Virus record (IMG/VR): IMGVR_UViG_3300042256_000013 | Location: 224,001 to 288,000 of that record | Length of the DNA stretch: 64,000 nt | Strand: one strand, 5' to 3' | Source of the DNA: a virus | Lineage: Duplodnaviria; Heunggongvirae; Uroviricota; Caudoviricetes | In this document: piece after piece, positions 1-64,000 of the stretch | Position numbering within the stretch: position 1 is the first letter of the stretch | How the letters are laid out: each line of letters starts with the position of its first letter | Notes under the pieces: generated by a model | The model's database searches: none | Told to the model about the DNA's origin: nothing | What the model saw: only the letters and a program-made list of their open reading frames with translations | Made by a program: the position numbers and the translations under genes

Positions 1-1
1 A

Positions 2-868
2 GTTACTAAAGGACAAAAGATTGGTACTGCAAATGGTGTATTCACCTTTGAAATAAGATTAGGTAGTGCAAACATTTATGGTTGGGGTGGAACAGTTGAT
101 CCTGGTTTATTCTACAGTACTGTAACTGGTAAAGGTGCAGATTGTGCAAATAAAAGTTTAACAGGTGGAAAACCTTCTAACCCTAATCCTAAACCTGCAA
201 CTTCATATTCTGAGAATAGTACAGATTTAGTAGTTATCACAACAGTTGGTAGCATTGGTTCTGGATATTCACAACGTGGTTCATTGCATGTTCCTAAACG
301 AACAAGCACCACTAAACGTAATTCTAATACGTCTGCAAGTGCACCAGCAGAGGATTTGTCAAACATTGATAAAACCGCAATTGGTTGGAAAGTATCTGCA
401 ACTGATTCTAAGTTACTTGAAGAAGTAAAAGAATTTGAAGGTACTATTCAATATCAAACTTCTGTTGGATATTACCGTAGTGGAAGATTCTGGATATATA
501 AAGATAGCTTAGGTTATCCAACAATTGGATATGGACATTTAATAACTGCTGCTGATAATTTCGCTGGTGGTATTGATGAAGCTCAAGCTGATGCATTATT
601 ACAGAAAGATTTAGCTCGTACTGTAAATGATGCGGCATCATTATATGCTCAATATAAGATGCAAACTCCTTATATATGCCAGATAGTACTTACCGAAATG
701 TGTTTCCAAATGGGTAAAGGAAAAGTTGCTAAATTTAAAAATACATTAGCAGCAATGGCAAGTGGTGATTATAGAGGTGCAGCCGCAGGTATTAGAAACT
801 CTGCATGGTATAGACAAACAACTCGTCGTGCTGAAATTATGGCACGTAGAGTCGAGTCCTGTCAATAA
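2..868 (+). CDS. 5'-truncated baseplate hub/tail lysozyme-like protein (degenerate M23-like segment, linker, T4-type lysozyme domain)
   Basis: Frame of ORF 284..868 stays open back to position 2 (VTKGQKIGTANGVFTFEIR...VDP). C-terminal FEG...YKDSLGYPTIGYGHL and SAWYRQTTRRA match GH24/T4 lysozyme motifs. Confidence 0.75.
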   Translation, partial: VTKGQKIGTANGVFTFEIRLGSANIYGWGGTVDPGLFYSTVTGKGADCANKSLTGGKPSNPNPKPATSYSENSTDLVVITTVGSIGSGYSQRGSLHVPKRTSTTKRNSNTSASAPAEDLSNIDKTAIGWKVSATDSKLLEEVKEFEGTIQYQTSVGYYRSGRFWIYKDSLGYPTIGYGHLITAADNFAGGIDEAQADALLQKDLARTVNDAASLYAQYKMQTPYICQIVLTEMCFQMGKGKVAKFKNTLAAMASGDYRGAAAGIRNSAWYRQTTRRAEIMARRVESCQ

Positions 869-871
869 ATA
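865..871 (+). promoter_or_regulatory. T4-like late promoter ATAAATA
   Basis: Motif recurs upstream of + strand structural genes at 1829, 5367, 17825, 23502, 24720, 25782, 31723. Confidence 0.7.
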
Positions 872-900
872 CTTGTACTGATTAATTCAGGAGGTATTAA

Positions 901-1389
901 ATGAGTAATTGGGTATTAACAAGTACAAATTCTAGCCTTTTAAATGATATTAAAAACTTCGAAGGTACAATTGCGTATCAAACTAAAGTTGGATATTATA
1001 AAGATGGTAAGTTTTGGACTTATAAAGATAGCTTAGGCTATCCAACAATTGGGTATGGTCATTTGATTTTATCTGGTGAGAACTTTAAACAAGGTCTTAA
1101 CGAAAGTCAAGCTAATGACCTTCTATCAAAGGATCTCGCATCTACCGTAGCTGATGCTAAATCTCTCTACGAACAATATAACATGAAAGGTGGAATTGAA
1201 CTACAGAAAGTTCTAACTCAAATGGTATTCCAAATGGGTAAAACTAAAGTATCTGCATTCAAAAACACTTTATCTGCTATGGGTCGTGCTGATTATAAAG
1301 CTGCTGCTAAAGGTATGCGTGATTCTGCTTGGTATAAACAAACAACTTCTCGTGCTGAATTGTTAGCACGTATTGTTGAATCGCTATAA
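901..1389 (+). CDS. T4-type lysozyme (GH24), paralog of the upstream domain
   Basis: FEG...YKDSLGYPTIGYGHL, MVFQMG, DSAWYKQTTSRA; RBS AGGAGG; own late-promoter motif at 865. Confidence 0.9.
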   Translation: MSNWVLTSTNSSLLNDIKNFEGTIAYQTKVGYYKDGKFWTYKDSLGYPTIGYGHLILSGENFKQGLNESQANDLLSKDLASTVADAKSLYEQYNMKGGIELQKVLTQMVFQMGKTKVSAFKNTLSAMGRADYKAAAKGMRDSAWYKQTTSRAELLARIVESL

Positions 1390-1399
1390 GGAATAACAG

Positions 1400-1789
1400 A
1401 TGGCAGTTATATTCAAAGGGTTTTCTTCTCCTGTAGTGGGAAAAACCGCAGTACTATATGATGTTGACATTGTTCGTCAAGATTTACTAAATCACTTTAA
1501 CACACGTAAAGGTGAAAGAGTAATGGATGTTGAGTACGGTTTTATTGGTTGGGATTTGCTTTTCGAAATAGATAGACCTGGGAACTCTCAACTTCTTGAA
1601 GCTGATGTTCGTCGTATAGTAGCACTTGATCCTCGATTGCAATTGCTATCTGTAACCGTATCAAGTGTAGAGTACGGTTATCGTATTGACCTATCTCTCT
1701 ATTACGTTCAATTAGAAAGTGTAGAAGATTTAGAATTAGTATTTGATAATCGTTCACAACAAAGAATGGCGTTCGTAAACGCTGCTTAA
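1400..1789 (+). CDS. Baseplate wedge subunit, gp25-like
   Basis: DLLNHFNTRKGERVM...G..DLLFE...DPR motif; position in baseplate cluster. Confidence 0.85.
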   Translation: MAVIFKGFSSPVVGKTAVLYDVDIVRQDLLNHFNTRKGERVMDVEYGFIGWDLLFEIDRPGNSQLLEADVRRIVALDPRLQLLSVTVSSVEYGYRIDLSLYYVQLESVEDLELVFDNRSQQRMAFVNAA

Positions 1790-1796
1790 CTTAATT

Positions 1797-1826
1797 AAAG
1801 GCTGACTTGGTTCAGCCTTTTCTTTT
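1797..1826 (+). terminator. Intrinsic terminator
   Basis: AAAGGCTGA/TCAGCCTTT stem plus T run. Confidence 0.75.
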
Positions 1827-1867
1827 GGATAAATATTTCTATATTATTATATGAGGTGTATATAAAC

Positions 1868-4800
1868 ATGGCACAACAAAAACGACAATCTAATTTGTAT
1901 GCTGCTGAAGACTGGCAACAAGTATATGAGTCATTTGCTCAAATTAACTTGACTGCGTATGACTTCGATACAATTCGTGAAAGTATGGTTAACTATCTTC
2001 GTCTAACATATCCAGATTCTTTCAATGACTGGATTGAAAACGATGAGTTCATTTTTATTCTTGATACAATCGCATTGATTGGTCAGAACTTAGCATTTCG
2101 TATGGACTTGAACAGCCGTGAGAACTTTCTCGATACAGCAGAGCGTAGAGCTTCAGTACTAAAATTAGCTAAGATGATTTCTTATGCACCTAAACGTGCA
2201 TACCCTGGACGTGGAATGGCAAAAGTTATGACCGTTAAAACTAACCAGGATATTAAAAATAGTTTTGGTCAATCACTAAAAAACCAACTTGTACGTTGGA
2301 ATGACCCAAGTGATAATAACTGGTACGAGAATTTTATTCTTGTAATGAACAGTGTTTTAATTGATACAAACCAATTTGGTGATCCAATTAAAAAAGTTAC
2401 AATTAATGGTGTTTCTAACCAACTATATCAAATGAATACTATTCCAATGAGTGCACCAAATATTCCATTCACCGTGAATATTAATGGTGAGTCAATGCCA
2501 TTTGAAGTTGTTAATCCTGATATTACAAGTACTGGTACTGTATCTGAACGTCATCCACAACCACAAGAACAAAAACATATCATCTATAGAAATGATGGTA
2601 ATGGATTTGATTCACCATATACTGGATTCTTCGTATATTTCAAACAAGGTAATTTATCATTTACTGATTTTGAATATGAACAACGCATTGAAAGCCGTGT
2701 TCAAGAATTGAATACAAATAATATTAATGAAATTGATGTATGGGTACAAGAAATTACTGATGATGGTTTAGTCCGTACTAAATGGACACGTGTACCAGCA
2801 ATTGAATCTATTTCTTATAACTCAGTAGACCGTAAACAGAAAAATATTTTCTCAGTAACTACTCGTGATAACGACCAAATTACAATTAAATTCCCTGATG
2901 CTCGTTCAGGTCAAGTTCCTCGTGGATCTTATCGTTTTTGGTACAGAGTTAGTAATGGTGAAACTTATACAATCAAAACAACAGATATTCAAAATAAACC
3001 AATTAAGTACACATATCGTACTAATACACAATCAGAATATGAATCAAGTACGTTAGATATTCAATTTAGTTTACAGTTCCAATCATCACTTGCTCAGTCT
3101 CGTGAAACTATTGAACAAATTAAAGAACGTGCACCACAATTATATTACACTCAGAACCGTTTCGTCAATGGTGAAGATTATAATATTGCACCGTTAATGT
3201 TAGGAAACACCGTACTAAAAGCTAAAGCAATTAACCGTATATACAGTGGACAATCCAGATTTATTGATATTAATGATCCAACTGGTAAGTATCAAAACAC
3301 CGATGTATTCACTGATGATGGTGCAATATACCGCGATACTACTCAGGCAAGTAATTCAGTACTTCTACCATCAACTAAATCTAATACTGCAATAGTTATT
3401 GATAGTATTCAACCGTTGATTGGAGATAACTCTGTTATTCAGTTGTATCAAGATTTTCCATCAAACACCGTTGTTATAAGTAACAACCAGCAATGGACTC
3501 CAGAATTTAACTCAAGTTATTCTTCAAATACTTATGGTAAAATTATGGTAGGGGCAACAGCCGTTGATTATGATATTGGTACAATAATTAATTTCCCATC
3601 TTCAACTGGTGTTGATGTTTGGACTTCAGTTGTTGATAAAACTGATGATGGTTATCTTATTCTTTCTATGCCAATAGATAATAAACAATCAGCATCTGAA
3701 TTTATTAAACCATTCCGTGTTAAATTTTCTAATGTTGAAGTTCAAACAATTGCTGCTGAATTAGATAAGAAAACTGATTTTGTTATGATCTATGACCCTA
3801 ATACATTGACCTGGATTCCGATTGAAGGAACATATACTGGAACTACCGTTACGTATAACAATAATTCATATCCAATTCTTATTAATATTTCTTATACATC
3901 AGAATCTTGGGAATTTGTTAGTAATGGCATTGATTATATATTTGTTGGTGGTGAAAAGGTTCGATTCTACTTTGTTAGTACAGAAAATATCAGTGATATA
4001 AGTACTGGTACTGTTCAATCCGATAAAATTGATATTTTATCGTATAATACTAATTATACAAATAATAATGGATATACAAGTGATGAATCACTTCAAATTA
4101 TTGAAACTGTTAATCAGGAAAATGGATATATTGATGGTTCACGTGTTATAGTAACAAGTTCATCAAGAGATACTAATGGAATTCCATTAAATCCAAATCA
4201 ATTTAGAAATATTGTTCCATCTTTATCTGGAACAAATAAAACTAAGTATGAACAGTGGCTAGTGTTTCATGAAAATACAGATTTCACTATTGATCTAGTT
4301 AATACTGTATCAGATGACTTTACATTACTAGATAGTTCTTGGATATATACATTAACTCAAGCAAATGCTGAAACTATAGCATACAGAAAAGCTTCGTTAA
4401 CTCGTAATGTTCAAATGCGTACTACTTCAGTTGCAGGATTGCTTAATAAGGGTTCTGGCTTTGTTATTGGGTTCGAATTAAATGGTTCAGACTATTTTAT
4501 TGAGCAAACAGTTGGTAATAACAATGATCGTATGAATAATTTCTTATCCAATATGACATTGAGTACTGATACTAATCCAATCACTCCTGAACAAGCATTT
4601 AAACGTGCAATTGACAACATGAGTTCAGATACTGCGAATGAATCTGTAAAACTTGATTATTACGGATACAAAGATGTAAGTACTGATTACTTTATCAAGA
4701 AAGATGCTCGTGTAGACATTAATTATCACTGGAAACATTATGCACCTGATGATAATCGCATTGATCCAAGTAGAACTAACTTGATTGATATGTATGTTTT

Positions 4801-5332
4801 GACCAGTTCTTATAAAGATGAAGTTGATATTTGGCTTAAACAAGATAATGGTTCAGAATTCCCTAAACCACCAACCAGTACTGAACTATCAGAGATGTTT
4901 GCGGATGTTGAAAATAGAATAGTAGTTAGTGATAGTATGATTTGGCACAGTGCAACGTACTTAAAACTCTTTGGTGATACGGCTGATGCTGATTATCGTG
5001 CAGATTTTAAAGTTATTAAGCTACCTAATAGTACTTTGAGTGATGATGAAATTCGTCAGAAGGTAATTTCACTAACAAATGATTTCTTTAGTGTAGATAA
5101 TTGGGATTTCGGTGAAAGCTTCTACTATACTGAACTTGCAACATACATACACATCAACTTAAGTACTGAAATAGCATCAGTTGTTATCGTACCTCAAAAT
5201 CCAAGTTCTAAATTTGGTGAATTGTTTGAGATACCAAGTGCATCTGACCAACTATTCGTTAGTACTGCAACCGTTGATAATGTTATTATCGTTAACTCTC
5301 TTGCGAAAAGTAACATAAACATTGGAAAATAA
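1868..5332 (+). CDS. Baseplate wedge subunit, gp6-like
   Basis: DFDTIRESM, ENFLDTAERRASVLKLAKMISY, ETIEQIKERAP..YYTQNRFVNGEDY; ATG at 1868 follows GAGGTG. Confidence 0.85.
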   Translation: MAQQKRQSNLYAAEDWQQVYESFAQINLTAYDFDTIRESMVNYLRLTYPDSFNDWIENDEFIFILDTIALIGQNLAFRMDLNSRENFLDTAERRASVLKLAKMISYAPKRAYPGRGMAKVMTVKTNQDIKNSFGQSLKNQLVRWNDPSDNNWYENFILVMNSVLIDTNQFGDPIKKVTINGVSNQLYQMNTIPMSAPNIPFTVNINGESMPFEVVNPDITSTGTVSERHPQPQEQKHIIYRNDGNGFDSPYTGFFVYFKQGNLSFTDFEYEQRIESRVQELNTNNINEIDVWVQEITDDGLVRTKWTRVPAIESISYNSVDRKQKNIFSVTTRDNDQITIKFPDARSGQVPRGSYRFWYRVSNGETYTIKTTDIQNKPIKYTYRTNTQSEYESSTLDIQFSLQFQSSLAQSRETIEQIKERAPQLYYTQNRFVNGEDYNIAPLMLGNTVLKAKAINRIYSGQSRFIDINDPTGKYQNTDVFTDDGAIYRDTTQASNSVLLPSTKSNTAIVIDSIQPLIGDNSVIQLYQDFPSNTVVISNNQQWTPEFNSSYSSNTYGKIMVGATAVDYDIGTIINFPSSTGVDVWTSVVDKTDDGYLILSMPIDNKQSASEFIKPFRVKFSNVEVQTIAAELDKKTDFVMIYDPNTLTWIPIEGTYTGTTVTYNNNSYPILINISYTSESWEFVSNGIDYIFVGGEKVRFYFVSTENISDISTGTVQSDKIDILSYNTNYTNNNGYTSDESLQIIETVNQENGYIDGSRVIVTSSSRDTNGIPLNPNQFRNIVPSLSGTNKTKYEQWLVFHENTDFTIDLVNTVSDDFTLLDSSWIYTLTQANAETIAYRKASLTRNVQMRTTSVAGLLNKGSGFVIGFELNGSDYFIEQTVGNNNDRMNNFLSNMTLSTDTNPITPEQAFKRAIDNMSSDTANESVKLDYYGYKDVSTDYFIKKDARVDINYHWKHYAPDDNRIDPSRTNLIDMYVLTSSYKDEVDIWLKQDNGSEFPKPPTSTELSEMFADVENRIVVSDSMIWHSATYLKLFGDTADADYRADFKVIKLPNSTLSDDEIRQKVISLTNDFFSVDNWDFGESFYYTELATYIHINLSTEIASVVIVPQNPSSKFGELFEIPSASDQLFVSTATVDNVIIVNSLAKSNINIGK

Positions 5333-5334
5333 TA

Positions 5335-5358
5335 AAAGGGCATCTTCGGATGCCCTTT
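5335..5358 (+). terminator. Intrinsic terminator
   Basis: AAAGGGCATC-TTCG-GATGCCCTTT. Confidence 0.75.
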
Positions 5359-5410
5359 ATATTGCCATAAATAAAACAAATGAGAAAAAGAATTTTTATT
5401 GGAGAATAAA

Positions 5411-8400
5411 ATGGCGAACGAATTTAAATTTCAAGCTTCTAAAGTAGCTGAAGCAGTGAATCAAAAATTGTTCATTAAAAGATTACCAGAATGGATGCAA
5501 GGTCTAGAACAAATTCAAATGTTCTGCGACGATATTATCCAACAATGGTTTAATCCAGCAGATGAAGAAATCGTAGACGGTTATATCGGTGATCGCGGTA
5601 CACCTGCGGCTGCTGGAAAGATCTTCCTTAATGAATTAGACCTTCAACGTCAAGATTATCAGTTCAGTCCTGCATATGTATCCAGAAATGATGATACGAG
5701 TGTTCGTTCTCTTCAATTTTACCCTGATTTAGTAGGTTATTTGGAGCATTACGGTGCATTAACTGAGAATCAAGCACGTCTCTTAAGTGGGAAGTACTAT
5801 TCGTGGACGCCACCAATTAACCCAAACAAATTACAAAACTTTAGTTCCTATTTGTGGGATACAGAGAACGAATATGGTATTTCTCCAGACTATATCGTGA
5901 TGGAACGTGGTGCTTTAAACGGAAACACATGGTCATTACAGAACTTCTGGTATACTATTGGTCAAACTCTTCCAGATGGTACTATTGTAACTGAACAAAT
6001 GGCACAAGGAACACGTTTTAGTCGTGCTCAAGCTCCAATTATTGAATTTAACAAGAATATTGAACTAATCAACTACGGTACTAAGTATCGTGGTGAAGTT
6101 GATTATCTTTCTGATTCAATTAAGCCTGAAGATATCGTACAAAAGAACGTTAGTAACAACGTTCGTGTTGATGGATATATTCTACAAGCTGGTGATCGTA
6201 TTCTATTCACAAGTATTGGTAATTCTGGTGAAAATAACCGTATCTATAAAGTTTATATTAAACAAATGGCTGATGGTTCACGTGTTTATGGTCTTGTTCT
6301 TGATGAAGATGAAGAAACTATTGAACGCCCAACCGGAGAACCACTTGTAGGTGATGTAATTCTTGTTCGTAGTGGTAATACCTATGGAAATACCGCTGTT
6401 TATTGGAATGGTCGTGAATGGACAGAAGCACAAGCTAAAACGGGTACTAATGTATTCCCAATATTCCAATTATATGATAAAAATGGCATCAAACTGGATA
6501 ATAGTACTGTTTATCCTAATAGTACCTTTGCTGGTTCAAACTTATTCGGCCTAAAAATCAATTACAACTATGGAATGGATAAGATTTATCAAAAACATGT
6601 TGAATTGAGTGACTATAACTACTATATTTTTGAGAATTTCCTACAAACTATCCGTTATACATATTCAAAAGCTGGTGCATTAACAGAAATCCCTGGATTA
6701 TACTTCTATAATGTTATTTCTGTAGATTCAAATGGTGAAACTGTTCAAAACCTACATTCAGATTGGGTTCGTAGTACTGAAGAATCAAAACAAACTGTTC
6801 GTCAGGTTCCTGAAGTAACTAAATCATCAATGTATCGTGTTTTTAACACTGTTACAGAAATGACTTTGTTCAAAAATCCAGTAGAAAATATGTACGCATA
6901 TGTTATTGAGAATGATAATACCTATAAGTACTTTAAACCAGACAATAGTACGTTTATGAAATGGAATTTCATTACTGATGTTGCTATTCAATCTGATATG
7001 TACAAAACTACATATGAACTTGCTCAAAAAATTGATCCTAACAATACCGAAGAAACAATTGAAGTGTTCTTTAATGGTACAAAAACTTTTGATTATACAA
7101 CTAAGCTAACGTCAACTGGTTTAATTGACAGTATAGTCTTTAACAGTACTACAACTATTGTTGAAGATAGTATTATTGAAATTGTAACTTATAGTCCAAC
7201 TAAAGTTCCTGATTTAGAACTAGGTTCATATCAGATACCAATTAACTTACAGAATAATCCATACAATGATTTTGTTGATTATATTCATCAAGGTGAATAC
7301 ACTCCACATTTCTTAGATATTATTGGTAAAAATATCACAACTGGATCTGTAAATGACTTAAACAACTATGAAATTCGTTTAGAAGCTGGTCTGGTAGACA
7401 ACTCTGTTGGTACTAAAATTATTCAAAACGAAACATCTCTACTACCGTTGATGCTTCATAGTGCAAATGAAAACTTGGACTTGTTCAGTGCTATTATTTT
7501 CACTCAGTACGAATATTTCCGTTTCAAAAATAAATTTAACACTCAGATGATGAAGATGTATACAAATGATCCTGCTTCATTTATGTCTGAGAGTGCTTCT
7601 AACATTGTGGATATGATCTTCTCTGCTATAAACGTAGGTAAAGATAATTCATTTCCATTCTCGTTAGATAATGTAGGTTCTAATACTACAACTAATAAAA
7701 CATTTATACCACCTACTCCACAATTTTTGGGTATCCTTAAAGCGTATACACCAGAAAAAGCTACATACGTACACGTAGGTAGTTCAATTGGTTGCTATAA
7801 TATTGACCATATGGGTGTAATTAGCAAAGCGTACCGAGTAATTAACGGTGTAGATTTAATGGATGATGTTATATATGAATTAGAGAATCGTATTTTCTCA
7901 AGCATTGATAATACATTTAAGGCTATTGATTTCGTTCCAGCAATGGATTCTGAATTCTTGAAACCAACACCTTACTTTGAAAACACTGCATATAGTTCAG
8001 ATGAATATAATTCTCTTGAACTTCGCGGTTATGTGAACTTCATTGCAACTCAAGGTATTGATAACAGTACTCATAGCTATGACCAATCTAACTGGATGAC
8101 TTGGAACTACACCGGAACAACTTATGTTGTTGCCGGGCAACCAACTGACATTCCAGCACGTGGATCATGGAGAGCAATATATACTGACATGTTCGGAACA
8201 TATCGTCCAGCAACCCATCCGTGGGAAATGTTCGGATTTGCACAACGTCCAGACTGGTTTAACCAAGAATACGAACCAACTAAAGTTCGTTTAGGTACTT
8301 CAAGTTCAGAATATGTATATGTATATACCGCATACGTTACTGATGAACAAGGTGATTTAGTTCCAAGTGGACTATGGGATACAACTTCTGGTCAAGGTGA

Positions 8401-11400
8401 TGCAAGTACTGGTACAATCCTTCATGGTAAACGTGCTGGACAGTATAACCAATACAAACGCTTTGGTACACAACCATTTGAATTAGTTAGTACTGGCACA
8501 TTTGCAACTGATGGTGAAGAAATTTTTGAACTTAATCTAATTTCACCTGATGTTTTAGGTCTTGTTAGTGGTTCTCTATCACACATCAGCGAACCTTGGG
8601 CTTATGGTGATATGGGTGAGATGGAATTCACTTATATGAATACCGTAATGTATGCATACGATAAAGTCATGGCACTCCTACGTGCTAAGCCTGGCCAGTT
8701 TGCTAATTACTTCTATGATACAAAGGGAAGTACTGTTCAACAAATTACAAGTGATGGTTATCAATTCTTGTACGGTGATACTAATAAACGTTTGAACTTT
8801 AATTCCAGTACTGTTGTGCATGGAGAAAATAATCAACGTATTCTTGGTTATCAAACTTGGGTAAGTGATTATTTGACTTACCAAAATAAAAATATAACTA
8901 CTAACTATGGTGATGTTCTTCGTTCTTCATATATAAATGTTGGACATAGAATTGGTGGATATACTAAACAAGATCAACTAACATTTAGTTCTGATTCATT
9001 TGGTTTAGTATCTCAAGAAAACCAACACATCGGATTAGTAAAAAGTTCTGCATTCCGTGATGAAGCATTAAGTGCTGTTAAAATTCAATGGACAGGTTCT
9101 GGTTATTCAATTAGTGGTTATGACCTTGTAGGTGCTAAATTAAATTATAAACTACCAAATAAAACTGGTCGTCGTGTATCAGTTACCGTTGGTAAACGTT
9201 CTGTTGTTCATTATAACGAATATCTTGAACAATATGGTTCATATGAATATGGAACCTTACTTAAAACTTTCCAAGAAGTTTATACCTTCTTGTGTGGTTA
9301 TGGTGAATATCTTGAAGATAGAGGATGGATTTTTGAAGATGTTGATGCTGATGGTGTCACTCAAGATTGGTCTGTAATCGGTAAAGATTTTATTTCATGG
9401 AGTGCAACTGCCCCAGCAGTTGGTGAATTTATTTCCGTATCACCAAGTACTAAAAATGCTAAATTCGGTACTGCATTTGGTTCAGTTCAATCAGTAACAC
9501 AATTTAATGGTGGAGTATGGTCATTACTTGATGATGAAAATAGTGGTATTCGTCCATTCGAAATTGATACATCACGTATCGGTAATGTTTTCAGTGTTCG
9601 AATTGAAGATGATATTGATAAGCGTATGGCATTAATTCGTGTTAGTGTTGTTTCATATGAACATGCAGTAATTTTCGATGATAAAACTATTTTTGGTAAC
9701 AACATTTATATGCCTAAGTATGGTGTAATCCATGAAATGCTTAAAATGTATGGTTACATCACTGGTTCATGGAATGGTCGTTTAGAAGCTCCTGGATTCA
9801 TAATCCTCGAAGCTGGAACAATGCCTGATTTTGAAAAATTAGTTGATGATTTCAGAAGTTATTACGATACAGATCACCCTGTAGACAATGTTACACTACG
9901 TAATCTTGCTCGTCACTTGATTGGTTTCCAAACTCGTGATTATATTTCTCAAATGATTACAAGTGATACTTCACAAATTGATTTCTATAAAGGATTCATT
10001 CGTGATAAAGGTACTAATCAAGTATTTGAACGTGTACTTCGTGTATCTAAGTCATACAACACTGATAATTATAAAGCATTGCAAGAATGGGCATTTAAAA
10101 TTGGTGAATATGGTAACATTTATGGTAAAAAACATCTTCAGTTCCAACTAATAAACAATGAATTTGCACAAGAGCCTCAAATGTTTACATTTGATTCTGA
10201 TGTAAGTACTGATAGTACTGAAAATAATATTGTATATTATGGAACACAAGGTGAAGATTCTCGTTGGATCACTCGTCCAAATGGATCATTCTCATTCCCT
10301 GTACGTACAGGAAGAAGTGAACGTATTCATTTGCCAGACATTGGACCAGTAACTCTTGATGAAGTATCTTATAGTACTCGTGATTTTACTACTGCATATG
10401 CAGATCGTCTATCCTTTATTTCCAACACTGATAAAACACCTACTTCGGTATGGGTATTCCGTGATATGGATAATAATTGGAACATTTATGAGTTAGAAAA
10501 TACTGGAATCACTCTTTCTTCTATCACACCAATTGGTGAAGATAGTTATACCGGAAATCATTGTACTTTACAATTAAGTGCAGCACATGGTATGGAAGAT
10601 GGAGACTATTTCTTCTTCGTAGATGAATCTGAATATATGCCTGATTTGCTAAAAGCTGAAACTCAGTACTTTACAACTGGTTCAGACCCAACAAGTTTTG
10701 TAATACCATTAGATGTAACAAATACTATCAACTTCTCTGATAATAATCCAGTACTATACCGTTATATTAATCGTTTTAGTACGGCTGCTGATAAAACAGC
10801 ATATATTACTAAGAAATATTCATATGAAGCACCTGAAAGTACTTTATTTGTTCGTCCAACAACATACAATGATGAAACTAACGTAACTGAATTGTACATG
10901 AACGTATATGACCCAATCAATGGTGTTATTCCAGGTAGTATCATGACAGACATTACTTATGTAAGTCCAGTAGATCCTGCTAAGTATAACAGTGAAGATG
11001 AAACAATACAAGCATGGGGTTCAGAAAAAGTTGGTCTAGTGTGGTGGAACACAACTAATGCATTCTTCATGGACTATACCCGTCCAATTTATGCTGCTGA
11101 TGGTACAGTAGATGAAGAAGCAACTAATAGCTATAAACGTTACAATTGGGGTAAACTATTACCTAATTCTGAAATTAATGTTTTAGAATGGGTTTCTTCA
11201 CCATATCCTCCGTATGAATGGGATAAGTATTGTGAACGTCAAGCTAAGTTGAATAAAGATAATACATCTTGGATTCCAAGTGGTGAAGCTATCGATGATT
11301 TCTTCTCAGTATTCCAAGAATATGATGAAAGTACTAATGCATATAAGACTGTTTACTATTTTTGGGTTAAAAACGCAATCTACGTTCCTAAAGTTAAGAA

Positions 11401-14400
11401 TCGTAACAAGCCATGTAATGAATTGTCTCGTACTATTCAAGACCCATCGCAGCTAAATGCTCCTTGGTTCTCACCAATTAGTCAAAATTCATTCATCATT
11501 AGTGGTCTTCAACAAGAAATTACTGATGATAAGAGCATTCTAAGTATTACATATCAAAATGATGCTACTGAAGTTATTAAACATGAGCAGTATCAATTAT
11601 GTAAAGAAGGAATGGATTATAACTTCAATCCTGTTATTTGGAATTCAATGTGGAATTCTTTGATTTCTCAAGAAACTTTACCTAACGGTACAGTACTTGA
11701 ATTGAATTATCCAACTAATGATACTGGTATTTTACCAGGGGAAACATGGTTCGAAGATGTAATTGAAGCTCGTAGAACATTCGTTGATTCAGCGAATGCA
11801 ATTTACAAAACAATTAACGTAACAACTGATGCTGTAACAATGGCTGATGTGTTTAACGTAAAAACTGTAGAAGATAATCCAAATCTTATCAGTTTTAAAG
11901 TACTAAACTATAATAACGAACTTGTAATTAATCCTACAACGGATGCATTCGTTGAGAATGATGCAGTACTTGTAAGTTCAAATGGTACTCTACCAGAGCC
12001 ATTGAATTCAACAACAGTGTACTTCGTCCACTTCGATGAAAATAATTATATTCGTTTAATGAACTCACCAAGTACTGGTGGAACTGCTGTATATATTACA
12101 TTAGAAAATCGTGGTGAAGGTCAACATAAGATGATTAAACAATCAGATTATATTGAATCACTTGGAACATCACTTGATATGACTCAATACTGGACACTAG
12201 CTGACTGGTATGACATTGGATATAATGAAAATACTACATACACTGATGAAACAAGCATTGATGTAGCTAATACCAAAAATTATCAAGAAGGTGACGTTAT
12301 TCGTATTATCGATGCAGATGGTGTTTGGACATTATATGTTAAAACATTATCAAGACAAGTTGTTATTTGGCAAGCTATCGCACGTCAAAACAGTACAGTA
12401 GCATTGAATAATCAGTTATACAACAACTACGAAAAATATAATTCAGATGGTTCATTGACTAATGTTGAGATTAACGTTCGTAAGGCATTAGCTTTACTCA
12501 AAAATTCTTTCAACACTACTCAAAGTCGTTTAGTATTTGACATGGTTAAGTACGTTCATACTGAACAAACTGTAGTATCATGGGTATTCAAAACATCTTA
12601 TATCTATATTGTTGGTTTAGAGCAATCTTTACAACAAAATAGCAGTACTGATAATTTGATTAATCAAATCGTTGAATATTTTGAAGAAGTTAAACCATAC
12701 AGAACTAAAATTCGTTCTCAGATTGAACAGAAAACCTCTAATACCGACCAAATGACAGGTATCAGTAATGATTTAGATCCTAACGGATATGTCTTTGTAA
12801 ACGGAGCTTGGGTTAAAACTCAACCTGATATTTGGGATTATGAGTATGCTCAATTTAATACAACAACTGGAAAATGGGAAATTGTAGGTTCACTACCAAG
12901 TAATTTCACACCACCGAATCGTCGATTCCAAGAATCGTATGAATTGATGGTTTATGATAATTTCCAATGTACACCAGATGATGATTTAGATGATGCACTT
13001 ACTTTAGAAGCAATTAATAATTCTTACATGAGTAATTCAAATGATATTCTAACTTCAGGCAATCATTATAAACTTCAACGTTATTCATTTACATATCCTG
13101 TAATTGACAACGCAGCAATTGATAATAATGTATTATCTGGAATTAGTGCGATTTATCCTGATATGAATCTTGATTTACCACTTGAAGATGCTATTAAAGC
13201 TAAACTTGTTGAATATAAAGATGATGTACAATTATCTGAACAATTCGATAATGATCTTCAACGTGTATATGAATCTGTAATTGGTTCTGAACCTACTGTT
13301 ACAACAGCAACACAATATGGTCAATATAATACATTAGCTAACCGTCGCAGATTGTATACACAACTAAGTGATAGTACTATTTCTCAAGAAATGAACTGTC
13401 CATTTAAAGGACGTGTATTATCTGACAACTTGAACACTCGTTTACCATTTGGTTACTCCGGTTCTAATGGTGAAACTTATGGATATGCTCTATATAGTCG
13501 TGAACTATATGAGAAATTTGTATCTCTTGTTCAAGAAGCTAACCCAACATTCACTGATGATGAAATCAATAATTACCTCGTGTATGAATATGGTTTATAT
13601 CCTTGGAAATATGACATGGGAAGTACTGATGCTAATACTGGTGAATTGAATGGTAAAAACTATCTTGATACATTATATGTTCTAACAGCAATGTTGAACA
13701 CATATAATCCAGATGCAGTTGATACATTCGAAATTGCTCGTCAAATTTTGGCAAGACCAACGATTGACATGTACTGTATGGTTATGATTCCACGTAAACT
13801 TGCTTTTGTTAAGAATGTTAATACTGATGAATTCTTATCCGTTCCGATGGATATAAGTTTAGATGAATTTATGCAAACTGCATTGATCGTGAATAATGAT
13901 GTAATTGCACTTACTGATATAAATCTAAATGATTTAGAACTTGATATTAATAATCCGTTGTATGATGAAATTCAAGATGTATTAACTGGTTTTAATGGAT
14001 CACAATTCCTTAATGATGCTAATGCATTTGATAGCTTCGGTTTAGATTCTCAAACTAAAAATATTACATATTATGCGTCTGGAACAGTTAACACTACTCA
14101 AGACCCAACATTTGTTGATATTACTGAAATCAATCCTCTTGGCCTTGATTCAGCACAATTGAGATTCACGGTTAATGGATATGGGTACGATACTTCTGGT
14201 AACTTACAACTTAAATCATTTGGTAACTTCCAAATTGAAGGACATGTTCTATTGAACCCTTACAATACTAAGGAAGCTATAGTGAGTATTCCTCGCTATA
14301 ATCAAGCAATTGAATATATGCAAAGAAATTTGATTTCTAGAAATGAAATTCGTTATTCTTATAAAGTACAAGATATTATCAATACTACTGGTACTGTTCG

Positions 14401-15430
14401 TCTTGTTCAGGATAATGACTTCGTTGTTGGTGAGAAAGTGATGGTGTTTACGCCTGAAGCTTTAGATTATGATGTTAATATGGCTGATGGAACTTGGCAA
14501 ACAATTCTACCAGTTGCTAATATCAAAACTGGTACTAGACCGAAGATTTATACTATCAGTTCTGTAAGTAATGATACAATTCGCTTAGGTGGATTTACCA
14601 CTTCCAGCACGTATGATAGTGAATCTGATGCTCTAATGAATCCAGGAAAACCAACAGCAATTACTATTGTTCGTATCACCTCTTTCAACGATGCGTCGTT
14701 TGTTAGTGGTAGTATTGCAAAATACAGTACTGACCGTTCATATCGAATTGATATTCTTGATTATGACTTGTTCTATGATAGAATGCTTAAGAGTGAAACG
14801 TATACTGATAATTACAGTACTGATGATTACGATGATTGGTACGTTTCTAATGAAATAGTTGATGTTAATGGTGTTGAAGTTGACCACGGATATTATCTAC
14901 CAATTTATGGTAAAGGTGTACTAAGTGAACTTGTTCGTACTAAAATGGATGACAGTCTACAAATATTCGTTTACGAATATTCAGATATTAATCCTATTAA
15001 AAGTGGTAACACTTGGACTTACAGTGGAACTTTAGTTGATAATGTTTATATAAGTGATAAAGACTCATCATTAGTTGTTGCAATTTCGGATTCATTACAA
15101 CATCTGGAATATGTATCAGTACCAACACATGTTGAAAGTACTTCTATCACCGATGGTATTTTGACAAGCACAAACTCTGTTCAAGCAGATTTGATCGCAG
15201 TTAATAATGAAGTTGTATTACTACGCAATAACAATAACATGTTAAGATCTATGTATAATACAGTTGAAAACAATTATGAAGCAGGAACAACATATACTAA
15301 ATTAGGTGTTATTCTTGGTAAAGAGGAAAATATGGATGTGTATGCAAACAATTACCCTCAAATACCATTGAGTACATTTAGTAATGGTTATGTAGTGAAT
15401 GGGGCAGTAATTGGACAATTACTACAATAA
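5411..15430 (+). CDS. Giant (3339 aa) baseplate/virion structural protein
   Basis: 10 kb ORF after gp6-like gene, late-promoter motif, GGAG RBS before ATG 5411, EVKPYRTKIR motif seen in large baseplate wedge proteins. Confidence 0.7.
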   Translation: MANEFKFQASKVAEAVNQKLFIKRLPEWMQGLEQIQMFCDDIIQQWFNPADEEIVDGYIGDRGTPAAAGKIFLNELDLQRQDYQFSPAYVSRNDDTSVRSLQFYPDLVGYLEHYGALTENQARLLSGKYYSWTPPINPNKLQNFSSYLWDTENEYGISPDYIVMERGALNGNTWSLQNFWYTIGQTLPDGTIVTEQMAQGTRFSRAQAPIIEFNKNIELINYGTKYRGEVDYLSDSIKPEDIVQKNVSNNVRVDGYILQAGDRILFTSIGNSGENNRIYKVYIKQMADGSRVYGLVLDEDEETIERPTGEPLVGDVILVRSGNTYGNTAVYWNGREWTEAQAKTGTNVFPIFQLYDKNGIKLDNSTVYPNSTFAGSNLFGLKINYNYGMDKIYQKHVELSDYNYYIFENFLQTIRYTYSKAGALTEIPGLYFYNVISVDSNGETVQNLHSDWVRSTEESKQTVRQVPEVTKSSMYRVFNTVTEMTLFKNPVENMYAYVIENDNTYKYFKPDNSTFMKWNFITDVAIQSDMYKTTYELAQKIDPNNTEETIEVFFNGTKTFDYTTKLTSTGLIDSIVFNSTTTIVEDSIIEIVTYSPTKVPDLELGSYQIPINLQNNPYNDFVDYIHQGEYTPHFLDIIGKNITTGSVNDLNNYEIRLEAGLVDNSVGTKIIQNETSLLPLMLHSANENLDLFSAIIFTQYEYFRFKNKFNTQMMKMYTNDPASFMSESASNIVDMIFSAINVGKDNSFPFSLDNVGSNTTTNKTFIPPTPQFLGILKAYTPEKATYVHVGSSIGCYNIDHMGVISKAYRVINGVDLMDDVIYELENRIFSSIDNTFKAIDFVPAMDSEFLKPTPYFENTAYSSDEYNSLELRGYVNFIATQGIDNSTHSYDQSNWMTWNYTGTTYVVAGQPTDIPARGSWRAIYTDMFGTYRPATHPWEMFGFAQRPDWFNQEYEPTKVRLGTSSSEYVYVYTAYVTDEQGDLVPSGLWDTTSGQGDASTGTILHGKRAGQYNQYKRFGTQPFELVSTGTFATDGEEIFELNLISPDVLGLVSGSLSHISEPWAYGDMGEMEFTYMNTVMYAYDKVMALLRAKPGQFANYFYDTKGSTVQQITSDGYQFLYGDTNKRLNFNSSTVVHGENNQRILGYQTWVSDYLTYQNKNITTNYGDVLRSSYINVGHRIGGYTKQDQLTFSSDSFGLVSQENQHIGLVKSSAFRDEALSAVKIQWTGSGYSISGYDLVGAKLNYKLPNKTGRRVSVTVGKRSVVHYNEYLEQYGSYEYGTLLKTFQEVYTFLCGYGEYLEDRGWIFEDVDADGVTQDWSVIGKDFISWSATAPAVGEFISVSPSTKNAKFGTAFGSVQSVTQFNGGVWSLLDDENSGIRPFEIDTSRIGNVFSVRIEDDIDKRMALIRVSVVSYEHAVIFDDKTIFGNNIYMPKYGVIHEMLKMYGYITGSWNGRLEAPGFIILEAGTMPDFEKLVDDFRSYYDTDHPVDNVTLRNLARHLIGFQTRDYISQMITSDTSQIDFYKGFIRDKGTNQVFERVLRVSKSYNTDNYKALQEWAFKIGEYGNIYGKKHLQFQLINNEFAQEPQMFTFDSDVSTDSTENNIVYYGTQGEDSRWITRPNGSFSFPVRTGRSERIHLPDIGPVTLDEVSYSTRDFTTAYADRLSFISNTDKTPTSVWVFRDMDNNWNIYELENTGITLSSITPIGEDSYTGNHCTLQLSAAHGMEDGDYFFFVDESEYMPDLLKAETQYFTTGSDPTSFVIPLDVTNTINFSDNNPVLYRYINRFSTAADKTAYITKKYSYEAPESTLFVRPTTYNDETNVTELYMNVYDPINGVIPGSIMTDITYVSPVDPAKYNSEDETIQAWGSEKVGLVWWNTTNAFFMDYTRPIYAADGTVDEEATNSYKRYNWGKLLPNSEINVLEWVSSPYPPYEWDKYCERQAKLNKDNTSWIPSGEAIDDFFSVFQEYDESTNAYKTVYYFWVKNAIYVPKVKNRNKPCNELSRTIQDPSQLNAPWFSPISQNSFIISGLQQEITDDKSILSITYQNDATEVIKHEQYQLCKEGMDYNFNPVIWNSMWNSLISQETLPNGTVLELNYPTNDTGILPGETWFEDVIEARRTFVDSANAIYKTINVTTDAVTMADVFNVKTVEDNPNLISFKVLNYNNELVINPTTDAFVENDAVLVSSNGTLPEPLNSTTVYFVHFDENNYIRLMNSPSTGGTAVYITLENRGEGQHKMIKQSDYIESLGTSLDMTQYWTLADWYDIGYNENTTYTDETSIDVANTKNYQEGDVIRIIDADGVWTLYVKTLSRQVVIWQAIARQNSTVALNNQLYNNYEKYNSDGSLTNVEINVRKALALLKNSFNTTQSRLVFDMVKYVHTEQTVVSWVFKTSYIYIVGLEQSLQQNSSTDNLINQIVEYFEEVKPYRTKIRSQIEQKTSNTDQMTGISNDLDPNGYVFVNGAWVKTQPDIWDYEYAQFNTTTGKWEIVGSLPSNFTPPNRRFQESYELMVYDNFQCTPDDDLDDALTLEAINNSYMSNSNDILTSGNHYKLQRYSFTYPVIDNAAIDNNVLSGISAIYPDMNLDLPLEDAIKAKLVEYKDDVQLSEQFDNDLQRVYESVIGSEPTVTTATQYGQYNTLANRRRLYTQLSDSTISQEMNCPFKGRVLSDNLNTRLPFGYSGSNGETYGYALYSRELYEKFVSLVQEANPTFTDDEINNYLVYEYGLYPWKYDMGSTDANTGELNGKNYLDTLYVLTAMLNTYNPDAVDTFEIARQILARPTIDMYCMVMIPRKLAFVKNVNTDEFLSVPMDISLDEFMQTALIVNNDVIALTDINLNDLELDINNPLYDEIQDVLTGFNGSQFLNDANAFDSFGLDSQTKNITYYASGTVNTTQDPTFVDITEINPLGLDSAQLRFTVNGYGYDTSGNLQLKSFGNFQIEGHVLLNPYNTKEAIVSIPRYNQAIEYMQRNLISRNEIRYSYKVQDIINTTGTVRLVQDNDFVVGEKVMVFTPEALDYDVNMADGTWQTILPVANIKTGTRPKIYTISSVSNDTIRLGGFTTSSTYDSESDALMNPGKPTAITIVRITSFNDASFVSGSIAKYSTDRSYRIDILDYDLFYDRMLKSETYTDNYSTDDYDDWYVSNEIVDVNGVEVDHGYYLPIYGKGVLSELVRTKMDDSLQIFVYEYSDINPIKSGNTWTYSGTLVDNVYISDKDSSLVVAISDSLQHLEYVSVPTHVESTSITDGILTSTNSVQADLIAVNNEVVLLRNNNNMLRSMYNTVENNYEAGTTYTKLGVILGKEENMDVYANNYPQIPLSTFSNGYVVNGAVIGQLLQ

Positions 15431-15431
15431 T

Positions 15432-15459
15432 AAAAAAGGGAGCCAATGGCTCCCTTTTT
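15432..15459. terminator. Bidirectional terminator
   Basis: A6-GGGAGCC-AAT-GGCTCCC-T5 between convergent genes. Confidence 0.85.
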
Positions 15460-15463
15460 GTTT

Positions 15464-17758
15464 TTAAACTAATTTGATTTCACCGTCTACGAAATCGAAT
15501 GTTGCAGTTCCGCCTTTCTTCAGAGTGCCAATCAGCATCTCTTTAGCAAGTGGTACACGAATCTTATCGTTGATGATACGTTTCATAGGACGTGCACCCA
15601 TTCCTGGAGTTACACCCTTTTCTGCCAGTTCTGCCTTAGCAGATTCAGTCAGAACGATATGAACATTACGGGAAGATGTTTCACCGTTCAGTTCACCAAT
15701 GAACTTATCAACTACGTTCAGAATAACATCTTGTCCAAGTTCGTTGAACTTCACAACACCATCGATGCGGTTCAAGAATTCTGGTGGTAAGTGTTGCTTG
15801 ATAGCAGCATCCATACCATCATCACCTGAACTATCCATACCCAATGACAGTACTGATGCATCACGAGCACCTAAGTTAGTGGTCATAATGATAGTAACAT
15901 TATCGAAGTGTACGGTCTTACCGTGAGAACCAGTCAAGCGTCCTTCATCCATTACCTGGAGGAAAGTAAGAAGTACTTTCTTATTTGCTTTTTCGATCTC
16001 ATCCAGCAATAAGATACAGTTCGGGTTTGCTTCAACTTTATCAAGCAGCATACCATTGCCTGCATCGTGACCTACGTAACCCGGAGGTGAACCAATCAAT
16101 TTAGATACGTTGAACTCTTGTGCGAATTCGGACATATCAAAGCGAATCAGTTCTTGACCCATTGCTTCAGCCAGTGCTTTCGACAATTCAGTTTTACCAG
16201 TACCAGAAGGACCAACAAACATGAATGCACCTTGAATAGTACTTTGACCACGTAGTCCTGCACGAGCAACCATTACGTTCTCTACCAGTTTTTCAACTGC
16301 CTGATCCTGGCCGAATACTTTCTTACGAAGGTTATCACCCAAGTTCAACATACGTTCTGATTCTTCACATGCAACAATTTCCAGTGGAATGTTTGCGATA
16401 CGTGATACTTCACCTTCAATATCAGCACGGACAATAGTCTTAGCTGGTTCAGGTTTAGTACGGTTACGAGCACCAGCAGCATCCATAAGGTCAATTGCCT
16501 TATCAGGGAAGCGTTTGTTCTGAAGGAACTTAGTACTCAATTCCAGTACTGCTTCCATCGCTTCAGGTGTGAATGTAACACTATGGAACTTCTCGTAAGT
16601 GGCTTTTACACCTTCTACGATAAGACGAGTTTCGTCTAGTGTAGGTTCCATAATATCGACTTTCATGAATCGACGTTGTAATGCTGCATCTTTTTCAATG
16701 TGTTTACGATATTCATCGTAAGTAGTTGCCCCGATAACGCGAATCTCACCACGAGACAATGCTGGCTTCAGCATATTGCTCATATCCAAAGAACCGCCAC
16801 CTGTAGCACCAGCACCCATAATAGTATGGATTTCATCGATGAACAGAATAATATCATCACGACCTTTCAGTTCTGATAACAGGTTTTCAACGCGTTCTTC
16901 AAACTCGCCACGGTACTTAGTACCAGCAGTGAATGCACCCATATTCAAAGAAAGGATTTCAACACCTTTCAGATCTTCAGGAACATTATCATTGGCGATC
17001 ATCTGAGCTAAACCATCAATGATTTGTGTTTTACCAACACCAGGTTCACCAACCAATGCACCATTACATTTGGTTTTACGTGACAGAATCTGAATCAAAT
17101 CTGCCAATTCGTTTGTACGACCAATCAGAGGGTCTAGTTTACCGTCTGCCGCAAGCTCAGTAAGGTTAGTTGTGAAACTTTCGATACTACGTTTTTGACC
17201 ATCGCCTTTACGAGAACTACGAGCACCAGAGACAAAAGGTTTATCTTCTTTTTCTGGTTCTTCGTCACGTGTTGCATCACGAAGATCAACATTATAGTTC
17301 CGACTATTGATGTAATTCTGCAATTCACGAGCAACTGCGGTACGACTTAGATCAAGTTCGGTAAGTGCAGTGTCCAATGCAGTGTGTGGGAATGACAGGC
17401 ATTCGAACATAATGAAATACGCCTGAATGGTGTAATCATTTTCTTTGAGTTGTTCGATAACTGCTTTCTTCCGTAATTCAATCATGATTTTAGTCATCAT
17501 TGATGATACTGGAGTCATATCAGCACCAAGTTGTTCTTCAACTGAATGTGGCAGTACTGGTGCTGGTGAGTTCGTCAAGAAATCAACAATACGGTCTTTC
17601 AGTTTTGCAGCGTCAACGTTAATATCATTAAGAAACTCAACGATGCTGGGTACATCAAGGGCAATAGCAGTAAGATGGTCTACAGTCATAATTGAATGAC
17701 CCATAGAACGTGCTAATGATTCACCTTCTTGATAAAAATCTTCAAAGCTATAGCTCAT
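15464..17758 (-). CDS. clpA: ClpA-like AAA+ chaperone/protease ATPase subunit
   Basis: Clp N domain, LDPLIGR, Walker A GEPGVGKT and GPSGTGKT, FIDEIH, LLLDEIEKA, KLIGSPPGYVG, MGARPM; no ClpB middle domain. Confidence 0.9.
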   Translation of the reverse strand: MSYSFEDFYQEGESLARSMGHSIMTVDHLTAIALDVPSIVEFLNDINVDAAKLKDRIVDFLTNSPAPVLPHSVEEQLGADMTPVSSMMTKIMIELRKKAVIEQLKENDYTIQAYFIMFECLSFPHTALDTALTELDLSRTAVARELQNYINSRNYNVDLRDATRDEEPEKEDKPFVSGARSSRKGDGQKRSIESFTTNLTELAADGKLDPLIGRTNELADLIQILSRKTKCNGALVGEPGVGKTQIIDGLAQMIANDNVPEDLKGVEILSLNMGAFTAGTKYRGEFEERVENLLSELKGRDDIILFIDEIHTIMGAGATGGGSLDMSNMLKPALSRGEIRVIGATTYDEYRKHIEKDAALQRRFMKVDIMEPTLDETRLIVEGVKATYEKFHSVTFTPEAMEAVLELSTKFLQNKRFPDKAIDLMDAAGARNRTKPEPAKTIVRADIEGEVSRIANIPLEIVACEESERMLNLGDNLRKKVFGQDQAVEKLVENVMVARAGLRGQSTIQGAFMFVGPSGTGKTELSKALAEAMGQELIRFDMSEFAQEFNVSKLIGSPPGYVGHDAGNGMLLDKVEANPNCILLLDEIEKANKKVLLTFLQVMDEGRLTGSHGKTVHFDNVTIIMTTNLGARDASVLSLGMDSSGDDGMDAAIKQHLPPEFLNRIDGVVKFNELGQDVILNVVDKFIGELNGETSSRNVHIVLTESAKAELAEKGVTPGMGARPMKRIINDKIRVPLAKEMLIGTLKKGGTATFDFVDGEIKLV

Positions 17759-17792
17759 GTGCTTCTCCTTGGTTTATTTTGCTCACTTGTAC

Positions 17793-17822
17793 ATTATAGC
17801 ACAAAAATTTTCTTCGTTCCAA
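17793..17822 (-). promoter_or_regulatory. Sigma70-like promoter of clpA
   Basis: TTGGAA-N18-TATAAT with TGTGC extension. Confidence 0.65.
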
Positions 17823-17862
17823 AAATAAATACGATATAAATTTCTTTTTGGAGATTAAGAAT

Positions 17863-19356
17863 ATGGCATATCAAATGTGGAAAAAAGGTCGTAATAGTAA
17901 TGACTACAACTTCTTTGACCGTTCTATTGCAGAGCAATATAGAATGGGTGGTACTGACATGTGGTTATACACGTATCAAGGACCAAAGGGCAATGAAGGT
18001 AGTACTGATGACACTTTACCTGATTTTAGTGATGGTAATGGAACACTTACAGATATTGGGGATATTGTTCTCGGCGAAACCGTTAACCGTTCCTACAGTA
18101 TCCAAGCTATCACACTACCAGTTGTTTATCAAGTTCAGGAAGCCACACCTGATTTAAAAATTAACGGCATAATGTATTTCAACTTCGACACGATGGATAT
18201 TTCATTGCATTATAACACAATGATGCAACGTGTTGGAAGAAAGATTTTGCCAGGCGATGTTATCGAATTACCTAACCTACGTGATTTCGATGTATTAGAC
18301 CGTGATGTAGGTATTAATAAATTTTATGTTGTTCAAGATGCGTTCCGATCTTCAACTGGTTATTCCGCAACTTGGCAGCATCATATATTCATGATTAGGG
18401 TTAAACCATTAACGGATTCTCCTGAATTCTCAGATATTACTGATGCTATTAATGAAGGATTTCCTGATAATCCAAATGATCCTAACAATGGAAATGGGTC
18501 AGGTGGAATCAGTACTGGAAGCTTCGAACTTGATATTATGAATAGAATTATTCAACAAGCAGATTATGAAGTACCATATATTCACTATACAAACGAACAC
18601 ATTTATAATGACTTAACCGACATTAATGAGTTGGCAAGGTATATCATAAGTGGATACGATTTTCCAGCGAATCCATCTAAAAACATGTTTTTCATAAAAG
18701 ACACACTACCTATCCTTTATGAGAAAGATATTGATGGTAATTGGGTTTCTGTAGAAACCAAGTATGGTACTAAGTTACCTTCTAGAGCGAAGGATTTTGC
18801 TTTCTTCTTCAAAGAAGATTCAGCAAGTGTTGCAGGTTATTCTTTGTATCAGTATTACAGTACAGATAAAAAATGGCTTAGCTGTATCCTTCCGTTCACC
18901 GATGAGGACAGTGTACCACAAGACGCTGAGGATTTCTACTGTTTTTACAAAAAACCTCAACTGTATCAGGTTCAGGACGATGGCGTTACATGGGTCATCC
19001 CACCAGAATCACATTCAAACGTACCATTCACTACTAAAGATATTGCTGGTAACAGAACCATTCACGATGATATTCGTTCTGCAATTCCACCAGCACGTGG
19101 TGATGTTGGTGAGGGAGTAGTTTTCCCAACGAATCCATCTGATGGTGAGTACTTCTATCGTACTGATTATGTACCAGTTACATTATGGCAATATAGTGCT
19201 GAAAAGTCAACTTGGTCACAATTCAACTACGGTGGTCGTTTACCTTGGACTGGTGCTAATATAGAACAAACCCGCTTCATCAATAGTCCTGATAGAGTTT
19301 CTATTCAAGATGTGGTTAAGCCAAACATTGTTAACAGACGAAAGGGAACTAACTAA
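17863..19356 (+). CDS. Neck/head-closure protein (gp14-like N-terminus) with C-terminal extension
   Basis: PGDVIELP, FYVVQDA; FPxNPS repeats; late promoter; directly upstream of gp15-like gene. Confidence 0.6.
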   Translation: MAYQMWKKGRNSNDYNFFDRSIAEQYRMGGTDMWLYTYQGPKGNEGSTDDTLPDFSDGNGTLTDIGDIVLGETVNRSYSIQAITLPVVYQVQEATPDLKINGIMYFNFDTMDISLHYNTMMQRVGRKILPGDVIELPNLRDFDVLDRDVGINKFYVVQDAFRSSTGYSATWQHHIFMIRVKPLTDSPEFSDITDAINEGFPDNPNDPNNGNGSGGISTGSFELDIMNRIIQQADYEVPYIHYTNEHIYNDLTDINELARYIISGYDFPANPSKNMFFIKDTLPILYEKDIDGNWVSVETKYGTKLPSRAKDFAFFFKEDSASVAGYSLYQYYSTDKKWLSCILPFTDEDSVPQDAEDFYCFYKKPQLYQVQDDGVTWVIPPESHSNVPFTTKDIAGNRTIHDDIRSAIPPARGDVGEGVVFPTNPSDGEYFYRTDYVPVTLWQYSAEKSTWSQFNYGGRLPWTGANIEQTRFINSPDRVSIQDVVKPNIVNRRKGTN

Positions 19357-20702
19357 TGAAACTAAATTATTATTATGACGGGCAATTTCGCCGCCTGTTG
19401 AAACATCTTATCAGAGTTTTCGGGGAATTTCAAGTTAAAAATGGCCTCGATGCGAATGGGAATCAAAAATATAAAACGGTTCCCTGCCGTTACGCTGATA
19501 TTTCAAGAATGGCAGCTTATATCATCAGTGGTGGTTCAGAAAACGTTTTACCATCTGCCCCAGGTATTACCATTAATGTACAGTCATTAAAACTTGATCG
19601 TCCAAATCTTCGTGCTCCTGCACAATATACTTCGGTCATGGGAACAAATGTTAGTCCTGAAGAAAATAAGTACATAAGTGAACTTGACAAGCAATATCAA
19701 ATTTCAAGATATAACCCTACTCCGTGGAAATTAGTTTTTAATGTTAATATATGGACAACTAACTTAACAAATAAATTAGAACTATGGGAACAAATAGCAA
19801 CATTATTCAATCCATCTGTTGTGTTGCAAGTAACAGAAAATCCATATGACTGGACTGGTACAGTAGATATTGAACTTACCGATTGTCAATTCAGTACGAG
19901 AGGATTTCCACAAGGTACAGATTCAGATTTAGATGTTATGGTATTAACGTTTGAATGTCCAATTTGGTTGAGTCTACCAGCTAATGTTAAACAAGCTAAA
20001 CTTATTCAACAAATTGTAACAAATATCAATACTGCTAAAGATGAATTAGAAATTGATTTGGGTAATTATTCTGATACTATTACTGATGTATATACTCCTA
20101 AAAATATGTGCATTTTGGTTAATAGATTAGAAACTTCCAATTCTCTTGAAACATATGAAGTAACTTTAGTAAGTTCAAGTTTGAATCCATTATCAAGTAA
20201 TGGCAAAATATATTCATGGGATAGATACCTTAAGTATCTTGATCCAACCTTTGAAGAAAAGGAACTGTATTTGAAATTCCAACAAGGTATTGAAGAAGTT
20301 AATCCTATTCGTGGAGATGTGATTCAAATGCCTACCGAAGAAGTTCCTAACAAACTAATTGTTCAAGTGGATTCATCTTTGTATAGCGGTAAGGGGATCA
20401 GTATAACATCTTTCATTGCAGAAAGCAACCAGTTATCGAAAGCTCTACCTGCTCAGTACTACATCAATATCGCAGAACATAACATTGAATATGGTGAAAC
20501 AACCATTAAACCAAATGATTTGTTCATGATAGGCAATGATCGTAATTCAGCGATTATTACTAATCCAGTTGATGTTGAAGGATACATTTATAATTCAGAT
20601 GATACCTACTATTATAGATATAATGAAGTTGTTGGCTGGCATCAATCAGTTCAAAACAAATACAGACAAGGTTATTGGAGAATTGCGTTCATAGACGCAT
20701 AA
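19356..20702 (+). CDS. Tail terminator / sheath stabiliser, gp15-like
   Basis: YYYDGQFRR...F, VPCRY, PTPWKLVFNVNIWT, EQIATLFNP. Confidence 0.75.
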   Translation: MKLNYYYDGQFRRLLKHLIRVFGEFQVKNGLDANGNQKYKTVPCRYADISRMAAYIISGGSENVLPSAPGITINVQSLKLDRPNLRAPAQYTSVMGTNVSPEENKYISELDKQYQISRYNPTPWKLVFNVNIWTTNLTNKLELWEQIATLFNPSVVLQVTENPYDWTGTVDIELTDCQFSTRGFPQGTDSDLDVMVLTFECPIWLSLPANVKQAKLIQQIVTNINTAKDELEIDLGNYSDTITDVYTPKNMCILVNRLETSNSLETYEVTLVSSSLNPLSSNGKIYSWDRYLKYLDPTFEEKELYLKFQQGIEEVNPIRGDVIQMPTEEVPNKLIVQVDSSLYSGKGISITSFIAESNQLSKALPAQYYINIAEHNIEYGETTIKPNDLFMIGNDRNSAIITNPVDVEGYIYNSDDTYYYRYNEVVGWHQSVQNKYRQGYWRIAFIDA

Positions 20703-20710
20703 GGATTATT

Positions 20711-21178
20711 ATGACTAACGAAGCAGTAGGAGCTATCTTTTTATCAAAACGTACTGGACGTATGATGCTTAACTTGCGTTCCGAAACCGTTACGTACTCA
20801 AACAATTGGGGCTTCGTTGGTGGTAAAATAGAACGTGGAGAATCAGCTATCGAAGCTTTGTATAGAGAGATTGCTGAAGAATTGGGAGAATCTGTACCAC
20901 CAATTGAAGATATAATCCCATTTGATGTGTTTTGTACTAAGAATGAAAAATTTAAGTACTATTCATTTATTGTAGTTGTTCAGGATGAGTTTATTCCTGA
21001 ACTTAACGATGAAAGTGCTGGATATTCTTGGGTTAAAATAGGCAACTGGCCTAAACCACTTCATCCCGGAGCAAAGAGTACTTTATACAATATCAATATT
21101 GTTGAAGATATGAATGGTTTATGGGAATCAATAAAAAATGGCAAACCATTTAAAAATAGTTTACCATATCAAATATAA
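20711..21178 (+). CDS. Nudix hydrolase
   Basis: Nudix box GGKIERGESAIEALYREIAEELG; RBS AAGGA before ATG 20711. Confidence 0.85.
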   Translation: MTNEAVGAIFLSKRTGRMMLNLRSETVTYSNNWGFVGGKIERGESAIEALYREIAEELGESVPPIEDIIPFDVFCTKNEKFKYYSFIVVVQDEFIPELNDESAGYSWVKIGNWPKPLHPGAKSTLYNINIVEDMNGLWESIKNGKPFKNSLPYQI

Positions 21179-21204
21179 AAAGGAGGCATATGCCTCCTTT
21201 TTTT
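21177..21204. terminator. Bidirectional terminator
   Basis: AAAAAGGAGGCA/TGCCTCCTTTTT between convergent genes. Confidence 0.85.
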
Positions 21205-22309
21205 ATACTCCAACAGGTGGAATACCAGTTAAGTTTAGTAACGCTGACCATTGAGTTAAGGTTGTTGCACCCGCATTCAAATCAGATATTGTTGCTTCAA
21301 TTCTGAAACCTAAATGTTTTGTACTGTTCAAAGACGCAGTAACATATGTATTATAATCTGCTTGTGTTGTTCCCAAACGACTTGGAAGAGTTGTATCTTC
21401 TCCGTTAATTACAACATTAATTGACCAGGTTCTATCTAGACTGTCAATAGTATCAACTATTTGAGTCAATGATGCAATTTTACGTGGATCAGGAATCTGA
21501 TTTGCAGTAACTGCACCCGGTACAATTGTACCTTTATTATCTACATAAAACGATCCTTTAACTAACCAAGTACTGTATATACTTGGGAATGGAATAATAG
21601 CACCAGTAGAAACATCAGTATTAACTTGACGACCCATGATTTTTAATTCATAAAAATAGTTCGACCCGAATTGTAACACACTATCACCATTTTGGAAAGT
21701 AACCCATCCATCAGAATCAGTAATGCTTGCCCCACCTAAATTAAAATATGCTATAGTTTTAGTAGCAGTACTTTGAGTAAAAGCAATATATTTGAAACCA
21801 ACATCGTAGTTAATATCTAATAGTGATGAATATTCTTTATTCATTGGTCGTGTGGTTTGAATTTCACGCCATTCTTTATTTTTCATTAAACACATCAAAC
21901 GGTCGCCGTTATTGGTAAGAACCATACGACCCATGATAGAAGTGTCACCGTCTGGAACAGTGTTGAATAAAGTAATCATCGGAATACTTGCCCAATCCAA
22001 TTCAGTACTTGGATTAGTGTTATCTGGTTGTCTAGCACTATCTACAAGAGATATTAATAGTTCACCAGTTCCAGAAGTATTTCTGTACCATAATTGACCA
22101 GGCACCGACCCTAACGGACGTGATTGACCTGCAAAGTTCTCAGCAAGCCACAAGAAGTTTTCATTCAATGCTTGACCGTAACCAACTTTATCACGACCCA
22201 GCAAGTTAATTGGAACAGGGTTTGAATTGGGTTGATTTGGTCCCAAAATTATGTTATTTGCTACTGATGCATAGATTTTCCCATTACTACGCTTGATAAT
22301 ATAGTTCAT
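21203..22309 (-). CDS. Putative virion structural (baseplate/fibre-associated) protein
   Basis: LLGR..VGYG..LNENFLWLAENFA...P....GQLWY N-terminal motif typical of jumbo-phage fibre/baseplate proteins. Confidence 0.55.
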   Translation of the reverse strand: MNYIIKRSNGKIYASVANNIILGPNQPNSNPVPINLLGRDKVGYGQALNENFLWLAENFAGQSRPLGSVPGQLWYRNTSGTGELLISLVDSARQPDNTNPSTELDWASIPMITLFNTVPDGDTSIMGRMVLTNNGDRLMCLMKNKEWREIQTTRPMNKEYSSLLDINYDVGFKYIAFTQSTATKTIAYFNLGGASITDSDGWVTFQNGDSVLQFGSNYFYELKIMGRQVNTDVSTGAIIPFPSIYSTWLVKGSFYVDNKGTIVPGAVTANQIPDPRKIASLTQIVDTIDSLDRTWSINVVINGEDTTLPSRLGTTQADYNTYVTASLNSTKHLGFRIEATISDLNAGATTLTQWSALLNLTGIPPVGV

Positions 22310-22321
22310 GTATATCTCCTA

Positions 22322-22930
22322 TTATTGTAACTGTACTCGTACTGTATACTTAATTTGAAGAATACGGTTCGCACTTTTTTCAACTGGATGGAAAATAATA
22401 TGAGATAGAGCCATACCAGAATCACCATTAGTATAAAGACCTAATTCATCAAATACATAATTTCCTTCCATATCAGTCGTTGAACTGACATTTTGATCTG
22501 ATGGTTCACCCAATCCAAGAGTACATAAACAAACAATATCAGTATAAACCTGGCCTGGAATATGAACAGTACTTACATTATTATATTCAGATTCTACACC
22601 AGCATTAACATTAGCATTAATTTTTTTCACATATGTCTCTGAATAAAGACCGCCAAAAGAACTAATACGTGGAGTTTTATAAGTTACTCGTCCAGTACTA
22701 AGAACTACAGTACCACCATTACCGAATCTCATTTCTGAAATAGCACCTAAACTAATACCTAATGAATCTTCACTATTAGCAAGAGCATACGCAATAGCTT
22801 GGCTCATATTTTCAGGATGTATTGCGTTAGATTTGTCAACGACAATTGAAACATTTTCAGGATCAGTAATATCGGTAATTAGCACGTGTCCTTTAACAAA
22901 TAGTCTTGGAAGTTCAGTTTTGTTATTCAT
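22322..22930 (-). CDS. Putative baseplate/tail structural protein
   Basis: FGNGG, FDELGLY, HIIFHPVEKSANR..QIKYTVR; in late operon. Confidence 0.55.
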   Translation of the reverse strand: MNNKTELPRLFVKGHVLITDITDPENVSIVVDKSNAIHPENMSQAIAYALANSEDSLGISLGAISEMRFGNGGTVVLSTGRVTYKTPRISSFGGLYSETYVKKINANVNAGVESEYNNVSTVHIPGQVYTDIVCLCTLGLGEPSDQNVSSTTDMEGNYVFDELGLYTNGDSGMALSHIIFHPVEKSANRILQIKYTVRVQLQ

Positions 22931-22940
22931 TTCTAATCCC

Positions 22941-23438
22941 TTAGTAATTAATTTGTACTTCTTCTAACTTACCTGCCATTTGCTTCTGAAGCAATGATGG
23001 TTCACCACTGATATAGTTACGATCTATACCAACACGTAAGTAAGTGAAGTTACCGACAACGTTTTCTGCAAATGTACCAGTTACACCATGTTGATAAATG
23101 GTTATTTCTGAATCAGGATTGTAGATTCGCGTGTCAGTGAATTCTATATAAAAATTGCAACATTCTTGGAATTTGATTGGAAACCAATCTGCTTCAGTAG
23201 GTTCACTCGCTAATGTTGCTTGCACATAAATGCGTCCAATGAAATTACGTAATGTAAATGCGAGTGTATGTAAACCTGAAGTACTGCCATAATAACCACC
23301 AGCAGCAAGTGGTAGTGAAACTTCATTCCAATGGTAATCATTATTAGTGTTGTACCATGAATCTGAATCTTGATAATCAAGTTCTTCACTATCTTTACTT
23401 GTTCTTCTAAAAAGAAAATTCTTTGATCTTAAAGCCAT
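22941..23438 (-). CDS. Putative virion structural protein
   Basis: 165 aa; late-promoter motif at 23471; FIGRIYVQATLA..P...DWF, GNFTYLR. Confidence 0.5.
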   Translation of the reverse strand: MALRSKNFLFRRTSKDSEELDYQDSDSWYNTNNDYHWNEVSLPLAAGGYYGSTSGLHTLAFTLRNFIGRIYVQATLASEPTEADWFPIKFQECCNFYIEFTDTRIYNPDSEITIYQHGVTGTFAENVVGNFTYLRVGIDRNYISGEPSLLQKQMAGKLEEVQINY

Positions 23439-23470
23439 TGTCTTGTAGCCCTCTATAATGAACTTTTACT

Positions 23471-23508
23471 TATTTATGGCATAGCTCTTTCCAGAAAGAG
23501 GATAAATA
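23471..23508. promoter_or_regulatory. Divergent pair of late promoters
   Basis: TATTTAT at 23471 (minus) and ATAAATA at 23502 (plus) between divergent structural genes. Confidence 0.7.
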
Positions 23509-23543
23509 TTTGTAATATGACATAACATAAAAGGAATGAACTT

Positions 23544-24677
23544 ATGACAATTTCATTTAATAATGGGTCTTCAGGTTCTTGTAATTGTTCAGGTATTAAC
23601 AATTTAGTGATCAACAATGCAGGTCATTTGATAGTTACATATGATGACAATACTATTCAAGATTTGGGTCAAGTAGTTGGTGCCGATGGTGCGAACGGAA
23701 CAAACTTTTATCCGAATGAAATAGGATTTGTAATTCCAGACAGTACTTTCGATCTTGACAAAGATATTGGTTGGTCGTACTTAAGTCTGTTGATTAACAG
23801 TACTCAAACTGTACCTACCATCTATTTTAAAACCAATGCAGCTAATTCTCCTACCGCAACGTGGGTGAGTGCACCGTTTGGTCAAGGTGCAAAAGGTGAT
23901 GAAGGTGAACCGTTCCATATTGATTCTCAAGGCACAATTAAACCAACAACTGGATTAACTGATAATTATACATTTTTAGATACAACTGACGGTACTATTT
24001 GGATTTATGATTTAGATACCTTAACCTGGGCTGGTCCATATCAATTCCGTGGTCCACAAGGTCTACAAGGTAGATTCATTATTGATTCCCAAGGAGATAC
24101 TTTCCCTGTAATTACTAACTTAAATCCTGGATATACATTCTATGCAACCGATACTGGTTTCTTGTATTATGTAGTTCAAGATACTATTACACTTCAAAAA
24201 TCTTGGAGTCCAGGAATTTTATTCCGTGGTCCAAAAGGTGAACAAGGTGATAAAGGTATACAAGGCGATGCTGGTTCTGATGCTAATAATATCTATGCAA
24301 TAAAAAACATTATTGACACTTCTTACGAAAACGCATTACTGGTTATTGGTAAAGTACCAGCAGGTTATTTGGTAACACGCATTGAAGTAACAGTACAAAA
24401 TGCTTATGATTTAACTGTTAATGAGTTAACGGTACGTTTCGGTGGTACAGCACAATCTGATGAAGGTAGTACTGATATTGCTCCACCAGATTATTTTGAT
24501 ATTAATACTGCACAACGTTATATAGTTGATGAAGTAAATCATGTAATCAGTAATAATGAAGAAATTCTATCGTGTGTATTCAACGAATCTGTAAACAATA
24601 GTGAAGTAGGTTTAATGACTATTATTTGTACTATTGCTAAACAACTTCCAATTACACCAATCGAAGACAACATTTAA
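23544..24677 (+). CDS. Collagen-like (Gly-X-Y) fibre protein
   Basis: GPKGEQGDKGIQGDAGSD and other GXY runs; repeated F.IDSQG...YTF..TDTG module. Confidence 0.65.
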   Translation: MTISFNNGSSGSCNCSGINNLVINNAGHLIVTYDDNTIQDLGQVVGADGANGTNFYPNEIGFVIPDSTFDLDKDIGWSYLSLLINSTQTVPTIYFKTNAANSPTATWVSAPFGQGAKGDEGEPFHIDSQGTIKPTTGLTDNYTFLDTTDGTIWIYDLDTLTWAGPYQFRGPQGLQGRFIIDSQGDTFPVITNLNPGYTFYATDTGFLYYVVQDTITLQKSWSPGILFRGPKGEQGDKGIQGDAGSDANNIYAIKNIIDTSYENALLVIGKVPAGYLVTRIEVTVQNAYDLTVNELTVRFGGTAQSDEGSTDIAPPDYFDINTAQRYIVDEVNHVISNNEEILSCVFNESVNNSEVGLMTIICTIAKQLPITPIEDNI

Positions 24678-24684
24678 AAAAAAT

Positions 24685-24710
24685 AAGGGAGATCATATCT
24701 CCCTTTTTTT
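24685..24710 (+). terminator. Intrinsic terminator
   Basis: AAGGGAGAT-CAT-ATCTCCCTT plus T run. Confidence 0.8.
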
Positions 24711-24759
24711 ATTGTGTAGATAAATATTATAAACACAAACTCATAGGAGAAAGTAACCG

Positions 24760-25620
24760 ATGGCAGTTTTTTCTAATTTAGAAGGAACCATGAAGAGGTC
24801 GTTTATCCTTGGTAAAAATGGTGCTAAGCTATCTTTTGATAGTGGAGCACTGGTTGTACGTAATTATCAAGATACATCTCTCATTCCAATTAGTGCGGCA
24901 GACCCGACTTCCGGTACTCACCTTGTAACTTTACAGTACTTGAACACTCATGGTGGTGGTTCAGGTAATACTCTACGTGGAACGGTTGATCCTGATCCAA
25001 GTTTGGGTATTGATGGTGATGTATACTACAAAGTTGATGATACCAGTATTTTACAAATTTATATTAAAGATTTAGGAATCTGGAAACCTTTTAGTTCAGC
25101 CCCAGCACAAGACTCAGATTATGTTTCTACAACCGTAGCTACACCTTCTGATTTCCAACAAGTAGGTTCTAATTACGTTTATACCTTACCTGAAACAACA
25201 CATGGTCGTGGTTCAGACATTATAGTACAACTTCAAGGTTCTACTGGTGATGTTCAGAATGCGAACTTAAGTGTAGATTCTTCTGGTAATATTACTGTAA
25301 CTTCAGGAACACTACCTACAGGTAACATTAACGTAGTAATTATAGGAGAAACTACTTTGTCTACACCATTTAGTCGATTAATTAATAAAGCCGATTGGAC
25401 AGTTTCTGGTTCAGAATTTACTCTGTCTATTTCACAGGCTACACATGGTCAGGCTGCTGGGGCAATATTCCTTGCTGTTTATGAAAACAGTATAGATAGT
25501 GCTACAAGTGCATCGCCTTATCAAGTCACTGCTGTACAAACAGCAATTGATGGTTCCGGTAATATCACATTAACTGCATCAGTACGATTCAGTGGGAAAG
25601 TGGTAATCAGCGGAAAATAA
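24760..25620 (+). CDS. Putative fibre-associated virion protein
   Basis: G..DPDPSLGIDGDVYY motif; two THG-containing beta repeats; late promoter. Confidence 0.55.
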   Translation: MAVFSNLEGTMKRSFILGKNGAKLSFDSGALVVRNYQDTSLIPISAADPTSGTHLVTLQYLNTHGGGSGNTLRGTVDPDPSLGIDGDVYYKVDDTSILQIYIKDLGIWKPFSSAPAQDSDYVSTTVATPSDFQQVGSNYVYTLPETTHGRGSDIIVQLQGSTGDVQNANLSVDSSGNITVTSGTLPTGNINVVIIGETTLSTPFSRLINKADWTVSGSEFTLSISQATHGQAAGAIFLAVYENSIDSATSASPYQVTAVQTAIDGSGNITLTASVRFSGKVVISGK

Positions 25621-25713
25621 CAATTAGTTTGATGTTTAAATCAACTAATACCACAACAGCATGTTTAGGTATGACAATGATAGTTGAAAAACTTGATTAA
25701 TTAAAAAAAATAC

Positions 25714-25749
25714 AAAAAGTTAGAATTTAACGGTTCTGACTTTTTTTTT
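25714..25749 (+). terminator. Intrinsic terminator
   Basis: AAAAAGTTAGAA/TTCTGACTTTTT stem plus T9. Confidence 0.6.
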
Positions 25750-25847
25750 CTTATTATGGTACTCTTATGGGAGAAGCCATAATAAATACATAAAATAATG
25801 ATTTGGGATAAAAGTTTTTCCATATTCAAATCCAACGGAGGGATTAC

Positions 25848-28800
25848 ATGTATTCTATAAAAACTGATCTTGACGTATCTGGTAATCAAACGATCCAAAA
25901 AGATCTTTTGGTTAACGGTAGTGCAGTCATTACGAATGATTTAACCGTAGGTGGTACAATCAACTTCGCTAATGCTACATTTACTCAGATTACTGTCACT
26001 GGAACAGCGAATCTTAACAACGTAACCTCAACAGGTACAGCTACATTGAATAATGTAAACGTTTCTGGTAATACAGTACTTGGTGATTCCGGCACTGATA
26101 CTGTTACCGTAAATGGCGTTTCAACATTCAATGCTGATATTACTGCTAAAAGCAATGTATCTATTGAAGGAAATACTGTTGTTGGTAACGCAAGTTCCGA
26201 CACTTTAACAGTTAATGCAACAAGCACATTCGTAGCTCCTGCTACATTCAATGGTGATGTTACTATAGGTGACGCTGCTGCTGATGCTTTGACTGTAAAT
26301 TCCACTGCGAATTTAAAAAATAACGTAACTATTGGTGAAAACGCCGCTGACGTTTTAACTGTTAATAGTACCTCTAACTTTGCTAACAATGTTACTCTTG
26401 GTTCGGACGCAACTGATTCACTAACGGTGAATGCTACAACAAATATTAAGAACAACATGATTATTGGTGAGAATGCTACTGATACATTGGTTATCAATAG
26501 TACTACCACTATTGCGGGTCCACTAACTGCTGATGATATAAATGTCGGCGGAACTTTAGTTGTAGCTGGTGGAACTACACTTGAATCACTAACTGTTAAT
26601 GGTTTAACAAACCTTAATGATGATCTAGTAATGGCTTCTGGTACGTCAGCTTCATTTGAAGATGTAATAATTAATGGTACATTAAGTGGTGCTTTTAGTA
26701 TTACTAATGGTAATTTCACTACTTTAAACGTTTCAGGTCAATCAAGCCTACATACTACCACAATTCAAGGTAACTTAACTGGTACAGGATATTCATCTAT
26801 CTTTAATAGCTATGTTGTTAATGGTGCTAGTGGACTAATTAGTTTCAACTATAATGATCCAGCACGTCCAAGTGATATTAAAACAAGTATTGAACCATAT
26901 AAACTTAGTACTAATGAAATTCAAATCAATGTTGGTGATATTCAACGTGCTACTATTGGTGATGTAACTTATTCTGATTATGGTTTAACCGCTCTTGGTA
27001 AAGCAAAAATTGATTACTTGGATATTACAGGTAACAGTACTACTGGTACAGATCGTCCACAACTAACAGTTGCTGGTGAATCAACATTTGCAGGTAATGT
27101 AACTGTTGGTACTGGAACTACAACTACTGTTAATGATTTAGTTATAACTGGTTCCGTAACTGGTATTAGTTTCTCTGATCTTGATATTACTGGTGATTTA
27201 ACAGTTGCTGGAACTTCGGATTTCACTCAGAAAGCAACATTTGTAGATCTTGAAAGTACTAATAAAGCAACATTCAACGATGTTGAAATTAATGGTGATC
27301 TAACTGGTTCATTCACTATCACTAATGGTCAATTTGGTACAATTTCAGTAACTGGTCAAAGTAGTTTAAACTCTGTAGTACTAAGTGGTAACTTAACTGG
27401 TACAACTCAAGCTGCTACATTCCAAACTTACAACGTTGCTGGACAAACTGGTGTAATTCAGTTCCAATACAACGATGGTTCTGGTCATATTCGTTCTTCT
27501 ATTGAACCATATAAAATTAGTTCATACGAATTCCAGGGTGATATTGCTGATTTTAATCGCCTAACAACTGGTGATGTAACATTCGCAACCTATGGACTAA
27601 CAGGTGCTGGTCTAAACAAACTAGATTACTTAGATATTACAGGTAACTCTACCACTGGTACTAACCGTGCACAATTAACAGTTGCTGGTAAAGCAGTGTT
27701 TAATGGTGATGTAGAATTCCACGGTCTAGTAAGTGGACTAACTGTTGATCTAACAGGACAAGATATTACTCCTAAATCAGTAGTTGCAAATGAATCCCTA
27801 GAATCAACAACAACAACTGTTGTCGGTACTGATTTAACTGTTGGTGGATTTGCACATATTACTGGTGATGTTAATGCTGGTTCTCTTGATGTTGACGGTG
27901 CTTCTACTTTCGGTGGAAATATAACTGTTGAAGGTCAAACTGTAACTGTAAAAGATTTAGTTGTAACTGGTACTACTACTGGTGTTACTGCTGTTGCTGA
28001 TGTTGATGGATTGGATATTAAACCTAATTCAGTTGAAGCTACAACTTCAGTTAAAGCTGCTACTCTTGAAAGTACTGGAACACTAACTGTAGCTGGAAAC
28101 ATCACTTCTGGTGCGGCTGCAATTCAATTAGCTAAAGATACTACCGTAACTGGTACATTAAGAGTTTCTGAATCAGTAATTGCTACTGGTAACTTAATTG
28201 GTGCTGGAGCACAATTAACTGGTCCAGGTACTTCTCTTGCAGTTTCATCTAATGCAACTATTGGTGGTAACTTAACTGTAACTGGTAATACAAACTTCGG
28301 TTCAACTACTGGAACAACGACTATCCATGATTTAGTTGTAACAGGTACTACCACTGGTGTTACTGTAACTGCTAACGTAGATGGTTTAGATATTAAACCT
28401 AATTCTGTTGAAGTTGATACTACTTTAGATGTAACTGGAGCTACAACCTTAGCTGGTTTAACTGCTGGTGCAACAACTGTTGGTTCTCTAAGTACTACTG
28501 GTAATGTTCAAGCTGCTACTGCTTCCATAACTGGTGCTCTAACTGCTGGTTCACTTGTAACTGCTTCTATTGGTAATTCAACAAATAATGTAACCGTAAG
28601 TTCTCCATTAATTGCTTCTGATGATTTAACAGTACAAGGTACATTGATCCTTGCTGGTGCATTAGATTTATCTGCTGTTGATGTTGATGCTAAATCAATC
28701 ACAACAACTGAAGGTGCAACTATTGGTGGTAATCTAGTTGTAAGTGGTTCTGTAGACTTATCAAGTTCTAATGTTACTGCTATCAATTATACTGCTACAA

Positions 28801-31010
28801 GCACAACTGTTGCTAACTTACTTCCAGTACTAAGTTCTACAACTGCCACTATTGGTACAGTTAATGCAACTACACTTAGTGCAACTGGTACTACAACTTT
28901 AGCTGGACTAAATGCAGGAAATACCGCAATTACTGGTACTCTAAGTACTACTGGTCTTGCAACATTGAACTCCGCAACTGTAACTGGTGTAGCAACATTT
29001 AATGGTAACATTACTTCTGCTAACGCAACAGTGGCAATTGCTAAAAACACTGCAATTACAGGTAACTTAAATGTTACAGGTACATTAACTGCTGGTGTTA
29101 TTGATTTAAGTACTACTGATGTAACAGTACAATCACTTGTTTCAAGTGGTAATGCTCACATTGAAGGTGATTTAGTAGTTGATGGTGCATTCGATTTAAG
29201 TTCTACTAATATTTCTGCTGCTTCTCTAGCAAGTACAGGCGACACCACTGTTGGTCAAGATTTAATTCTAACGACTGGTTTCATTACAGGTTCACCATCC
29301 ATTTCTGGTAATACCACAATGGCAGGTTCACTAACTGTAACTGGTATAACTTATCTAAGTAGTGTTGAAACAACTGGTACTGCACAATTGAATAGTGCTA
29401 CTGTAGGTACTACATTGGGTGTAACTGGTGCAACTACTTTAAGTACTGTAAGTACTTCAGGTCTTGCAACATTGAACTCTGTAACTGTTTCAGGTGCAGC
29501 AACATTTAATGGTAATACTACTATTGGTGATGCAAGTGCTGATACATTAACAGTTAACGCAACAAGTACATTTGCTAATAACGTGACCGTAAATGGTACA
29601 TTCACTCCAGCAGGTGGATTGAACTTAGGTTCTGCTGCATTGAACGTTGCTTCAGTAACTACTACTGGTGTTGTATCTGTTGGTACTAACGCAACAGTTG
29701 GTGGAACTCTAGGTGTAACTGGTACAAGTACACTAGGTGTATTGAACTCTGGAAATCATGGTATCACTGGTACTCTAACAGTTTCAGGTGCTTCTACATT
29801 AGCTGCTGTAAATGCTACAAGCCTAACTACTACTGGTGTGATTACAGTTAACGGTACTGCGGTATCTAAGATTCAAAATCTACAAGTAGGTACTGGTACT
29901 CCAGATAATACTAAAGTACTAAACGTATTTGGTGATTCAACAATTACTGGTGATTTAGCTGTAACTGGTGTAATTAACGCAGAAATTGACCTAACATCAC
30001 GTGATATTAAACCTCGTAACATTGAAGCTTCTGGTAATATTAAAGTAAGTGATTTCCTAGAAGTAGGTACAACACTAACTGCTGCTGCTGCTGTTCTTGG
30101 GGCTACTGGTTCAACCAATAATAACCTACAAGTTAATGGTAATGCAACTTATACCGGAAACCTAACAGTTGGTGGTGTAATCTTTGGTTCATTCGATCAG
30201 TCAAACTCTGACGTAACTATGAAATCACTACATGTAACCACTTCTGGTGTAATTGATACTTCCCTAACAGTTGGTACTACATTAGGTGTAACTGGTGCTA
30301 CGACTCTAAGTACTTTAAGTACTTCTGGTGCAGCGACTCTGGCTTCTGCTGGTATCACTGGAAACGCAACAGTTGGCGGAACATTAGGTGTAACTGGAGC
30401 AACTACTTTAGCTGGTCTAAGTGCAGGTAATACAGCAATCACTGGTACACTAAGTACTACTGGACTTGCAACTCTTAACAGTCTAACTGTTACAGGTGCA
30501 GTAGCTCTAAATGGTAACTCTGTAATTGGTGATGCAAGTACTGATACTTTAACTGTTAATGCTACAAGTACATTTGCTGGTAACACAACAGTAAATAACC
30601 TAACAGTAAATGGTACTTTAAATTATGACTTGTCAAATGTTAATACTACTTCTGTTACAACTGGTACGTACTATGTTAAACAACATGCTGCTCAAACTGT
30701 AACATCAACTGCTCCTGCAACGCCTTGGACACCAGATGGTACAAGTAATGTGTATAACCTTACAGTATCAGGTACAAGTACTAATACAATTAGTATTCAA
30801 GATATTACTGGTGCAACCACTAAAGGTGCTGGATCATGGTTTATCTATGTAACTCAAGATGCTACTGGTGGATGTGGTGTGAACTTCGGCTCTAATTATA
30901 AAATTATTGGCGGTTCAGTAAGCACCAATGCTAACACTACAAGTATCTGTCAAGTTGTTTACTGCGGTATTGGTTCTATCTTCGATGTGTTCATAGCACA
31001 ACGCCCATAA
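25848..31010 (+). CDS. Long repetitive fibre protein (1720 aa, beta-rich repeats)
   Basis: Thr/Gly/Val/Asn-rich; repeated G(D/E)xxxDTLTVNATSTF; C-terminal TQDATGG motif; followed by chaperone-like gene. Confidence 0.8.
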   Translation: MYSIKTDLDVSGNQTIQKDLLVNGSAVITNDLTVGGTINFANATFTQITVTGTANLNNVTSTGTATLNNVNVSGNTVLGDSGTDTVTVNGVSTFNADITAKSNVSIEGNTVVGNASSDTLTVNATSTFVAPATFNGDVTIGDAAADALTVNSTANLKNNVTIGENAADVLTVNSTSNFANNVTLGSDATDSLTVNATTNIKNNMIIGENATDTLVINSTTTIAGPLTADDINVGGTLVVAGGTTLESLTVNGLTNLNDDLVMASGTSASFEDVIINGTLSGAFSITNGNFTTLNVSGQSSLHTTTIQGNLTGTGYSSIFNSYVVNGASGLISFNYNDPARPSDIKTSIEPYKLSTNEIQINVGDIQRATIGDVTYSDYGLTALGKAKIDYLDITGNSTTGTDRPQLTVAGESTFAGNVTVGTGTTTTVNDLVITGSVTGISFSDLDITGDLTVAGTSDFTQKATFVDLESTNKATFNDVEINGDLTGSFTITNGQFGTISVTGQSSLNSVVLSGNLTGTTQAATFQTYNVAGQTGVIQFQYNDGSGHIRSSIEPYKISSYEFQGDIADFNRLTTGDVTFATYGLTGAGLNKLDYLDITGNSTTGTNRAQLTVAGKAVFNGDVEFHGLVSGLTVDLTGQDITPKSVVANESLESTTTTVVGTDLTVGGFAHITGDVNAGSLDVDGASTFGGNITVEGQTVTVKDLVVTGTTTGVTAVADVDGLDIKPNSVEATTSVKAATLESTGTLTVAGNITSGAAAIQLAKDTTVTGTLRVSESVIATGNLIGAGAQLTGPGTSLAVSSNATIGGNLTVTGNTNFGSTTGTTTIHDLVVTGTTTGVTVTANVDGLDIKPNSVEVDTTLDVTGATTLAGLTAGATTVGSLSTTGNVQAATASITGALTAGSLVTASIGNSTNNVTVSSPLIASDDLTVQGTLILAGALDLSAVDVDAKSITTTEGATIGGNLVVSGSVDLSSSNVTAINYTATSTTVANLLPVLSSTTATIGTVNATTLSATGTTTLAGLNAGNTAITGTLSTTGLATLNSATVTGVATFNGNITSANATVAIAKNTAITGNLNVTGTLTAGVIDLSTTDVTVQSLVSSGNAHIEGDLVVDGAFDLSSTNISAASLASTGDTTVGQDLILTTGFITGSPSISGNTTMAGSLTVTGITYLSSVETTGTAQLNSATVGTTLGVTGATTLSTVSTSGLATLNSVTVSGAATFNGNTTIGDASADTLTVNATSTFANNVTVNGTFTPAGGLNLGSAALNVASVTTTGVVSVGTNATVGGTLGVTGTSTLGVLNSGNHGITGTLTVSGASTLAAVNATSLTTTGVITVNGTAVSKIQNLQVGTGTPDNTKVLNVFGDSTITGDLAVTGVINAEIDLTSRDIKPRNIEASGNIKVSDFLEVGTTLTAAAAVLGATGSTNNNLQVNGNATYTGNLTVGGVIFGSFDQSNSDVTMKSLHVTTSGVIDTSLTVGTTLGVTGATTLSTLSTSGAATLASAGITGNATVGGTLGVTGATTLAGLSAGNTAITGTLSTTGLATLNSLTVTGAVALNGNSVIGDASTDTLTVNATSTFAGNTTVNNLTVNGTLNYDLSNVNTTSVTTGTYYVKQHAAQTVTSTAPATPWTPDGTSNVYNLTVSGTSTNTISIQDITGATTKGAGSWFIYVTQDATGGCGVNFGSNYKIIGGSVSTNANTTSICQVVYCGIGSIFDVFIAQRP
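26661..27740 (+). repeat. Tandem duplication of a ~206-codon module in the long fibre gene
   Basis: DVIINGTLSGAFSITNGNF (26661) vs DVEINGDLTGSFTITNGQF (27279); SIEPYK and DYLDITGNSTTGT.R.QLTVAG occur in both. Confidence 0.8.
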
Positions 31011-31025
31011 TCATAAGGAGATAAT

Positions 31026-31664
31026 ATGATTTACTTATCCGTTCTCAAGGACGAGAACGGATCTTGGTATATTGCCAAGGTCCTAACATCTACGATTAAC
31101 GTTCGTGGAAACGCAACCGGAATTACATATGGTAATATTATTGGTCTTGATTTAGCAACCCGTCTAATGGAAGGGTTCTGGACTCAAGAAGATATATATG
31201 AAAATACTGGCGAATTCATGCAATTCAAAGAAAAAGTTACTACTTTTGATGATGTAAATGGTGTTGTTACCAACACTTACATCTATGAATTAATGGATTT
31301 AGATGTAATTAAAACTGATCTCAGAGGTCGTGTTGACTCAAAACGTGATACAGTATATTTCGGTGGTTTTGAATTTAATGGTAAAACATTTTATTCAGGT
31401 ATAAGTAACCGTAGTAATATTCAACTAATGCTTCTATCATCTCTTGTAGATGAAACAAATTTCCCATCTGATCTAGTTTGGGATACAGTTGATGGTGAAA
31501 GAATCCCAATGGATTTAGCAACCTTCAAACTATTTGCAAAAGCATTAACTGATTTTACACGTACTTTGTTTATCACTGCTCGTTCAATTAAAGATGCTAT
31601 TGATGATGCTACAGATTTCGCTACCATTCGTGCAGCCGCTGCATGGAATGGCGAACTTCTATAA
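31026..31664 (+). CDS. Tail-fibre assembly protein, DUF4376-like
   Basis: RDTVYFGGFEFNGKTF, W.T.D...IPMD, IKDAIDDA pattern; follows fibre gene. Confidence 0.65.
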   Translation: MIYLSVLKDENGSWYIAKVLTSTINVRGNATGITYGNIIGLDLATRLMEGFWTQEDIYENTGEFMQFKEKVTTFDDVNGVVTNTYIYELMDLDVIKTDLRGRVDSKRDTVYFGGFEFNGKTFYSGISNRSNIQLMLLSSLVDETNFPSDLVWDTVDGERIPMDLATFKLFAKALTDFTRTLFITARSIKDAIDDATDFATIRAAAAWNGELL

Positions 31665-31677
31665 TTTAATTAATATT

Positions 31678-31712
31678 AAAAAAGGCTAACTTATGTTGGC
31701 CTTTTGTTTTTT
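31678..31712 (+). terminator. Intrinsic terminator
   Basis: AAAAGGCTAAC-TTAT-GTTGGCCTTTT. Confidence 0.75.
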
Positions 31713-31760
31713 GTACCCTATAATAAATACAGGATACAACCATTATCTGAGGAATTTTTA

Positions 31761-33665
31761 ATGAGTGCATATACTATAAAAGGTGCGGAAGGTGTTGTTA
31801 TAAATAGTACTTACTTTTTAGAACTACCAAAAGCCCCTACAAAACAAACAACCTACGCTGAACGTGCAGGTATGATTCGTTATAACTCAGAATGGAAAGC
31901 ATTTGAAGGTGTAATTGAATTCACTGATGGTTCACTAGATTATCGCCGTTTCGCACAACTTGATGAAAACGGTCAATTACAAACTTCCCAATTACCAGAT
32001 TCCATAACCAGTGGTATGCAATGGATTGGTACTTATGCTCCTATTTCTGATGATATTGATCCACCTGTCGATTCTGCATATACTAAACTTCCAGCACCAA
32101 TTACGGATAATGCTGGTCAGTACTACATTGTACGCGGAATTTATGATTCTGCTGTAACACACTTTAGAGCAAATAACCCAACTACTGATACAGTAATATT
32201 CACTCCAGCAAACCCAAGTTCTGCGGGTAACTGGATTCAAATAAAATATTATATTGATACAGATCCAACAAATGTTGCAAATAAAATAGTGGTTGCTGCT
32301 TTTGCAAGAATAGTAACTGCAAGTATTCCAGGTACAGGCCATGAAGGATTAATGTCTCTTGCATCAAATGATGCTAATTTAACTGCTGCATTTACTGCTA
32401 TTGTTGATAAAACTGCTGAACTTGGTATTACTGATGGTGACTGGATTATAAGTACTGGTACAACGAATGTTCGTCTTCGCCAAAATCGTGTAAGTGTAAG
32501 TGCAGGTGCAGTATCATTTGATAGAACGTTTATGACCTCATCAAATAGACCTCTTACAAATAGTTCAGGTACAGTTCAAACTATCATTGATAGTCTCATT
32601 GTGCAAGGATTACGCCGCACAGGAGACTCCATGTACAACGATGGAACTACTGGTGCAGGTAGATTAGGGTTAACGTATGGTACTGCTGGTGCTCCATCTA
32701 TAGCGTTTAACAGCAATCCATTCGATGCTATTACTAATCCAGGTGTTAATCCTGCGTTATGGTCTGATACCAGTACTGGTATATTCCATCCAGCTAATGG
32801 AAGCATTGGTTTATCTTCAAATGGTACTGAACGTTTACGTATTAGTCCTACACAAATGATATTATATCCAGTGACTACAAGTACTAATGCTGTACCAAAT
32901 ATTTTATTCTCAGCTACTGGTAATACCGTATTAGGTATGAATGTAAAATCTAATACAATTGATTTTGTTAGCAATAGTGCAGTGAACGTTAGTTTAGCAC
33001 AAGGATTAAGCACATTCAATGGAAATGTGGTTGTTACTGGCAATACTACTTTAGGTGATGCTGGAACGGATACATTGACTGTAAATGCCGCAAGTACTTT
33101 TGCTGGAACAACACTATTCAATAATGCAACTAATAGATTTGCATTAGGTGCAGTTCTATCTAGTGCAGCTACTTTGTCATTTGAAGGTACGAGTACTGCT
33201 ACAATGGCTAAAACTGCCACGGAATTACGTTTCAATATGGGTTCTTTTGATGATGTGTCAATATATGATGGTACAACATTAAGGACTAAATTTAATCGTT
33301 ATGGTATTCAGTTGCCAGTTCTTAACCCAATTGATAATGCAGTTGGTGTGAATGGCATGATTGCTTATAGTACAGAAAGGAATGCAGTAATTCAAAAATC
33401 TAATGGAACTTGGACAACTGTTGGTTCTGGTGGAGGAATTGCAACATCATTTACTGTTGCAAATTGGGTTTTAAGTGGTTCTAATTATACATATACCATA
33501 TCTAATCCAAATATTCAAATGGTTTATGTTCAAGAACTGTCTGGTTCTAATTATACACATGTTGAAGTTGATTCAATAGTTATTTCTCCAACTAATGCTG
33601 TACTTTCAGTACCAGCTTCTCCAGATTTACGATTTGCAGGACGAGTTATAGTACAATATCAATAA
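31761..33665 (+). CDS. Fibre/virion structural protein
   Basis: AGMIRYNSE..AFEG, GTAGAPSIAF, DTSTGIF; shares GNTTLGD..TDTLTVNA.STF with long fibre; RBS GAGGA before ATG 31761. Confidence 0.65.
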   Translation: MSAYTIKGAEGVVINSTYFLELPKAPTKQTTYAERAGMIRYNSEWKAFEGVIEFTDGSLDYRRFAQLDENGQLQTSQLPDSITSGMQWIGTYAPISDDIDPPVDSAYTKLPAPITDNAGQYYIVRGIYDSAVTHFRANNPTTDTVIFTPANPSSAGNWIQIKYYIDTDPTNVANKIVVAAFARIVTASIPGTGHEGLMSLASNDANLTAAFTAIVDKTAELGITDGDWIISTGTTNVRLRQNRVSVSAGAVSFDRTFMTSSNRPLTNSSGTVQTIIDSLIVQGLRRTGDSMYNDGTTGAGRLGLTYGTAGAPSIAFNSNPFDAITNPGVNPALWSDTSTGIFHPANGSIGLSSNGTERLRISPTQMILYPVTTSTNAVPNILFSATGNTVLGMNVKSNTIDFVSNSAVNVSLAQGLSTFNGNVVVTGNTTLGDAGTDTLTVNAASTFAGTTLFNNATNRFALGAVLSSAATLSFEGTSTATMAKTATELRFNMGSFDDVSIYDGTTLRTKFNRYGIQLPVLNPIDNAVGVNGMIAYSTERNAVIQKSNGTWTTVGSGGGIATSFTVANWVLSGSNYTYTISNPNIQMVYVQELSGSNYTHVEVDSIVISPTNAVLSVPASPDLRFAGRVIVQYQ

Positions 33666-33666
33666 C

Positions 33667-33694
33667 AAAAAAGGGAGCCAATGGCTCCCTTTTT
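33667..33694. terminator. Bidirectional terminator identical to 15432..15459
   Basis: Same 28-mer between convergent genes. Confidence 0.85.
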
Positions 33695-33697
33695 ATT

Positions 33698-33949
33698 TTA
33701 AATCAGATATGAGGTAATCCAATTAGAATGTTTAAGATATTTTTCATCTTTAGTATACAATTTTTGATTATAATTATTCAAAGAATCATCTTTATAATGT
33801 ACATATGCTATTGACGAATGTTCTAAACATGCATAAATGTCACGGATTAATTCATTTTCAGTACTATAGGTTTCTTTATCAACCATATAAGCAACTGAAG
33901 AAAAGCATGGATTATCATGCTTGAAATGTACAGTTACTGTAAAATTCAT
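33698..33949 (-). CDS. Hypothetical protein
   Basis: 83 aa ORF coupled to thyA stop, ends at terminator. Confidence 0.55.
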   Translation of the reverse strand: MNFTVTVHFKHDNPCFSSVAYMVDKETYSTENELIRDIYACLEHSSIAYVHYKDDSLNNYNQKLYTKDEKYLKHSNWITSYLI

Positions 33950-34878
33950 TATACCGCCATTGGTGCTTTAATAGTTGCATCTGGATTATAATTTTCTAAT
34001 CTAAATGATTCCATAGAAAAATGTTCAATATTAGTAATACTCTTATCAATCCATAATGTAGGCATTTCACGTGGTTCACGTGCAAGTTGTTCTTGTACTG
34101 CATCAACATGGTTCTTATAGATATGAACATCTCCGCCCATCCACACAAACTCACCAACTTCTAGGCCACATACTTGTGCTAACATATGAGTTAGTAATGA
34201 ATAAGATGCGATATTGAATGGAACACCTAAGAATAGGTCACAACTACGTTGATATAGGATACAAGATAGTTTACCATCATTCACAAAGAATTGACTAAAA
34301 CAGTGACATGGAGGTAGTGCCATTTGATCAAGTTCACCTACGTTCCAAGCAGTCATAATATGACGGCGAGAATCAGGATTATTCTTTAATCCGTCAATTA
34401 GTACTTGAAGTTGATCAGTACTTCGACGCATAATAACACCACTAAATTGTGTAGCTTCAACTACAACATAGCCTTTTTCTTTCAAGACATTAATTTCATC
34501 AATATTTTGTGCAAATTGATAATCTACCCAATTACGCCATTGTTTCCCATACACTGGACCTAAATTGCCATCTGAATATCCTAGAGCGATACCTTGATTC
34601 AGGTAGTTGTCTGTCCAGATAGTTTTTTTAGATTCATCACGTGTACCGTATAATATTTCTGCAAGGCGGCGTTCATCATGTGAACCTTCAACGAACCAAA
34701 TAAGTTCAGAAGCCATTGCTTTCCAGGCTAGACGTTTAGTTGTTGGAGCAGGAAAATACTCAGAAAGGTCAAAACGCATTGTTTCACCCATGAGTTTAAT
34801 AGTACCTACACCAGTTCTGTCAGTACTTTCAGTACCAGATTCAAGAACTTTTTTGTATAGATCGTGTAATTGTTGCAT
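33949..34878 (-). CDS. thyA: Thymidylate synthase
   Basis: DRTGVGT, LGPVYGKQWR, NPDSRRHI, MALPPCH, YQRSCDLFLGVPFNIASY. Confidence 0.97.
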   Translation of the reverse strand: MQQLHDLYKKVLESGTESTDRTGVGTIKLMGETMRFDLSEYFPAPTTKRLAWKAMASELIWFVEGSHDERRLAEILYGTRDESKKTIWTDNYLNQGIALGYSDGNLGPVYGKQWRNWVDYQFAQNIDEINVLKEKGYVVVEATQFSGVIMRRSTDQLQVLIDGLKNNPDSRRHIMTAWNVGELDQMALPPCHCFSQFFVNDGKLSCILYQRSCDLFLGVPFNIASYSLLTHMLAQVCGLEVGEFVWMGGDVHIYKNHVDAVQEQLAREPREMPTLWIDKSITNIEHFSMESFRLENYNPDATIKAPMAV

Positions 34879-35209
34879 TCTCTTTCCTTAGAGCATAATT
34901 TTCTTCTTTTAGATGTTTAATAGTACTTTGAAAGTTTTGAATTAGTTGTTCAATATTACTTTGCAATTCACTAATTTGAGTATCAGCTTTATCTTGTTCT
35001 TCTTCTATAGTATTTTGTATTTCCCGCTTTATTTCTATTTCATGTTCAGATAATAAATTTTCAATATGGTCTGAATGTGCTTTTTCCAAATCGTCGATAA
35101 TCTTGTCGTACATATCTTTAGTACTTTCAGAACCAGATTCAACGCCTTCTTCATATCCAATATCATATCCAATATCATATTGATCCGGTATTTCTACTAT
35201 ATTTGTCAT
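34841..35209 (-). CDS. Hypothetical coiled-coil protein with GYxxG repeats
   Basis: YDIGYDIGYEEG followed by heptad-rich acidic helix; overlaps thyA start by 38 nt. Confidence 0.55.
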   Translation of the reverse strand: MTNIVEIPDQYDIGYDIGYEEGVESGSESTKDMYDKIIDDLEKAHSDHIENLLSEHEIEIKREIQNTIEEEQDKADTQISELQSNIEQLIQNFQSTIKHLKEENYALRKENATITRSIQKSS

Positions 35210-35796
35210 TAGATAAATTTCGCTTCAAATGCTCTCAAGTCTTCTTCAGTAGCACGTCTTGTGCCAATACCTGTCCATCTACCATGAGGTGCAGGAACTG
35301 ATTCAACTTGAATGAATTGTTTTGTTTCGTTACAGTACTTATATACTAACTTATCCATAATATCGAAATGATAGATTTCTTTTTCTTCTGATGGTAAGTC
35401 TAAGTACATTTGTACAGCCCATGCAGTTCCACCGTCTAATTGAGTAGGTGATACTAATTGACCAATGGTATATACACGTTCAGTACAGTAAATTTGATAG
35501 CTATTACGAGCTAATAGGTTGTAAACATATCCCCAACGCGGAACACTACGCCCTAAAGCTTTATTTGCTTGTTTGAGTTGTGAACCTACTTCATCAGAAG
35601 TAAGCATTTCAAATGGGAGTTCAAGTACTGTTTCAGGTTTTACATGTGCTTTATGACCTTTAAATGAAAAATGGACTTCATCATGTCCATTTTCCTCAGC
35701 CCACAAACCAAAAAGGCGGTCTGCACCCGCAGCACCGCCACTAAAACATACATTTTCGAACTCTAACAACATCTCTTGGAGATCATTGCGAGTCAT
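35209..35796 (-). CDS. SLOG-superfamily (YpsA-like) nucleotide-binding protein
   Basis: SGGAAGAD, LARN, GGTAWAV motifs. Confidence 0.65.
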   Translation of the reverse strand: MTRNDLQEMLLEFENVCFSGGAAGADRLFGLWAEENGHDEVHFSFKGHKAHVKPETVLELPFEMLTSDEVGSQLKQANKALGRSVPRWGYVYNLLARNSYQIYCTERVYTIGQLVSPTQLDGGTAWAVQMYLDLPSEEKEIYHFDIMDKLVYKYCNETKQFIQVESVPAPHGRWTGIGTRRATEEDLRAFEAKFI

Positions 35797-36091
35797 CTTC
35801 TTTATCTTCCAGTTTAGATAATAATTCTTTTATACTATCGTCTTCTAAAGAGAAACTTGTTTCCAGAGCCGCTAGAATAACGGCTGCTGATTTAATAAGA
35901 GATTGACGGAATTCGTCAAACGAAACATGTTTATCAGGTCTAGAAGCACTTTCAAATAAGTAGTACCCAGCTAAACCTGTCCAATCATTCTTCGTTTTAA
36001 GATGATCTGCTAAAGTATTTGGGTTGCTCATTTGTTTCAAGCGTTCTTCAATTATTAACTGAAGAATTTCTTCCCTACTAACTTTTGACAT
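35783..36091 (-). CDS. MazG-like all-alpha protein
   Basis: I.EERLKQ...D.....DW and LIKSAAVILAALE pattern. Confidence 0.45.
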   Translation of the reverse strand: MSKVSREEILQLIIEERLKQMSNPNTLADHLKTKNDWTGLAGYYLFESASRPDKHVSFDEFRQSLIKSAAVILAALETSFSLEDDSIKELLSKLEDKEDDSQ

Positions 36092-36768
36092 TATTCACCT
36101 TTACGTTCTTTCAATGCTTTTTTGACAAGTTCTACTGCTTTAGCTTGAGAAATACCTTCTGGTAGTTCAAGATACAAAGTAGTTTTAACTTCTTCGTCTT
36201 CAACTGCTGTATCAGATGGTAGTACAATTGCTTGTGCTTGTGGACGTAGACTTGGATCTAAGTTATAAGCACGTTCGCGATTTTCACGAGCTAGAGTTTC
36301 ATACTTAACTGCTTCTTCAAGCAGACGAGAAACAATAGTACCTTGTTCTGGATATTGAACAGTGCTTTCTTGTTGTTCGTAAGGATTGAATGCTTTAACA
36401 GTACCGTCTTGTACAACTGCACTTTGGTTAATTTCTTCATTCAGTACGTTTAGAGGAATCTTATTAGTTCCACCAACATGCATATCAATATCTAGGGTAT
36501 TTTGTTTACGGATATATCCCATACGGTGAAGTACGGAAAGCATGTTCCCACCTTCTAGGGTTCCGATTTTGTCCATTACATCCCATAGTTCAATAGAACT
36601 TTGACCACGACCGAGAACAAGCTCAGCAACACGGTTAGAATAAACTTCAGGGAGAGAGTCACGATAGACTACTAGGCAATGGGTTGGGTCATTTTCTAAT
36701 TGACGCCATACTACGAAAACACGAGAACCAGTACTACGAACTACACCACAATGACGTACAATACTCAT
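36091..36768 (-). CDS. Conserved hypothetical jumbo-phage protein
   Basis: RBS AAGGAG before ATG 36768 (MSIVRHCG). Confidence 0.6.
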   Translation of the reverse strand: MSIVRHCGVVRSTGSRVFVVWRQLENDPTHCLVVYRDSLPEVYSNRVAELVLGRGQSSIELWDVMDKIGTLEGGNMLSVLHRMGYIRKQNTLDIDMHVGGTNKIPLNVLNEEINQSAVVQDGTVKAFNPYEQQESTVQYPEQGTIVSRLLEEAVKYETLARENRERAYNLDPSLRPQAQAIVLPSDTAVEDEEVKTTLYLELPEGISQAKAVELVKKALKERKGE

Positions 36769-36769
36769 A

Positions 36770-37003
36770 TTATTCTCCTTCTTTCGCAGAAGCATCTTGC
36801 TCAGCAGCACGAGCTTCTTGATCTGCTAGAATAGCAGCAGAGAAATCCTGGAAACGGGATACGATAGGTGCAACATCAGCAAGTTCTTTAACATTAAAGA
36901 TCCCACGCTCAATTGCTGCTTCCATGATTTTTGTAGCATTGATAATATCAATGAATTCTAGTTGTGGTCCAACTACGGTTTCGTCTTGAATTTGATTGCT
37001 CAT
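36770..37003 (-). CDS. Hypothetical protein
   Basis: RBS GGAG before ATG 37003 (MSNQIQ); promoter at 37037-37066. Confidence 0.6.
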   Translation of the reverse strand: MSNQIQDETVVGPQLEFIDIINATKIMEAAIERGIFNVKELADVAPIVSRFQDFSAAILADQEARAAEQDASAKEGE

Positions 37004-37036
37004 TATATACACTCCATGTATTTTTGAATTATCTAT

Positions 37037-37066
37037 ATTATACCACAAAATTGCGGTACGTTTCAA
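37037..37066 (-). promoter_or_regulatory. Sigma70-like promoter, extended -10
   Basis: TTGAAA-N18-TATAAT with TGTGG extension. Confidence 0.7.
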
Positions 37067-37107
37067 ATATTTGTAAGGTCGCCATCCTGACGACCTTCTA
37101 TTTAGTA

Positions 37108-38487
37108 TTACGCCACTTGTTGTTCAAGTTCGTAATGAACTGTCACACCAAATGGAGCTTCTACTTTAGGGTTTGAATGAATTACAAACATTGTATCACA
37201 ATAATTTGGATCACCCCATGAACCCCACGGTTCACCATCCGTAAACATTACTAATTGTTTTGGACAGTAATCATCTTCTTTCATGAAATCCCATACTTTA
37301 GTAAACAAAGTACCGCCACCACCACGAACAGGATACTGAAGAATTTGCTGTTCTTGTCCAGTGGTATAATCATGTACTTCATAAATTTCAGTGTCAAATG
37401 TGAGAACACGAATTTTGAATTGTGAGAATTGTTTGGTCATACCATAAACTTCTGATAAGAAGTCTTGTAGCCATTCTGCACGAATACTACCAGATGCATC
37501 TAATGCAATGCAAATATCAATATCCTCATCAGGTTTCATTCCTGGATAGATAGGCATACCATATCCAATTCCATTAGACCATGAACGTCTGTTCGGCATC
37601 ATGTATGTTACATCATTTTTAATCAAAGAACGTAAAGTACGGTTCAATTTAGAACGCCAGTCAATCTTAGGTTCTTTGAATTCCTGAACCATAGCACGAA
37701 TTTCTGGAGGTGCACCATGTGCTGCCATAGCTGCGTTAATCATTGCATCTTTAAATGCATCCATGAATCCTTCGAGTTCTTCTGGTGAAAAACTTGGAAA
37801 TTCATCATTTTCATCATTTTCACCATCACCATCACTATCATCACCAGATGATGGATCTCCTTGTTGTGGAATATCATGTTGGTCTAATGTTCCACCACCA
37901 GTACCTCGTCCACCGCCGCCAGATTCTTCTTGTTCCTTACGATCCATAAGAATGTTGTAAATTTCTTCAGCAGGCATCTTATCAAATTCAGGAGAGAATA
38001 ACCAAGATTTACGAATTTCACCAAGTGCTTTATCTCGTTCAATAATTTGGTTAATTGCATAATCAGCAGCTTTATTCCACATCTTAGCATCTCGTGTACC
38101 TTTACGCAAGAAGTGATTATAAGCACAATGAAGAATTTCATGACATACTGCTGCGATTAAATTTTGTTGAGTTAATCCATTCAGAGCATCATTAATTTGT
38201 TCAGTAGTGAGATCATCAATACTATCACGAAGCCTGTCTTCGTATTCTTGACGGCGAGTTGGGTCTTCGATACCCATAATAAACTCTACATTGTAGTAAA
38301 GATGCTTACCATCTACTGCCAATGTACGGCACCAAGTATTATTAGCAATTGGTTCTAATTGAGCAGCCAGTACCCCAAAGAATGGACATGCCATAATCAT
38401 AGTTGTACGTGCTATAATAAGTTTTTCAAAGCATTCTTTTGCTAATGTTTCAGATACTTCATATCTAGTGTATTTTTTTGTTGTCAT
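37108..38487 (-). CDS. DUF2201-type metallopeptidase-like + vWA domain protein
   Basis: HEILH (HExxH), WNKAADYAIN, DASGS MIDAS, GGGGT.F, FTDG; RBS GAGG before ATG 38487. Confidence 0.85.
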   Translation of the reverse strand: MTTKKYTRYEVSETLAKECFEKLIIARTTMIMACPFFGVLAAQLEPIANNTWCRTLAVDGKHLYYNVEFIMGIEDPTRRQEYEDRLRDSIDDLTTEQINDALNGLTQQNLIAAVCHEILHCAYNHFLRKGTRDAKMWNKAADYAINQIIERDKALGEIRKSWLFSPEFDKMPAEEIYNILMDRKEQEESGGGGRGTGGGTLDQHDIPQQGDPSSGDDSDGDGENDENDEFPSFSPEELEGFMDAFKDAMINAAMAAHGAPPEIRAMVQEFKEPKIDWRSKLNRTLRSLIKNDVTYMMPNRRSWSNGIGYGMPIYPGMKPDEDIDICIALDASGSIRAEWLQDFLSEVYGMTKQFSQFKIRVLTFDTEIYEVHDYTTGQEQQILQYPVRGGGGTLFTKVWDFMKEDDYCPKQLVMFTDGEPWGSWGDPNYCDTMFVIHSNPKVEAPFGVTVHYELEQQVA

Positions 38488-38503
38488 AAAATCCTCAAAT
38501 AAC

Positions 38504-38525
38504 AAAAGGGGCATAAGCCCCTTTT
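38504..38525 (-). terminator. Intrinsic terminator between MoxR and vWA genes
   Basis: AAAAGGGGC-ATAA-GCCCCTTTT. Confidence 0.7.
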
Positions 38526-38532
38526 ATGTTTA

Positions 38533-39870
38533 TTACTTCATTGTACGTGCTTTACGCAGTAGTGGACCATATTCTGTTACAAATGGTTTGAATGCTGGCA
38601 CTTCTTTGTAGGTAATATTTACATCCGCATCCGTAATAGCACGAATAGCATGTACAATAAGTTCCTTTTGAGTATCAGAGAATTGAGAATCAAGGAAATG
38701 AACAAAACTGGTGCAGTACAAGCACCAAGTTTCTAATGGCAATGTACCATTTTGTTTATGTTCAAAGAACTCAATAATTTTCTGAGTCAGGCTAAGTGTA
38801 ATGAAGTAGTTTTTAGAAATTTCTTTCTTATGATCACCAAAATCAGTTACAATACCATTCAGAATATCCATTACATCTGGTAAATCTGCCATGTTTTTGA
38901 TATAAGTTACATATTCAATACCCGCAGTACTACCAACACGCCCTGCAACCATTGCTTTATATACAGGTTCAGAAATATTTTTACTATCACGAACATTCTG
39001 AATATCAGATACGCGAGTCCATGAACGAGGGGATGAACCACCACTATGACTAGTATCTTTAGGACTTAGGGTATTAAAGTGTTTTGTACCAGTTTGGTGA
39101 ATAAATGCGATAGTACCTGGATTTAAACGTGATGGAATTGCAAAGTTGTTAAGCCAGTCAACGTAATCTGCAATCATTTCTACGTGAGTCATACGGTCAC
39201 GCAGTGGAGTTGCTAGTGAGAAGGTTACACCACCATCAGTTTCACGGTTCCCTGCTGCCAAAATCAGGCATTGTTGAGGAAGAATAAGTTCACCAACGCG
39301 ACGATCAAGAATTAACTGATAAGAAGCAGCCTGAACAATTGGCATTGCGGAGTTAATTTCGTCAAAAATGATTACACCTTGCCAATCACGAGGAAGTTGT
39401 AACATTTTAGGAGCAGCCCAAACAACACCAGTTTCTTCAGTATATCCTGGATTATCAGCAAGTTCATGTTCAAGAATTACTTTTCCAGTACGACTCAAGA
39501 AGTACTTGACAGGAATTGGAATACCACGAAGATCAGAAGGTTCAACTTGAGAAAGACGGAAGTCAATAAAGTTCTCATCCTGATCAAGCAATGAATCGTT
39601 AAATGCATTGTAATCAGCCATTGTTACCATTTCATCATCTGGATCTTCAGCACGTTGTAGCATATATGCTAAACGGTTAACGTTATTTTTCCTTAGAGGA
39701 TAGTTTTCATTTGCATATTGCAAAGCAATTGCAGATTTACCAATACCAGGGGAACCCCAAATCATCAAACTATCTCGGCATAAATCTGCCACCATCATAG
39801 CTTCCATAATTTGAGAAGGTTTTAAATCATAGTTTAGAACATTGTTTTCTTTTGCGACTGCGTTACTCAT
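38533..39870 (-). CDS. MoxR-like AAA+ ATPase
   Basis: WGSPGIGKS, DLRGIP, FDEINSA, AAGN, SPRSW; adjacent to vWA partner. Confidence 0.85.
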   Translation of the reverse strand: MSNAVAKENNVLNYDLKPSQIMEAMMVADLCRDSLMIWGSPGIGKSAIALQYANENYPLRKNNVNRLAYMLQRAEDPDDEMVTMADYNAFNDSLLDQDENFIDFRLSQVEPSDLRGIPIPVKYFLSRTGKVILEHELADNPGYTEETGVVWAAPKMLQLPRDWQGVIIFDEINSAMPIVQAASYQLILDRRVGELILPQQCLILAAGNRETDGGVTFSLATPLRDRMTHVEMIADYVDWLNNFAIPSRLNPGTIAFIHQTGTKHFNTLSPKDTSHSGGSSPRSWTRVSDIQNVRDSKNISEPVYKAMVAGRVGSTAGIEYVTYIKNMADLPDVMDILNGIVTDFGDHKKEISKNYFITLSLTQKIIEFFEHKQNGTLPLETWCLYCTSFVHFLDSQFSDTQKELIVHAIRAITDADVNITYKEVPAFKPFVTEYGPLLRKARTMK

Positions 39871-39926
39871 ATTCGTTTTCTTCTACCAGTTTGTTATGTT
39901 GTAATACTTAACCAATTCCGTTTGGC

Positions 39927-39961
39927 AAAAAAGAAAGCACTGATTTGCGTCAGTGCTTTTT
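39927..39961 (-). terminator. Intrinsic terminator
   Basis: AAAGCACTGA/TCAGTGCTTT stem with flanking A/T runs. Confidence 0.7.
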
Positions 39962-39989
39962 AGCTTCCATTGTTTTTCTTAACAATTCC

Positions 39990-40019
39990 ATTATACCACA
40001 AATTTACTTTCCGTTTCAC
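39990..40019 (-). promoter_or_regulatory. Sigma70-like promoter, extended -10
   Basis: GTGAAA-N18-TATAAT with TGTGG extension. Confidence 0.6.
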
Positions 40020-40390
40020 AAAAATGCGGCAAACAACTTAGAAAAATCATCTCTACAAAATGTGAGTTGTGCGATCACTAAGTCGTCTGATAAGTACAAA
40101 GTATCTCCTACTATATAGTATGGAGTGGTGCAAATACGGTCTAAAGATGTGTAAACGTTCGAATTACGATCCTGCTTCTTAAGCGGAATAGCTAGGAACT
40201 CATATAAGGAATTGTCTTCGCATATTTGAAATCCTAATTTACTCAACCGCAAGCCACCACCAGTTCTGTAATTATCAAAAATGGATAATAGTATCATTCT
40301 ATCATTAAGTTCAGAATCAAATTCATAAACTTCTTTAATAGAATGTAATATACCATATTGAATTTCAGTACTGTTGGTTCTTGGGACCAT
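40016..40390 (-). CDS. Hypothetical protein
   Basis: 124 aa ORF ending the minus-strand late block; GLRLSKLG motif. Confidence 0.55.
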   Translation of the reverse strand: MVPRTNSTEIQYGILHSIKEVYEFDSELNDRMILLSIFDNYRTGGGLRLSKLGFQICEDNSLYEFLAIPLKKQDRNSNVYTSLDRICTTPYYIVGDTLYLSDDLVIAQLTFCRDDFSKLFAAFL

Positions 40391-40392
40391 AA

Positions 40393-40809
40393 TTAGATTC
40401 CCACAAAACCTTTCTTCTCAGGATATGAAGAACCTTGTGGGTTTTCATAATTCTGAGTTCCGTTGTCATCAAAAGATGGTCCCATACCTTCAGCACCATA
40501 ATCTTCTTCAATTTCTTCTTCAGGTTCTTCTGAATACTCAGAATCCCCTTCGTCGCCCATATCAAAATCATCAGCACCCGGAGAAACGAGTTCTTTTAAA
40601 GATTCAGAAATATTTTTTAAATCAGATGTGAGTGAAGATAAATCTTCGATAGAACCATCAGCAACTTTACCAGATAGTTCACGTAGGGAGCCTACAATAT
40701 CTTTTAATAGTTCTGGTGCAGATAGTTCAGTTTCTTCTTGTTCAAACGATTCATCGTCTGCTTCATAAATGTCATCAATAGATTCCATTAAAATTTTCAT
40801 GCTACTCAT
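40393..40809 (-). CDS. Acidic protein, putative internal head protein
   Basis: Very acidic; ILMES, IYEA [IL]xE sites near N-terminus. Confidence 0.45.
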   Translation of the reverse strand: MSSMKILMESIDDIYEADDESFEQEETELSAPELLKDIVGSLRELSGKVADGSIEDLSSLTSDLKNISESLKELVSPGADDFDMGDEGDSEYSEEPEEEIEEDYGAEGMGPSFDDNGTQNYENPQGSSYPEKKGFVGI

Positions 40810-41777
40810 TATAGACCTTCCATAAATTTTTTGTACTTGTTATTAATTGATTCGAAAATGTCCTCAACGGATTCATCATCTTCTTCTTCACTTTCATGTA
40901 CAAATGGATTGTCACCTAATGCAGTACCAGGTTGCTTACCTTTATAAGCATGTCGAGAATGTTGAATGCCATCGTCATCATAGAATTCAGGTTGTGGTTC
41001 AGTAGTTGCATCTTCTTGCATAGTTCTACGCCAGTAGAAAGCATTACCTTTAGGAACAACGATAAAGTTGTCACCTTCAAACCCATTAGTTTGACGTTGA
41101 CCATCGACTACACATTCATGTTCTGAACGGAATGGACCAAATTCTTTTTGAGAATCGGTTGCAATAGAATCTTCATCAAGAGATAAATCAGGAAGGAGAC
41201 TTTCAGAAACAGATTCGTCGGCATCTTCTTCAGCATCATCGCTGCTATCTGCGTCAACATCATCTGATTCATCGTCATCAACACTTTCGTGAATTCCAGC
41301 TAAGGACGACATACGACCCATATCAAAATCGTCATCACCAGTATATTCATCACCCATATCAGGAGAATCAAGACCGGGTTCTTCCATACCTAAACCGGGT
41401 TCTTCTGGTGAATCCAATCCACCCATAGAGCTTACACTATCATCCCCTGGGCTGTCAAGCGGTTCGTCACCAAAATCAGTCACGGAGCCAGCCAAATCGT
41501 TTACTGCTGAGCCTAACGCATCTTCACCAGCACCAGACATATCATCAGCACTTGGAGCCATATCAGGACTCATAATAGGTTGAGTTTCTGTATCACCACC
41601 CATACTATCTAAATCTAGTGGTGCAATAGAAGGAATTGAAGTCATTCCACCTAATTGAGAGGAACCACGTTCTGCTTGCCCTGCAAGAGCAAGCATACGA
41701 GATAGTGTATCAAGGTCACTAGATTCTAAACCTTGTACATCTATGCGAACAGATGCCTCATTAATTTGTTTTTTCAT
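40809..41777 (-). CDS. Acidic low-complexity protein, putative prohead core/internal protein
   Basis: INEA, IHES, IFES; RMLALAG and RMSSLAGI motifs. Confidence 0.5.
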   Translation of the reverse strand: MKKQINEASVRIDVQGLESSDLDTLSRMLALAGQAERGSSQLGGMTSIPSIAPLDLDSMGGDTETQPIMSPDMAPSADDMSGAGEDALGSAVNDLAGSVTDFGDEPLDSPGDDSVSSMGGLDSPEEPGLGMEEPGLDSPDMGDEYTGDDDFDMGRMSSLAGIHESVDDDESDDVDADSSDDAEEDADESVSESLLPDLSLDEDSIATDSQKEFGPFRSEHECVVDGQRQTNGFEGDNFIVVPKGNAFYWRRTMQEDATTEPQPEFYDDDGIQHSRHAYKGKQPGTALGDNPFVHESEEEDDESVEDIFESINNKYKKFMEGL

Positions 41778-41798
41778 AAGAACTAATTCCTTTTATAA

Positions 41799-43496
41799 TT
41801 AATCTTCAGTATTTAATGATTTTAAAATATCTGATGCTTCCTTTTGCTGACCAGAAAGTAGAATATCAGCAGCTAATAGTGACAAATCATCACCACGACT
41901 TAGTAGTACTACAATTTTACGAGCAAGAGGGCTTGATTTAATCTCATTAGCAAGTCCTTGCAATGGATCATTACCTTCCTGAGAATTTTCAGAAGAATTC
42001 TGTTCAGGTTGGTCTTCATTAGAACCAACGTTATCATTACTGTTAGTGTTATCAACTGACGCATCTTGCGGTTCACCTTGTGCATTATCTTGTTCAGAAC
42101 TTGCATCACCAGATGATTGTTGTGATAAATTTGATAATACTTTTTTGGACGTATCTGGTGGAAGTAATTTTCCATTATCAGAAATAAAACGTTCACCACC
42201 TACATAACGATAAGTAATACCTTTTTTAGATTTAAATTCTTGACCAATTTTTACTGGAGAAGAACTATTAAATTTAGAAATTTCTGATTGTGCAGTACGT
42301 TCCAACATCGGAACTGAAGAACTATTAATAGGCTGTTTTGTTTTAGCATTAAACCATTGACCATTTTTCTTAAAATAGCTATTACCTTTTCTGGATTTAT
42401 ACAAATATCCATTTGGAACTTCAGTACTGGAATTTTCTGGTTCAGAACTTTCAGAACTTGATGAATCTTGAGTTGGTTCTTCAGTTGAAGAAGCAGGTTG
42501 TTGATCATCTTGAGAAGTATTTGGCTTTGGATTAGAATCTGAATCTAAATTAGTATGATTATTAGCTGCATAATCATCTTCTGTATTATTTGATTTTGAA
42601 TCCTGCCACTCTTTATGTTTTTGAATAATTTTAGCAGTTTGTTCAGGAGATAATTTATTTCCTGATGCATCAAGAAAATCAGTACCATTGAACACATATA
42701 CTTTATTATTTTTGTCTTGAATACGTTGACCAACTTTAATAGTACTATTTGATGAAGAATTAGTTCCTTGAGAATTTGTTGAACTTGAATCATTTGAAGA
42801 TGGTTCAGATTGTTGTTTTTCAGCATTTGGATTTTCATCCAGCCAATCTTCAACTTTATTCAAAAACTTATCACTCATTCGTTTTCCATCATCGGAAACC
42901 CAATTCATACCAGTATAGGTATAAGTCTTACCACCATATTGAATAGTACTGTTAACTGGATAACGATCCTGATTATTATATTTTTCAATATCTTTTATAG
43001 CATCAGAATTCAAATCTGAACTAAATTGTTTATCAGTTATTTTACCTTCTGAACCATACCATGAATTATCTGACTTACTATAAGTATATTGACCATTAGG
43101 TAGATAAAATTTATCCGGTATAGAAACTTTAGAAGTGTCGCCACGAGTGAAATTTTGAAATGCTCCATTATCTGCTTCAACCAGCTTTTTAACACGAGTA
43201 TTCATACTTTCTGAAAGTAGTGTACCATCTAAAGAAAAATTATTACGACCGATATAAGTGTATTTCGATTCATTTATAGCATATTTCTTGCCGATTTGCA
43301 AGGAATTTGTTTCGTTATGTTCAGCAATTTGACGAAGTGCTGATTGATTCATTTTGAATGTATGAGCATTTTCTACAATCTTCATGGTTTCACAATTGAA
43401 CCATGAACCTTCGAGGTACATATATTCTGTACCTCTGTTGGACGTATACACATAATTATTTGGAATCGAATTGTTATTATCTATAGATTTAAACAT
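41799..43496 (-). CDS. Repeat-containing protein, putative internal virion protein
   Basis: About seven small aromatic beta repeats separated by S/N/Q-rich linkers; LSES, LVEA sites. Confidence 0.5.
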   Translation of the reverse strand: MFKSIDNNNSIPNNYVYTSNRGTEYMYLEGSWFNCETMKIVENAHTFKMNQSALRQIAEHNETNSLQIGKKYAINESKYTYIGRNNFSLDGTLLSESMNTRVKKLVEADNGAFQNFTRGDTSKVSIPDKFYLPNGQYTYSKSDNSWYGSEGKITDKQFSSDLNSDAIKDIEKYNNQDRYPVNSTIQYGGKTYTYTGMNWVSDDGKRMSDKFLNKVEDWLDENPNAEKQQSEPSSNDSSSTNSQGTNSSSNSTIKVGQRIQDKNNKVYVFNGTDFLDASGNKLSPEQTAKIIQKHKEWQDSKSNNTEDDYAANNHTNLDSDSNPKPNTSQDDQQPASSTEEPTQDSSSSESSEPENSSTEVPNGYLYKSRKGNSYFKKNGQWFNAKTKQPINSSSVPMLERTAQSEISKFNSSSPVKIGQEFKSKKGITYRYVGGERFISDNGKLLPPDTSKKVLSNLSQQSSGDASSEQDNAQGEPQDASVDNTNSNDNVGSNEDQPEQNSSENSQEGNDPLQGLANEIKSSPLARKIVVLLSRGDDLSLLAADILLSGQQKEASDILKSLNTED

Positions 43497-43508
43497 ATTC
43501 TTCTCCTA

Positions 43509-44075
43509 TTAAGAAATTAGTTTTAGTAGCTTAGCTCTATCAGCCGGAGATAGTGAGGAAAGACGACCTGAAATAGAAGATCCTGAATTTCCACCTTGTC
43601 CTTGACTTGGTTGTGGATTATTTTGTCCTTGACCTTGTGGCTGACCTTGTGAATTAGTACTACCTTGTTGTGGTTGATTAGTACTTCCACCTTGTTGCTG
43701 ATTACCATAGTCAGTATTTTGCTTTTGTACAGCTTTCATTAATGCTGCACCAACATCTTTAGGAACAAAAGAACGACGTTGATTATTACCTAAGAAAGAT
43801 GTATCAAGGTTATTACCGTTAAAAAATGCTGCTACATCTGCATATGGTACTGATTGTGGATGTGAACCATATTTACGTCCAATATAACGTTTAAAGTCAC
43901 TCCATAGTTGGTTTGCCATTTGTCCAGTTTCTTGAGCACCTTGCTCAACTTGTCCTGAACCAAACATTCCTTTTACTTTACCTTTCGCCGAATCAATTGC
44001 TGATTGTGTACGGCTATAAGGACGTTCATTTAATGGTTCTGGTTGACCATCAAACATTTCTTCTAAAATACTCAT
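43509..44075 (-). CDS. Gln/Gly-rich protein, putative internal virion protein
   Basis: ILEE, LNER near N-terminus; QG-rich C-terminal linker. Confidence 0.45.
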   Translation of the reverse strand: MSILEEMFDGQPEPLNERPYSRTQSAIDSAKGKVKGMFGSGQVEQGAQETGQMANQLWSDFKRYIGRKYGSHPQSVPYADVAAFFNGNNLDTSFLGNNQRRSFVPKDVGAALMKAVQKQNTDYGNQQQGGSTNQPQQGSTNSQGQPQGQGQNNPQPSQGQGGNSGSSISGRLSSLSPADRAKLLKLIS

Positions 44076-44077
44076 AA

Positions 44078-44617
44078 TTACCCCTTCTTACCGAAGCCAG
44101 CAGACATATATTCTGCGTATGATTTTTTCTTGGTACTGTCAATTGCATCTTTCACTGCTTTATCAGCACGACCTTGACCGCCAAGTTCTTCAGCATTTAC
44201 TTCTGGAACTTCTTTATAGTCAGGATCTAAAAGACGTGGTTCATATTCATCAAATTTAATATCATCTTCAAAATCAGCAAGTTCTTCTTGATATGGATCA
44301 AGATTATCACGAACGTGAATTAGTGATTCTGACCAGCTTAGTAGATTTCCAATTTCATATAGTAAAATTTGAGGTTGTACACCACGATTACATTTAAAAT
44401 CGAACATCCAAATTTCACCACAATCTAGATTATAAAAATCCGTTGGGCGATCTTGGAAAATTGTTTTCTTCATTGGACCCACTTCAAAAGCATCATATCG
44501 GTCAGTAAGTCGAGTAACAACTTTATGCAATTCTTCGGAGCTTGGCTCACACGCAAATTTTACACGGTATGAATATTCTGGAGTAAGATCTGTTAAAATT
44601 TTCTGTAATTTATTCAT
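44078..44617 (-). CDS. Hypothetical protein, probably virion-associated
   Basis: 179 aa; GGAG RBS; Y.YRVKFA motif; late block. Confidence 0.5.
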   Translation of the reverse strand: MNKLQKILTDLTPEYSYRVKFACEPSSEELHKVVTRLTDRYDAFEVGPMKKTIFQDRPTDFYNLDCGEIWMFDFKCNRGVQPQILLYEIGNLLSWSESLIHVRDNLDPYQEELADFEDDIKFDEYEPRLLDPDYKEVPEVNAEELGGQGRADKAVKDAIDSTKKKSYAEYMSAGFGKKG

Positions 44618-44644
44618 GTTAACTCCGAGTCACAGTATTTTATT

Positions 44645-45217
44645 TTATTTATTCTTATTCATAGAAGCAAGCATCTCATTTCGAGACTTTACTGCTACTA
44701 CCTTCTCACCTTCAATTGCATTAGGATCATAATTATCACTAATTGCTTGTTGGTTTTTAGGTTTCTGATTAAGTTCAATTTCCATCTTATCTTTCTTGAT
44801 TTGCATGTCAATTAACTTAATATCGGAGTCAATAACTTTAGCATGAGCATCTAAAGCAATTTTCAACATAGCATTTGCAGCATTAATCATTTCTGATGCA
44901 AATCTATCTTCGCAATTAAAAGCACGGTCGAAAATATCTTCAAATCTATCTTCAGCCATTTTTGCCAATCTATCTAAATGGGATTTACGATTGGTAATAT
45001 CTGGAATATCCTTTAGTTGTTCACGATATTCTTTAAGTTGACTCATTGAACGACGAGCATTTTCAATTTCAGGACGACCCATAAGTTCAGTACTTTCATC
45101 GTCATCTTCATCATCATTATAAAAATCATCTTCATTATAATCATCACCAAGTAGTTTTTTTAAGTCATCAGAACTTGGAAGTCCTAATGCTTCTTCTACA
45201 CCACGTTTAGCTTTCAT
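44645..45217 (-). CDS. Hypothetical helical protein (possible packaging/small-terminase-like)
   Basis: Coiled-coil with C-terminal SRNEML; next to head completion gene; function is a guess. Confidence 0.35.
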   Translation of the reverse strand: MKAKRGVEEALGLPSSDDLKKLLGDDYNEDDFYNDDEDDDESTELMGRPEIENARRSMSQLKEYREQLKDIPDITNRKSHLDRLAKMAEDRFEDIFDRAFNCEDRFASEMINAANAMLKIALDAHAKVIDSDIKLIDMQIKKDKMEIELNQKPKNQQAISDNYDPNAIEGEKVVAVKSRNEMLASMNKNK

Positions 45218-45218
45218 A

Positions 45219-46774
<1,556 letters not shown>

Positions 46775-46784
46775 TTAGTACCCC

Positions 46785-47558
46785 TTATATTGCTGTACTA
46801 CCAAAAATTCTATCAATAATATCTAAAGTACTATTAACATCATCTGGAAGAAGTGAACTAATTTTATCAGAATACATTTCTTCGATCATATCGTATTGTA
46901 CGCAGTTATCTGGTTTAATTGTTAACTTAATAGTAATAAACTGAGAAGAACCATAATCTAATGAATCCCACTCAATATCAGTAATAACACATCCGTACAA
47001 AACCCAACGGTCTATAGTACTTAAAGCATTATAGCCATTTCCACCAACGAAATCGTCAATAGCATTAACAAGGCCAGCGTTATTTGTAATTGCGGTAGCT
47101 GCATCCACGGCTGTATCACGTAAAAGATTATTCACGGAATCTTCAGGGTTCGCACCACCTGTTGTTTCAATCATCATACGGAATTTATATCCAGCATATT
47201 GCTGTTCTGATTTTGCAGAAATTCTACGTTGAAAATCGAGTTGTTTCTGTAGTTGACGAATAATAGATTTAGCTACTTTATTGTCAACTGCATCACGAAT
47301 TGTAAGAGTAATAGGTTTCCAATCCCAACGACCCACATATGAGGTATTAGTACCGAACATTTTCACTTGGTGCGTTTCAAAAGAAATACTTGGACGATCA
47401 ACGTCATTAACTTCTAAAGCTACATGATCTTTTTCATCAATATCTGTTCCGAAGTTGTATACAACTACACGAAACTTATATTTAACTTTAGGTTGACTCA
47501 TTGTTCGGTTTGCACCACTTGGTAGAGGAACACCATACTTATCCATCATTGTTGCCAT
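46785..47558 (-). CDS. Tail tube protein paralog, gp19-like
   Basis: DKYGVP..QPKVKYKFRV, WKPITLTIRD, W.LYGC.I, LDY.SS. Confidence 0.75.
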   Translation of the reverse strand: MATMMDKYGVPLPSGANRTMSQPKVKYKFRVVVYNFGTDIDEKDHVALEVNDVDRPSISFETHQVKMFGTNTSYVGRWDWKPITLTIRDAVDNKVAKSIIRQLQKQLDFQRRISAKSEQQYAGYKFRMMIETTGGANPEDSVNNLLRDTAVDAATAITNNAGLVNAIDDFVGGNGYNALSTIDRWVLYGCVITDIEWDSLDYGSSQFITIKLTIKPDNCVQYDMIEEMYSDKISSLLPDDVNSTLDIIDRIFGSTAI

Positions 47559-47605
47559 TTATATTTTCCCCTATTTAATATGGAATGTATATTATATTTA
47601 GCAAT

Positions 47606-47632
47606 AAAAAAAGCCCTGAACAAGTCCAGGGC
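47606..47632 (-). terminator. Intrinsic terminator after tail tube
   Basis: GCCCTG/CAGGGC stem with A7 on + strand. Confidence 0.7.
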
Positions 47633-47639
47633 ATAAGTA

Positions 47640-48329
47640 TTATTGTCCTTCGTAGAAGTTAGAATCTGATAAGGTATCAGAACTAATTGAAGTTTGACCG
47701 TTAGTAATAGATACTGCATTTTCAGGAGTACCAGTACCAGCGACTTCATCACCAAGAGGTTGACCTTCTGGTCCAACTATTACACAACCATCAGGTTGTA
47801 CAGTCATGGTAATTACTTGAGCTTCTGAGCTTGAATAATCCCAATCACCGAAATTAGAATCGGTAATGAAACATCCTTGACAGATCCAAGTATGTAGTGT
47901 GCCTTCATAAAGGTTTGTTAGGTTGTCTGAGTTAGAACCATCTAATGCTTGAATCCACATTTCGAACTTATACTGAGAAGCAGTAGTACGAGACTCTTGA
48001 GAGTAGTAGTTAAATTCTTTACGCATTTGGTTCCAAAGTGCTTTTAGAGAAAGGTTTCCTACAGAATCACGAAAAGCGATTTCAATAGTATTCCATTTAT
48101 ATTTCCCTTTAAAGAACGCAGAACTGTTGTAACTATGAACTTGAATTGGTTCATGTTCAACATGTGGAGTACCAACAGTGTTAGTATCCAAAGTAATATA
48201 GGTTCCATCCTCAGTATTACCGAATCCGAAGAATACTACACGGAAACGATATTTAGGCTTAGGTTGTTTCATTGGAGCACGAGAGCCACCAGTGATTGGA
48301 ACGCCATATTTATCCAGTAAATTTGCCAT
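47640..48329 (-). CDS. Tail tube protein, gp19-like
   Basis: DKYGVP..QPKPKYRFRV, GKYKWNTIEIAFRD, WICQGCFI, DYSSS; TATAAATA upstream. Confidence 0.8.
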   Translation of the reverse strand: MANLLDKYGVPITGGSRAPMKQPKPKYRFRVVFFGFGNTEDGTYITLDTNTVGTPHVEHEPIQVHSYNSSAFFKGKYKWNTIEIAFRDSVGNLSLKALWNQMRKEFNYYSQESRTTASQYKFEMWIQALDGSNSDNLTNLYEGTLHTWICQGCFITDSNFGDWDYSSSEAQVITMTVQPDGCVIVGPEGQPLGDEVAGTGTPENAVSITNGQTSISSDTLSDSNFYEGQ

Positions 48330-48367
48330 TATTAATCTCCCAATAATTTAAGGAATAATCTTTAATG

Positions 48368-48375
48368 TATTTATA
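48368..48375 (-). promoter_or_regulatory. Late promoter TATAAATA (tail tube)
   Basis: Full T4 late consensus; related minus-strand sites at 47595, 48853, 51610, 52615, 53440. Confidence 0.75.
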
Positions 48376-48384
48376 AAGTTTTTA

Positions 48385-48825
48385 TCATTCCTCAACATCA
48401 TTAGTGCCTTCACCATAATTACCAGATATTTTAAGTTTAATTTTTACACGGTCGGAACTAGAATAACTAAGAGCCATTGAAATTTCATAAATTGTAAAAT
48501 TATGAACATGTATTGTTTTAATAACATCACCCGCATTATCTAGTTGTTCAATTTTTATCTTTTTACCTTCAGATGAATATGTTGCTAAATCATTAAATGT
48601 ATCATTTCTCATATCATCTTCTACCACAATGGTAAGATCAATAAAACTAAAAGGGAAGAATGAAGCAGGACCAGATGTATATTTTAAATTAACAGAATCG
48701 GCATGGAATGTTACTTGTGGTAAATCTTCTATATGTAAAATAAATCTCCATTGTGGACTTGGTTCTTTTACCGATTTTCTACCACCAGGTGTAGGAACTC
48801 CGTATTTGTCAGTTAAATCACTCAT
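48385..48825 (-). CDS. Short divergent tail tube paralog
   Basis: DKYGVP N-terminus, IEQLDNAG, LSYSSSD; directly after sheath. Confidence 0.6.
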   Translation of the reverse strand: MSDLTDKYGVPTPGGRKSVKEPSPQWRFILHIEDLPQVTFHADSVNLKYTSGPASFFPFSFIDLTIVVEDDMRNDTFNDLATYSSEGKKIKIEQLDNAGDVIKTIHVHNFTIYEISMALSYSSSDRVKIKLKISGNYGEGTNDVEE

Positions 48826-48867
48826 TGTTAATCTCCATAAAGTTGTTTGAACTATTTATGAGATAAA

Positions 48868-48898
48868 CAAAAAAGAAAAGGGAGCCATCGGCTCCCTT
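48868..48898 (-). terminator. Intrinsic terminator after sheath
   Basis: GGGAGCC-ATC-GGCTCCC stem with A runs. Confidence 0.8.
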
Positions 48899-48908
48899 AA
48901 TTGTTTAA

Positions 48909-51563
48909 TTAAGATGTTAAACTGTTTTCCAAACGGATTGGAATATAGATAAAGTTAATTGAACGAGTTGGTACAAGTGCAATATCCATCCACAATTCAT
49001 TCGCATTGATACGAGCAGTTGTGTTGTTTGATTCGTCACAAACTACTAGGAAATCGTATAGACCGTTTAGTTGAACAATTTCAGCTAAGAAACTGTTAAC
49101 TGCTGAAGTAAACTCTTGACGAGTACTTGCAGTGTTTAAACGGAATAAGAACGGTTCAGCTAGTACTGATAATTGTGTACGAATATAAACTACAAGACGA
49201 GCAACGTTTACACGACTTAGTGCAGATGTGTCATCAGCAGCTAAAGTTTTATCTCCGTAAACAAGTAATCCACGGTTCGGACGCATAGCAATTGGGTTAA
49301 TCTTGTTAACATACATGGTATCACGTTGACCTTGGTTATATACTACTGGAGCATATTCACCTTCATCGTTAATGTAACCAATACTTGCTGCGTTACTTAC
49401 AACACCACGTGAAGTACCTGCTGGTGGATACCATACATAACTTACGCTATCGCTATAAGCATAGGTACGCATTGCAATAGTACTACCAGGTACTGCAACT
49501 TCTGAACCATCAACGTTAGTTCCAAGACCCCAACCCATATACTGAGCAGCATATGAATAAGCAGTTACACGACCAACATCACCATTAGATGGTGCATTGT
49601 TTGCATTAGTTGCCCAAGCTTGAACATCAGTAGCATTTGGTGCTAGACGTGCTGGAACATCAGTAACAATGAAAGCAGTTTCTTTACGGTCAGTGTTTAA
49701 AGTTACAAGTTCATCAAGTAATTCTACATAACCTGGAACACACATTAAGTTAAACTGAACACTTTCTGCACGAATGTCTTCGTTAGAAACAACAACAGAT
49801 GCAAGAGCTTCAACAATGATATTACGTTGAGCAGCACGACCAAATAGGCCAGAACCATCAAGAGCAACACCACTGGCAACAGTCCAGATTCCATCTTTCA
49901 TCAATTTAACAACACCTTCTGTAGTTCCTAAGTCTACAGCAAGCATACCATTTTGATACAATTCAGCAGCAGGAACATTACCAGTAGTAAAGTCATCGAA
50001 GATCATACCATTTAAAGTACTTTGGTCAGTACTGTCAAGTTTAGTCCATGTTCCACTAACGTTACGATAGAACACATATCCATCAACACCTTGTGATAGT
50101 GGTTGTACCCAAAAATCACGGTCTGCTGCTGGTTCGTCAAGTTGAACGTACATGTTAGTTTCAGGATCAATAGCATCCCATGTATCAGTACTAACGTTCG
50201 CAACATATAGACCCACTGTTAATGAATCAGAGTTGCTAAAGTTATACCAGTAAGTACCATTAGCTGCCTGAGCAGTTGGAGTAGTTGAACTTACACGTAG
50301 ATTTGCATTGTTTACTTGAACGTAGTTGCTTGAATCTACAGTCAATTTAGCCAAATCAATGGTATTAAAGATTTGTTGTCCAGTACTTGTAGTTTGGAAA
50401 CTATAACCATTTTTATTTGTTACAACAAGAGCATTTGTACCAGTGAAAGTAAATCCAGCGTTAATCAAATCAGCACTTTTGTTTAAATTAGTGATTAGTG
50501 TAGCAGTATTAATTACTTCACCAGAATTCACTGCAACAACAGTATAAGACTTATTCAAGAACTTAATAGTCAATGATCCAGCAGCAGATGCTACTTGGCT
50601 TGAAGATTGTCCAATTGGTGTTGCTGGAGCACTAACAGATGCGATAGAACCAGCTTTGGTATAAAGAGTAAAACTCTTACTATCTTCATCAAATAGAGCA
50701 CCGAAATAGGTGTTATCGAAAGTTGCAGATTTAGCTTCAATTTCATAGAAACTGTTACCAGTCCAAACATTAACTTCAGTCCAAACAGAGGTTAGAGACG
50801 CATAACGTTTCATAACAAAGCGAGTACCAAAGTAATTAGAACCATTTTTAGTATAACCATCACGAATCCAGATATTTCCTTTTTCTACTGTTACACCAGT
50901 TGGTACTTTATTAATTGGAGACAAGTATGTTTCTACTTGAACAAGACCAGCCGCTTCGTACTTATACATTAGCATTTGTCCATTCGATGGGTTATGGCGT
51001 AGTACTAAATCGTCTACATTTAAACCTGAAGTATCAACATCATCAATGTCTGCTGCACTTACGATTGTAACAGTTTTCACTGTCCAGTCATAAAAACTTT
51101 GTGGGTTGTCAATTGAAGCTACATATGCTTCAATTTGGGTTGCACTTGTATCTAGCCATAATGTACCATTGGATACTGGACCAGTTGGAGCAGTTCCGGA
51201 AGGAGCTAGTTGTGCTAGGTCAATATCAGCACGAACAACATAAGCTCGGTTTGCGATACCCATGTAGCTATATAATGCATGAAGACCATATTCGTTTAGT
51301 TCATCGCCTTGAACTACAGATCCATTACTTGATTGAAAAATAGGTGATCCGTAAGTTTCAAGAGCATTTCTTTGCGATGTAATAAGTTTTAGCGTACCAG
51401 CGTTCGCTTTAGTTGTACCTGTAGCTACAGAAGTACTGCCTGTCACAAGTTTATCTTGTGCTGTCGCAATGACAAACAAAGGCACTGTTCCGTTACCACT
51501 AGTAGGACTAATAGTCTCGTCGGTAACTGTTACACTTACACCAGGTGATAGTAAATCAGCCAT
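48909..51563 (-). CDS. Tail sheath protein, gp18-like
   Basis: SPGVSV...DE, W.PPAG..RG, QRDTMYVNKINPI, RVNVARL, VVCDESNNT, PTRSINFIYI. Confidence 0.95.
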   Translation of the reverse strand: MADLLSPGVSVTVTDETISPTSGNGTVPLFVIATAQDKLVTGSTSVATGTTKANAGTLKLITSQRNALETYGSPIFQSSNGSVVQGDELNEYGLHALYSYMGIANRAYVVRADIDLAQLAPSGTAPTGPVSNGTLWLDTSATQIEAYVASIDNPQSFYDWTVKTVTIVSAADIDDVDTSGLNVDDLVLRHNPSNGQMLMYKYEAAGLVQVETYLSPINKVPTGVTVEKGNIWIRDGYTKNGSNYFGTRFVMKRYASLTSVWTEVNVWTGNSFYEIEAKSATFDNTYFGALFDEDSKSFTLYTKAGSIASVSAPATPIGQSSSQVASAAGSLTIKFLNKSYTVVAVNSGEVINTATLITNLNKSADLINAGFTFTGTNALVVTNKNGYSFQTTSTGQQIFNTIDLAKLTVDSSNYVQVNNANLRVSSTTPTAQAANGTYWYNFSNSDSLTVGLYVANVSTDTWDAIDPETNMYVQLDEPAADRDFWVQPLSQGVDGYVFYRNVSGTWTKLDSTDQSTLNGMIFDDFTTGNVPAAELYQNGMLAVDLGTTEGVVKLMKDGIWTVASGVALDGSGLFGRAAQRNIIVEALASVVVSNEDIRAESVQFNLMCVPGYVELLDELVTLNTDRKETAFIVTDVPARLAPNATDVQAWATNANNAPSNGDVGRVTAYSYAAQYMGWGLGTNVDGSEVAVPGSTIAMRTYAYSDSVSYVWYPPAGTSRGVVSNAASIGYINDEGEYAPVVYNQGQRDTMYVNKINPIAMRPNRGLLVYGDKTLAADDTSALSRVNVARLVVYIRTQLSVLAEPFLFRLNTASTRQEFTSAVNSFLAEIVQLNGLYDFLVVCDESNNTTARINANELWMDIALVPTRSINFIYIPIRLENSLTS

Positions 51564-51649
51564 TTAATCCTCCAAAAATTTTGGGTTTATTCGAATATTC
51601 GTATAATGTTATTTATTCGAGGATTAAATCTTATGTGGTTAAAGTAAAG

Positions 51650-52294
51650 TTACTTGATGATATTGCTTAGAATGGTATAAGCTTGAGAATGTAATGAATC
51701 TATAGTACTGTTATTTTCTACGATATAATCAGGACGATTAATTCCAACCCAGCCATATTCAGATGAATGAATACCGTTTAATTCAATTGGTAGCCCTAAA
51801 CCTTCAATTCCAGATTCTGCAAGTAAGTTATGTTTAAAGGCATAGTGATACCAGGTTGGAAGTACTCTCTGTACCTCAATAATAGTACCGGAGTTCTCAC
51901 GAATCATTTTTAATTCATTTGGAAAACGACAATCAGTGATAATTACTCGGTCATGTGGAAGATTACGGATCTTATTTTCTGCTGCGAAGACCCAAATATT
52001 ATCGTGGAAGTGACGACGAAGGACATCAGTACCGAGATTTTGAAGTACCCAGCGTGGAGTTACATCTTTACCCAATTTACTTGACCAGTACTCGTCCGGC
52101 TGTTCACGAATTTTACGTGCTTCGTCGGTAGTACCTTCTAACATTTCACGATCCCAACCAAAAATAGCTGCTACCGCATCTTTTAGTGTTTCTGCGAATG
52201 ATACTCTATAAAAACCATTGTCGATAAAAACTTGAGAAAATGTATCTTTACCTGAACCGATAGTTCCATTAATTGCTACTAATTTACGTTCCAT
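51650..52294 (-). CDS. Deoxynucleoside monophosphate kinase, gp1-like
   Basis: GTIGSGKDT, SFAETLKD, PRWVLQNLGTD, ITDCRFPNE. Confidence 0.9.
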   Translation of the reverse strand: MERKLVAINGTIGSGKDTFSQVFIDNGFYRVSFAETLKDAVAAIFGWDREMLEGTTDEARKIREQPDEYWSSKLGKDVTPRWVLQNLGTDVLRRHFHDNIWVFAAENKIRNLPHDRVIITDCRFPNELKMIRENSGTIIEVQRVLPTWYHYAFKHNLLAESGIEGLGLPIELNGIHSSEYGWVGINRPDYIVENNSTIDSLHSQAYTILSNIIK

Positions 52295-52329
52295 GTTTGT
52301 GTTTCCTTTAAACGAAAAAAGGAAGAACC

Positions 52330-52584
52330 TTATTCAGATTCTTCCAGGAGTTTCCAATTATATTCATAAAATTGGATTAAAAATAATGCTTCAGCCCAAT
52401 CAGGAAAGCATACTGAAGCATAATACAGTGGTATGCCACCAACTACTTCTTCTTTTATTTCGAAAGTACCAGTTTCATTTTCATCACTAATAGCTTCCAT
52501 AAATTTCAACATCTTTGTTGAAACTTCACCACTTTCACCACTATATAAAAATTCATCTGTACCCATAAAAGCTTCGTAACGCAT
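52330..52584 (-). CDS. Hypothetical late protein
   Basis: 84 aa; TATAAATA upstream; GGTGA RBS. Confidence 0.55.
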   Translation of the reverse strand: MRYEAFMGTDEFLYSGESGEVSTKMLKFMEAISDENETGTFEIKEEVVGGIPLYYASVCFPDWAEALFLIQFYEYNWKLLEESE

Positions 52585-52622
52585 AATATCACCATAACAT
52601 TTCCAATTATGGTGTATTTATA

Positions 52623-53408
52623 TTAGCCAATAATGAAGCCTAGAGGTGTACTACCATCTTCGTACTTACGTAGACGGTCACGCAGTTCTTGTTGCATACG
52701 GATTGCGTTTTGTAGCAAGTCTGCACCATCCATCGAGAATGAACCTTGTGGACCTGGAAGTGTTGGATACTTGGAACGATAACGACCAAGAATCATCATT
52801 GCTTCAGACAACGCCCAATCACGTAACCACGGATAAGTACTTTGTGTTTTGAATAGAATTGGTTCTGGCTTGTTATGATATACGTGTAGAAGTACTTCTT
52901 CTTCACCACGAATATCACGTTCTAGTGTTAGTTTCTTAGTAACGGAGTTCCATAGGAACATAATTTCACGTCCAAATAGACGACCAACTGTTTCATCAAA
53001 TTGATGATACAAGTCATAAGTCAATAGACCGCCACCAGTACTACCACGCACTGCACTTAATAGATATGTATTACTGTACGCCAATGAGAATGGATCAACT
53101 GTTGCACCTGAGCCGGAAACAACACCATTACCACGACGATAAATTCTACGAACAATTTCAACCTCAGTTGGGAGTTCATAAACAGAATCAGACTCATAGA
53201 ACTTCATATGTAGGAAAGCTTCTTCTTTTGAAGCAGCAGCCCAAGCACGATAATTAGTTACAGCATTATCAATGCATATTTCAAGTTGTTCATCAGTCAA
53301 TTCCACTTCAATAGAACCTGCACCGAGCATTACAGTAATAACACGTTTCATTTCTTCACGATGATCGTATTGTGGAGAATCTGGATTCCCGCCATAATTA
53401 TAAGACAT
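52623..53408 (-). CDS. Neck/head-tail adaptor protein, gp13-like
   Basis: LGAG.IEVELTDEQL..CID.A, WLRDWALS, LGRYRSKY..LPGPQG; start moved to ATG 53408 after AGGGGT RBS. Confidence 0.8.
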   Translation of the reverse strand: MSYNYGGNPDSPQYDHREEMKRVITVMLGAGSIEVELTDEQLEICIDNAVTNYRAWAAASKEEAFLHMKFYESDSVYELPTEVEIVRRIYRRGNGVVSGSGATVDPFSLAYSNTYLLSAVRGSTGGGLLTYDLYHQFDETVGRLFGREIMFLWNSVTKKLTLERDIRGEEEVLLHVYHNKPEPILFKTQSTYPWLRDWALSEAMMILGRYRSKYPTLPGPQGSFSMDGADLLQNAIRMQQELRDRLRKYEDGSTPLGFIIG

Positions 53409-53457
53409 AAAAAATACCCCTAAACATGTTTGTATATCATATTTAGGGGTTCTCGTC

Positions 53458-53820
53458 TTAAATTCGATTACAGTTCTGAGTGAAATATCGTAAACGTGAT
53501 GCGTCGAATGGTCCAATCACCATAATCATAGATTGTGAACCTTCATCAATAAAGTTGATTGGTGCACCTTCTAAGTTACAGTGGAATTCAATTTCTGATA
53601 GTAAATCAGAGTCTGACGCAACATACAAATGTTGTTCATATCCATTTTCTACCCATTCAGAGAAATCTTTCTTGAACATTTTATGTTCGTTATCGCCTAC
53701 ATATTGAGTACGCGTTGGGTCGAACTGGTTCATAATTTCCATACCAGCACGTACTGACAATTTAACTAAATCCATTGGTGATTGTCCTTCGACAATCACA
53801 ATTGCTTGATATACACTCAT
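53458..53820 (-). CDS. Peptidyl-tRNA hydrolase 2 (Pth2)-like protein, divergent
   Basis: QAIVI..., W.ENG, G.P..FIDEG, VIGP layout resembles Pth2; catalytic motifs degenerate. Confidence 0.5.
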   Translation of the reverse strand: MSVYQAIVIVEGQSPMDLVKLSVRAGMEIMNQFDPTRTQYVGDNEHKMFKKDFSEWVENGYEQHLYVASDSDLLSEIEFHCNLEGAPINFIDEGSQSMIMVIGPFDASRLRYFTQNCNRI

Positions 53821-53829
53821 ATAGTACCG

Positions 53830-54150
53830 TTAGATAATGATTTTATTGTCTGGAACGATCAGCTTAGGTGCATTTTTATCTTCTTCATGAGACTCAAGTG
53901 CACTTATATATGCATCTTTAATATATGCTGCTGGTTCGTTAACTGAAACGATATTGTACTTCATGAAGATAGTATTTTCATCAAGTTCGATGATACCTTC
54001 TAGATAATCACGAATTACCATTTGACCTTCTTCATCAAGTCCGAACTGACATGGGTTACGAACCACAATTGCGTCAGTTACATCATCTTGAATAGTACCG
54101 ATAATTGGACCAATACCGTTAATAAAAATTAGTTTTACATTGCTTGACAT
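53830..54150 (-). CDS. Sm-like fold hypothetical protein
   Basis: VKL....G..IIG......IVV.NP and C-terminal LIVP pattern of phage Sm-like proteins. Confidence 0.45.
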   Translation of the reverse strand: MSSNVKLIFINGIGPIIGTIQDDVTDAIVVRNPCQFGLDEEGQMVIRDYLEGIIELDENTIFMKYNIVSVNEPAAYIKDAYISALESHEEDKNAPKLIVPDNKIII

Positions 54151-54179
54151 AATACTTCCTTGTATTTGTGTGATTGAAC

Positions 54180-54677
54180 TTATTTAAGTTCGTAGAGATT
54201 CTTTGTTGCGTGTGTTACACGATAATCGATTATTTCAGAAATTACATTCCAACATCCACCACCTAAATCTGAACCGATTTTTGGAAAATGCATATGTACT
54301 TCTTCAATACCCGATAATTCTTTCATTATTTTAGCTGAATTGTCAAGTTCTAAAAAGATCTTGTCAATCGCATCATAGCTGACATATTTAGAACCATCAC
54401 GACCATAAAATTCTTGGGTGATAGTATTACAAATGATAATATCAGTTTCAGCAGCATGATAGATAACCGTACCAACATCTAAATGGTGATTACCTTTTTC
54501 ATACGCTACGATATAATCATCATAGGCACTTGGAAAACGTTCACGTAGTTCTTTTGCAAAACCAGAACCCATACGCCCCTGAGCATTACATCCGTGGATG
54601 ATATAGTGTACATCACTTTCCCAACGTTGACCATTGAGTACTAGGTCAAATAAATTTCCTACATGTGTATTAATCAT
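54180..54677 (-). CDS. Macrodomain protein (ADP-ribose processing)
   Basis: GNLF, HGCNAQGRMGSGFAK, TQ, FPKIGSDLGGG.W. Confidence 0.85.
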   Translation of the reverse strand: MINTHVGNLFDLVLNGQRWESDVHYIIHGCNAQGRMGSGFAKELRERFPSAYDDYIVAYEKGNHHLDVGTVIYHAAETDIIICNTITQEFYGRDGSKYVSYDAIDKIFLELDNSAKIMKELSGIEEVHMHFPKIGSDLGGGCWNVISEIIDYRVTHATKNLYELK

Positions 54678-54691
54678 AAATGCCTCAATTG

Positions 54692-54718
54692 AAAAAAGGG
54701 AACCCGAAGGTTCCCTTT
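54692..54718 (-). terminator. Intrinsic terminator
   Basis: AAAGGGAACC-CGAA-GGTTCCCTTT (UUCG loop on minus strand). Confidence 0.85.
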
Positions 54719-54721
54719 AAA

Positions 54722-55009
54722 TTATTCTAATCCGAAACGGATTCGCTTTGTCTCTTTACGATGCTTTCTTGCAATATCACTTTGGTAAAGTCGGGTGCCT
54801 CGTTTATTATCTTTCGATAAGTACCATGTATCTTCCGGTACATCAAAATCACAATATCCGTCTTCTGTAATTGTTCCTAGAAACGCTGATTTCTTAGGAA
54901 TACTTATAGATGATTTAACACTTTCAAAAATGCCTTTCGCTAATTTTTCACGATAACTGAGCATAATTAATCTCCCAAATTGTAATACGAAGGAATCTGT
55001 TTCCTTCAT
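54722..55009 (-). CDS. Hypothetical protein
   Basis: ORF in operon, ends at terminator; start may be the internal ATG (MLSYREK) after GGGAG. Confidence 0.5.
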   Translation of the reverse strand: MKETDSFVLQFGRLIMLSYREKLAKGIFESVKSSISIPKKSAFLGTITEDGYCDFDVPEDTWYLSKDNKRGTRLYQSDIARKHRKETKRIRFGLE

Positions 55010-55015
55010 CAGTAT

Positions 55016-55357
55016 TTAGGGCTGGTCAAGATGCTTATCAATGAATTCAATAACATCCTTCGGTGTACATACTGATAATACCTTTCCAAGTACTTCATCG
55101 TATACTTCGCGATTTTCGCGATAGTTTTTCACCAGTTCTTTATGCTTAAGTACTGCATCTGGTGTTGGAAGTGTAGGTGTATATTCTACTCCTAAACTTT
55201 CTGCTAATTCTTTCACTTTTTGTAAACGTGCAGCGTGGCGTTCTTGCATTTCACGAATATTACGTTCACCTAAAGTAAAGTGAGACATATTAACTTTATA
55301 ACGAGTATCTTCATCTAAGATATATGCGTTAATTGAAGTGGAATCCTCGCGTTTCAT
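55016..55357 (-). CDS. Hypothetical protein
   Basis: 113 aa; AGGAG RBS. Confidence 0.6.
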   Translation of the reverse strand: MKREDSTSINAYILDEDTRYKVNMSHFTLGERNIREMQERHAARLQKVKELAESLGVEYTPTLPTPDAVLKHKELVKNYRENREVYDEVLGKVLSVCTPKDVIEFIDKHLDQP

Positions 55358-55358
55358 C

Positions 55359-55772
55359 TTACGCTCCTAACTGGCTGAATAGAGTATTTGCATCTTTACC
55401 ATTATACTGACCATCATAGTTAGCTTTCAGGTAAGGGAACATATTTTTCTTTTCTGCCATAGCTGGTTCAGCGGCGATTGCGGCTTGCATAATAGCAAGT
55501 AGTTCGTCATTAGATAGTTGCTTAGGAAGGAGATCGATCAAAAGAACTTTTTCAGATTCCAGATCAGGTTGTTCAGTTTTAGCTACTGCTAAGGTTTCAT
55601 TTACACTTTCAAGTAGTTTCTTGATAATCTGAATTACATCAGTATCTGCCACTTCTTGAGAAGTAGTTTTACGCTGTACTTCAGCAATAATAACACCGAA
55701 AAGATTATACTTGACTCGGTTCTGACCGAGTGCTTGTTGACGTTCCGTTTGAATGGTCTGATAAAGACTCAT
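55359..55772 (-). CDS. GatB/YqeY domain protein
   Basis: D.DVIQIIKK, E...L..LLPKQLS..EL pattern. Confidence 0.75.
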   Translation of the reverse strand: MSLYQTIQTERQQALGQNRVKYNLFGVIIAEVQRKTTSQEVADTDVIQIIKKLLESVNETLAVAKTEQPDLESEKVLLIDLLPKQLSNDELLAIMQAAIAAEPAMAEKKNMFPYLKANYDGQYNGKDANTLFSQLGA

Positions 55773-55773
55773 A

Positions 55774-56010
55774 TTATTCTCCTTTTAGAAAAGCTTCAAA
55801 CTTATCACATCCTCCAATGTACTGTTCATCTACGAAAATTTGTGGTACTGTCCGTACTGGAGTACCCACCACTTCTGCTAAATCAGCAGCACTTAGACCT
55901 TGTGCTTCAATATCAATAAATTCTAATTCAAACCCATTCATTTCACAAATGAGTTTAGCACGATCACAAAACTTACATCCTTGTGCTCGACCATACATTT
56001 TTACATTCAT
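55774..56010 (-). CDS. Glutaredoxin
   Basis: CKFC, RTVPQIFVD..YIGG. Confidence 0.93.
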   Translation of the reverse strand: MNVKMYGRAQGCKFCDRAKLICEMNGFELEFIDIEAQGLSAADLAEVVGTPVRTVPQIFVDEQYIGGCDKFEAFLKGE

Positions 56011-56028
56011 AATATTCCCTTATTATGT

Positions 56029-56466
56029 TTATTTCTTAATACTACTATTTTCCATGAATTGTGTGACAGCCTTTATAATACTATTACACATACGCTCAGT
56101 CAGGTAGTTCTGACATTCTTCTACGTCAATATATTTGAACCTATCTAATTCAGGTTTCTCTTGTCCATAGCGATTCGTATATGTACTAAGGCATTCCAAC
56201 TCGTTAATCTCTGGTTTTTCGGAAGATGTATAAAAGAATAATACCAGACGTTTCCCTTTGCGATAGGCAACTTCACCTATCAGCAAAAGGTCGTCTTCGG
56301 ATATTTCATATCCGGTTTCTTCGTAACATTCTCGTACTGCGGCTTCTTTATAGGTTTCACCTTCTTCAGCTTTACCTTTAGGAAGATCCCAATGAGATTG
56401 TCCAGTCGTATGACCTATAAGTATCTGACCGTCGCGGTAAAAAATTATCCCACATGTATAACGCAT
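56029..56466 (-). CDS. Nudix hydrolase
   Basis: WDLPKGKAEEGETYKEAAVRECYEETG; PELD. Confidence 0.9.
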   Translation of the reverse strand: MRYTCGIIFYRDGQILIGHTTGQSHWDLPKGKAEEGETYKEAAVRECYEETGYEISEDDLLLIGEVAYRKGKRLVLFFYTSSEKPEINELECLSTYTNRYGQEKPELDRFKYIDVEECQNYLTERMCNSIIKAVTQFMENSSIKK

Positions 56467-56499
56467 ATGAATTTCCTACTAAAATTATCAGATACCTAT

Positions 56500-56529
56500 A
56501 ATATACCACAATTTTCAGCACCGTTCCAA
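56500..56529 (-). promoter_or_regulatory. Sigma70-like promoter, extended -10
   Basis: TTGGAA-N18-TATATT with TGTGG extension. Confidence 0.6.
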
Positions 56530-56531
56530 AA

Positions 56532-57647
56532 TTATGCGAACATCTTTTTGATCTCGGTAGTCTGGATACCCTTAACATGGTTACGAATATCCTTAGCTTC
56601 CAATTTTCCAGTTTTTACCATTTCTTCAATGTCGCCAACTGGTGCATCGGTAAAGCGATCAAATACCTTCACAATAAGGTCTTCGAGTTCATTATCCATC
56701 TCACGACGAATTAAGAAGTACTCAGTGACTTTGTAAAGGAATTCTTCACCACCGTTATTTTTGATGTTCATAGTACTGAACAGTTCTACCATTTCTTCCG
56801 GTTTCTTTTTACGGAATTTAAGTAGATTTTCAGAATGAGTTTTAATGAAGTTACTGAACTTCACAAAACGTGCTGGTAGTTTAATACCACCAACAACATA
56901 ATCTTTATTTGGTGTTAACTTAGAAAGAATAACAGACCAAATAAACTCGTCACGGTGCGAATCTGAGCTTGTATTTACAATTTGATCGATCAGTTCCAGT
57001 TCTTTTTGAGTCGCCTCAAAACCAGGAAGCAATACAGTCAATGCACCAATGTCTTTCAGGTACTTCAGGAAGATGCTTGGCTTTGCTTCGCTGAATGCTT
57101 TCTCAAATTCAACATACACACGCTCTTTAGTCAGATGATTGATTTCACCATCTTTAACCATTTTGCGTACCATATCATCAGTACTTTTATGTACAGTGAA
57201 ATCCGCATAACGAGCTTTGAAACGTGCCAAACGCAGAACACGCAATGGATCTTCTTTGAATGCATCAGATACATGACGCAGTACCTTGTTTTGAAGATCT
57301 TCTTTGCCTTTGTATGGGTCAACATGGGTTTTAGTACCAATGTCCCAGGCAATAGCGTTGATAGTCAAATCTCGACGGAACAGATCTTGTTCTAATGTTA
57401 CACCCTGAGTTTCCACGGTGAAACCATCATAACCAGTACCAGTTTTACGTTCGATACGTGCCAATGCGTATTCGTCACCTTCAGGAGACAGAAATACAGG
57501 GAAATCAGCACCGACTTGTTTGTAACCCAGGCTTTTCAGGTATTCAATGTCTTTTGGTTTAGCACCGACCAGTACATAATCTTTATCTTTCGGCGTTAAA
57601 CCAAGAATACGATCACGACAATAGCCGCCAACAATATATTTTTTCAT
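56532..57647 (-). CDS. cca: tRNA nucleotidyltransferase (class II CCA-adding enzyme), no obvious HD domain
   Basis: VGGYCRD...DKDY, DFPVFL, EYALARIERK, DLFRRDLTINA, EDPLRVLRLARF, ERV. Confidence 0.92.
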   Translation of the reverse strand: MKKYIVGGYCRDRILGLTPKDKDYVLVGAKPKDIEYLKSLGYKQVGADFPVFLSPEGDEYALARIERKTGTGYDGFTVETQGVTLEQDLFRRDLTINAIAWDIGTKTHVDPYKGKEDLQNKVLRHVSDAFKEDPLRVLRLARFKARYADFTVHKSTDDMVRKMVKDGEINHLTKERVYVEFEKAFSEAKPSIFLKYLKDIGALTVLLPGFEATQKELELIDQIVNTSSDSHRDEFIWSVILSKLTPNKDYVVGGIKLPARFVKFSNFIKTHSENLLKFRKKKPEEMVELFSTMNIKNNGGEEFLYKVTEYFLIRREMDNELEDLIVKVFDRFTDAPVGDIEEMVKTGKLEAKDIRNHVKGIQTTEIKKMFA

Positions 57648-57650
57648 TGT

Positions 57651-58271
57651 TTACACCTTATTAATAGTTTCAGTGATAATGTTATTATCATAATCTGATT
57701 GTAAAATAATAATTCGTCGTAGTAACCCATCTATTACTGATGATACCACATTTGATTGATATTTTTCAATTAATTCTTCAAAATATTCTATTTTAGCAAG
57801 CTGCCATTTTTTATGTGCTTCTTCTGGAGTTGAAAAATTACCAAGTTTATTGCCTTTTCCATATTTTACAATTTCTGCAACAAATGGATTTTTACGTTCA
57901 TTTATCATTCCTTGTGATTTTTGTTTGTACCAAACACCTAAAGGATATGATGTATCTGAGCTTCGGTCAAGAATAGATTTATTCAATTCTTGTGGAATAA
58001 ATGCACAAGTTTCTGGAGAATAAATCATAGCAGAACCATCAATTAAATCTTTATCAAGAACGTATCCGTCATGCCAATTATCAATAGCCCATTTTTGGAA
58101 ATTTGAAAAATATTGCCATTCTTCACAAACAGTTGTTCCAATATAAGTTGGATGACGTTGTAATGAACGTTGCGAGTAACAACGTTCTATCATTCGTGAC
58201 CAATAACCATAGAAAATATTTTCGCGGGCTTTTCCAGGTTCACCATCATATATTCCAAATCCATGTACCAT
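57651..58271 (-). CDS. Free-standing HNH-type (homing) endonuclease with AP2-like C-terminus
   Basis: W..M..RCY, VCEEW..FSNF, LDKD, YSPETCAF, P.GV, LG.F.T.EEAH. Confidence 0.75.
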   Translation of the reverse strand: MVHGFGIYDGEPGKARENIFYGYWSRMIERCYSQRSLQRHPTYIGTTVCEEWQYFSNFQKWAIDNWHDGYVLDKDLIDGSAMIYSPETCAFIPQELNKSILDRSSDTSYPLGVWYKQKSQGMINERKNPFVAEIVKYGKGNKLGNFSTPEEAHKKWQLAKIEYFEELIEKYQSNVVSSVIDGLLRRIIILQSDYDNNIITETINKV

Positions 58272-58280
58272 TTTTATCTC

Positions 58281-58442
58281 TTATTCATTACAGAATCCAC
58301 CATAACCACGTTTAACTGGAGTTCCAATAACACGAGTTGGTGGAGGCTCAGGTGGTTTAGGTGGTGATATGTTTAAATCTTCTTTAACTAAATCCATCCA
58401 GAACGATGTATCAGTACTGTCAGGAGTTTTTCGTGTACTCAT
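58281..58442 (-). CDS. Small proline-rich protein (53 aa; not in ORF track)
   Basis: Hand translation MSTRKTPDSTDTSFWMDLVKEDLNISPPKPPEPPPTRVIGTPVKRGYGGFCNE; RBS AAAGGTGA; fills gap between genes. Confidence 0.65.
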   Translation of the reverse strand: MSTRKTPDSTDTSFWMDLVKEDLNISPPKPPEPPPTRVIGTPVKRGYGGFCNE

Positions 58443-58453
58443 AATATCACCTT

Positions 58454-58687
58454 TCAGTCCAACGGTATAGACTTATTTTTAGTTTTGTGTAAAATATCAA
58501 TGTTGATTAATTCACCCCAAAACGTACAGTCACATTGAGTCTTTGGTTCTGGTTTTTCAGGTTTTTCAAATGGATTAAATGAATGTTTTTTGGAGTTAAC
58601 GTTAGAAGTTACATTTTTTAAGGGGAACGGTAATGTGCTTCGATAGTCAAAATCTAAACCCCAATCTTCTTCAAGTACTGCGATCAT
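58454..58687 (-). CDS. Hypothetical protein with FWxxL motif
   Basis: 77 aa; ATGA overlap with upstream gene; TFWGELINIDIL. Confidence 0.6.
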   Translation of the reverse strand: MIAVLEEDWGLDFDYRSTLPFPLKNVTSNVNSKKHSFNPFEKPEKPEPKTQCDCTFWGELINIDILHKTKNKSIPLD

Positions 58688-59133
58688 GATAGTATGTCCT
58701 CAACAATTAAAGAACCCCAAAAAGTAATGCCAAGTTTACTTATTTGATTTCGAGCCATTTCTTTTTGTTTTTCTTCGAATACTTCACGTTTAGCTTCAAA
58801 TTGATTTTGTCTACGTTGTTTTAACTGAGTCGTTACTGAATACATATCTTGTGTACCAAAGTATTCTTCATACATTGCCATTTCTGAACTCCGCATTTGT
58901 CCTGAACGTAAAATCTTTTGAATAATTTCACGATAAACTTGTTCTGATGAATATGTAATATTCAAATAGGTACACATTATTTTATATTGATGATTTTCAT
59001 CAATGAAACGATATGATTGACGAATTTTCCCCAAATATACATGACATATACAAGTCTCTTGATAACTTAGATTAAATTCGAAACGAATTTCCATATCTCG
59101 AATACTAAAAACATCAGGCATATTATTCTCCAA
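58684..59133 (-). CDS. Hypothetical protein with C-terminal FWxxL motif
   Basis: ORF ending TFWGSLIVEDILS; real start probably the ATG a few codons in (MPDVF) after GGAG. Confidence 0.6.
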   Translation of the reverse strand: MENNMPDVFSIRDMEIRFEFNLSYQETCICHVYLGKIRQSYRFIDENHQYKIMCTYLNITYSSEQVYREIIQKILRSGQMRSSEMAMYEEYFGTQDMYSVTTQLKQRRQNQFEAKREVFEEKQKEMARNQISKLGITFWGSLIVEDILS

Positions 59134-59142
59134 TTAAAATGA

Positions 59143-59172
59143 AAAAAGGACAGAGCATTTCTGCCTGTCCTT
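59143..59172 (-). terminator. Intrinsic terminator
   Basis: AAGGACAG/CTGTCCTT stem with A run. Confidence 0.7.
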
Positions 59173-59174
59173 AT

Positions 59175-59203
59175 AATGTAGCATATTTTTACTGTACAGT
59201 CAA
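59175..59203 (-). promoter_or_regulatory. Sigma70-like promoter
   Basis: TTGACT-N17-TACATT with TG extension. Confidence 0.5.
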
Positions 59204-59209
59204 GGAGTT

Positions 59210-59551
59210 TTATTCCTGATCCGTTTCGTCTTCAGCTTGAGTTCCAGTATCACGGTCGATATTGGTACGCTTGCCTTTTGCAGTACGGAATTGTGATTCC
59301 AGCTTAGCTACCATGAGGTCAATACCTTTATACAAGTCATCATCTACTGCCTGAGCATTGTAGTTGATACCTTCAAATGTGCCGTGCGAATGTACCTTGA
59401 AAGAAGAACCTTCTTTCGAATACGAAGTATGGAAATCAACATTCACCTCACCAGTGAATTTGTCCAACTTATTGAATGCATCAAAAGTATGATACTCCAA
59501 TTCTTCAGATGTTGCAATACGGTCATTGTAAGAAATTGTATGTTTGATCAT
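59210..59551 (-). CDS. hpf: Ribosome hibernation promoting factor (HPF/RaiA, S30AE family)
   Basis: T.EL......F.KL.KF and A.A...DLY.GID....KL..Q....K.K match short HPF. Confidence 0.75.
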   Translation of the reverse strand: MIKHTISYNDRIATSEELEYHTFDAFNKLDKFTGEVNVDFHTSYSKEGSSFKVHSHGTFEGINYNAQAVDDDLYKGIDLMVAKLESQFRTAKGKRTNIDRDTGTQAEDETDQE

Positions 59552-59577
59552 AAAAGTACTCCCTTATAATTGTACTG

Positions 59578-60519
59578 TTAAAGACTACTTAATAGCATAT
59601 CAACTCGGCCTGAGCCAACTTGATTGTACCATAAAGAATTCTTTATTTCTTTTTTGAACTTATGAGAATTACTATTTTCAACACTTTTCCAGAGTTTATT
59701 AAACCTTGAAAGTTTATCCGCACCCATAGTGTAAGTCATTTCATAAAGTACTCGCTGCTGGTCAATAGTTAAATCAACTGCACGTTTACGTTGAAGTAAT
59801 AGGACAAAATCATCCATTGTGCGTTTCATGTCTTCAATTAAGAGATTATGAGCTTGACCTTTTGTAATACCATTACGGTATTTTACAGCTTCTTTTTCGC
59901 CCTTTCCAATATAATGACCGTAACCTATTGTAAAATTACCAGTACTGTCACGATATGGATAGAACTTTCCATTTTTGAAAGATGGACCAACTTTACCGCC
60001 AAGTAAACGCCGTTTTAATACAGCTTGGGATTCACTTGTTCCTTCTGCTTTCTTGAGATGTTCGAGAATTTCTTCATCGTGAATACTGAATTTAAGTTCA
60101 ATATCAGGTAAAGTTACCTCTTTCAAATCTTCTGCATTAGGAAGGTCAAACAATGTACCAGGATGTATACCAACATCCCTATTAACCACTTTAAGTACTT
60201 TTACATACTCGTCAACTTCAACGTTTTGTGGTTTAATTTTGTTAGCAATAGTCCATAGACTATCACCACTCAGTACTTTGTATTGCTTTCTGCTATCAGT
60301 TGCTTCAGGTTGAACAGGTATCGTCTGAGCTACTGGCGGTTGCTTTTGAATTGTTAATTGTGGTTCTTGTTGTACCACTGCCACTGTAGTAGTGACTGAT
60401 GATGTAGTACGATCATGTGAGTTAAAACCTAATCCAAATGCAGCGGCAAGCAACAGAAAACCTACTATGATATATTTCAATCCAGCACGAGTCTTGAGTT
60501 CTTGTATCGCTTTATACAA
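59578..60519 (-). CDS. Membrane-anchored/secreted LysM + T4-type lysozyme protein
   Basis: N-terminal hydrophobic helix, YKVLSGDSLWTIA (LysM), YRDSTGNFTIGYGHY, NSLWYNQV; TTG start with AAGGAGG. Confidence 0.8.
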   Translation of the reverse strand: MYKAIQELKTRAGLKYIIVGFLLLAAAFGLGFNSHDRTTSSVTTTVAVVQQEPQLTIQKQPPVAQTIPVQPEATDSRKQYKVLSGDSLWTIANKIKPQNVEVDEYVKVLKVVNRDVGIHPGTLFDLPNAEDLKEVTLPDIELKFSIHDEEILEHLKKAEGTSESQAVLKRRLLGGKVGPSFKNGKFYPYRDSTGNFTIGYGHYIGKGEKEAVKYRNGITKGQAHNLLIEDMKRTMDDFVLLLQRKRAVDLTIDQQRVLYEMTYTMGADKLSRFNKLWKSVENSNSHKFKKEIKNSLWYNQVGSGRVDMLLSSL

Positions 60520-60631
60520 AATTCCTCCTTATACACATTTTGTTTGGACTCTATGCGAAATAAGGATAGGAATATGTTACGACCTTATTTGCACAAAGCC
60601 GCTTTTTGGACTTTCTACAATAGTACGAATA

Positions 60632-61210
60632 CTACTTCGAAGTTTTTTCTGTTCTCACAGCGAACAACCGTTCAATGTCATACATTGTAAGTTGTTTCTG
60701 CGAAGCTGTCAATGATATTGACCCTAATGTGTCAAGATCGCAGCTTTTAATTCCTACGCTCATAAATTCATCCAAGCACTGGAGTATATGAGGTGGAACG
60801 TATTCAACAAGTATAGAATGATATTTATCATCCGTCAAGGCAAAATTAAGCAAGGTTTGATCTACCTCACAAAATCCGTCCAGTACTGCCTGAGTAATTA
60901 TAGATTTAAACCACTCTTGATATTCAGGAACTTCAGGGTTAGATAATATTGTTGGTTCAATAGAATTCTGTACTGAAGTACTATATCCGATTACCAATTT
61001 AAGTTCATGTATCATGAATCTATTCAAATTTACATAGCGTTTATTTTTTATAATAATTTTCTGACAGTCATATAAGTATGCTAAAGCTGATGAATGTGTA
61101 TCAAAAACCTTTCCGTTAATGGAATTTACAACATCTCCATTAGCGGAAAGTATTTCTACAAATTGTCCAGTTTTTAGATCACGTATTTTGAAAACTGTAT
61201 CATTAATCAT
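60632..61210 (-). CDS. Hypothetical protein
   Basis: ORF coupled to upstream gene; FKIRDLKTGQF N-terminal motif common in phage proteins. Confidence 0.55.
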   Translation of the reverse strand: MINDTVFKIRDLKTGQFVEILSANGDVVNSINGKVFDTHSSALAYLYDCQKIIIKNKRYVNLNRFMIHELKLVIGYSTSVQNSIEPTILSNPEVPEYQEWFKSIITQAVLDGFCEVDQTLLNFALTDDKYHSILVEYVPPHILQCLDEFMSVGIKSCDLDTLGSISLTASQKQLTMYDIERLFAVRTEKTSK

Positions 61211-61628
61211 AGTAAGTTCTACCAATTGTAATGTGGAAATCACGATACACTGGTAAACCTAACTCACGACGAATATCAGATAACTCTGGACATTCAAAGT
61301 TGATTACATAGAAACTTCCACCCTGTTTCTTATCCTTAACTTCTTTTACATTAGGATAGAATCGGAATTTGAATTTCTGTTTGTGATACTTTTTCCACAA
61401 ATGAATATGCTCATCATCTGGTTTTTCTCCACGAATAATACTTACGTGAGCACCCCATGCTGGCATTTCAAGTTGAATGTGTTTTTCAGTTCGAACAAAG
61501 TACTGATAGTATCGTACCAAATCGTTTGGTAATTGAAGTACGCACCAGTACTGAGTTCGAGATTTCATGTCTTTCCGGTCAGGGTCGTATTCAATATACC
61601 CTTCCAGTTCGATATATTCAGTAGTCAT
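61203..61628 (-). CDS. 2H phosphoesterase family protein
   Basis: Two Hx[ST] motifs: AHVSII and FHITIG; RBS GAGG before ATG 61628. Confidence 0.75.
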   Translation of the reverse strand: MTTEYIELEGYIEYDPDRKDMKSRTQYWCVLQLPNDLVRYYQYFVRTEKHIQLEMPAWGAHVSIIRGEKPDDEHIHLWKKYHKQKFKFRFYPNVKEVKDKKQGGSFYVINFECPELSDIRRELGLPVYRDFHITIGRTYYD

Positions 61629-61653
61629 GATGCACCTCAAGTTAATTAAAATC

Positions 61654-61682
61654 AGTGTAGCACATCAGGTCTAAGCGGTCAA
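61654..61682 (-). promoter_or_regulatory. Sigma70-like promoter of 2H phosphoesterase gene
   Basis: TTGACC-N17-TACACT with TGTGC extension. Confidence 0.6.
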
Positions 61683-61683
61683 A

Positions 61684-61824
61684 TTAAAGACCGAAGATTT
61701 TTGCTACAGATAGAACAAACCCAGCAGCTACGATAGTGCCAAGTGTTGTGATGATTGGGTTAACGGCGAATGATGTTTTGTACATCATTACTAAGCCTAA
61801 GAAGTGATTTCGGATAGTTTTCAT
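61684..61824 (-). CDS. Small membrane protein (46 aa; not in ORF track)
   Basis: Hand translation MKTIRNHFLGLVMMYKTSFAVNPIITTLGTIVAAGFVLSVAKIFGL; RBS AAGGA. Confidence 0.6.
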   Translation of the reverse strand: MKTIRNHFLGLVMMYKTSFAVNPIITTLGTIVAAGFVLSVAKIFGL

Positions 61825-61842
61825 ATTAATTCCTTTTAAATG

Positions 61843-61868
61843 AAAAAGCCCCACCGAAGTGAGGCTTT
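61843..61868 (-). terminator. Intrinsic terminator
   Basis: AAAGCCCCAC-CGAA-GTGAGGCTTT (UUCG loop on minus strand). Confidence 0.8.
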
Positions 61869-61881
61869 GTAGTACTGGCTA

Positions 61882-63396
61882 TTAACCAAGTACTTGATAA
61901 CGTGGGGCATCGATTACGCGAAGCATAACCTGTACTGGATCTACTTCCTCACCGCTCAGAATTGCTTCCAGAACGCTTGGAGAGAAACCACTTACCAGAG
62001 CTACGTTATTCTGGTCGAAACGAACAGGGTTGTTACCCGGACGTGCGTTAAGGTTCCAGAAGACGATAGTTGGAAGTTCATAACCCGCTGCTGCGAAGTC
62101 TGCTTTCGCAGAGTTGTACGCCGTGGCGTTCCAACCACCCGCATTACTTGGGTTGAATTCCATATCAGACAGAACAATTAAGTTCTTAGGCATCTGATCT
62201 GCTGGTACTTGCTGAGCTTTCGCTACACGCAGTACTTCACGGAATGCCGCCTGAATGTTTGTGCTACCACCCCAGAACTGACCAGCACGATAGCCCATCA
62301 GATCACGGTACTTAGCAGCAATGTTAATACCTTGCAGTTCAAACATGCGTGGCTGAGTACTGAAGTTCAGGAACAAGTTCTTGAACGCACCTTCTTGCTT
62401 ATCAGCGATGTACAGACCCAAAGAAATCGCAACGTTCATACAGGTCATGCCTGTATTACCAGCAGGACAGTTCATTGAAGAACTGGTATCTACCATTGGG
62501 ATTGCTTTGTTGTCGCCCATGAAGTTACGCAACTGTTCCCATTGAGCAACGCCCAAAGTCTCAGCAGCAATACCGTTCGCCAAACGAGTTGTTACATCGT
62601 ATGGATACAGAGCACCAGCGTTTACCTTCACTTCACCTTTCTCGATTGAAGAAAGGAACTCGCGGTAACGAGCTTCATCACGCTTCATGAACGCAGGAAG
62701 ATAACGAGCACTCGCAACTGATGGAAGCTTGCTGTATTCGATTTCATCCCATTCGTTCGCACACATCTTCTGTTCAACAGTGTTGCTCAGAGATGACAGA
62801 AGCTTACGATAAGCACGTTCGTTGATGTTCATGGTGGTCATGATCTCACGAGCGATTTTGTTGTTCGCAGCACGATTTTTGTTCGCAGTAGTGTTCATAT
62901 CAATAACGCCAGAAGCGTTTTTCTTGAACTTGTATACACGTGGCAACCACTTAGCACACAATGCGTTACCAGCGGTCAACGCTTCAGAGATTGCCTGGTA
63001 AGCCAGAGTCTTTGCTGCTGCTGTTTTGAAGATCAACAGATCATCCCAGCGACCGAAGTCTGCCAGTACTGGAATCACACGCAGTACTGCATCAGGGTGC
63101 TTAACTTCAAGGTACTTCAAAAGTTCACGAGGGGTATTACGCTCACCCGCACCACCACGAATATCACGTGCCCAAAGAATCATCTGCAAAGCAAGCGTCG
63201 GGTTAGCTTCGTATGCTGCGTCAAATGAATTTTTATACACACCAAGATCTTTGCCACGCAAAGAACCGATCATGAAGAACAGATCGACCAATGGATTCAG
63301 CGTACTTTTCAGTGAAGCTGCACCATTTGCAGTGGTAGAACGGTTTTGTGATGCTGTAGTGTTTACGTTGTTTACTGCGTTTTTAAATGCTGACAT
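61882..63396 (-). CDS. DUF2828 / TROVE(Ro60)-like protein with vWA domain
   Basis: T.NGA, ARDIRGGAGER, GRWDDL, AKWLPR, VEQKMCA, VDTSSSM MIDAS, SDMEF, IVFWNL, VSGFS. Confidence 0.85.
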   Translation of the reverse strand: MSAFKNAVNNVNTTASQNRSTTANGAASLKSTLNPLVDLFFMIGSLRGKDLGVYKNSFDAAYEANPTLALQMILWARDIRGGAGERNTPRELLKYLEVKHPDAVLRVIPVLADFGRWDDLLIFKTAAAKTLAYQAISEALTAGNALCAKWLPRVYKFKKNASGVIDMNTTANKNRAANNKIAREIMTTMNINERAYRKLLSSLSNTVEQKMCANEWDEIEYSKLPSVASARYLPAFMKRDEARYREFLSSIEKGEVKVNAGALYPYDVTTRLANGIAAETLGVAQWEQLRNFMGDNKAIPMVDTSSSMNCPAGNTGMTCMNVAISLGLYIADKQEGAFKNLFLNFSTQPRMFELQGINIAAKYRDLMGYRAGQFWGGSTNIQAAFREVLRVAKAQQVPADQMPKNLIVLSDMEFNPSNAGGWNATAYNSAKADFAAAGYELPTIVFWNLNARPGNNPVRFDQNNVALVSGFSPSVLEAILSGEEVDPVQVMLRVIDAPRYQVLG

Positions 63397-63457
63397 TATA
63401 CTTTCCTTCTCAGAAATGGTTAAATTTTATTTGTTGACTCACTTCTCTAACTTTTGG

Positions 63458-63748
63458 TTAGTCGTCATCGTCCGAATCAGGAGCACGTTCACCAGGCAAC
63501 TCCAATGTATGGAACATACCAAATGATACTTCTACTGCTTTACCTGTTTTGCGATTGTAAGCGTAGCCTGAATCTGTTTTATAATTAGATTCATCATGCA
63601 TAACTTCATCAATCCAAACATGGCTTTCTGTCAAATGAACAACTTCAGCTTCATCACCTTGGGTAATGAAACCAGCACCGTGAAAGAAACGATTAACTGT
63701 ATCGCCGACTTTCAATGATGCCAAATACTCTTGCTTAGTCATAAGCAT
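63458..63748 (-). CDS. Hypothetical early protein
   Basis: 96 aa; GAGG RBS; promoter at 63767-63796. Confidence 0.6.
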   Translation of the reverse strand: MLMTKQEYLASLKVGDTVNRFFHGAGFITQGDEAEVVHLTESHVWIDEVMHDESNYKTDSGYAYNRKTGKAVEVSFGMFHTLELPGERAPDSDDDD

Positions 63749-63766
63749 TCCCTCTTAATGATTTAC

Positions 63767-63796
63767 ATTATACCACATTTCTATGGCCTGTTTCAA
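63767..63796 (-). promoter_or_regulatory. Sigma70-like promoter, extended -10
   Basis: TTGAAA-N18-TATAAT with TGTGG extension. Confidence 0.7.
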
Positions 63797-63808
63797 ATTT
63801 TTTCGCTT

Positions 63809-63835
63809 AAAAAGGCAACTTTTTTCAGTTGCCTA
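63809..63835 (-). terminator. Intrinsic terminator
   Basis: AGGCAACT/AGTTGCCT stem with A run. Confidence 0.7.
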
Positions 63836-63844
63836 TATAAAATG

Positions 63845-64000
63845 TTAACTTTTAGTTGTGTCTGTAAAAGTTTTACATTCAGGTTTAAATGGAGCCATCA
63901 CTTTATTACCATAATCAGGAGAAAATGGACTTGGCATTTTTTCATTCGCAACAACATTAATCATGTGACTTTTTACTTGCTCACAAATATTAGCATTAGG
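63845..64000 (-). CDS. 3' end of a hypothetical CDS running off the window
   Basis: Open frame ...PNANICEQVKSH...TTKS* followed by terminator hairpin. Confidence 0.45.
   Translation of the reverse strand, partial: PNANICEQVKSHMINVVANEKMPSPFSPDYGNKVMAPFKPECKTFTDTTKS

What the first reader, a model, noticed from the sequence alone, without database searches (positions are those of the whole stretch)
116..63088. Highly iterated palindrome AGTACT across the whole window
Seen: AGTACT (the ScaI site) recurs constantly. By eye I count at least 13 in 1-5400 (116, 685, 1450, 2155, 2528, 3358, 4001, 4562, 4679, 4877, 5030, 5162, 5261), at least 28 in 5400-15430 and at least 14 in 59.7-63.1 kb. At roughly one-third GC (estimated by eye) chance is about one per 3 kb, so this is roughly 7-fold or more. 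It occurs in all three codon frames (AGT-ACT Ser-Thr; xxA-GTA-CTx Val-Leu; xAG-TAC-Txx, e.g. Gln-Tyr), in genes on both strands, in structural and non-structural genes, and between genes (61871). It is often extended to AGTACTG/CAGTACT. Established: phages normally avoid 6-bp palindromes, and the known enrichment case is cyanobacterial HIP1, linked to methyltransferases. Inference: the genome carries a selected or mutationally driven DNA mark, such as a phage methylase/repair target, a binding site for a genome-organising, packaging or recombination protein, or a self-recognition tag. I know of no description of this for such phages, but have not searched.
Basis: partly seen in the sequence, partly recalled or inferred. 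Interest (0 to 1): 0.85.

Follow-up and report, generated by a model that had tools for sequence, protein, structure and literature searches.

The report
Hyper-abundant AGTACT word in jumbo phage
This giant phage of enteric bacteria carries the six-letter palindrome AGTACT about nine times more often than chance, codon use or protein sequence can explain; an unrelated small prophage family does the same, the word is not a methylation mark, and what reads it is still unknown.

Summary
The window has 154 AGTACT sites (about 20 expected). Its 371-kb genome, a Rak2/GAP32-like jumbo phage closest to Erwinia phage Kaldavass, has 1087 (about 104-125 expected). AGTACT is the commonest hexamer and the only enriched 6-bp palindrome; GCGC and many others are purged.

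The excess survives amino-acid-preserving codon shuffles (929 vs 240 ± 13). It occurs in all three frames and is denser in non-coding DNA. Ser-Thr has become the most over-represented dipeptide.

Individual sites turn over, but density holds at 850-1115 per genome in five relatives, and spacing is more even than random.

Tested and rejected:
- methylation (published nanopore data on Kaldavass; the SPPY methylase is missing from two rich relatives)
- one-step repair drive
- SlmA sites
- a shared AP2-like protein

New here: a 32-kb Enterobacteriaceae prophage family has the same word with the same flanks at 15 times expectation. It shares no DNA-binding gene found in all the jumbo relatives, and it has an AGTACT-poor relative. 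This favours a host-encoded symmetric reader, or one present at the moment of infection, but none is identified.

This scan has reported the same signal on many other genomes.

The parts
116..63088 (.). AGTACT-saturated DNA: 154 sites, one per 416 bp. 146 lie inside called genes on both strands and 8 lie wholly or partly outside them.
   Evidence: positions; 154 vs 20.2 +/- 4.5 in shuffles; 146 in CDS vs 37.4 +/- 5.4 after synonymous shuffling; 94 of 160 Ser-Thr dipeptides are written AGT-ACT.
5399..15430 (+). 3343-aa virion structural gene carrying 28 AGTACT sites. It is the largest single contributor and the main gene used in the seven-genome conservation test.
   Evidence: annotated 'virion structural protein' in Kaldavass.
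61871..61894 (.). Pair of sites 18 bp apart. The first (61871-61876) lies in the gap between two minus-strand genes; the second (61889-61894) lies just inside the 3' end of ORF 61882..63396. An example of non-coding occurrence.
   Evidence: Genome-wide, non-coding density is 4.1 per kb against 2.8 per kb in coding DNA.
10205..10219 (.). Closely spaced pair, 9 bp start to start, inside the large structural gene. Similar pairs lie at 29442/29451 and 30309/30318.

Best explanation
AGTACT, in its extended form (T)(T)nCAGTACTGn(A)(A), is a word read on double-stranded DNA. The phage lineage keeps it at a set density, about one per 340 bp, rather than at fixed positions.

The most likely reader is a two-fold symmetric (dimeric) sequence-specific DNA-binding protein that does not methylate the site. 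Dense and even loading of that protein on phage DNA is what is selected. It may mark, organise or protect the genome, or bias transcription towards it. The jumbo phages have additionally built the word into their early promoters.

Shown: the excess, its independence from coding, the turnover with constant density, the shared flanks in two lineages, and the exclusions listed under rivals.

Inferred: that a protein reads it, that it is symmetric, and where it is encoded.
For: 1. DNA-level and strong.
- 1087 sites vs 104-125 expected in the genome; 929 vs 240 +/- 13 under amino-acid-preserving shuffles, in all three frames; denser in non-coding DNA.
- 62% of Ser-Thr dipeptides are written AGT-ACT. 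Ser-Thr is the most over-represented dipeptide (752 vs 512 expected; Thr-Ser 506). Val-Leu, Gln-Tyr and Lys-Tyr are also raised.

2. Symmetric reading. Flank preferences mirror each other: C at -1 and G at +6 favoured, G at -1 and C at +6 avoided, T at -3/-4 and A at +8/+9.

3. Density is held, not position.
- In 18 orthologous genes across seven genomes, five genomes keep 86-94 sites and Munch and fEgEco12 keep 67 and 75, although only 62% down to 13% of sites are positionally shared.
- Conversion of one-off words into AGTACT is 2-3 times the genome norm in the three deeper comparisons (GAP32, Yen9-04, fEgEco12; top 0.4-2% of words) and 1.3 times, unremarkable, against Kaldavass.
- The same codons are conserved more inside sites than outside, OR 1.5-3.2.
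- Whole genomes of five relatives hold 850-1115 sites vs 137-174 for the reversed control word.
- Spacing in the genome body is more even than random: CV 0.87 vs 1.00 +/- 0.035.

4. Convergence.
- A 31-34 kb siphovirus-type prophage family of Leclercia, Enterobacter and Escherichia has 140 sites vs 9 expected, with the same flank rules and no GCGC.
- Its only proteins with a detectable homologue in the jumbo genome are a lysozyme domain and a sporadic AP2-like protein.
- Its Atlantibacter relative (TerL 45% identical) has 2 AGTACT and 70 GCGC.

5. Timing. Of 31 composite promoters (AGTAC-TTGnnn, 15-19 nt, TAnn[AT]T), 18 lie in the 19-kb early region that equals the virion terminal repeat. These promoters must fire before phage proteins exist (inference).
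Against: - No reader has been identified, here or in the earlier reports of this scan.
- The host genome shows no enrichment: CAGTACTG occurs 78 times in E. coli K-12 against 60 for the control word. A host reader would therefore have no obvious chromosomal role at such sites.
- An Enterobacteriaceae prophage related to the rich family lacks the word. A universal host reader does not predict this.
- Positional retention of whole sites is only modestly above that of an average hexamer, which a mutational drive would also produce.
- The small prophage does not use the promoter arrangement of the jumbo phage.
- Sequence searches cannot exclude a small or fast-evolving phage-encoded reader.
Confidence: 0.5

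Rival explanations
1. Each lineage encodes its own reader. The jumbo phages and the small prophages each carry a DNA-binding protein for AGTACT that is too small, too divergent or too novel to be matched by sequence.
For: - The trait follows phage lineage, not host: the Atlantibacter relative of the rich prophages is poor, and host DNA is not enriched.
- Most non-structural proteins of the small prophage have no Pfam family, so unrecognised DNA binders are likely.
- A 465-aa P-loop protein and the AP2-like protein are kept by all rich small prophages examined.
Against: - Identical core and identical flank rules in two lineages that share no candidate gene.
- BLASTP and phmmer all-against-all found only a lysozyme domain and the AP2-like protein.
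- The AP2-like protein is absent from three rich jumbo genomes.
- The jumbo genome has no TetR, HU or YbaB family protein and only sub-threshold HTH_3 matches.
- Early promoters carrying the word must work before phage proteins are made (inference).
Confidence: 0.22
2. There is no reader with a function. A biased mutation, repair or gene-conversion process acting on these phage genomes keeps creating AGTACT, as has been proposed for cyanobacterial HIP1.
For: - Sites turn over quickly and are re-created at 2-3 times the norm at the deeper divergences.
- Whole-site retention is near that of average hexamers.
- About half of all coding opportunities are occupied, even at the cost of amino-acid composition. 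A drive achieves this more easily than weak per-site selection does.
Against: - None of the nine one-mutation neighbour pairs is clearly depleted; O/E runs from 0.73 to 3.7, and eight of the nine are above 1. No precursor pool is being drained.
- Spacing is more even than random, and synonymous positions inside sites are conserved more than outside. A blind drive does not predict either.
- No enzyme shared by the two lineages could carry such a drive.
- A host-encoded drive should also enrich host DNA, and it does not.
Confidence: 0.12
3. AGTACT is the target of a phage DNA methyltransferase or other base modification. This was the first reader's leading option, and two first-stage notes on this same genome propose an m4C methylase.
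For: The genome encodes a PF01555 enzyme with the SPPY motif typical of N4-cytosine methylases (motif rule from my own knowledge) and a small C5 methylase. Cyanobacterial HIP1 is linked to methylases (my knowledge).
Against: - Nanopore comparison of native and amplified Kaldavass DNA reported GATC, CCWGG and TGCAT, not AGTACT, although that genome has 1114 AGTACT sites (PMC11780129).
- The SPPY enzyme is present in Kaldavass, GAP32 and Yen9-04 but absent from Munch and fEgEco12, which have 850 and 1115 sites.
- The small prophage shares no methylase with the jumbo phage.
- The SPPY enzyme is better placed to explain the unassigned TGCAT mark (inference).
Confidence: 0.04
4. The sites hijack or act as decoys for the host nucleoid-occlusion protein SlmA, whose 12-bp site GTGAGTACTCAC has AGTACT at its centre.
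For: The central six bases are the same. SlmA is the only known enterobacterial protein I could name whose site has an AGTACT core; its taxonomic range was not checked here.
Against: - SlmA strongly requires G1, T2, A4 and G5 and a purine at position 3 (PMC3020112).
- Neither the jumbo genome nor the small prophage has a single GTRAGYRCTYAC site.
- SlmA-type half-site flanks are under-represented among AGTACT sites: 32 vs 57 expected, and 2 vs 8.4.
- G at position 3 is the most avoided flank base, 64 of 1087 sites.
Confidence: 0.02

Closest known systems
HIP1 (GCGATCGC), the highly iterated palindrome of cyanobacteria (Elhai 2015, PMC4390886; Xu, Lawrence & Durand 2018, PMC5861425).
   Same: A short palindrome many-fold over-represented throughout a genome, in genes in all frames and between genes, beyond what codon use explains, with an unknown reader.
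   Different: - Here the carriers are phages, one lytic jumbo lineage and one temperate family, and not their hosts.
- The word is A+T-rich with a TA centre.
- No cognate methylation is found, and no methylase is common to the carriers.
- The phages otherwise purge palindromes.
SlmA-binding sites (GTGAGTACTCAC) of the E. coli chromosome (Tonthat et al. 2011, PMC3020112)
   Same: A dispersed palindrome with the same central AGTACT, read by a dimeric helix-turn-helix protein that acts when loaded on DNA.
   Different: The flanks that SlmA needs are absent and even avoided. There are about 50 chromosomal SlmA sites (52 ChIP-seq peaks, PMC3020112) against 1087 sites in 371 kb here. The phage has no TetR-family protein.
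Chi (GCTGGTGG), read by RecBCD, and Chi-rich lambdoid phages
   Same: A short word kept at high density whose count, not its exact position, matters. It acts as a 'this DNA is to be spared' signal for a translocating enzyme.
   Different: Chi is asymmetric and orientation-dependent and is enriched in the host itself. AGTACT is a palindrome and sits at chance level in E. coli K-12.
Genome-coating phage proteins that repress early promoters (SPO1 TF1, phi29 p6)
   Same: They bind all over the phage genome, with preferred sites in early promoters.
   Different: TF1 belongs to the HU family and the jumbo genome has no HU-family gene. Neither TF1 nor p6 reads a defined 6-bp palindrome (my knowledge). 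The small prophage shows the word without the promoter arrangement.

Membership tests
Highly iterated palindrome (HIP1-type) | A short palindrome many-fold over-represented genome-wide, beyond base composition and codon usage | tested here: met
   1087 vs 104-125 expected; 929 vs 240 +/- 13 under synonymous shuffling.
Highly iterated palindrome (HIP1-type) | Present in all reading frames and in non-coding DNA | tested here: met
   Frames 468 / 139 / 322 vs 134 / 32 / 74 expected; non-coding 4.1 per kb vs coding 2.8 per kb.
Highly iterated palindrome (HIP1-type) | Association with a cognate DNA methyltransferase acting on the palindrome or its core (Elhai 2015; from my knowledge) | tested here: not met
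   No AGTACT modification in Kaldavass (PMC11780129). The SPPY methylase is absent from two rich relatives.
SlmA-binding site | 12-bp palindrome GTRAGYRCTYAC with G1, T2, A4 and G5 required | tested here: not met
   0 full sites; half-site flanks 32 vs 57 expected; requirements taken from PMC3020112.
Restriction-modification or orphan methylase target | The base in the site is modified in virion DNA | tested here: not met
   Published nanopore comparison on the closest relative lists other motifs only. It was not measured on this phage itself.
Restriction-modification or orphan methylase target | The enzyme is present wherever the word is enriched | tested here: not met
   absent from Munch and fEgEco12; none shared with the small prophage.
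Very-short-patch-type repair drive | Depletion of the one-mutation precursor word or words | tested here: not met
   The nine neighbour pairs have O/E 0.73-3.7, eight of them above 1.
Chi-like signal for a translocating nuclease | Asymmetric word with strand or orientation bias | tested here: not met
   The word is a palindrome with mirror-symmetric flanks.
Chi-like signal for a translocating nuclease | Density rather than position conserved | tested here: met
TF1/p6-type genome-coating phage protein sites | Phage encodes the coating protein (HU family for TF1) | tested here: not met
   No PF00216 match at E <= 1.
Operator of a phage-encoded AP2-like (PHROG 953 C-terminal half) protein | The protein is present in every AGTACT-rich genome and predicts enrichment | tested here: not met
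   Absent from Kaldavass, Yen9-04 and fEgEco12 by protein and profile search. Close homologues sit in the AGTACT-poor phages TS9 and ORH_001.

The most novel reading that the evidence does not exclude
A protein encoded by the Enterobacterales host reads (C)AGTACT(G), and two unrelated phage lineages have independently saturated their genomes with its site so as to load it densely on their own DNA. This would be a convergent, sequence-encoded hijack of a host DNA-binding protein.

One concrete candidate worth an EMSA is the nucleoid protein YbaB. It is a small dimer whose preferred sequence in E. coli is unknown, while its Borrelia orthologue EbfC reads GTnAC (PMC9610160). My estimate for YbaB specifically is about 5%.
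Probability: 0.3. Interest if true: 0.9.

Novelty: new variant of a known kind. Interest (0 to 1): 0.74.

Why it matters
Phages are textbook avoiders of short palindromes, and this one has removed GCGC completely. A palindrome held at nine to fifteen times expectation is a strong signal of an unknown DNA-reading system: it reshapes the proteome and has arisen in two unrelated phage lineages of the same host order.

It could also reveal the specificity of a poorly understood host protein.

In practice, the word is a simple compositional marker for these phage lineages in metagenomes and for prophage boundaries. In the E. coli example, both AGTACT and GCGC switch exactly at the insertion junctions.

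Tried and rejected
1. One-step repair drive. No neighbour word is clearly depleted.

2. Order-4 Markov model. It nearly absorbs the excess (924 vs 1087), but it is built from AGTAC and GTACT, so it is circular. Orders 0-3 leave a 2.4 to 10-fold excess.

3. The SPPY (m4C-type) methylase P0001 as cognate enzyme. Rejected by published nanopore data and by its absence from Munch and fEgEco12.

4. P0003/P0004, the only DNA-related protein shared by the jumbo and small lineages (window 57651-58271, minus strand). It is widespread in more than 1500 phage records. It is absent from three rich jumbo genomes by protein and profile search. It is present in the AGTACT-poor phages TS9 and ORH_001. It is neither necessary nor sufficient.

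5. PHROG 2467 (the 465-aa protein kept by the rich small prophages). The weak jumbo match is only the P-loop of a Pnk-like ORF.

6. TetR, HTH_3, HU and YbaB families in the phage. None passes its threshold.

7. SlmA. The flanks are wrong and are avoided.

8. Other hits of the viral-contig scan. Most are local coding repeats, for example 27-bp collagen-like Gly-X-Y units with GGC-AGT-ACT, not genome-wide enrichment.

9. Dense-cluster search in E. coli K-12: none. The Leclercia-type provirus has no nucleotide match in E. coli genomes or phage isolates.

10. A strict sigma-70 consensus scan missed the phage's own promoter form. A motif-based count was used instead.

11. Read-end pile-up test for nicking at AGTACT.

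Full report
**What the window is.** The 64-kb window is bases 224001-288000 of a 371,104-bp phage genome. Megablast places it among the Rak2/GAP32/CBB-like jumbo phages of Enterobacterales. The closest relatives are Erwinia phage Kaldavass (89%) and Xanthomonas phage XbC2 (88%). The window holds baseplate, tail, head and nucleotide-metabolism genes on both strands.

- The window has 154 AGTACT sites against 20.2 +/- 4.5 in dinucleotide-preserving shuffles (largest 34).
- The genome has 1087 against 104-125 expected.
- AGTACT is the commonest hexamer. It is the only 6-bp palindrome that is enriched, while many others are absent (GGTACC, CTGCAG, CAGCTG, GGATCC and more), and GCGC occurs zero times in 371 kb.
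- Of the sixteen xGTACy words, AGTACT has 1087 and the next has 260, so GTAC frequency is not the cause.
- The flanks are mirror-symmetric. C at -1 and G at +6 are favoured, G at -1 and C at +6 are avoided, and T at -3/-4 and A at +8/+9 are favoured. This gives (T)(T)nCAGTACTGn(A)(A).

**It is not a coding artefact.**
- Shuffling synonymous codons within each gene leaves 240 +/- 13 sites against 929 observed. The three frames each show a 3.5 to 4.3-fold excess. The window alone gives 146 against 37.4 +/- 5.4.
- Shuffling codon order lowers the expectation further, to 138. The amino-acid order itself therefore favours the word.
- Ser-Thr is the most over-represented dipeptide (752 vs 512 expected; Thr-Ser 506), and 62% of Ser-Thr pairs are written AGT-ACT.
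- Val-Leu preceded by a codon ending in A, and [Lys/Gln/Glu]-Tyr followed by a T-initial codon, use the word in about half of all opportunities.
- Non-coding DNA is denser (4.1 per kb) than coding DNA (2.8 per kb).

**How the sites behave in evolution.** Every relative tested is enriched. Five whole genomes hold 850-1115 sites against 137-174 for the reversed control word. I aligned 18 orthologous genes from seven genomes, codon by codon.
- Five genomes keep 86-94 sites in these genes, and Munch and fEgEco12 keep 67 and 75. Only 62% (Kaldavass) down to 13% (fEgEco12) of this genome's sites are at the same position in the other genome.
- Whole-site retention is only modestly above that of the average hexamer.
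- Conversion of one-off words into AGTACT is 2-3 times the norm and in the top 0.4-2% of all words in the comparisons with GAP32, Yen9-04 and fEgEco12. Against the close relative Kaldavass it is 1.3 times the norm and unremarkable.
- Given the same amino acid, the codons AGT, ACT, GTA and TAC are conserved more inside sites than outside (pooled OR 1.5-3.2, p down to 8e-7).
- In the genome body the spacing is more even than random: CV 0.87 against 1.00 +/- 0.035, with fewer very short and very long gaps.

What is maintained is therefore a density, not a set of positions.

**Anatomy in this genome.** Density is highest (6.3 per kb) in the first 19 kb. By homology, this region is the virion's direct terminal repeat. 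Its inner edge maps to the PhageTerm-defined end of fENko-Kae01, to the annotated repeat boundary of CBB, and to position 1 of the XbC2 and Munch records. The region is full of small early genes.

Their promoters have the form AGTAC-TTGCA (-35-like), 15-19 nt, TAnn[AT]T. Six carry a second AGTACT ending 1-3 nt before the -10, so the two copies lie about two helical turns apart. Of 31 such composites in the genome, 18 are in this 5% of it. They still account for only about 3% of all sites.

**Methylation is excluded as the general cause.**
- The genome encodes one PF01555 enzyme with an SPPY motif (N4-cytosine type; motif rule from my knowledge) and one small C5 methylase. Two first-stage notes on this genome proposed the former as the cognate enzyme.
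- The paper that describes Kaldavass compared native and amplified DNA by nanopore. It found GATC, CCWGG and TGCAT modified, not AGTACT (PMC11780129), although Kaldavass has 1114 AGTACT sites.
- The SPPY enzyme is present in Kaldavass, GAP32 and Yen9-04 but absent from Munch and fEgEco12, which are just as rich.
- No one-mutation neighbour of AGTACT is clearly depleted, so a very-short-patch-type conversion is also excluded.

**A second, unrelated carrier, and what it shares.** A scan of viral contigs for tight triplets of the extended site returned a family of 31-33 kb proviruses at about 41% GC.
- One complete member has 140 AGTACT sites against 9 expected. CAGTACTG is its commonest octamer. 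It has the same flank rules as the jumbo phage and no GCGC, GGTACC, CTGCAG or CAGCTG. It gives 101 vs 25 sites under synonymous shuffling, and 52 of its 83 Ser-Thr pairs are AGT-ACT.
- It is a siphovirus-type temperate phage. Relatives lie in Leclercia, Enterobacter and Escherichia.
- In E. coli FDN-24 it is inserted in ybhA by a large serine recombinase. The prophage has 57 AGTACT (11 expected), and its only 8 GCGC all lie in an inserted IS3. The host flanks have 1 AGTACT and 129 GCGC.
- A relative in Atlantibacter (TerL 45% identical, similar GC) has 2 AGTACT and 70 GCGC. The trait is therefore labile within the family.
- Palindrome usage of the rich prophages tracks that of the jumbo phage (rho 0.69) better than the poor relative does (rho 0.33).
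- E. coli K-12 holds CAGTACTG at chance level, 78 against 60 for the control.

**Search for a reader.** All-against-all BLASTP and phmmer between the small prophages and every ORF of the jumbo genome found only two shared families. One is a T4-type lysozyme domain. The other is a protein of about 210 aa (window 57651-58271, minus strand) that matches the C-terminal half of PHROG 953 'HNH endonuclease' and carries an AP2-like motif.

It looked like the obvious candidate, but it fails.
- It belongs to a mobile family present in more than 1500 phage records.
- It is absent from Kaldavass, Yen9-04 and fEgEco12 by both protein and profile search.
- Its closest homologues elsewhere sit in AGTACT-poor phages.

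A 465-aa protein kept by the rich small prophages shares only a P-loop with a jumbo ORF. The jumbo genome has no TetR, HU or YbaB family protein and only sub-threshold HTH_3 matches.

SlmA, whose site has the same centre, needs G1, T2, A4 and G5 and a purine at position 3 (PMC3020112). Neither phage has one full site, and SlmA-type flanks are under-represented.

**Reading.** The symmetry of the word and its flanks, the control of density and spacing, the extra synonymous conservation and the lack of any modification point to a dimeric DNA-binding reader. Two lineages share the exact flank rules but no gene that could read them, and the jumbo phages put the word into promoters that must fire at time zero. 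I therefore favour a reader that is host-encoded, or at least present at entry (about one chance in three).

The main difficulties are that host DNA is not enriched and that a related prophage of the same host family lacks the word. A lineage-specific unrecognised phage reader (0.22) and a functionless drive (0.12) remain open.

One concrete lead is host YbaB. Its E. coli sequence preference is unknown, while Borrelia EbfC reads GTnAC (PMC9610160). This is a lead from the literature, not a result.

**Novelty.** I found no paper describing this signal. This scan has reported it on many other genomes (71 notes on at least 43 genomes), always without a reader.

- exclusion of the methylase by its distribution;
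- the explicit shared-gene test and the rejection of its only hit;
- the rich/poor contrast inside one prophage family;
- the sharp switch of AGTACT and GCGC at prophage junctions;
- the even-spacing result;
- the mapping of the densest zone to the terminal repeat.

Noticed in passing
Genome C1:19058-19174 (outside the window; L010:19058-19174): A perfect tandem array (AGTACTGGAT) x 11.7, giving 12 AGTACT one helical turn apart. It begins about 20 bp beyond the conserved block GACTTCAGGAACAGATATAGCGGAAGGGGG, which holds the terminal-repeat boundary of CBB and maps to the physical end of fENko-Kae01. At that spot Kaldavass has one AGTACT, CBB has two, and fENko-Kae01 has two 10 bp apart, 27 bp from the DNA end. 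It is a recent slippage expansion; whether it has a function is unknown.
   Followed up: partly
Whole genome; window 1-64000: GCGC is absent from all 371 kb, where composition predicts several hundred. The window has zero copies of GGTACC, CTGCAG, CAGCTG, CGTACG, GGATCC, GAGCTC, GTCGAC, CCATGG and GCATGC, one GATATC and two ACTAGT. This is a broad palindrome purge, with AGTACT as the lone exception.
   Followed up: partly
window 57651-58271 (-); paralogue at genome 120191-120817 (-): A 206-aa protein matching the C-terminal half of PHROG 953 ('HNH endonuclease') with an AP2-like motif and no match to the profile's N-terminal half. It is the only DNA-related protein shared with the small AGTACT-rich prophages, but it is sporadic among jumbo relatives. 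GAP32 has a split copy and an intact copy, Munch has one, and Kaldavass, Yen9-04 and fEgEco12 have none.
   Followed up: yes
L089 (E. coli FDN-24 chromosome 1171035-1220680), prophage at locus about 12.3-46.6 kb: The small AGTACT-rich prophage is inserted in ybhA next to a large serine recombinase. It carries its own pyridoxal-phosphatase-like gene at the other end, apparently replacing the gene it disrupts. An IS3 inside it holds all 8 of the prophage's GCGC.
   Followed up: partly
L080 (Atlantibacter subterraneus NZ_JAPTZM010000004.1:179926-201746): A prophage related to the AGTACT-rich family (TerL 45% identical, 42% GC) has only 2 AGTACT (6.8 expected) and 70 GCGC. It offers a natural rich/poor contrast for finding the determinant.
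   Followed up: partly
Genome 303029-303724 (-) (L007:1462-2322): An SPPY-motif (N4-cytosine type) methylase shared with Kaldavass (97%), GAP32 and Yen9-04. It may be the enzyme behind the unassigned TGCAT modification reported for Kaldavass but not for Hallingskeid (inference; whether Hallingskeid has the gene was not checked).
   Followed up: partly
window 36736-38925 and 47022-49121: The two longest AGTACT-free stretches of the window, 2.2 and 2.1 kb. The first covers the 468-aa ORF 37108..38514, whose Kaldavass and GAP32 counterparts are annotated HNH endonuclease / DUF2201. They could mark more recently acquired DNA.
   Followed up: no
window-wide, e.g. 5399-15430 and 25848-31010: ACTGGT, CTGGTG, TGGTAA and CTGCTG are also strongly over-represented (ACTGGT 79 vs 16). 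This probably comes from Thr-Gly and Gly-Thr rich repeats in structural proteins (Gly-Thr and Thr-Gly are among the most enriched dipeptides).
   Followed up: no
L018, L043, L053 (viral contigs): Regular 27-bp arrays carrying CAGTACTG in unrelated viral contigs are collagen-like Gly-X-Y coding repeats, with Gly-Ser-Thr written GGC-AGT-ACT. They are a source of false positives when scanning for this word.
   Followed up: yes
window 55359-55772 (-): A 137-aa ORF with a YqeY-like domain (PF09424, E 1.2e-6), seen while scanning neighbours of the candidate gene.
   Followed up: no

Follow-up and report, generated by a model that had tools for sequence, protein, structure and literature searches.

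Lysis timing decides the fitness of a phage, and to our knowledge no holin-endolysin control has been described for the jumbo phages of the clade analyzed here. The endolysin gene in the window (the whole 64,000-nucleotide stretch of viral DNA that was analyzed) is preceded by a leader in which an original prediction, made from the sequence alone, had placed a two-state switch over the Shine-Dalgarno (SD) sequence. The question raised by this locus is which of the competing folds of the leader prevails, and how the choice between them could set the translation of a lysis enzyme.

The endolysin locus of a Rak2-like jumbo phage

By sequence match the region belongs to a Rak2-like (Mimasvirus-like) jumbo phage. 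The closest matches are Xanthomonas phage XbC2 and Erwinia phage Kaldavass (86-87% identity across 3 kb), followed by CBB and GAP32 (77%) and by Eneladusvirus BF and fHe-Yen9 (74%), and the virus record containing the window is 371 kb long with terminal repeats. The surroundings of the leader are as follows.

59149-59165, minus strand: terminator-like hairpin (59165-59149) after the HPF gene, from a terminator scan
59210-59551, minus strand: HPF/RaiA-type gene (PF02482 at 1e-10), downstream of the endolysin gene
59578-60519, minus strand: predicted endolysin gene, with an N-terminal membrane anchor, a weak LysM and a T4-type lysozyme domain
60632-61640: upstream ORFs, a 2H phosphoesterase (PF22547) and a 203-aa protein without Pfam family
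60684-60712, minus strand: sigma70-type promoter P2 (TTGACA 60712-07, 17 nt, TACAAT 60689-84), inside the 3' end of the upstream ORF

The endolysin matches Pfam PF00959 at 2e-10, with a LysM match below the Pfam threshold, and starts at a UUG codon (60519-17) preceded by UAAGGAGG. Its homologue CBB_187 is a predicted endolysin with an N-terminal transmembrane domain, and induction of CBB_187 was reported to be toxic (PMC5259590). The endolysin gene and the HPF/RaiA-type gene probably form a two-gene unit, and most of these phages appear to encode a lysis enzyme and a ribosome-silencing factor on a single transcript. The gene for HPF/RaiA, a ribosome hibernation factor, begins 26 nt past the endolysin gene and is followed by the terminator. 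In GAP32 (L004, 2917-3530) the endolysin and HPF genes are separated by two additional small genes at a locus where RefSeq annotates HNH endonucleases; the gene order is otherwise kept, which suggests an insertion of the homing type. A gene for a DUF2828 (TROVE-like) protein is also found upstream of the endolysin leader.

Promoter P2 matches the consensus at 11 of 12 positions and has an expected start at about 60677. In seven relatives its -35 region TTGACAGC is invariant and its -10 box keeps TAnnnT, although the sequence is coding. A second sigma70-like promoter (TTGACG-17-TATACT, 60810-60838, minus strand) lies within the upstream ORF, with ATAAATA (60828-22) as part of the spacer; nine relatives share GATAAATA despite its coding position. 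ATAAATA is depleted in the window, where 17 copies were found and about 34 were expected.

Two mutually exclusive pairings in the leader

The leader is read from the minus strand, and its parts are listed from the 5' end.

60619-60636, minus strand: H1, hairpin AGUAGUA-UUCG-UACUAUU, present in the minimum free energy (MFE) structure and holding the stop codon UAG of the upstream ORF (60634-32)
60608-60618, minus strand: b (GUAGAAAGUCC), the 5' strand of H0
60591-60602, minus strand: c (GCGGCUUUGUGC), near-invariant and pyrimidine-rich, with partners b (H0), d (H2) and e (LS)
60579-60602, minus strand: H2 (GCGGCUUUGU-GCAA-AUAAGGUCGU), a 10-bp hairpin with a GNRA loop
60583-60600, minus strand: 5' strand of the long stem (LS)
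60547-60565, minus strand: 3' strand of LS, which shares bases with the anti-SD arm and with the invariant loop AG of H3
60553-60573, minus strand: e, the anti-SD arm of H3 (AUUCC..UCCUUAU..CGCAU)
60521-60538, minus strand: f, the 3' arm of H3 (AUGUG.AUAAGGAGGAAU), with the Shine-Dalgarno AAGGAGG at 60530-24
60501-60520, minus strand: small hairpin including the UUG start (60519-17), present in the MFE structure

Both of the pairings that had been proposed exist. In LS, CUUUGUGCAAAUAAGG (60598-60583) pairs with CCUUAUUU-C-GCAUAGAG (60565-60549) to form 16 bp with one bulged C and two G-U pairs, which ViennaRNA lengthens to 18 bp (60600-60583 with 60565-60547). In the SD pairing, AUUCCUAUCCUUAU (60573-60560) is joined to AUAAGGAGGAAU (60532-60521), and the MFE structure lengthens it by CGCAU:AUGUG (60557-53 with 60538-34). 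Since LS and H3 share 60565-60549 they are mutually exclusive. H2, H0 and the conserved promoter had been missed: the 5' strand of LS can also fold on itself as H2, or pair with GUAGAAAGUCC at 60618-08, and c is common to H0, H2 and LS, which compete for it.

As a whole the 141-nt leader is more stable than all of 200 dinucleotide shuffles (z = -4.0). The hairpin at the start codon is without independent support, because its sequence is fixed by the conserved N-terminus MYKAIQEL. RNAalifold also pairs b (GUAGAAAGUCC) with GGAAUUUUGUAU, which comprises the SD end, the spacer, the UUG start and the second codon, in a helix that would close a three-way junction around H2 and H3 (window 60511-60660; alignment columns 53-63 with 158-169). 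This closing helix is in the MFE structure of 9 of the 21 leaders described below, only when the RNA is cut at +9; it is lost once 20 further coding nucleotides are added, and it is impossible in the 7t3 group. Segment c resembles the start region GGAAUUUUGUAU.

The leader in related phages

The same leader was found in 21 distinct forms in six phage groups, every one directly upstream of the endolysin gene. These were gathered from an intergenic alignment of relatives, from pattern scans of IMG/VR and metagenomes filtered by nhmmer, and by tblastn with the endolysin; the hits of the pattern scans were mostly due to chance, and six of them were new real loci (L139, L131, L057, L026, L033 and L056). 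The groups are the Mimasvirus-like phages (the window, XbC2, Kaldavass, CBB, GAP32 and three uncultivated phages), Eneladusvirus, EJP2/Hallingskeid, the 7t3-like phages, Asteriusvirus (121Q, ph0011, A4 and Ecwhy_1) and RaK2, the endolysin of which is 43% identical.

The leader is present in one copy in the window and, by the b-c pattern, in one copy in the 371-kb genome. A repeated element or promoter motif was ruled out, since within the window a 19-mer and model R1 are each found once, as is the b-c pattern in the genome. An Rfam cmscan of 59000-62000 at E <= 10 gave no match overlapping 60520-60640, and the matches elsewhere in this interval were all far under the gathering scores; a known RNA family is therefore rejected, in agreement with the failure of the original prediction to recognize one. 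A Y-RNA-like partner of the neighbouring TROVE-like gene, an idea prompted by GUCC/GAC, was also rejected, as there is no Rfam Y_RNA match and the resemblance is trivial, and so was a mini-ORF starting from the AUG in AAAAUGUGU, the frame and length of which are not conserved (AUG-UAA in CBB) and which is absent from EJP2.

The common plan consists of seven features: H1, b, a short A-rich linker, c, d, a variable spacer and the RBS lock (e:f). Segment b reads GUAGRAAGUCC and is identical, apart from the R at position 5, in 20 leaders and altered in RaK2; c has the consensus G(C/A)G(A/G)CUUU(G)UGC, and d is its partner in H2, with a loop that is mostly GCAA. The strands joining the helices vary in both sequence and length (2-5 nt and 5-20 nt). 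The start codon is UUG or GUG in the 20 leaders outside RaK2, which has AUG, and a strong SD precedes each.

The stem of H1 is replaced wholesale among relatives (GGAGCGU/ACGCUCC, CUAGUG/CACUAG, UAGUC/GACUA and UUAACUC/GAGUUAA), with changes on both sides in five of its seven pairs. H1 may serve the upstream transcripts as a 3' end or stabilizer and not the leader itself. A sigma70-like -10 box lies inside H1 in EJP2 (L014, ~1375-1410) and in RaK2 (L188, ~450-485), so that transcripts from this promoter would miss part of H1; in Asteriusvirus (ph0011, L184, ~1528-1556) the transcript would begin exactly at H1.

A direct repeat AGUCCAAA, which flanks the long stem and had been suggested as a possible protein binding site, is indeed found at 60612-05 and 60550-43. 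No relative has the second copy; the repeat is therefore incidental, and a protein binding to it is rejected as the trigger.

The locked fold

On long transcripts the RBS is predicted to be sequestered by H3 in all relatives. The MFE structure holds the SD lock in every one of them, with a probability of the anti-SD:SD pairing of 0.97-1.00, and H2 is part of the MFE structure of all Mimasvirus-like leaders. An ensemble with a free SD lies at best 5-17 kcal/mol higher, whether the 5' part of the leader is present or not, and by a second measure that includes RaK2 the freeing of the SD costs 2.5-13.5 kcal/mol. The original prediction, in which the full leader was ON and a 5'-truncated leader OFF, is not supported at equilibrium by these figures, as the full leader is predicted to be locked in every relative and the cost is the same range either way. 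Its anti-SD/anti-anti-SD design before a membrane-anchored muramidase gene is borne out by the folding models.

The locked fold (H2 and H3) has 85% of cells paired in 20 leaders, compared with 36-57% when the partners were slid against each other, on an Infernal alignment that was fitted to the locked structure and is therefore biased towards it. Double-sided changes are seen in 16 pairs versus 8.9 +/- 1.9 in shuffles, where 1 of 500 reaches 16, and the covariation score of the locked fold was reached by none of 500 shuffles. For H3 alone 84% of cells are paired versus 36-61% in slid controls. For H2 the figure is 90.7%, with double-sided changes in 5 of its 10 pairs (20 leaders), including C-G to A-U and A-U to G-C. 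We conclude that the locked fold is the predicted equilibrium state in every relative, with clear covariation.

Such a lock could be a plain constitutive throttle, where only H3 is functional, H1 and H2 stabilize it, LS and H0 are by-products of purine and pyrimidine composition, and translation of the toxic enzyme is always low. The equilibrium state just described and its covariation, the best of all the folds, are what this explanation calls for, and the non-AUG starts suit a low output. It is also in line with the wide variation of the energy gap between the ON and OFF folds, the lock advantage being 2.5 kcal in RaK2 versus 12-13 kcal in Kaldavass, Hallingskeid and L131. However, a weak SD would be a simpler way to a low output than a perfect UAAGGAGG combined with a lock, and several features of the long stem and of segments b and c, given below, are left unexplained. 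We regard an always-low output as doubtful.

Conservation of the long stem

Judged from the sequences, the long stem (open fold) is maintained in the relatives about as well as the lock. It has 82.7% of cells paired versus 36-61% in slid controls, and two pairs with double changes, as counted in 12 Mimasvirus/Eneladusvirus/EJP2 leaders on an alignment fitted to the rival structure, where EJP2 and Hallingskeid are one column out of register so that the LS pairing is understated for those two. Outside these 12 leaders, RaK2 has a 15-bp LS of different sequence (GGCUUGAUGCGGAAA with UUUCUGUAUCAAGCC), about 2 kcal above the RaK2 lock, Asteriusvirus (121Q) has an 18-bp composite equivalent, also of different sequence, and 7t3 has a 13-bp equivalent. 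The pairing of both helices first proposed is thus maintained.

Three details of the relatives are not accounted for by an always-low output set by H3. In L018, d has changed from AAGGU to AAAGC and e from UCCUU to GCUUU, while f on the SD side is unchanged, and in CBB d has gained an A, which is matched in e by a C-to-U change giving a U-U mismatch in H3; in both cases e tracks d and not f. The third is the AG in the H3 loop, which is paired in LS only and is invariant in 12 of 12 leaders.

The composition of the segments must be set against this. When the upstream part was shuffled with e and f kept, the anti-SD arm was still occupied in the nascent MFE structure to 0.42, versus 0.57 in the real leaders (fraction of bases). 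The energy gained from upstream pairing of the anti-SD beats the shuffles (fraction <= 0.05) in only 5 of 21 leaders, with 0.07 for the window, and that it is no better than shuffled sequence in the other 16 speaks for a throttle. Given c, a d that is compatible with H2 pairs with e by chance in about 1 of 4 cases (counted from the sequences), and part of the d:e match thus appears to follow from the composition of c and e. With 12-21 related sequences, covariation for LS and H0 rests on few lineages and has little power.

The toggle between H0 and H2

H0 (b:c) has an energy of about -9.5 to -10.6 kcal (-6.8 in Asteriusvirus) and is only 2-4 kcal weaker than H2 (c:d). Its core pairs are all kept in the 21 leaders. 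In RaK2 three positions are altered in b and three in c, and nine H0 pairs still form; in Asteriusvirus one G is lost from c and H0 pairs in a shifted register. Since b is unpaired in the locked fold, its invariance in 20 leaders is left unexplained by a throttle, and so are the joint changes of b and c in RaK2. Segment c has three partners and d and e two each, and conservation tracks the number of partners.

An invariant b and c beside a freely covarying H1 and d is also the pattern expected of a specific recognition site. A phage or host protein, a small RNA or a ligand could bind b-c (as H0 or H2) late in infection and tip the leader open, in the manner of Mu Com on mom or of a riboswitch. 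An expression platform with exclusive helices is at hand, and genes for RNA-handling proteins are found in the neighbourhood (2H phosphoesterase, DUF2828/TROVE-like, HPF and a CCA enzyme). We nevertheless find a factor-triggered switch unlikely: the several alternative pairings of b and c can account for their invariance, no factor that might act in this way came to light, and the leader matches no Rfam family even at E <= 10. The joining strands vary in length and sequence and no conserved pocket is visible, which makes a small-molecule riboswitch unlikely and argues against the ligand that had been proposed as a trigger.

Predicted folding order of the growing transcript

When the MFE structure was followed on the growing chain, the order was H0, then H2, then LS (with or without H0), and finally H2 together with H3 once the SD had been made. 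This order was seen in 18 of 20 leaders and in RaK2, while EJP2 and Hallingskeid had no LS stage. In the window LS is the MFE structure from the completion of e until the SD emerges. The two-state reading is supported as regards two exclusive helices maintained in relatives and is not supported as regards a full leader that is ON at equilibrium, LS being predicted to win only on the nascent chain before the SD exists.

A crude home-made kinetic walk (Kinwalker-like), in which a refold was accepted only under a barrier limit, gave an SD-open endpoint for the window at limits of 6-10 kcal and the locked fold at 12 kcal; for the window, CBB and GAP32 together, the endpoint was SD-open at 8-10 kcal and locked at 12 kcal, all of these being rough upper bounds. 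The deciding step in the walk was that from H0 to H2. By findpath, 15 kcal separate the nascent fold or LS from the lock in the window; over the whole family this barrier ranges from 5 to 26 kcal, again as rough upper bounds.

The position of the upstream ORF offers another way of opening the leader. A ribosome ending this ORF might melt H1 and its UUUC:GAAA extension, free b for H0 and open the SD, in which case endolysin would be made only from translated read-through transcripts. The upstream stop codon lies within H1 in four groups, the last codons (UUUCGAAG) can pair with b, and in Eneladusvirus there is a 13-bp helix with b; moreover, the last four codons of the 203-aa ORF (UUUCGAAGUAG) are kept at the nucleotide level in four phage groups. 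Against this, the lock is still the full-length MFE structure of the window when the RNA is masked through stop+13, removal of the 5' end does not cut the cost of freeing the SD in 12 relatives, and H0 arises without such help when the chain is folded as it grows. In Asteriusvirus and RaK2 no ORF ends at this place, and the promoter is directly upstream of, or inside, H1. Taken together this makes a coupling to the upstream gene very improbable.

Least probable of all is that late transcripts start inside the lock, as for T4 gene e, or that an endonuclease (e.g. RNase III) removes the anti-SD arm: the T4 lysozyme lock does give ~100-fold repression on long transcripts (PMC3014915) and the long helices could be RNase III substrates, but neither the phage late motif ATAAATA (PMC5259590) nor TAAATA occurs anywhere from b to the start codon in a scan of the 20 leaders outside RaK2, which rules out a late start of the T4 type, and the nearest and sole nearby ATAAATA in the window (60828-22, at -309, conserved in nine relatives) is ~300 nt upstream, so that a transcript from there includes all of the leader.

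A lock with a proposed co-transcriptional gate

The reading that we prefer, with a probability of roughly 40%, is a lock combined with a co-transcriptional (kinetic) gate. Above we described the helices, their mutual exclusivity, their conservation and the ranking of their energies. H2, H0 and the conserved promoter decide which fold forms. From the folding models we infer that the open fold occurs in vivo and that the choice is made by kinetics and not by a factor.

In this reading five conserved segments (b, c, d, e and f), rich in purines or in pyrimidines, form a chain that can pair in two mutually exclusive ways. One is the stable phase, where H2 (c:d) and H3 (e:f) would bury the SD and leave the endolysin untranslated; in the alternative phase H0 (b:c) and/or LS (c+d:e) would leave the SD free. 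Transcription yields b first and then c, d, e and f in turn, which allows the open phase to form first. Its persistence would depend on whether H0 has given way to H2 by the time that e is made. Translation would then be possible on young transcripts, or on some of the transcripts, and be shut off on relaxed ones. A toxic membrane-anchored muramidase would in this way be kept at a low dose coupled to transcription, and the HPF gene further down this RNA would be translated independently. A low-dose design is suggested by the non-AUG starts in the 20 leaders outside RaK2 and by the toxicity of the induced homologue (PMC5259590). The gate is weakened by the balance of energy between lock and open fold, which is not conserved.

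A further-reaching version is possible but more tentative, namely that the leader represents a new class of cis-regulatory RNA setting the dosage or timing of the lysis enzyme in Rak2-like jumbo phages, a five-segment, two-phase leader whose fate would be decided during transcription at the invariant toggle between b:c and c:d, which a phage factor or the speed of RNA polymerase might read. If this were true, the lysis clock would be written in the kinetics of RNA folding instead of in promoters. Should the open fold be used in vivo, the leader would be a rare example from a DNA phage of translation gated by folding order, as well as an uncatalogued RNA motif, and it would account for the endolysin being hard to express. 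The leader also offers a compact natural bistable element of ~110 nt.

Comparison with known systems

The locks of T4 gene e, soc, 49 and I-TevI resemble this leader in that the RBS of a lysis enzyme is buried on transcripts started upstream, which avoids untimely lysozyme, and in T4 gene e the late transcripts start within the lock hairpin (PMC3014915). The jumbo-phage leader lacks the late promoter that T4 has inside its lock, and its elaborate build is nevertheless conserved from RaK2 to Mimasvirus; another route of unlocking is therefore needed.

Like trp-type attenuators and the platforms of translational riboswitches, the jumbo-phage leader pairs neighbouring segments in two phases (1:2/3:4 versus 2:3), the choice being made during transcription in those systems and, by our preferred reading, here. 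Here, however, the output is access to the SD and not termination, and there is no leader peptide, recognized aptamer or Rfam match.

The type I toxin mRNAs hok and aapA3 encode toxic, membrane-acting products and pass through successive transient folds to a final fold that sequesters the SD. They differ in being unlocked by 3' processing and opposed by antisense RNA, neither of which was seen in the jumbo-phage leader. In com-mom of phage Mu, a harmful late function is shut by a stem over the start site and opened via an upstream hairpin, whereas no Com-like factor or binding site was found for the jumbo-phage leader.

In the maturation gene of MS2 a metastable hairpin delays the SD-sequestering fold, so that only nascent RNA is translated (PMC4615214). 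The 5' UTR of the MS2/Levivirus maturation gene shares with our leader an equilibrium fold that pairs the SD with an upstream complement, and a product needed at low dose (PMC4615214). In MS2 a metastable upstream hairpin is the first to hold this complement, and ribosomes can load on nascent RNA only; for the jumbo-phage leader a comparable hold, and the kinetic behaviour as a whole, are predictions. There is no sequence or Rfam relation between the two, and the jumbo-phage leader differs in its DNA genome, in an RNA made by RNA polymerase, in its five interlocking segments and in the extra H0/H2 toggle. By analogy, the MS2 maturation gene is the closest working precedent for this uncatalogued conserved leader of jumbo-phage endolysin genes, which is a variant of the known translational locks.
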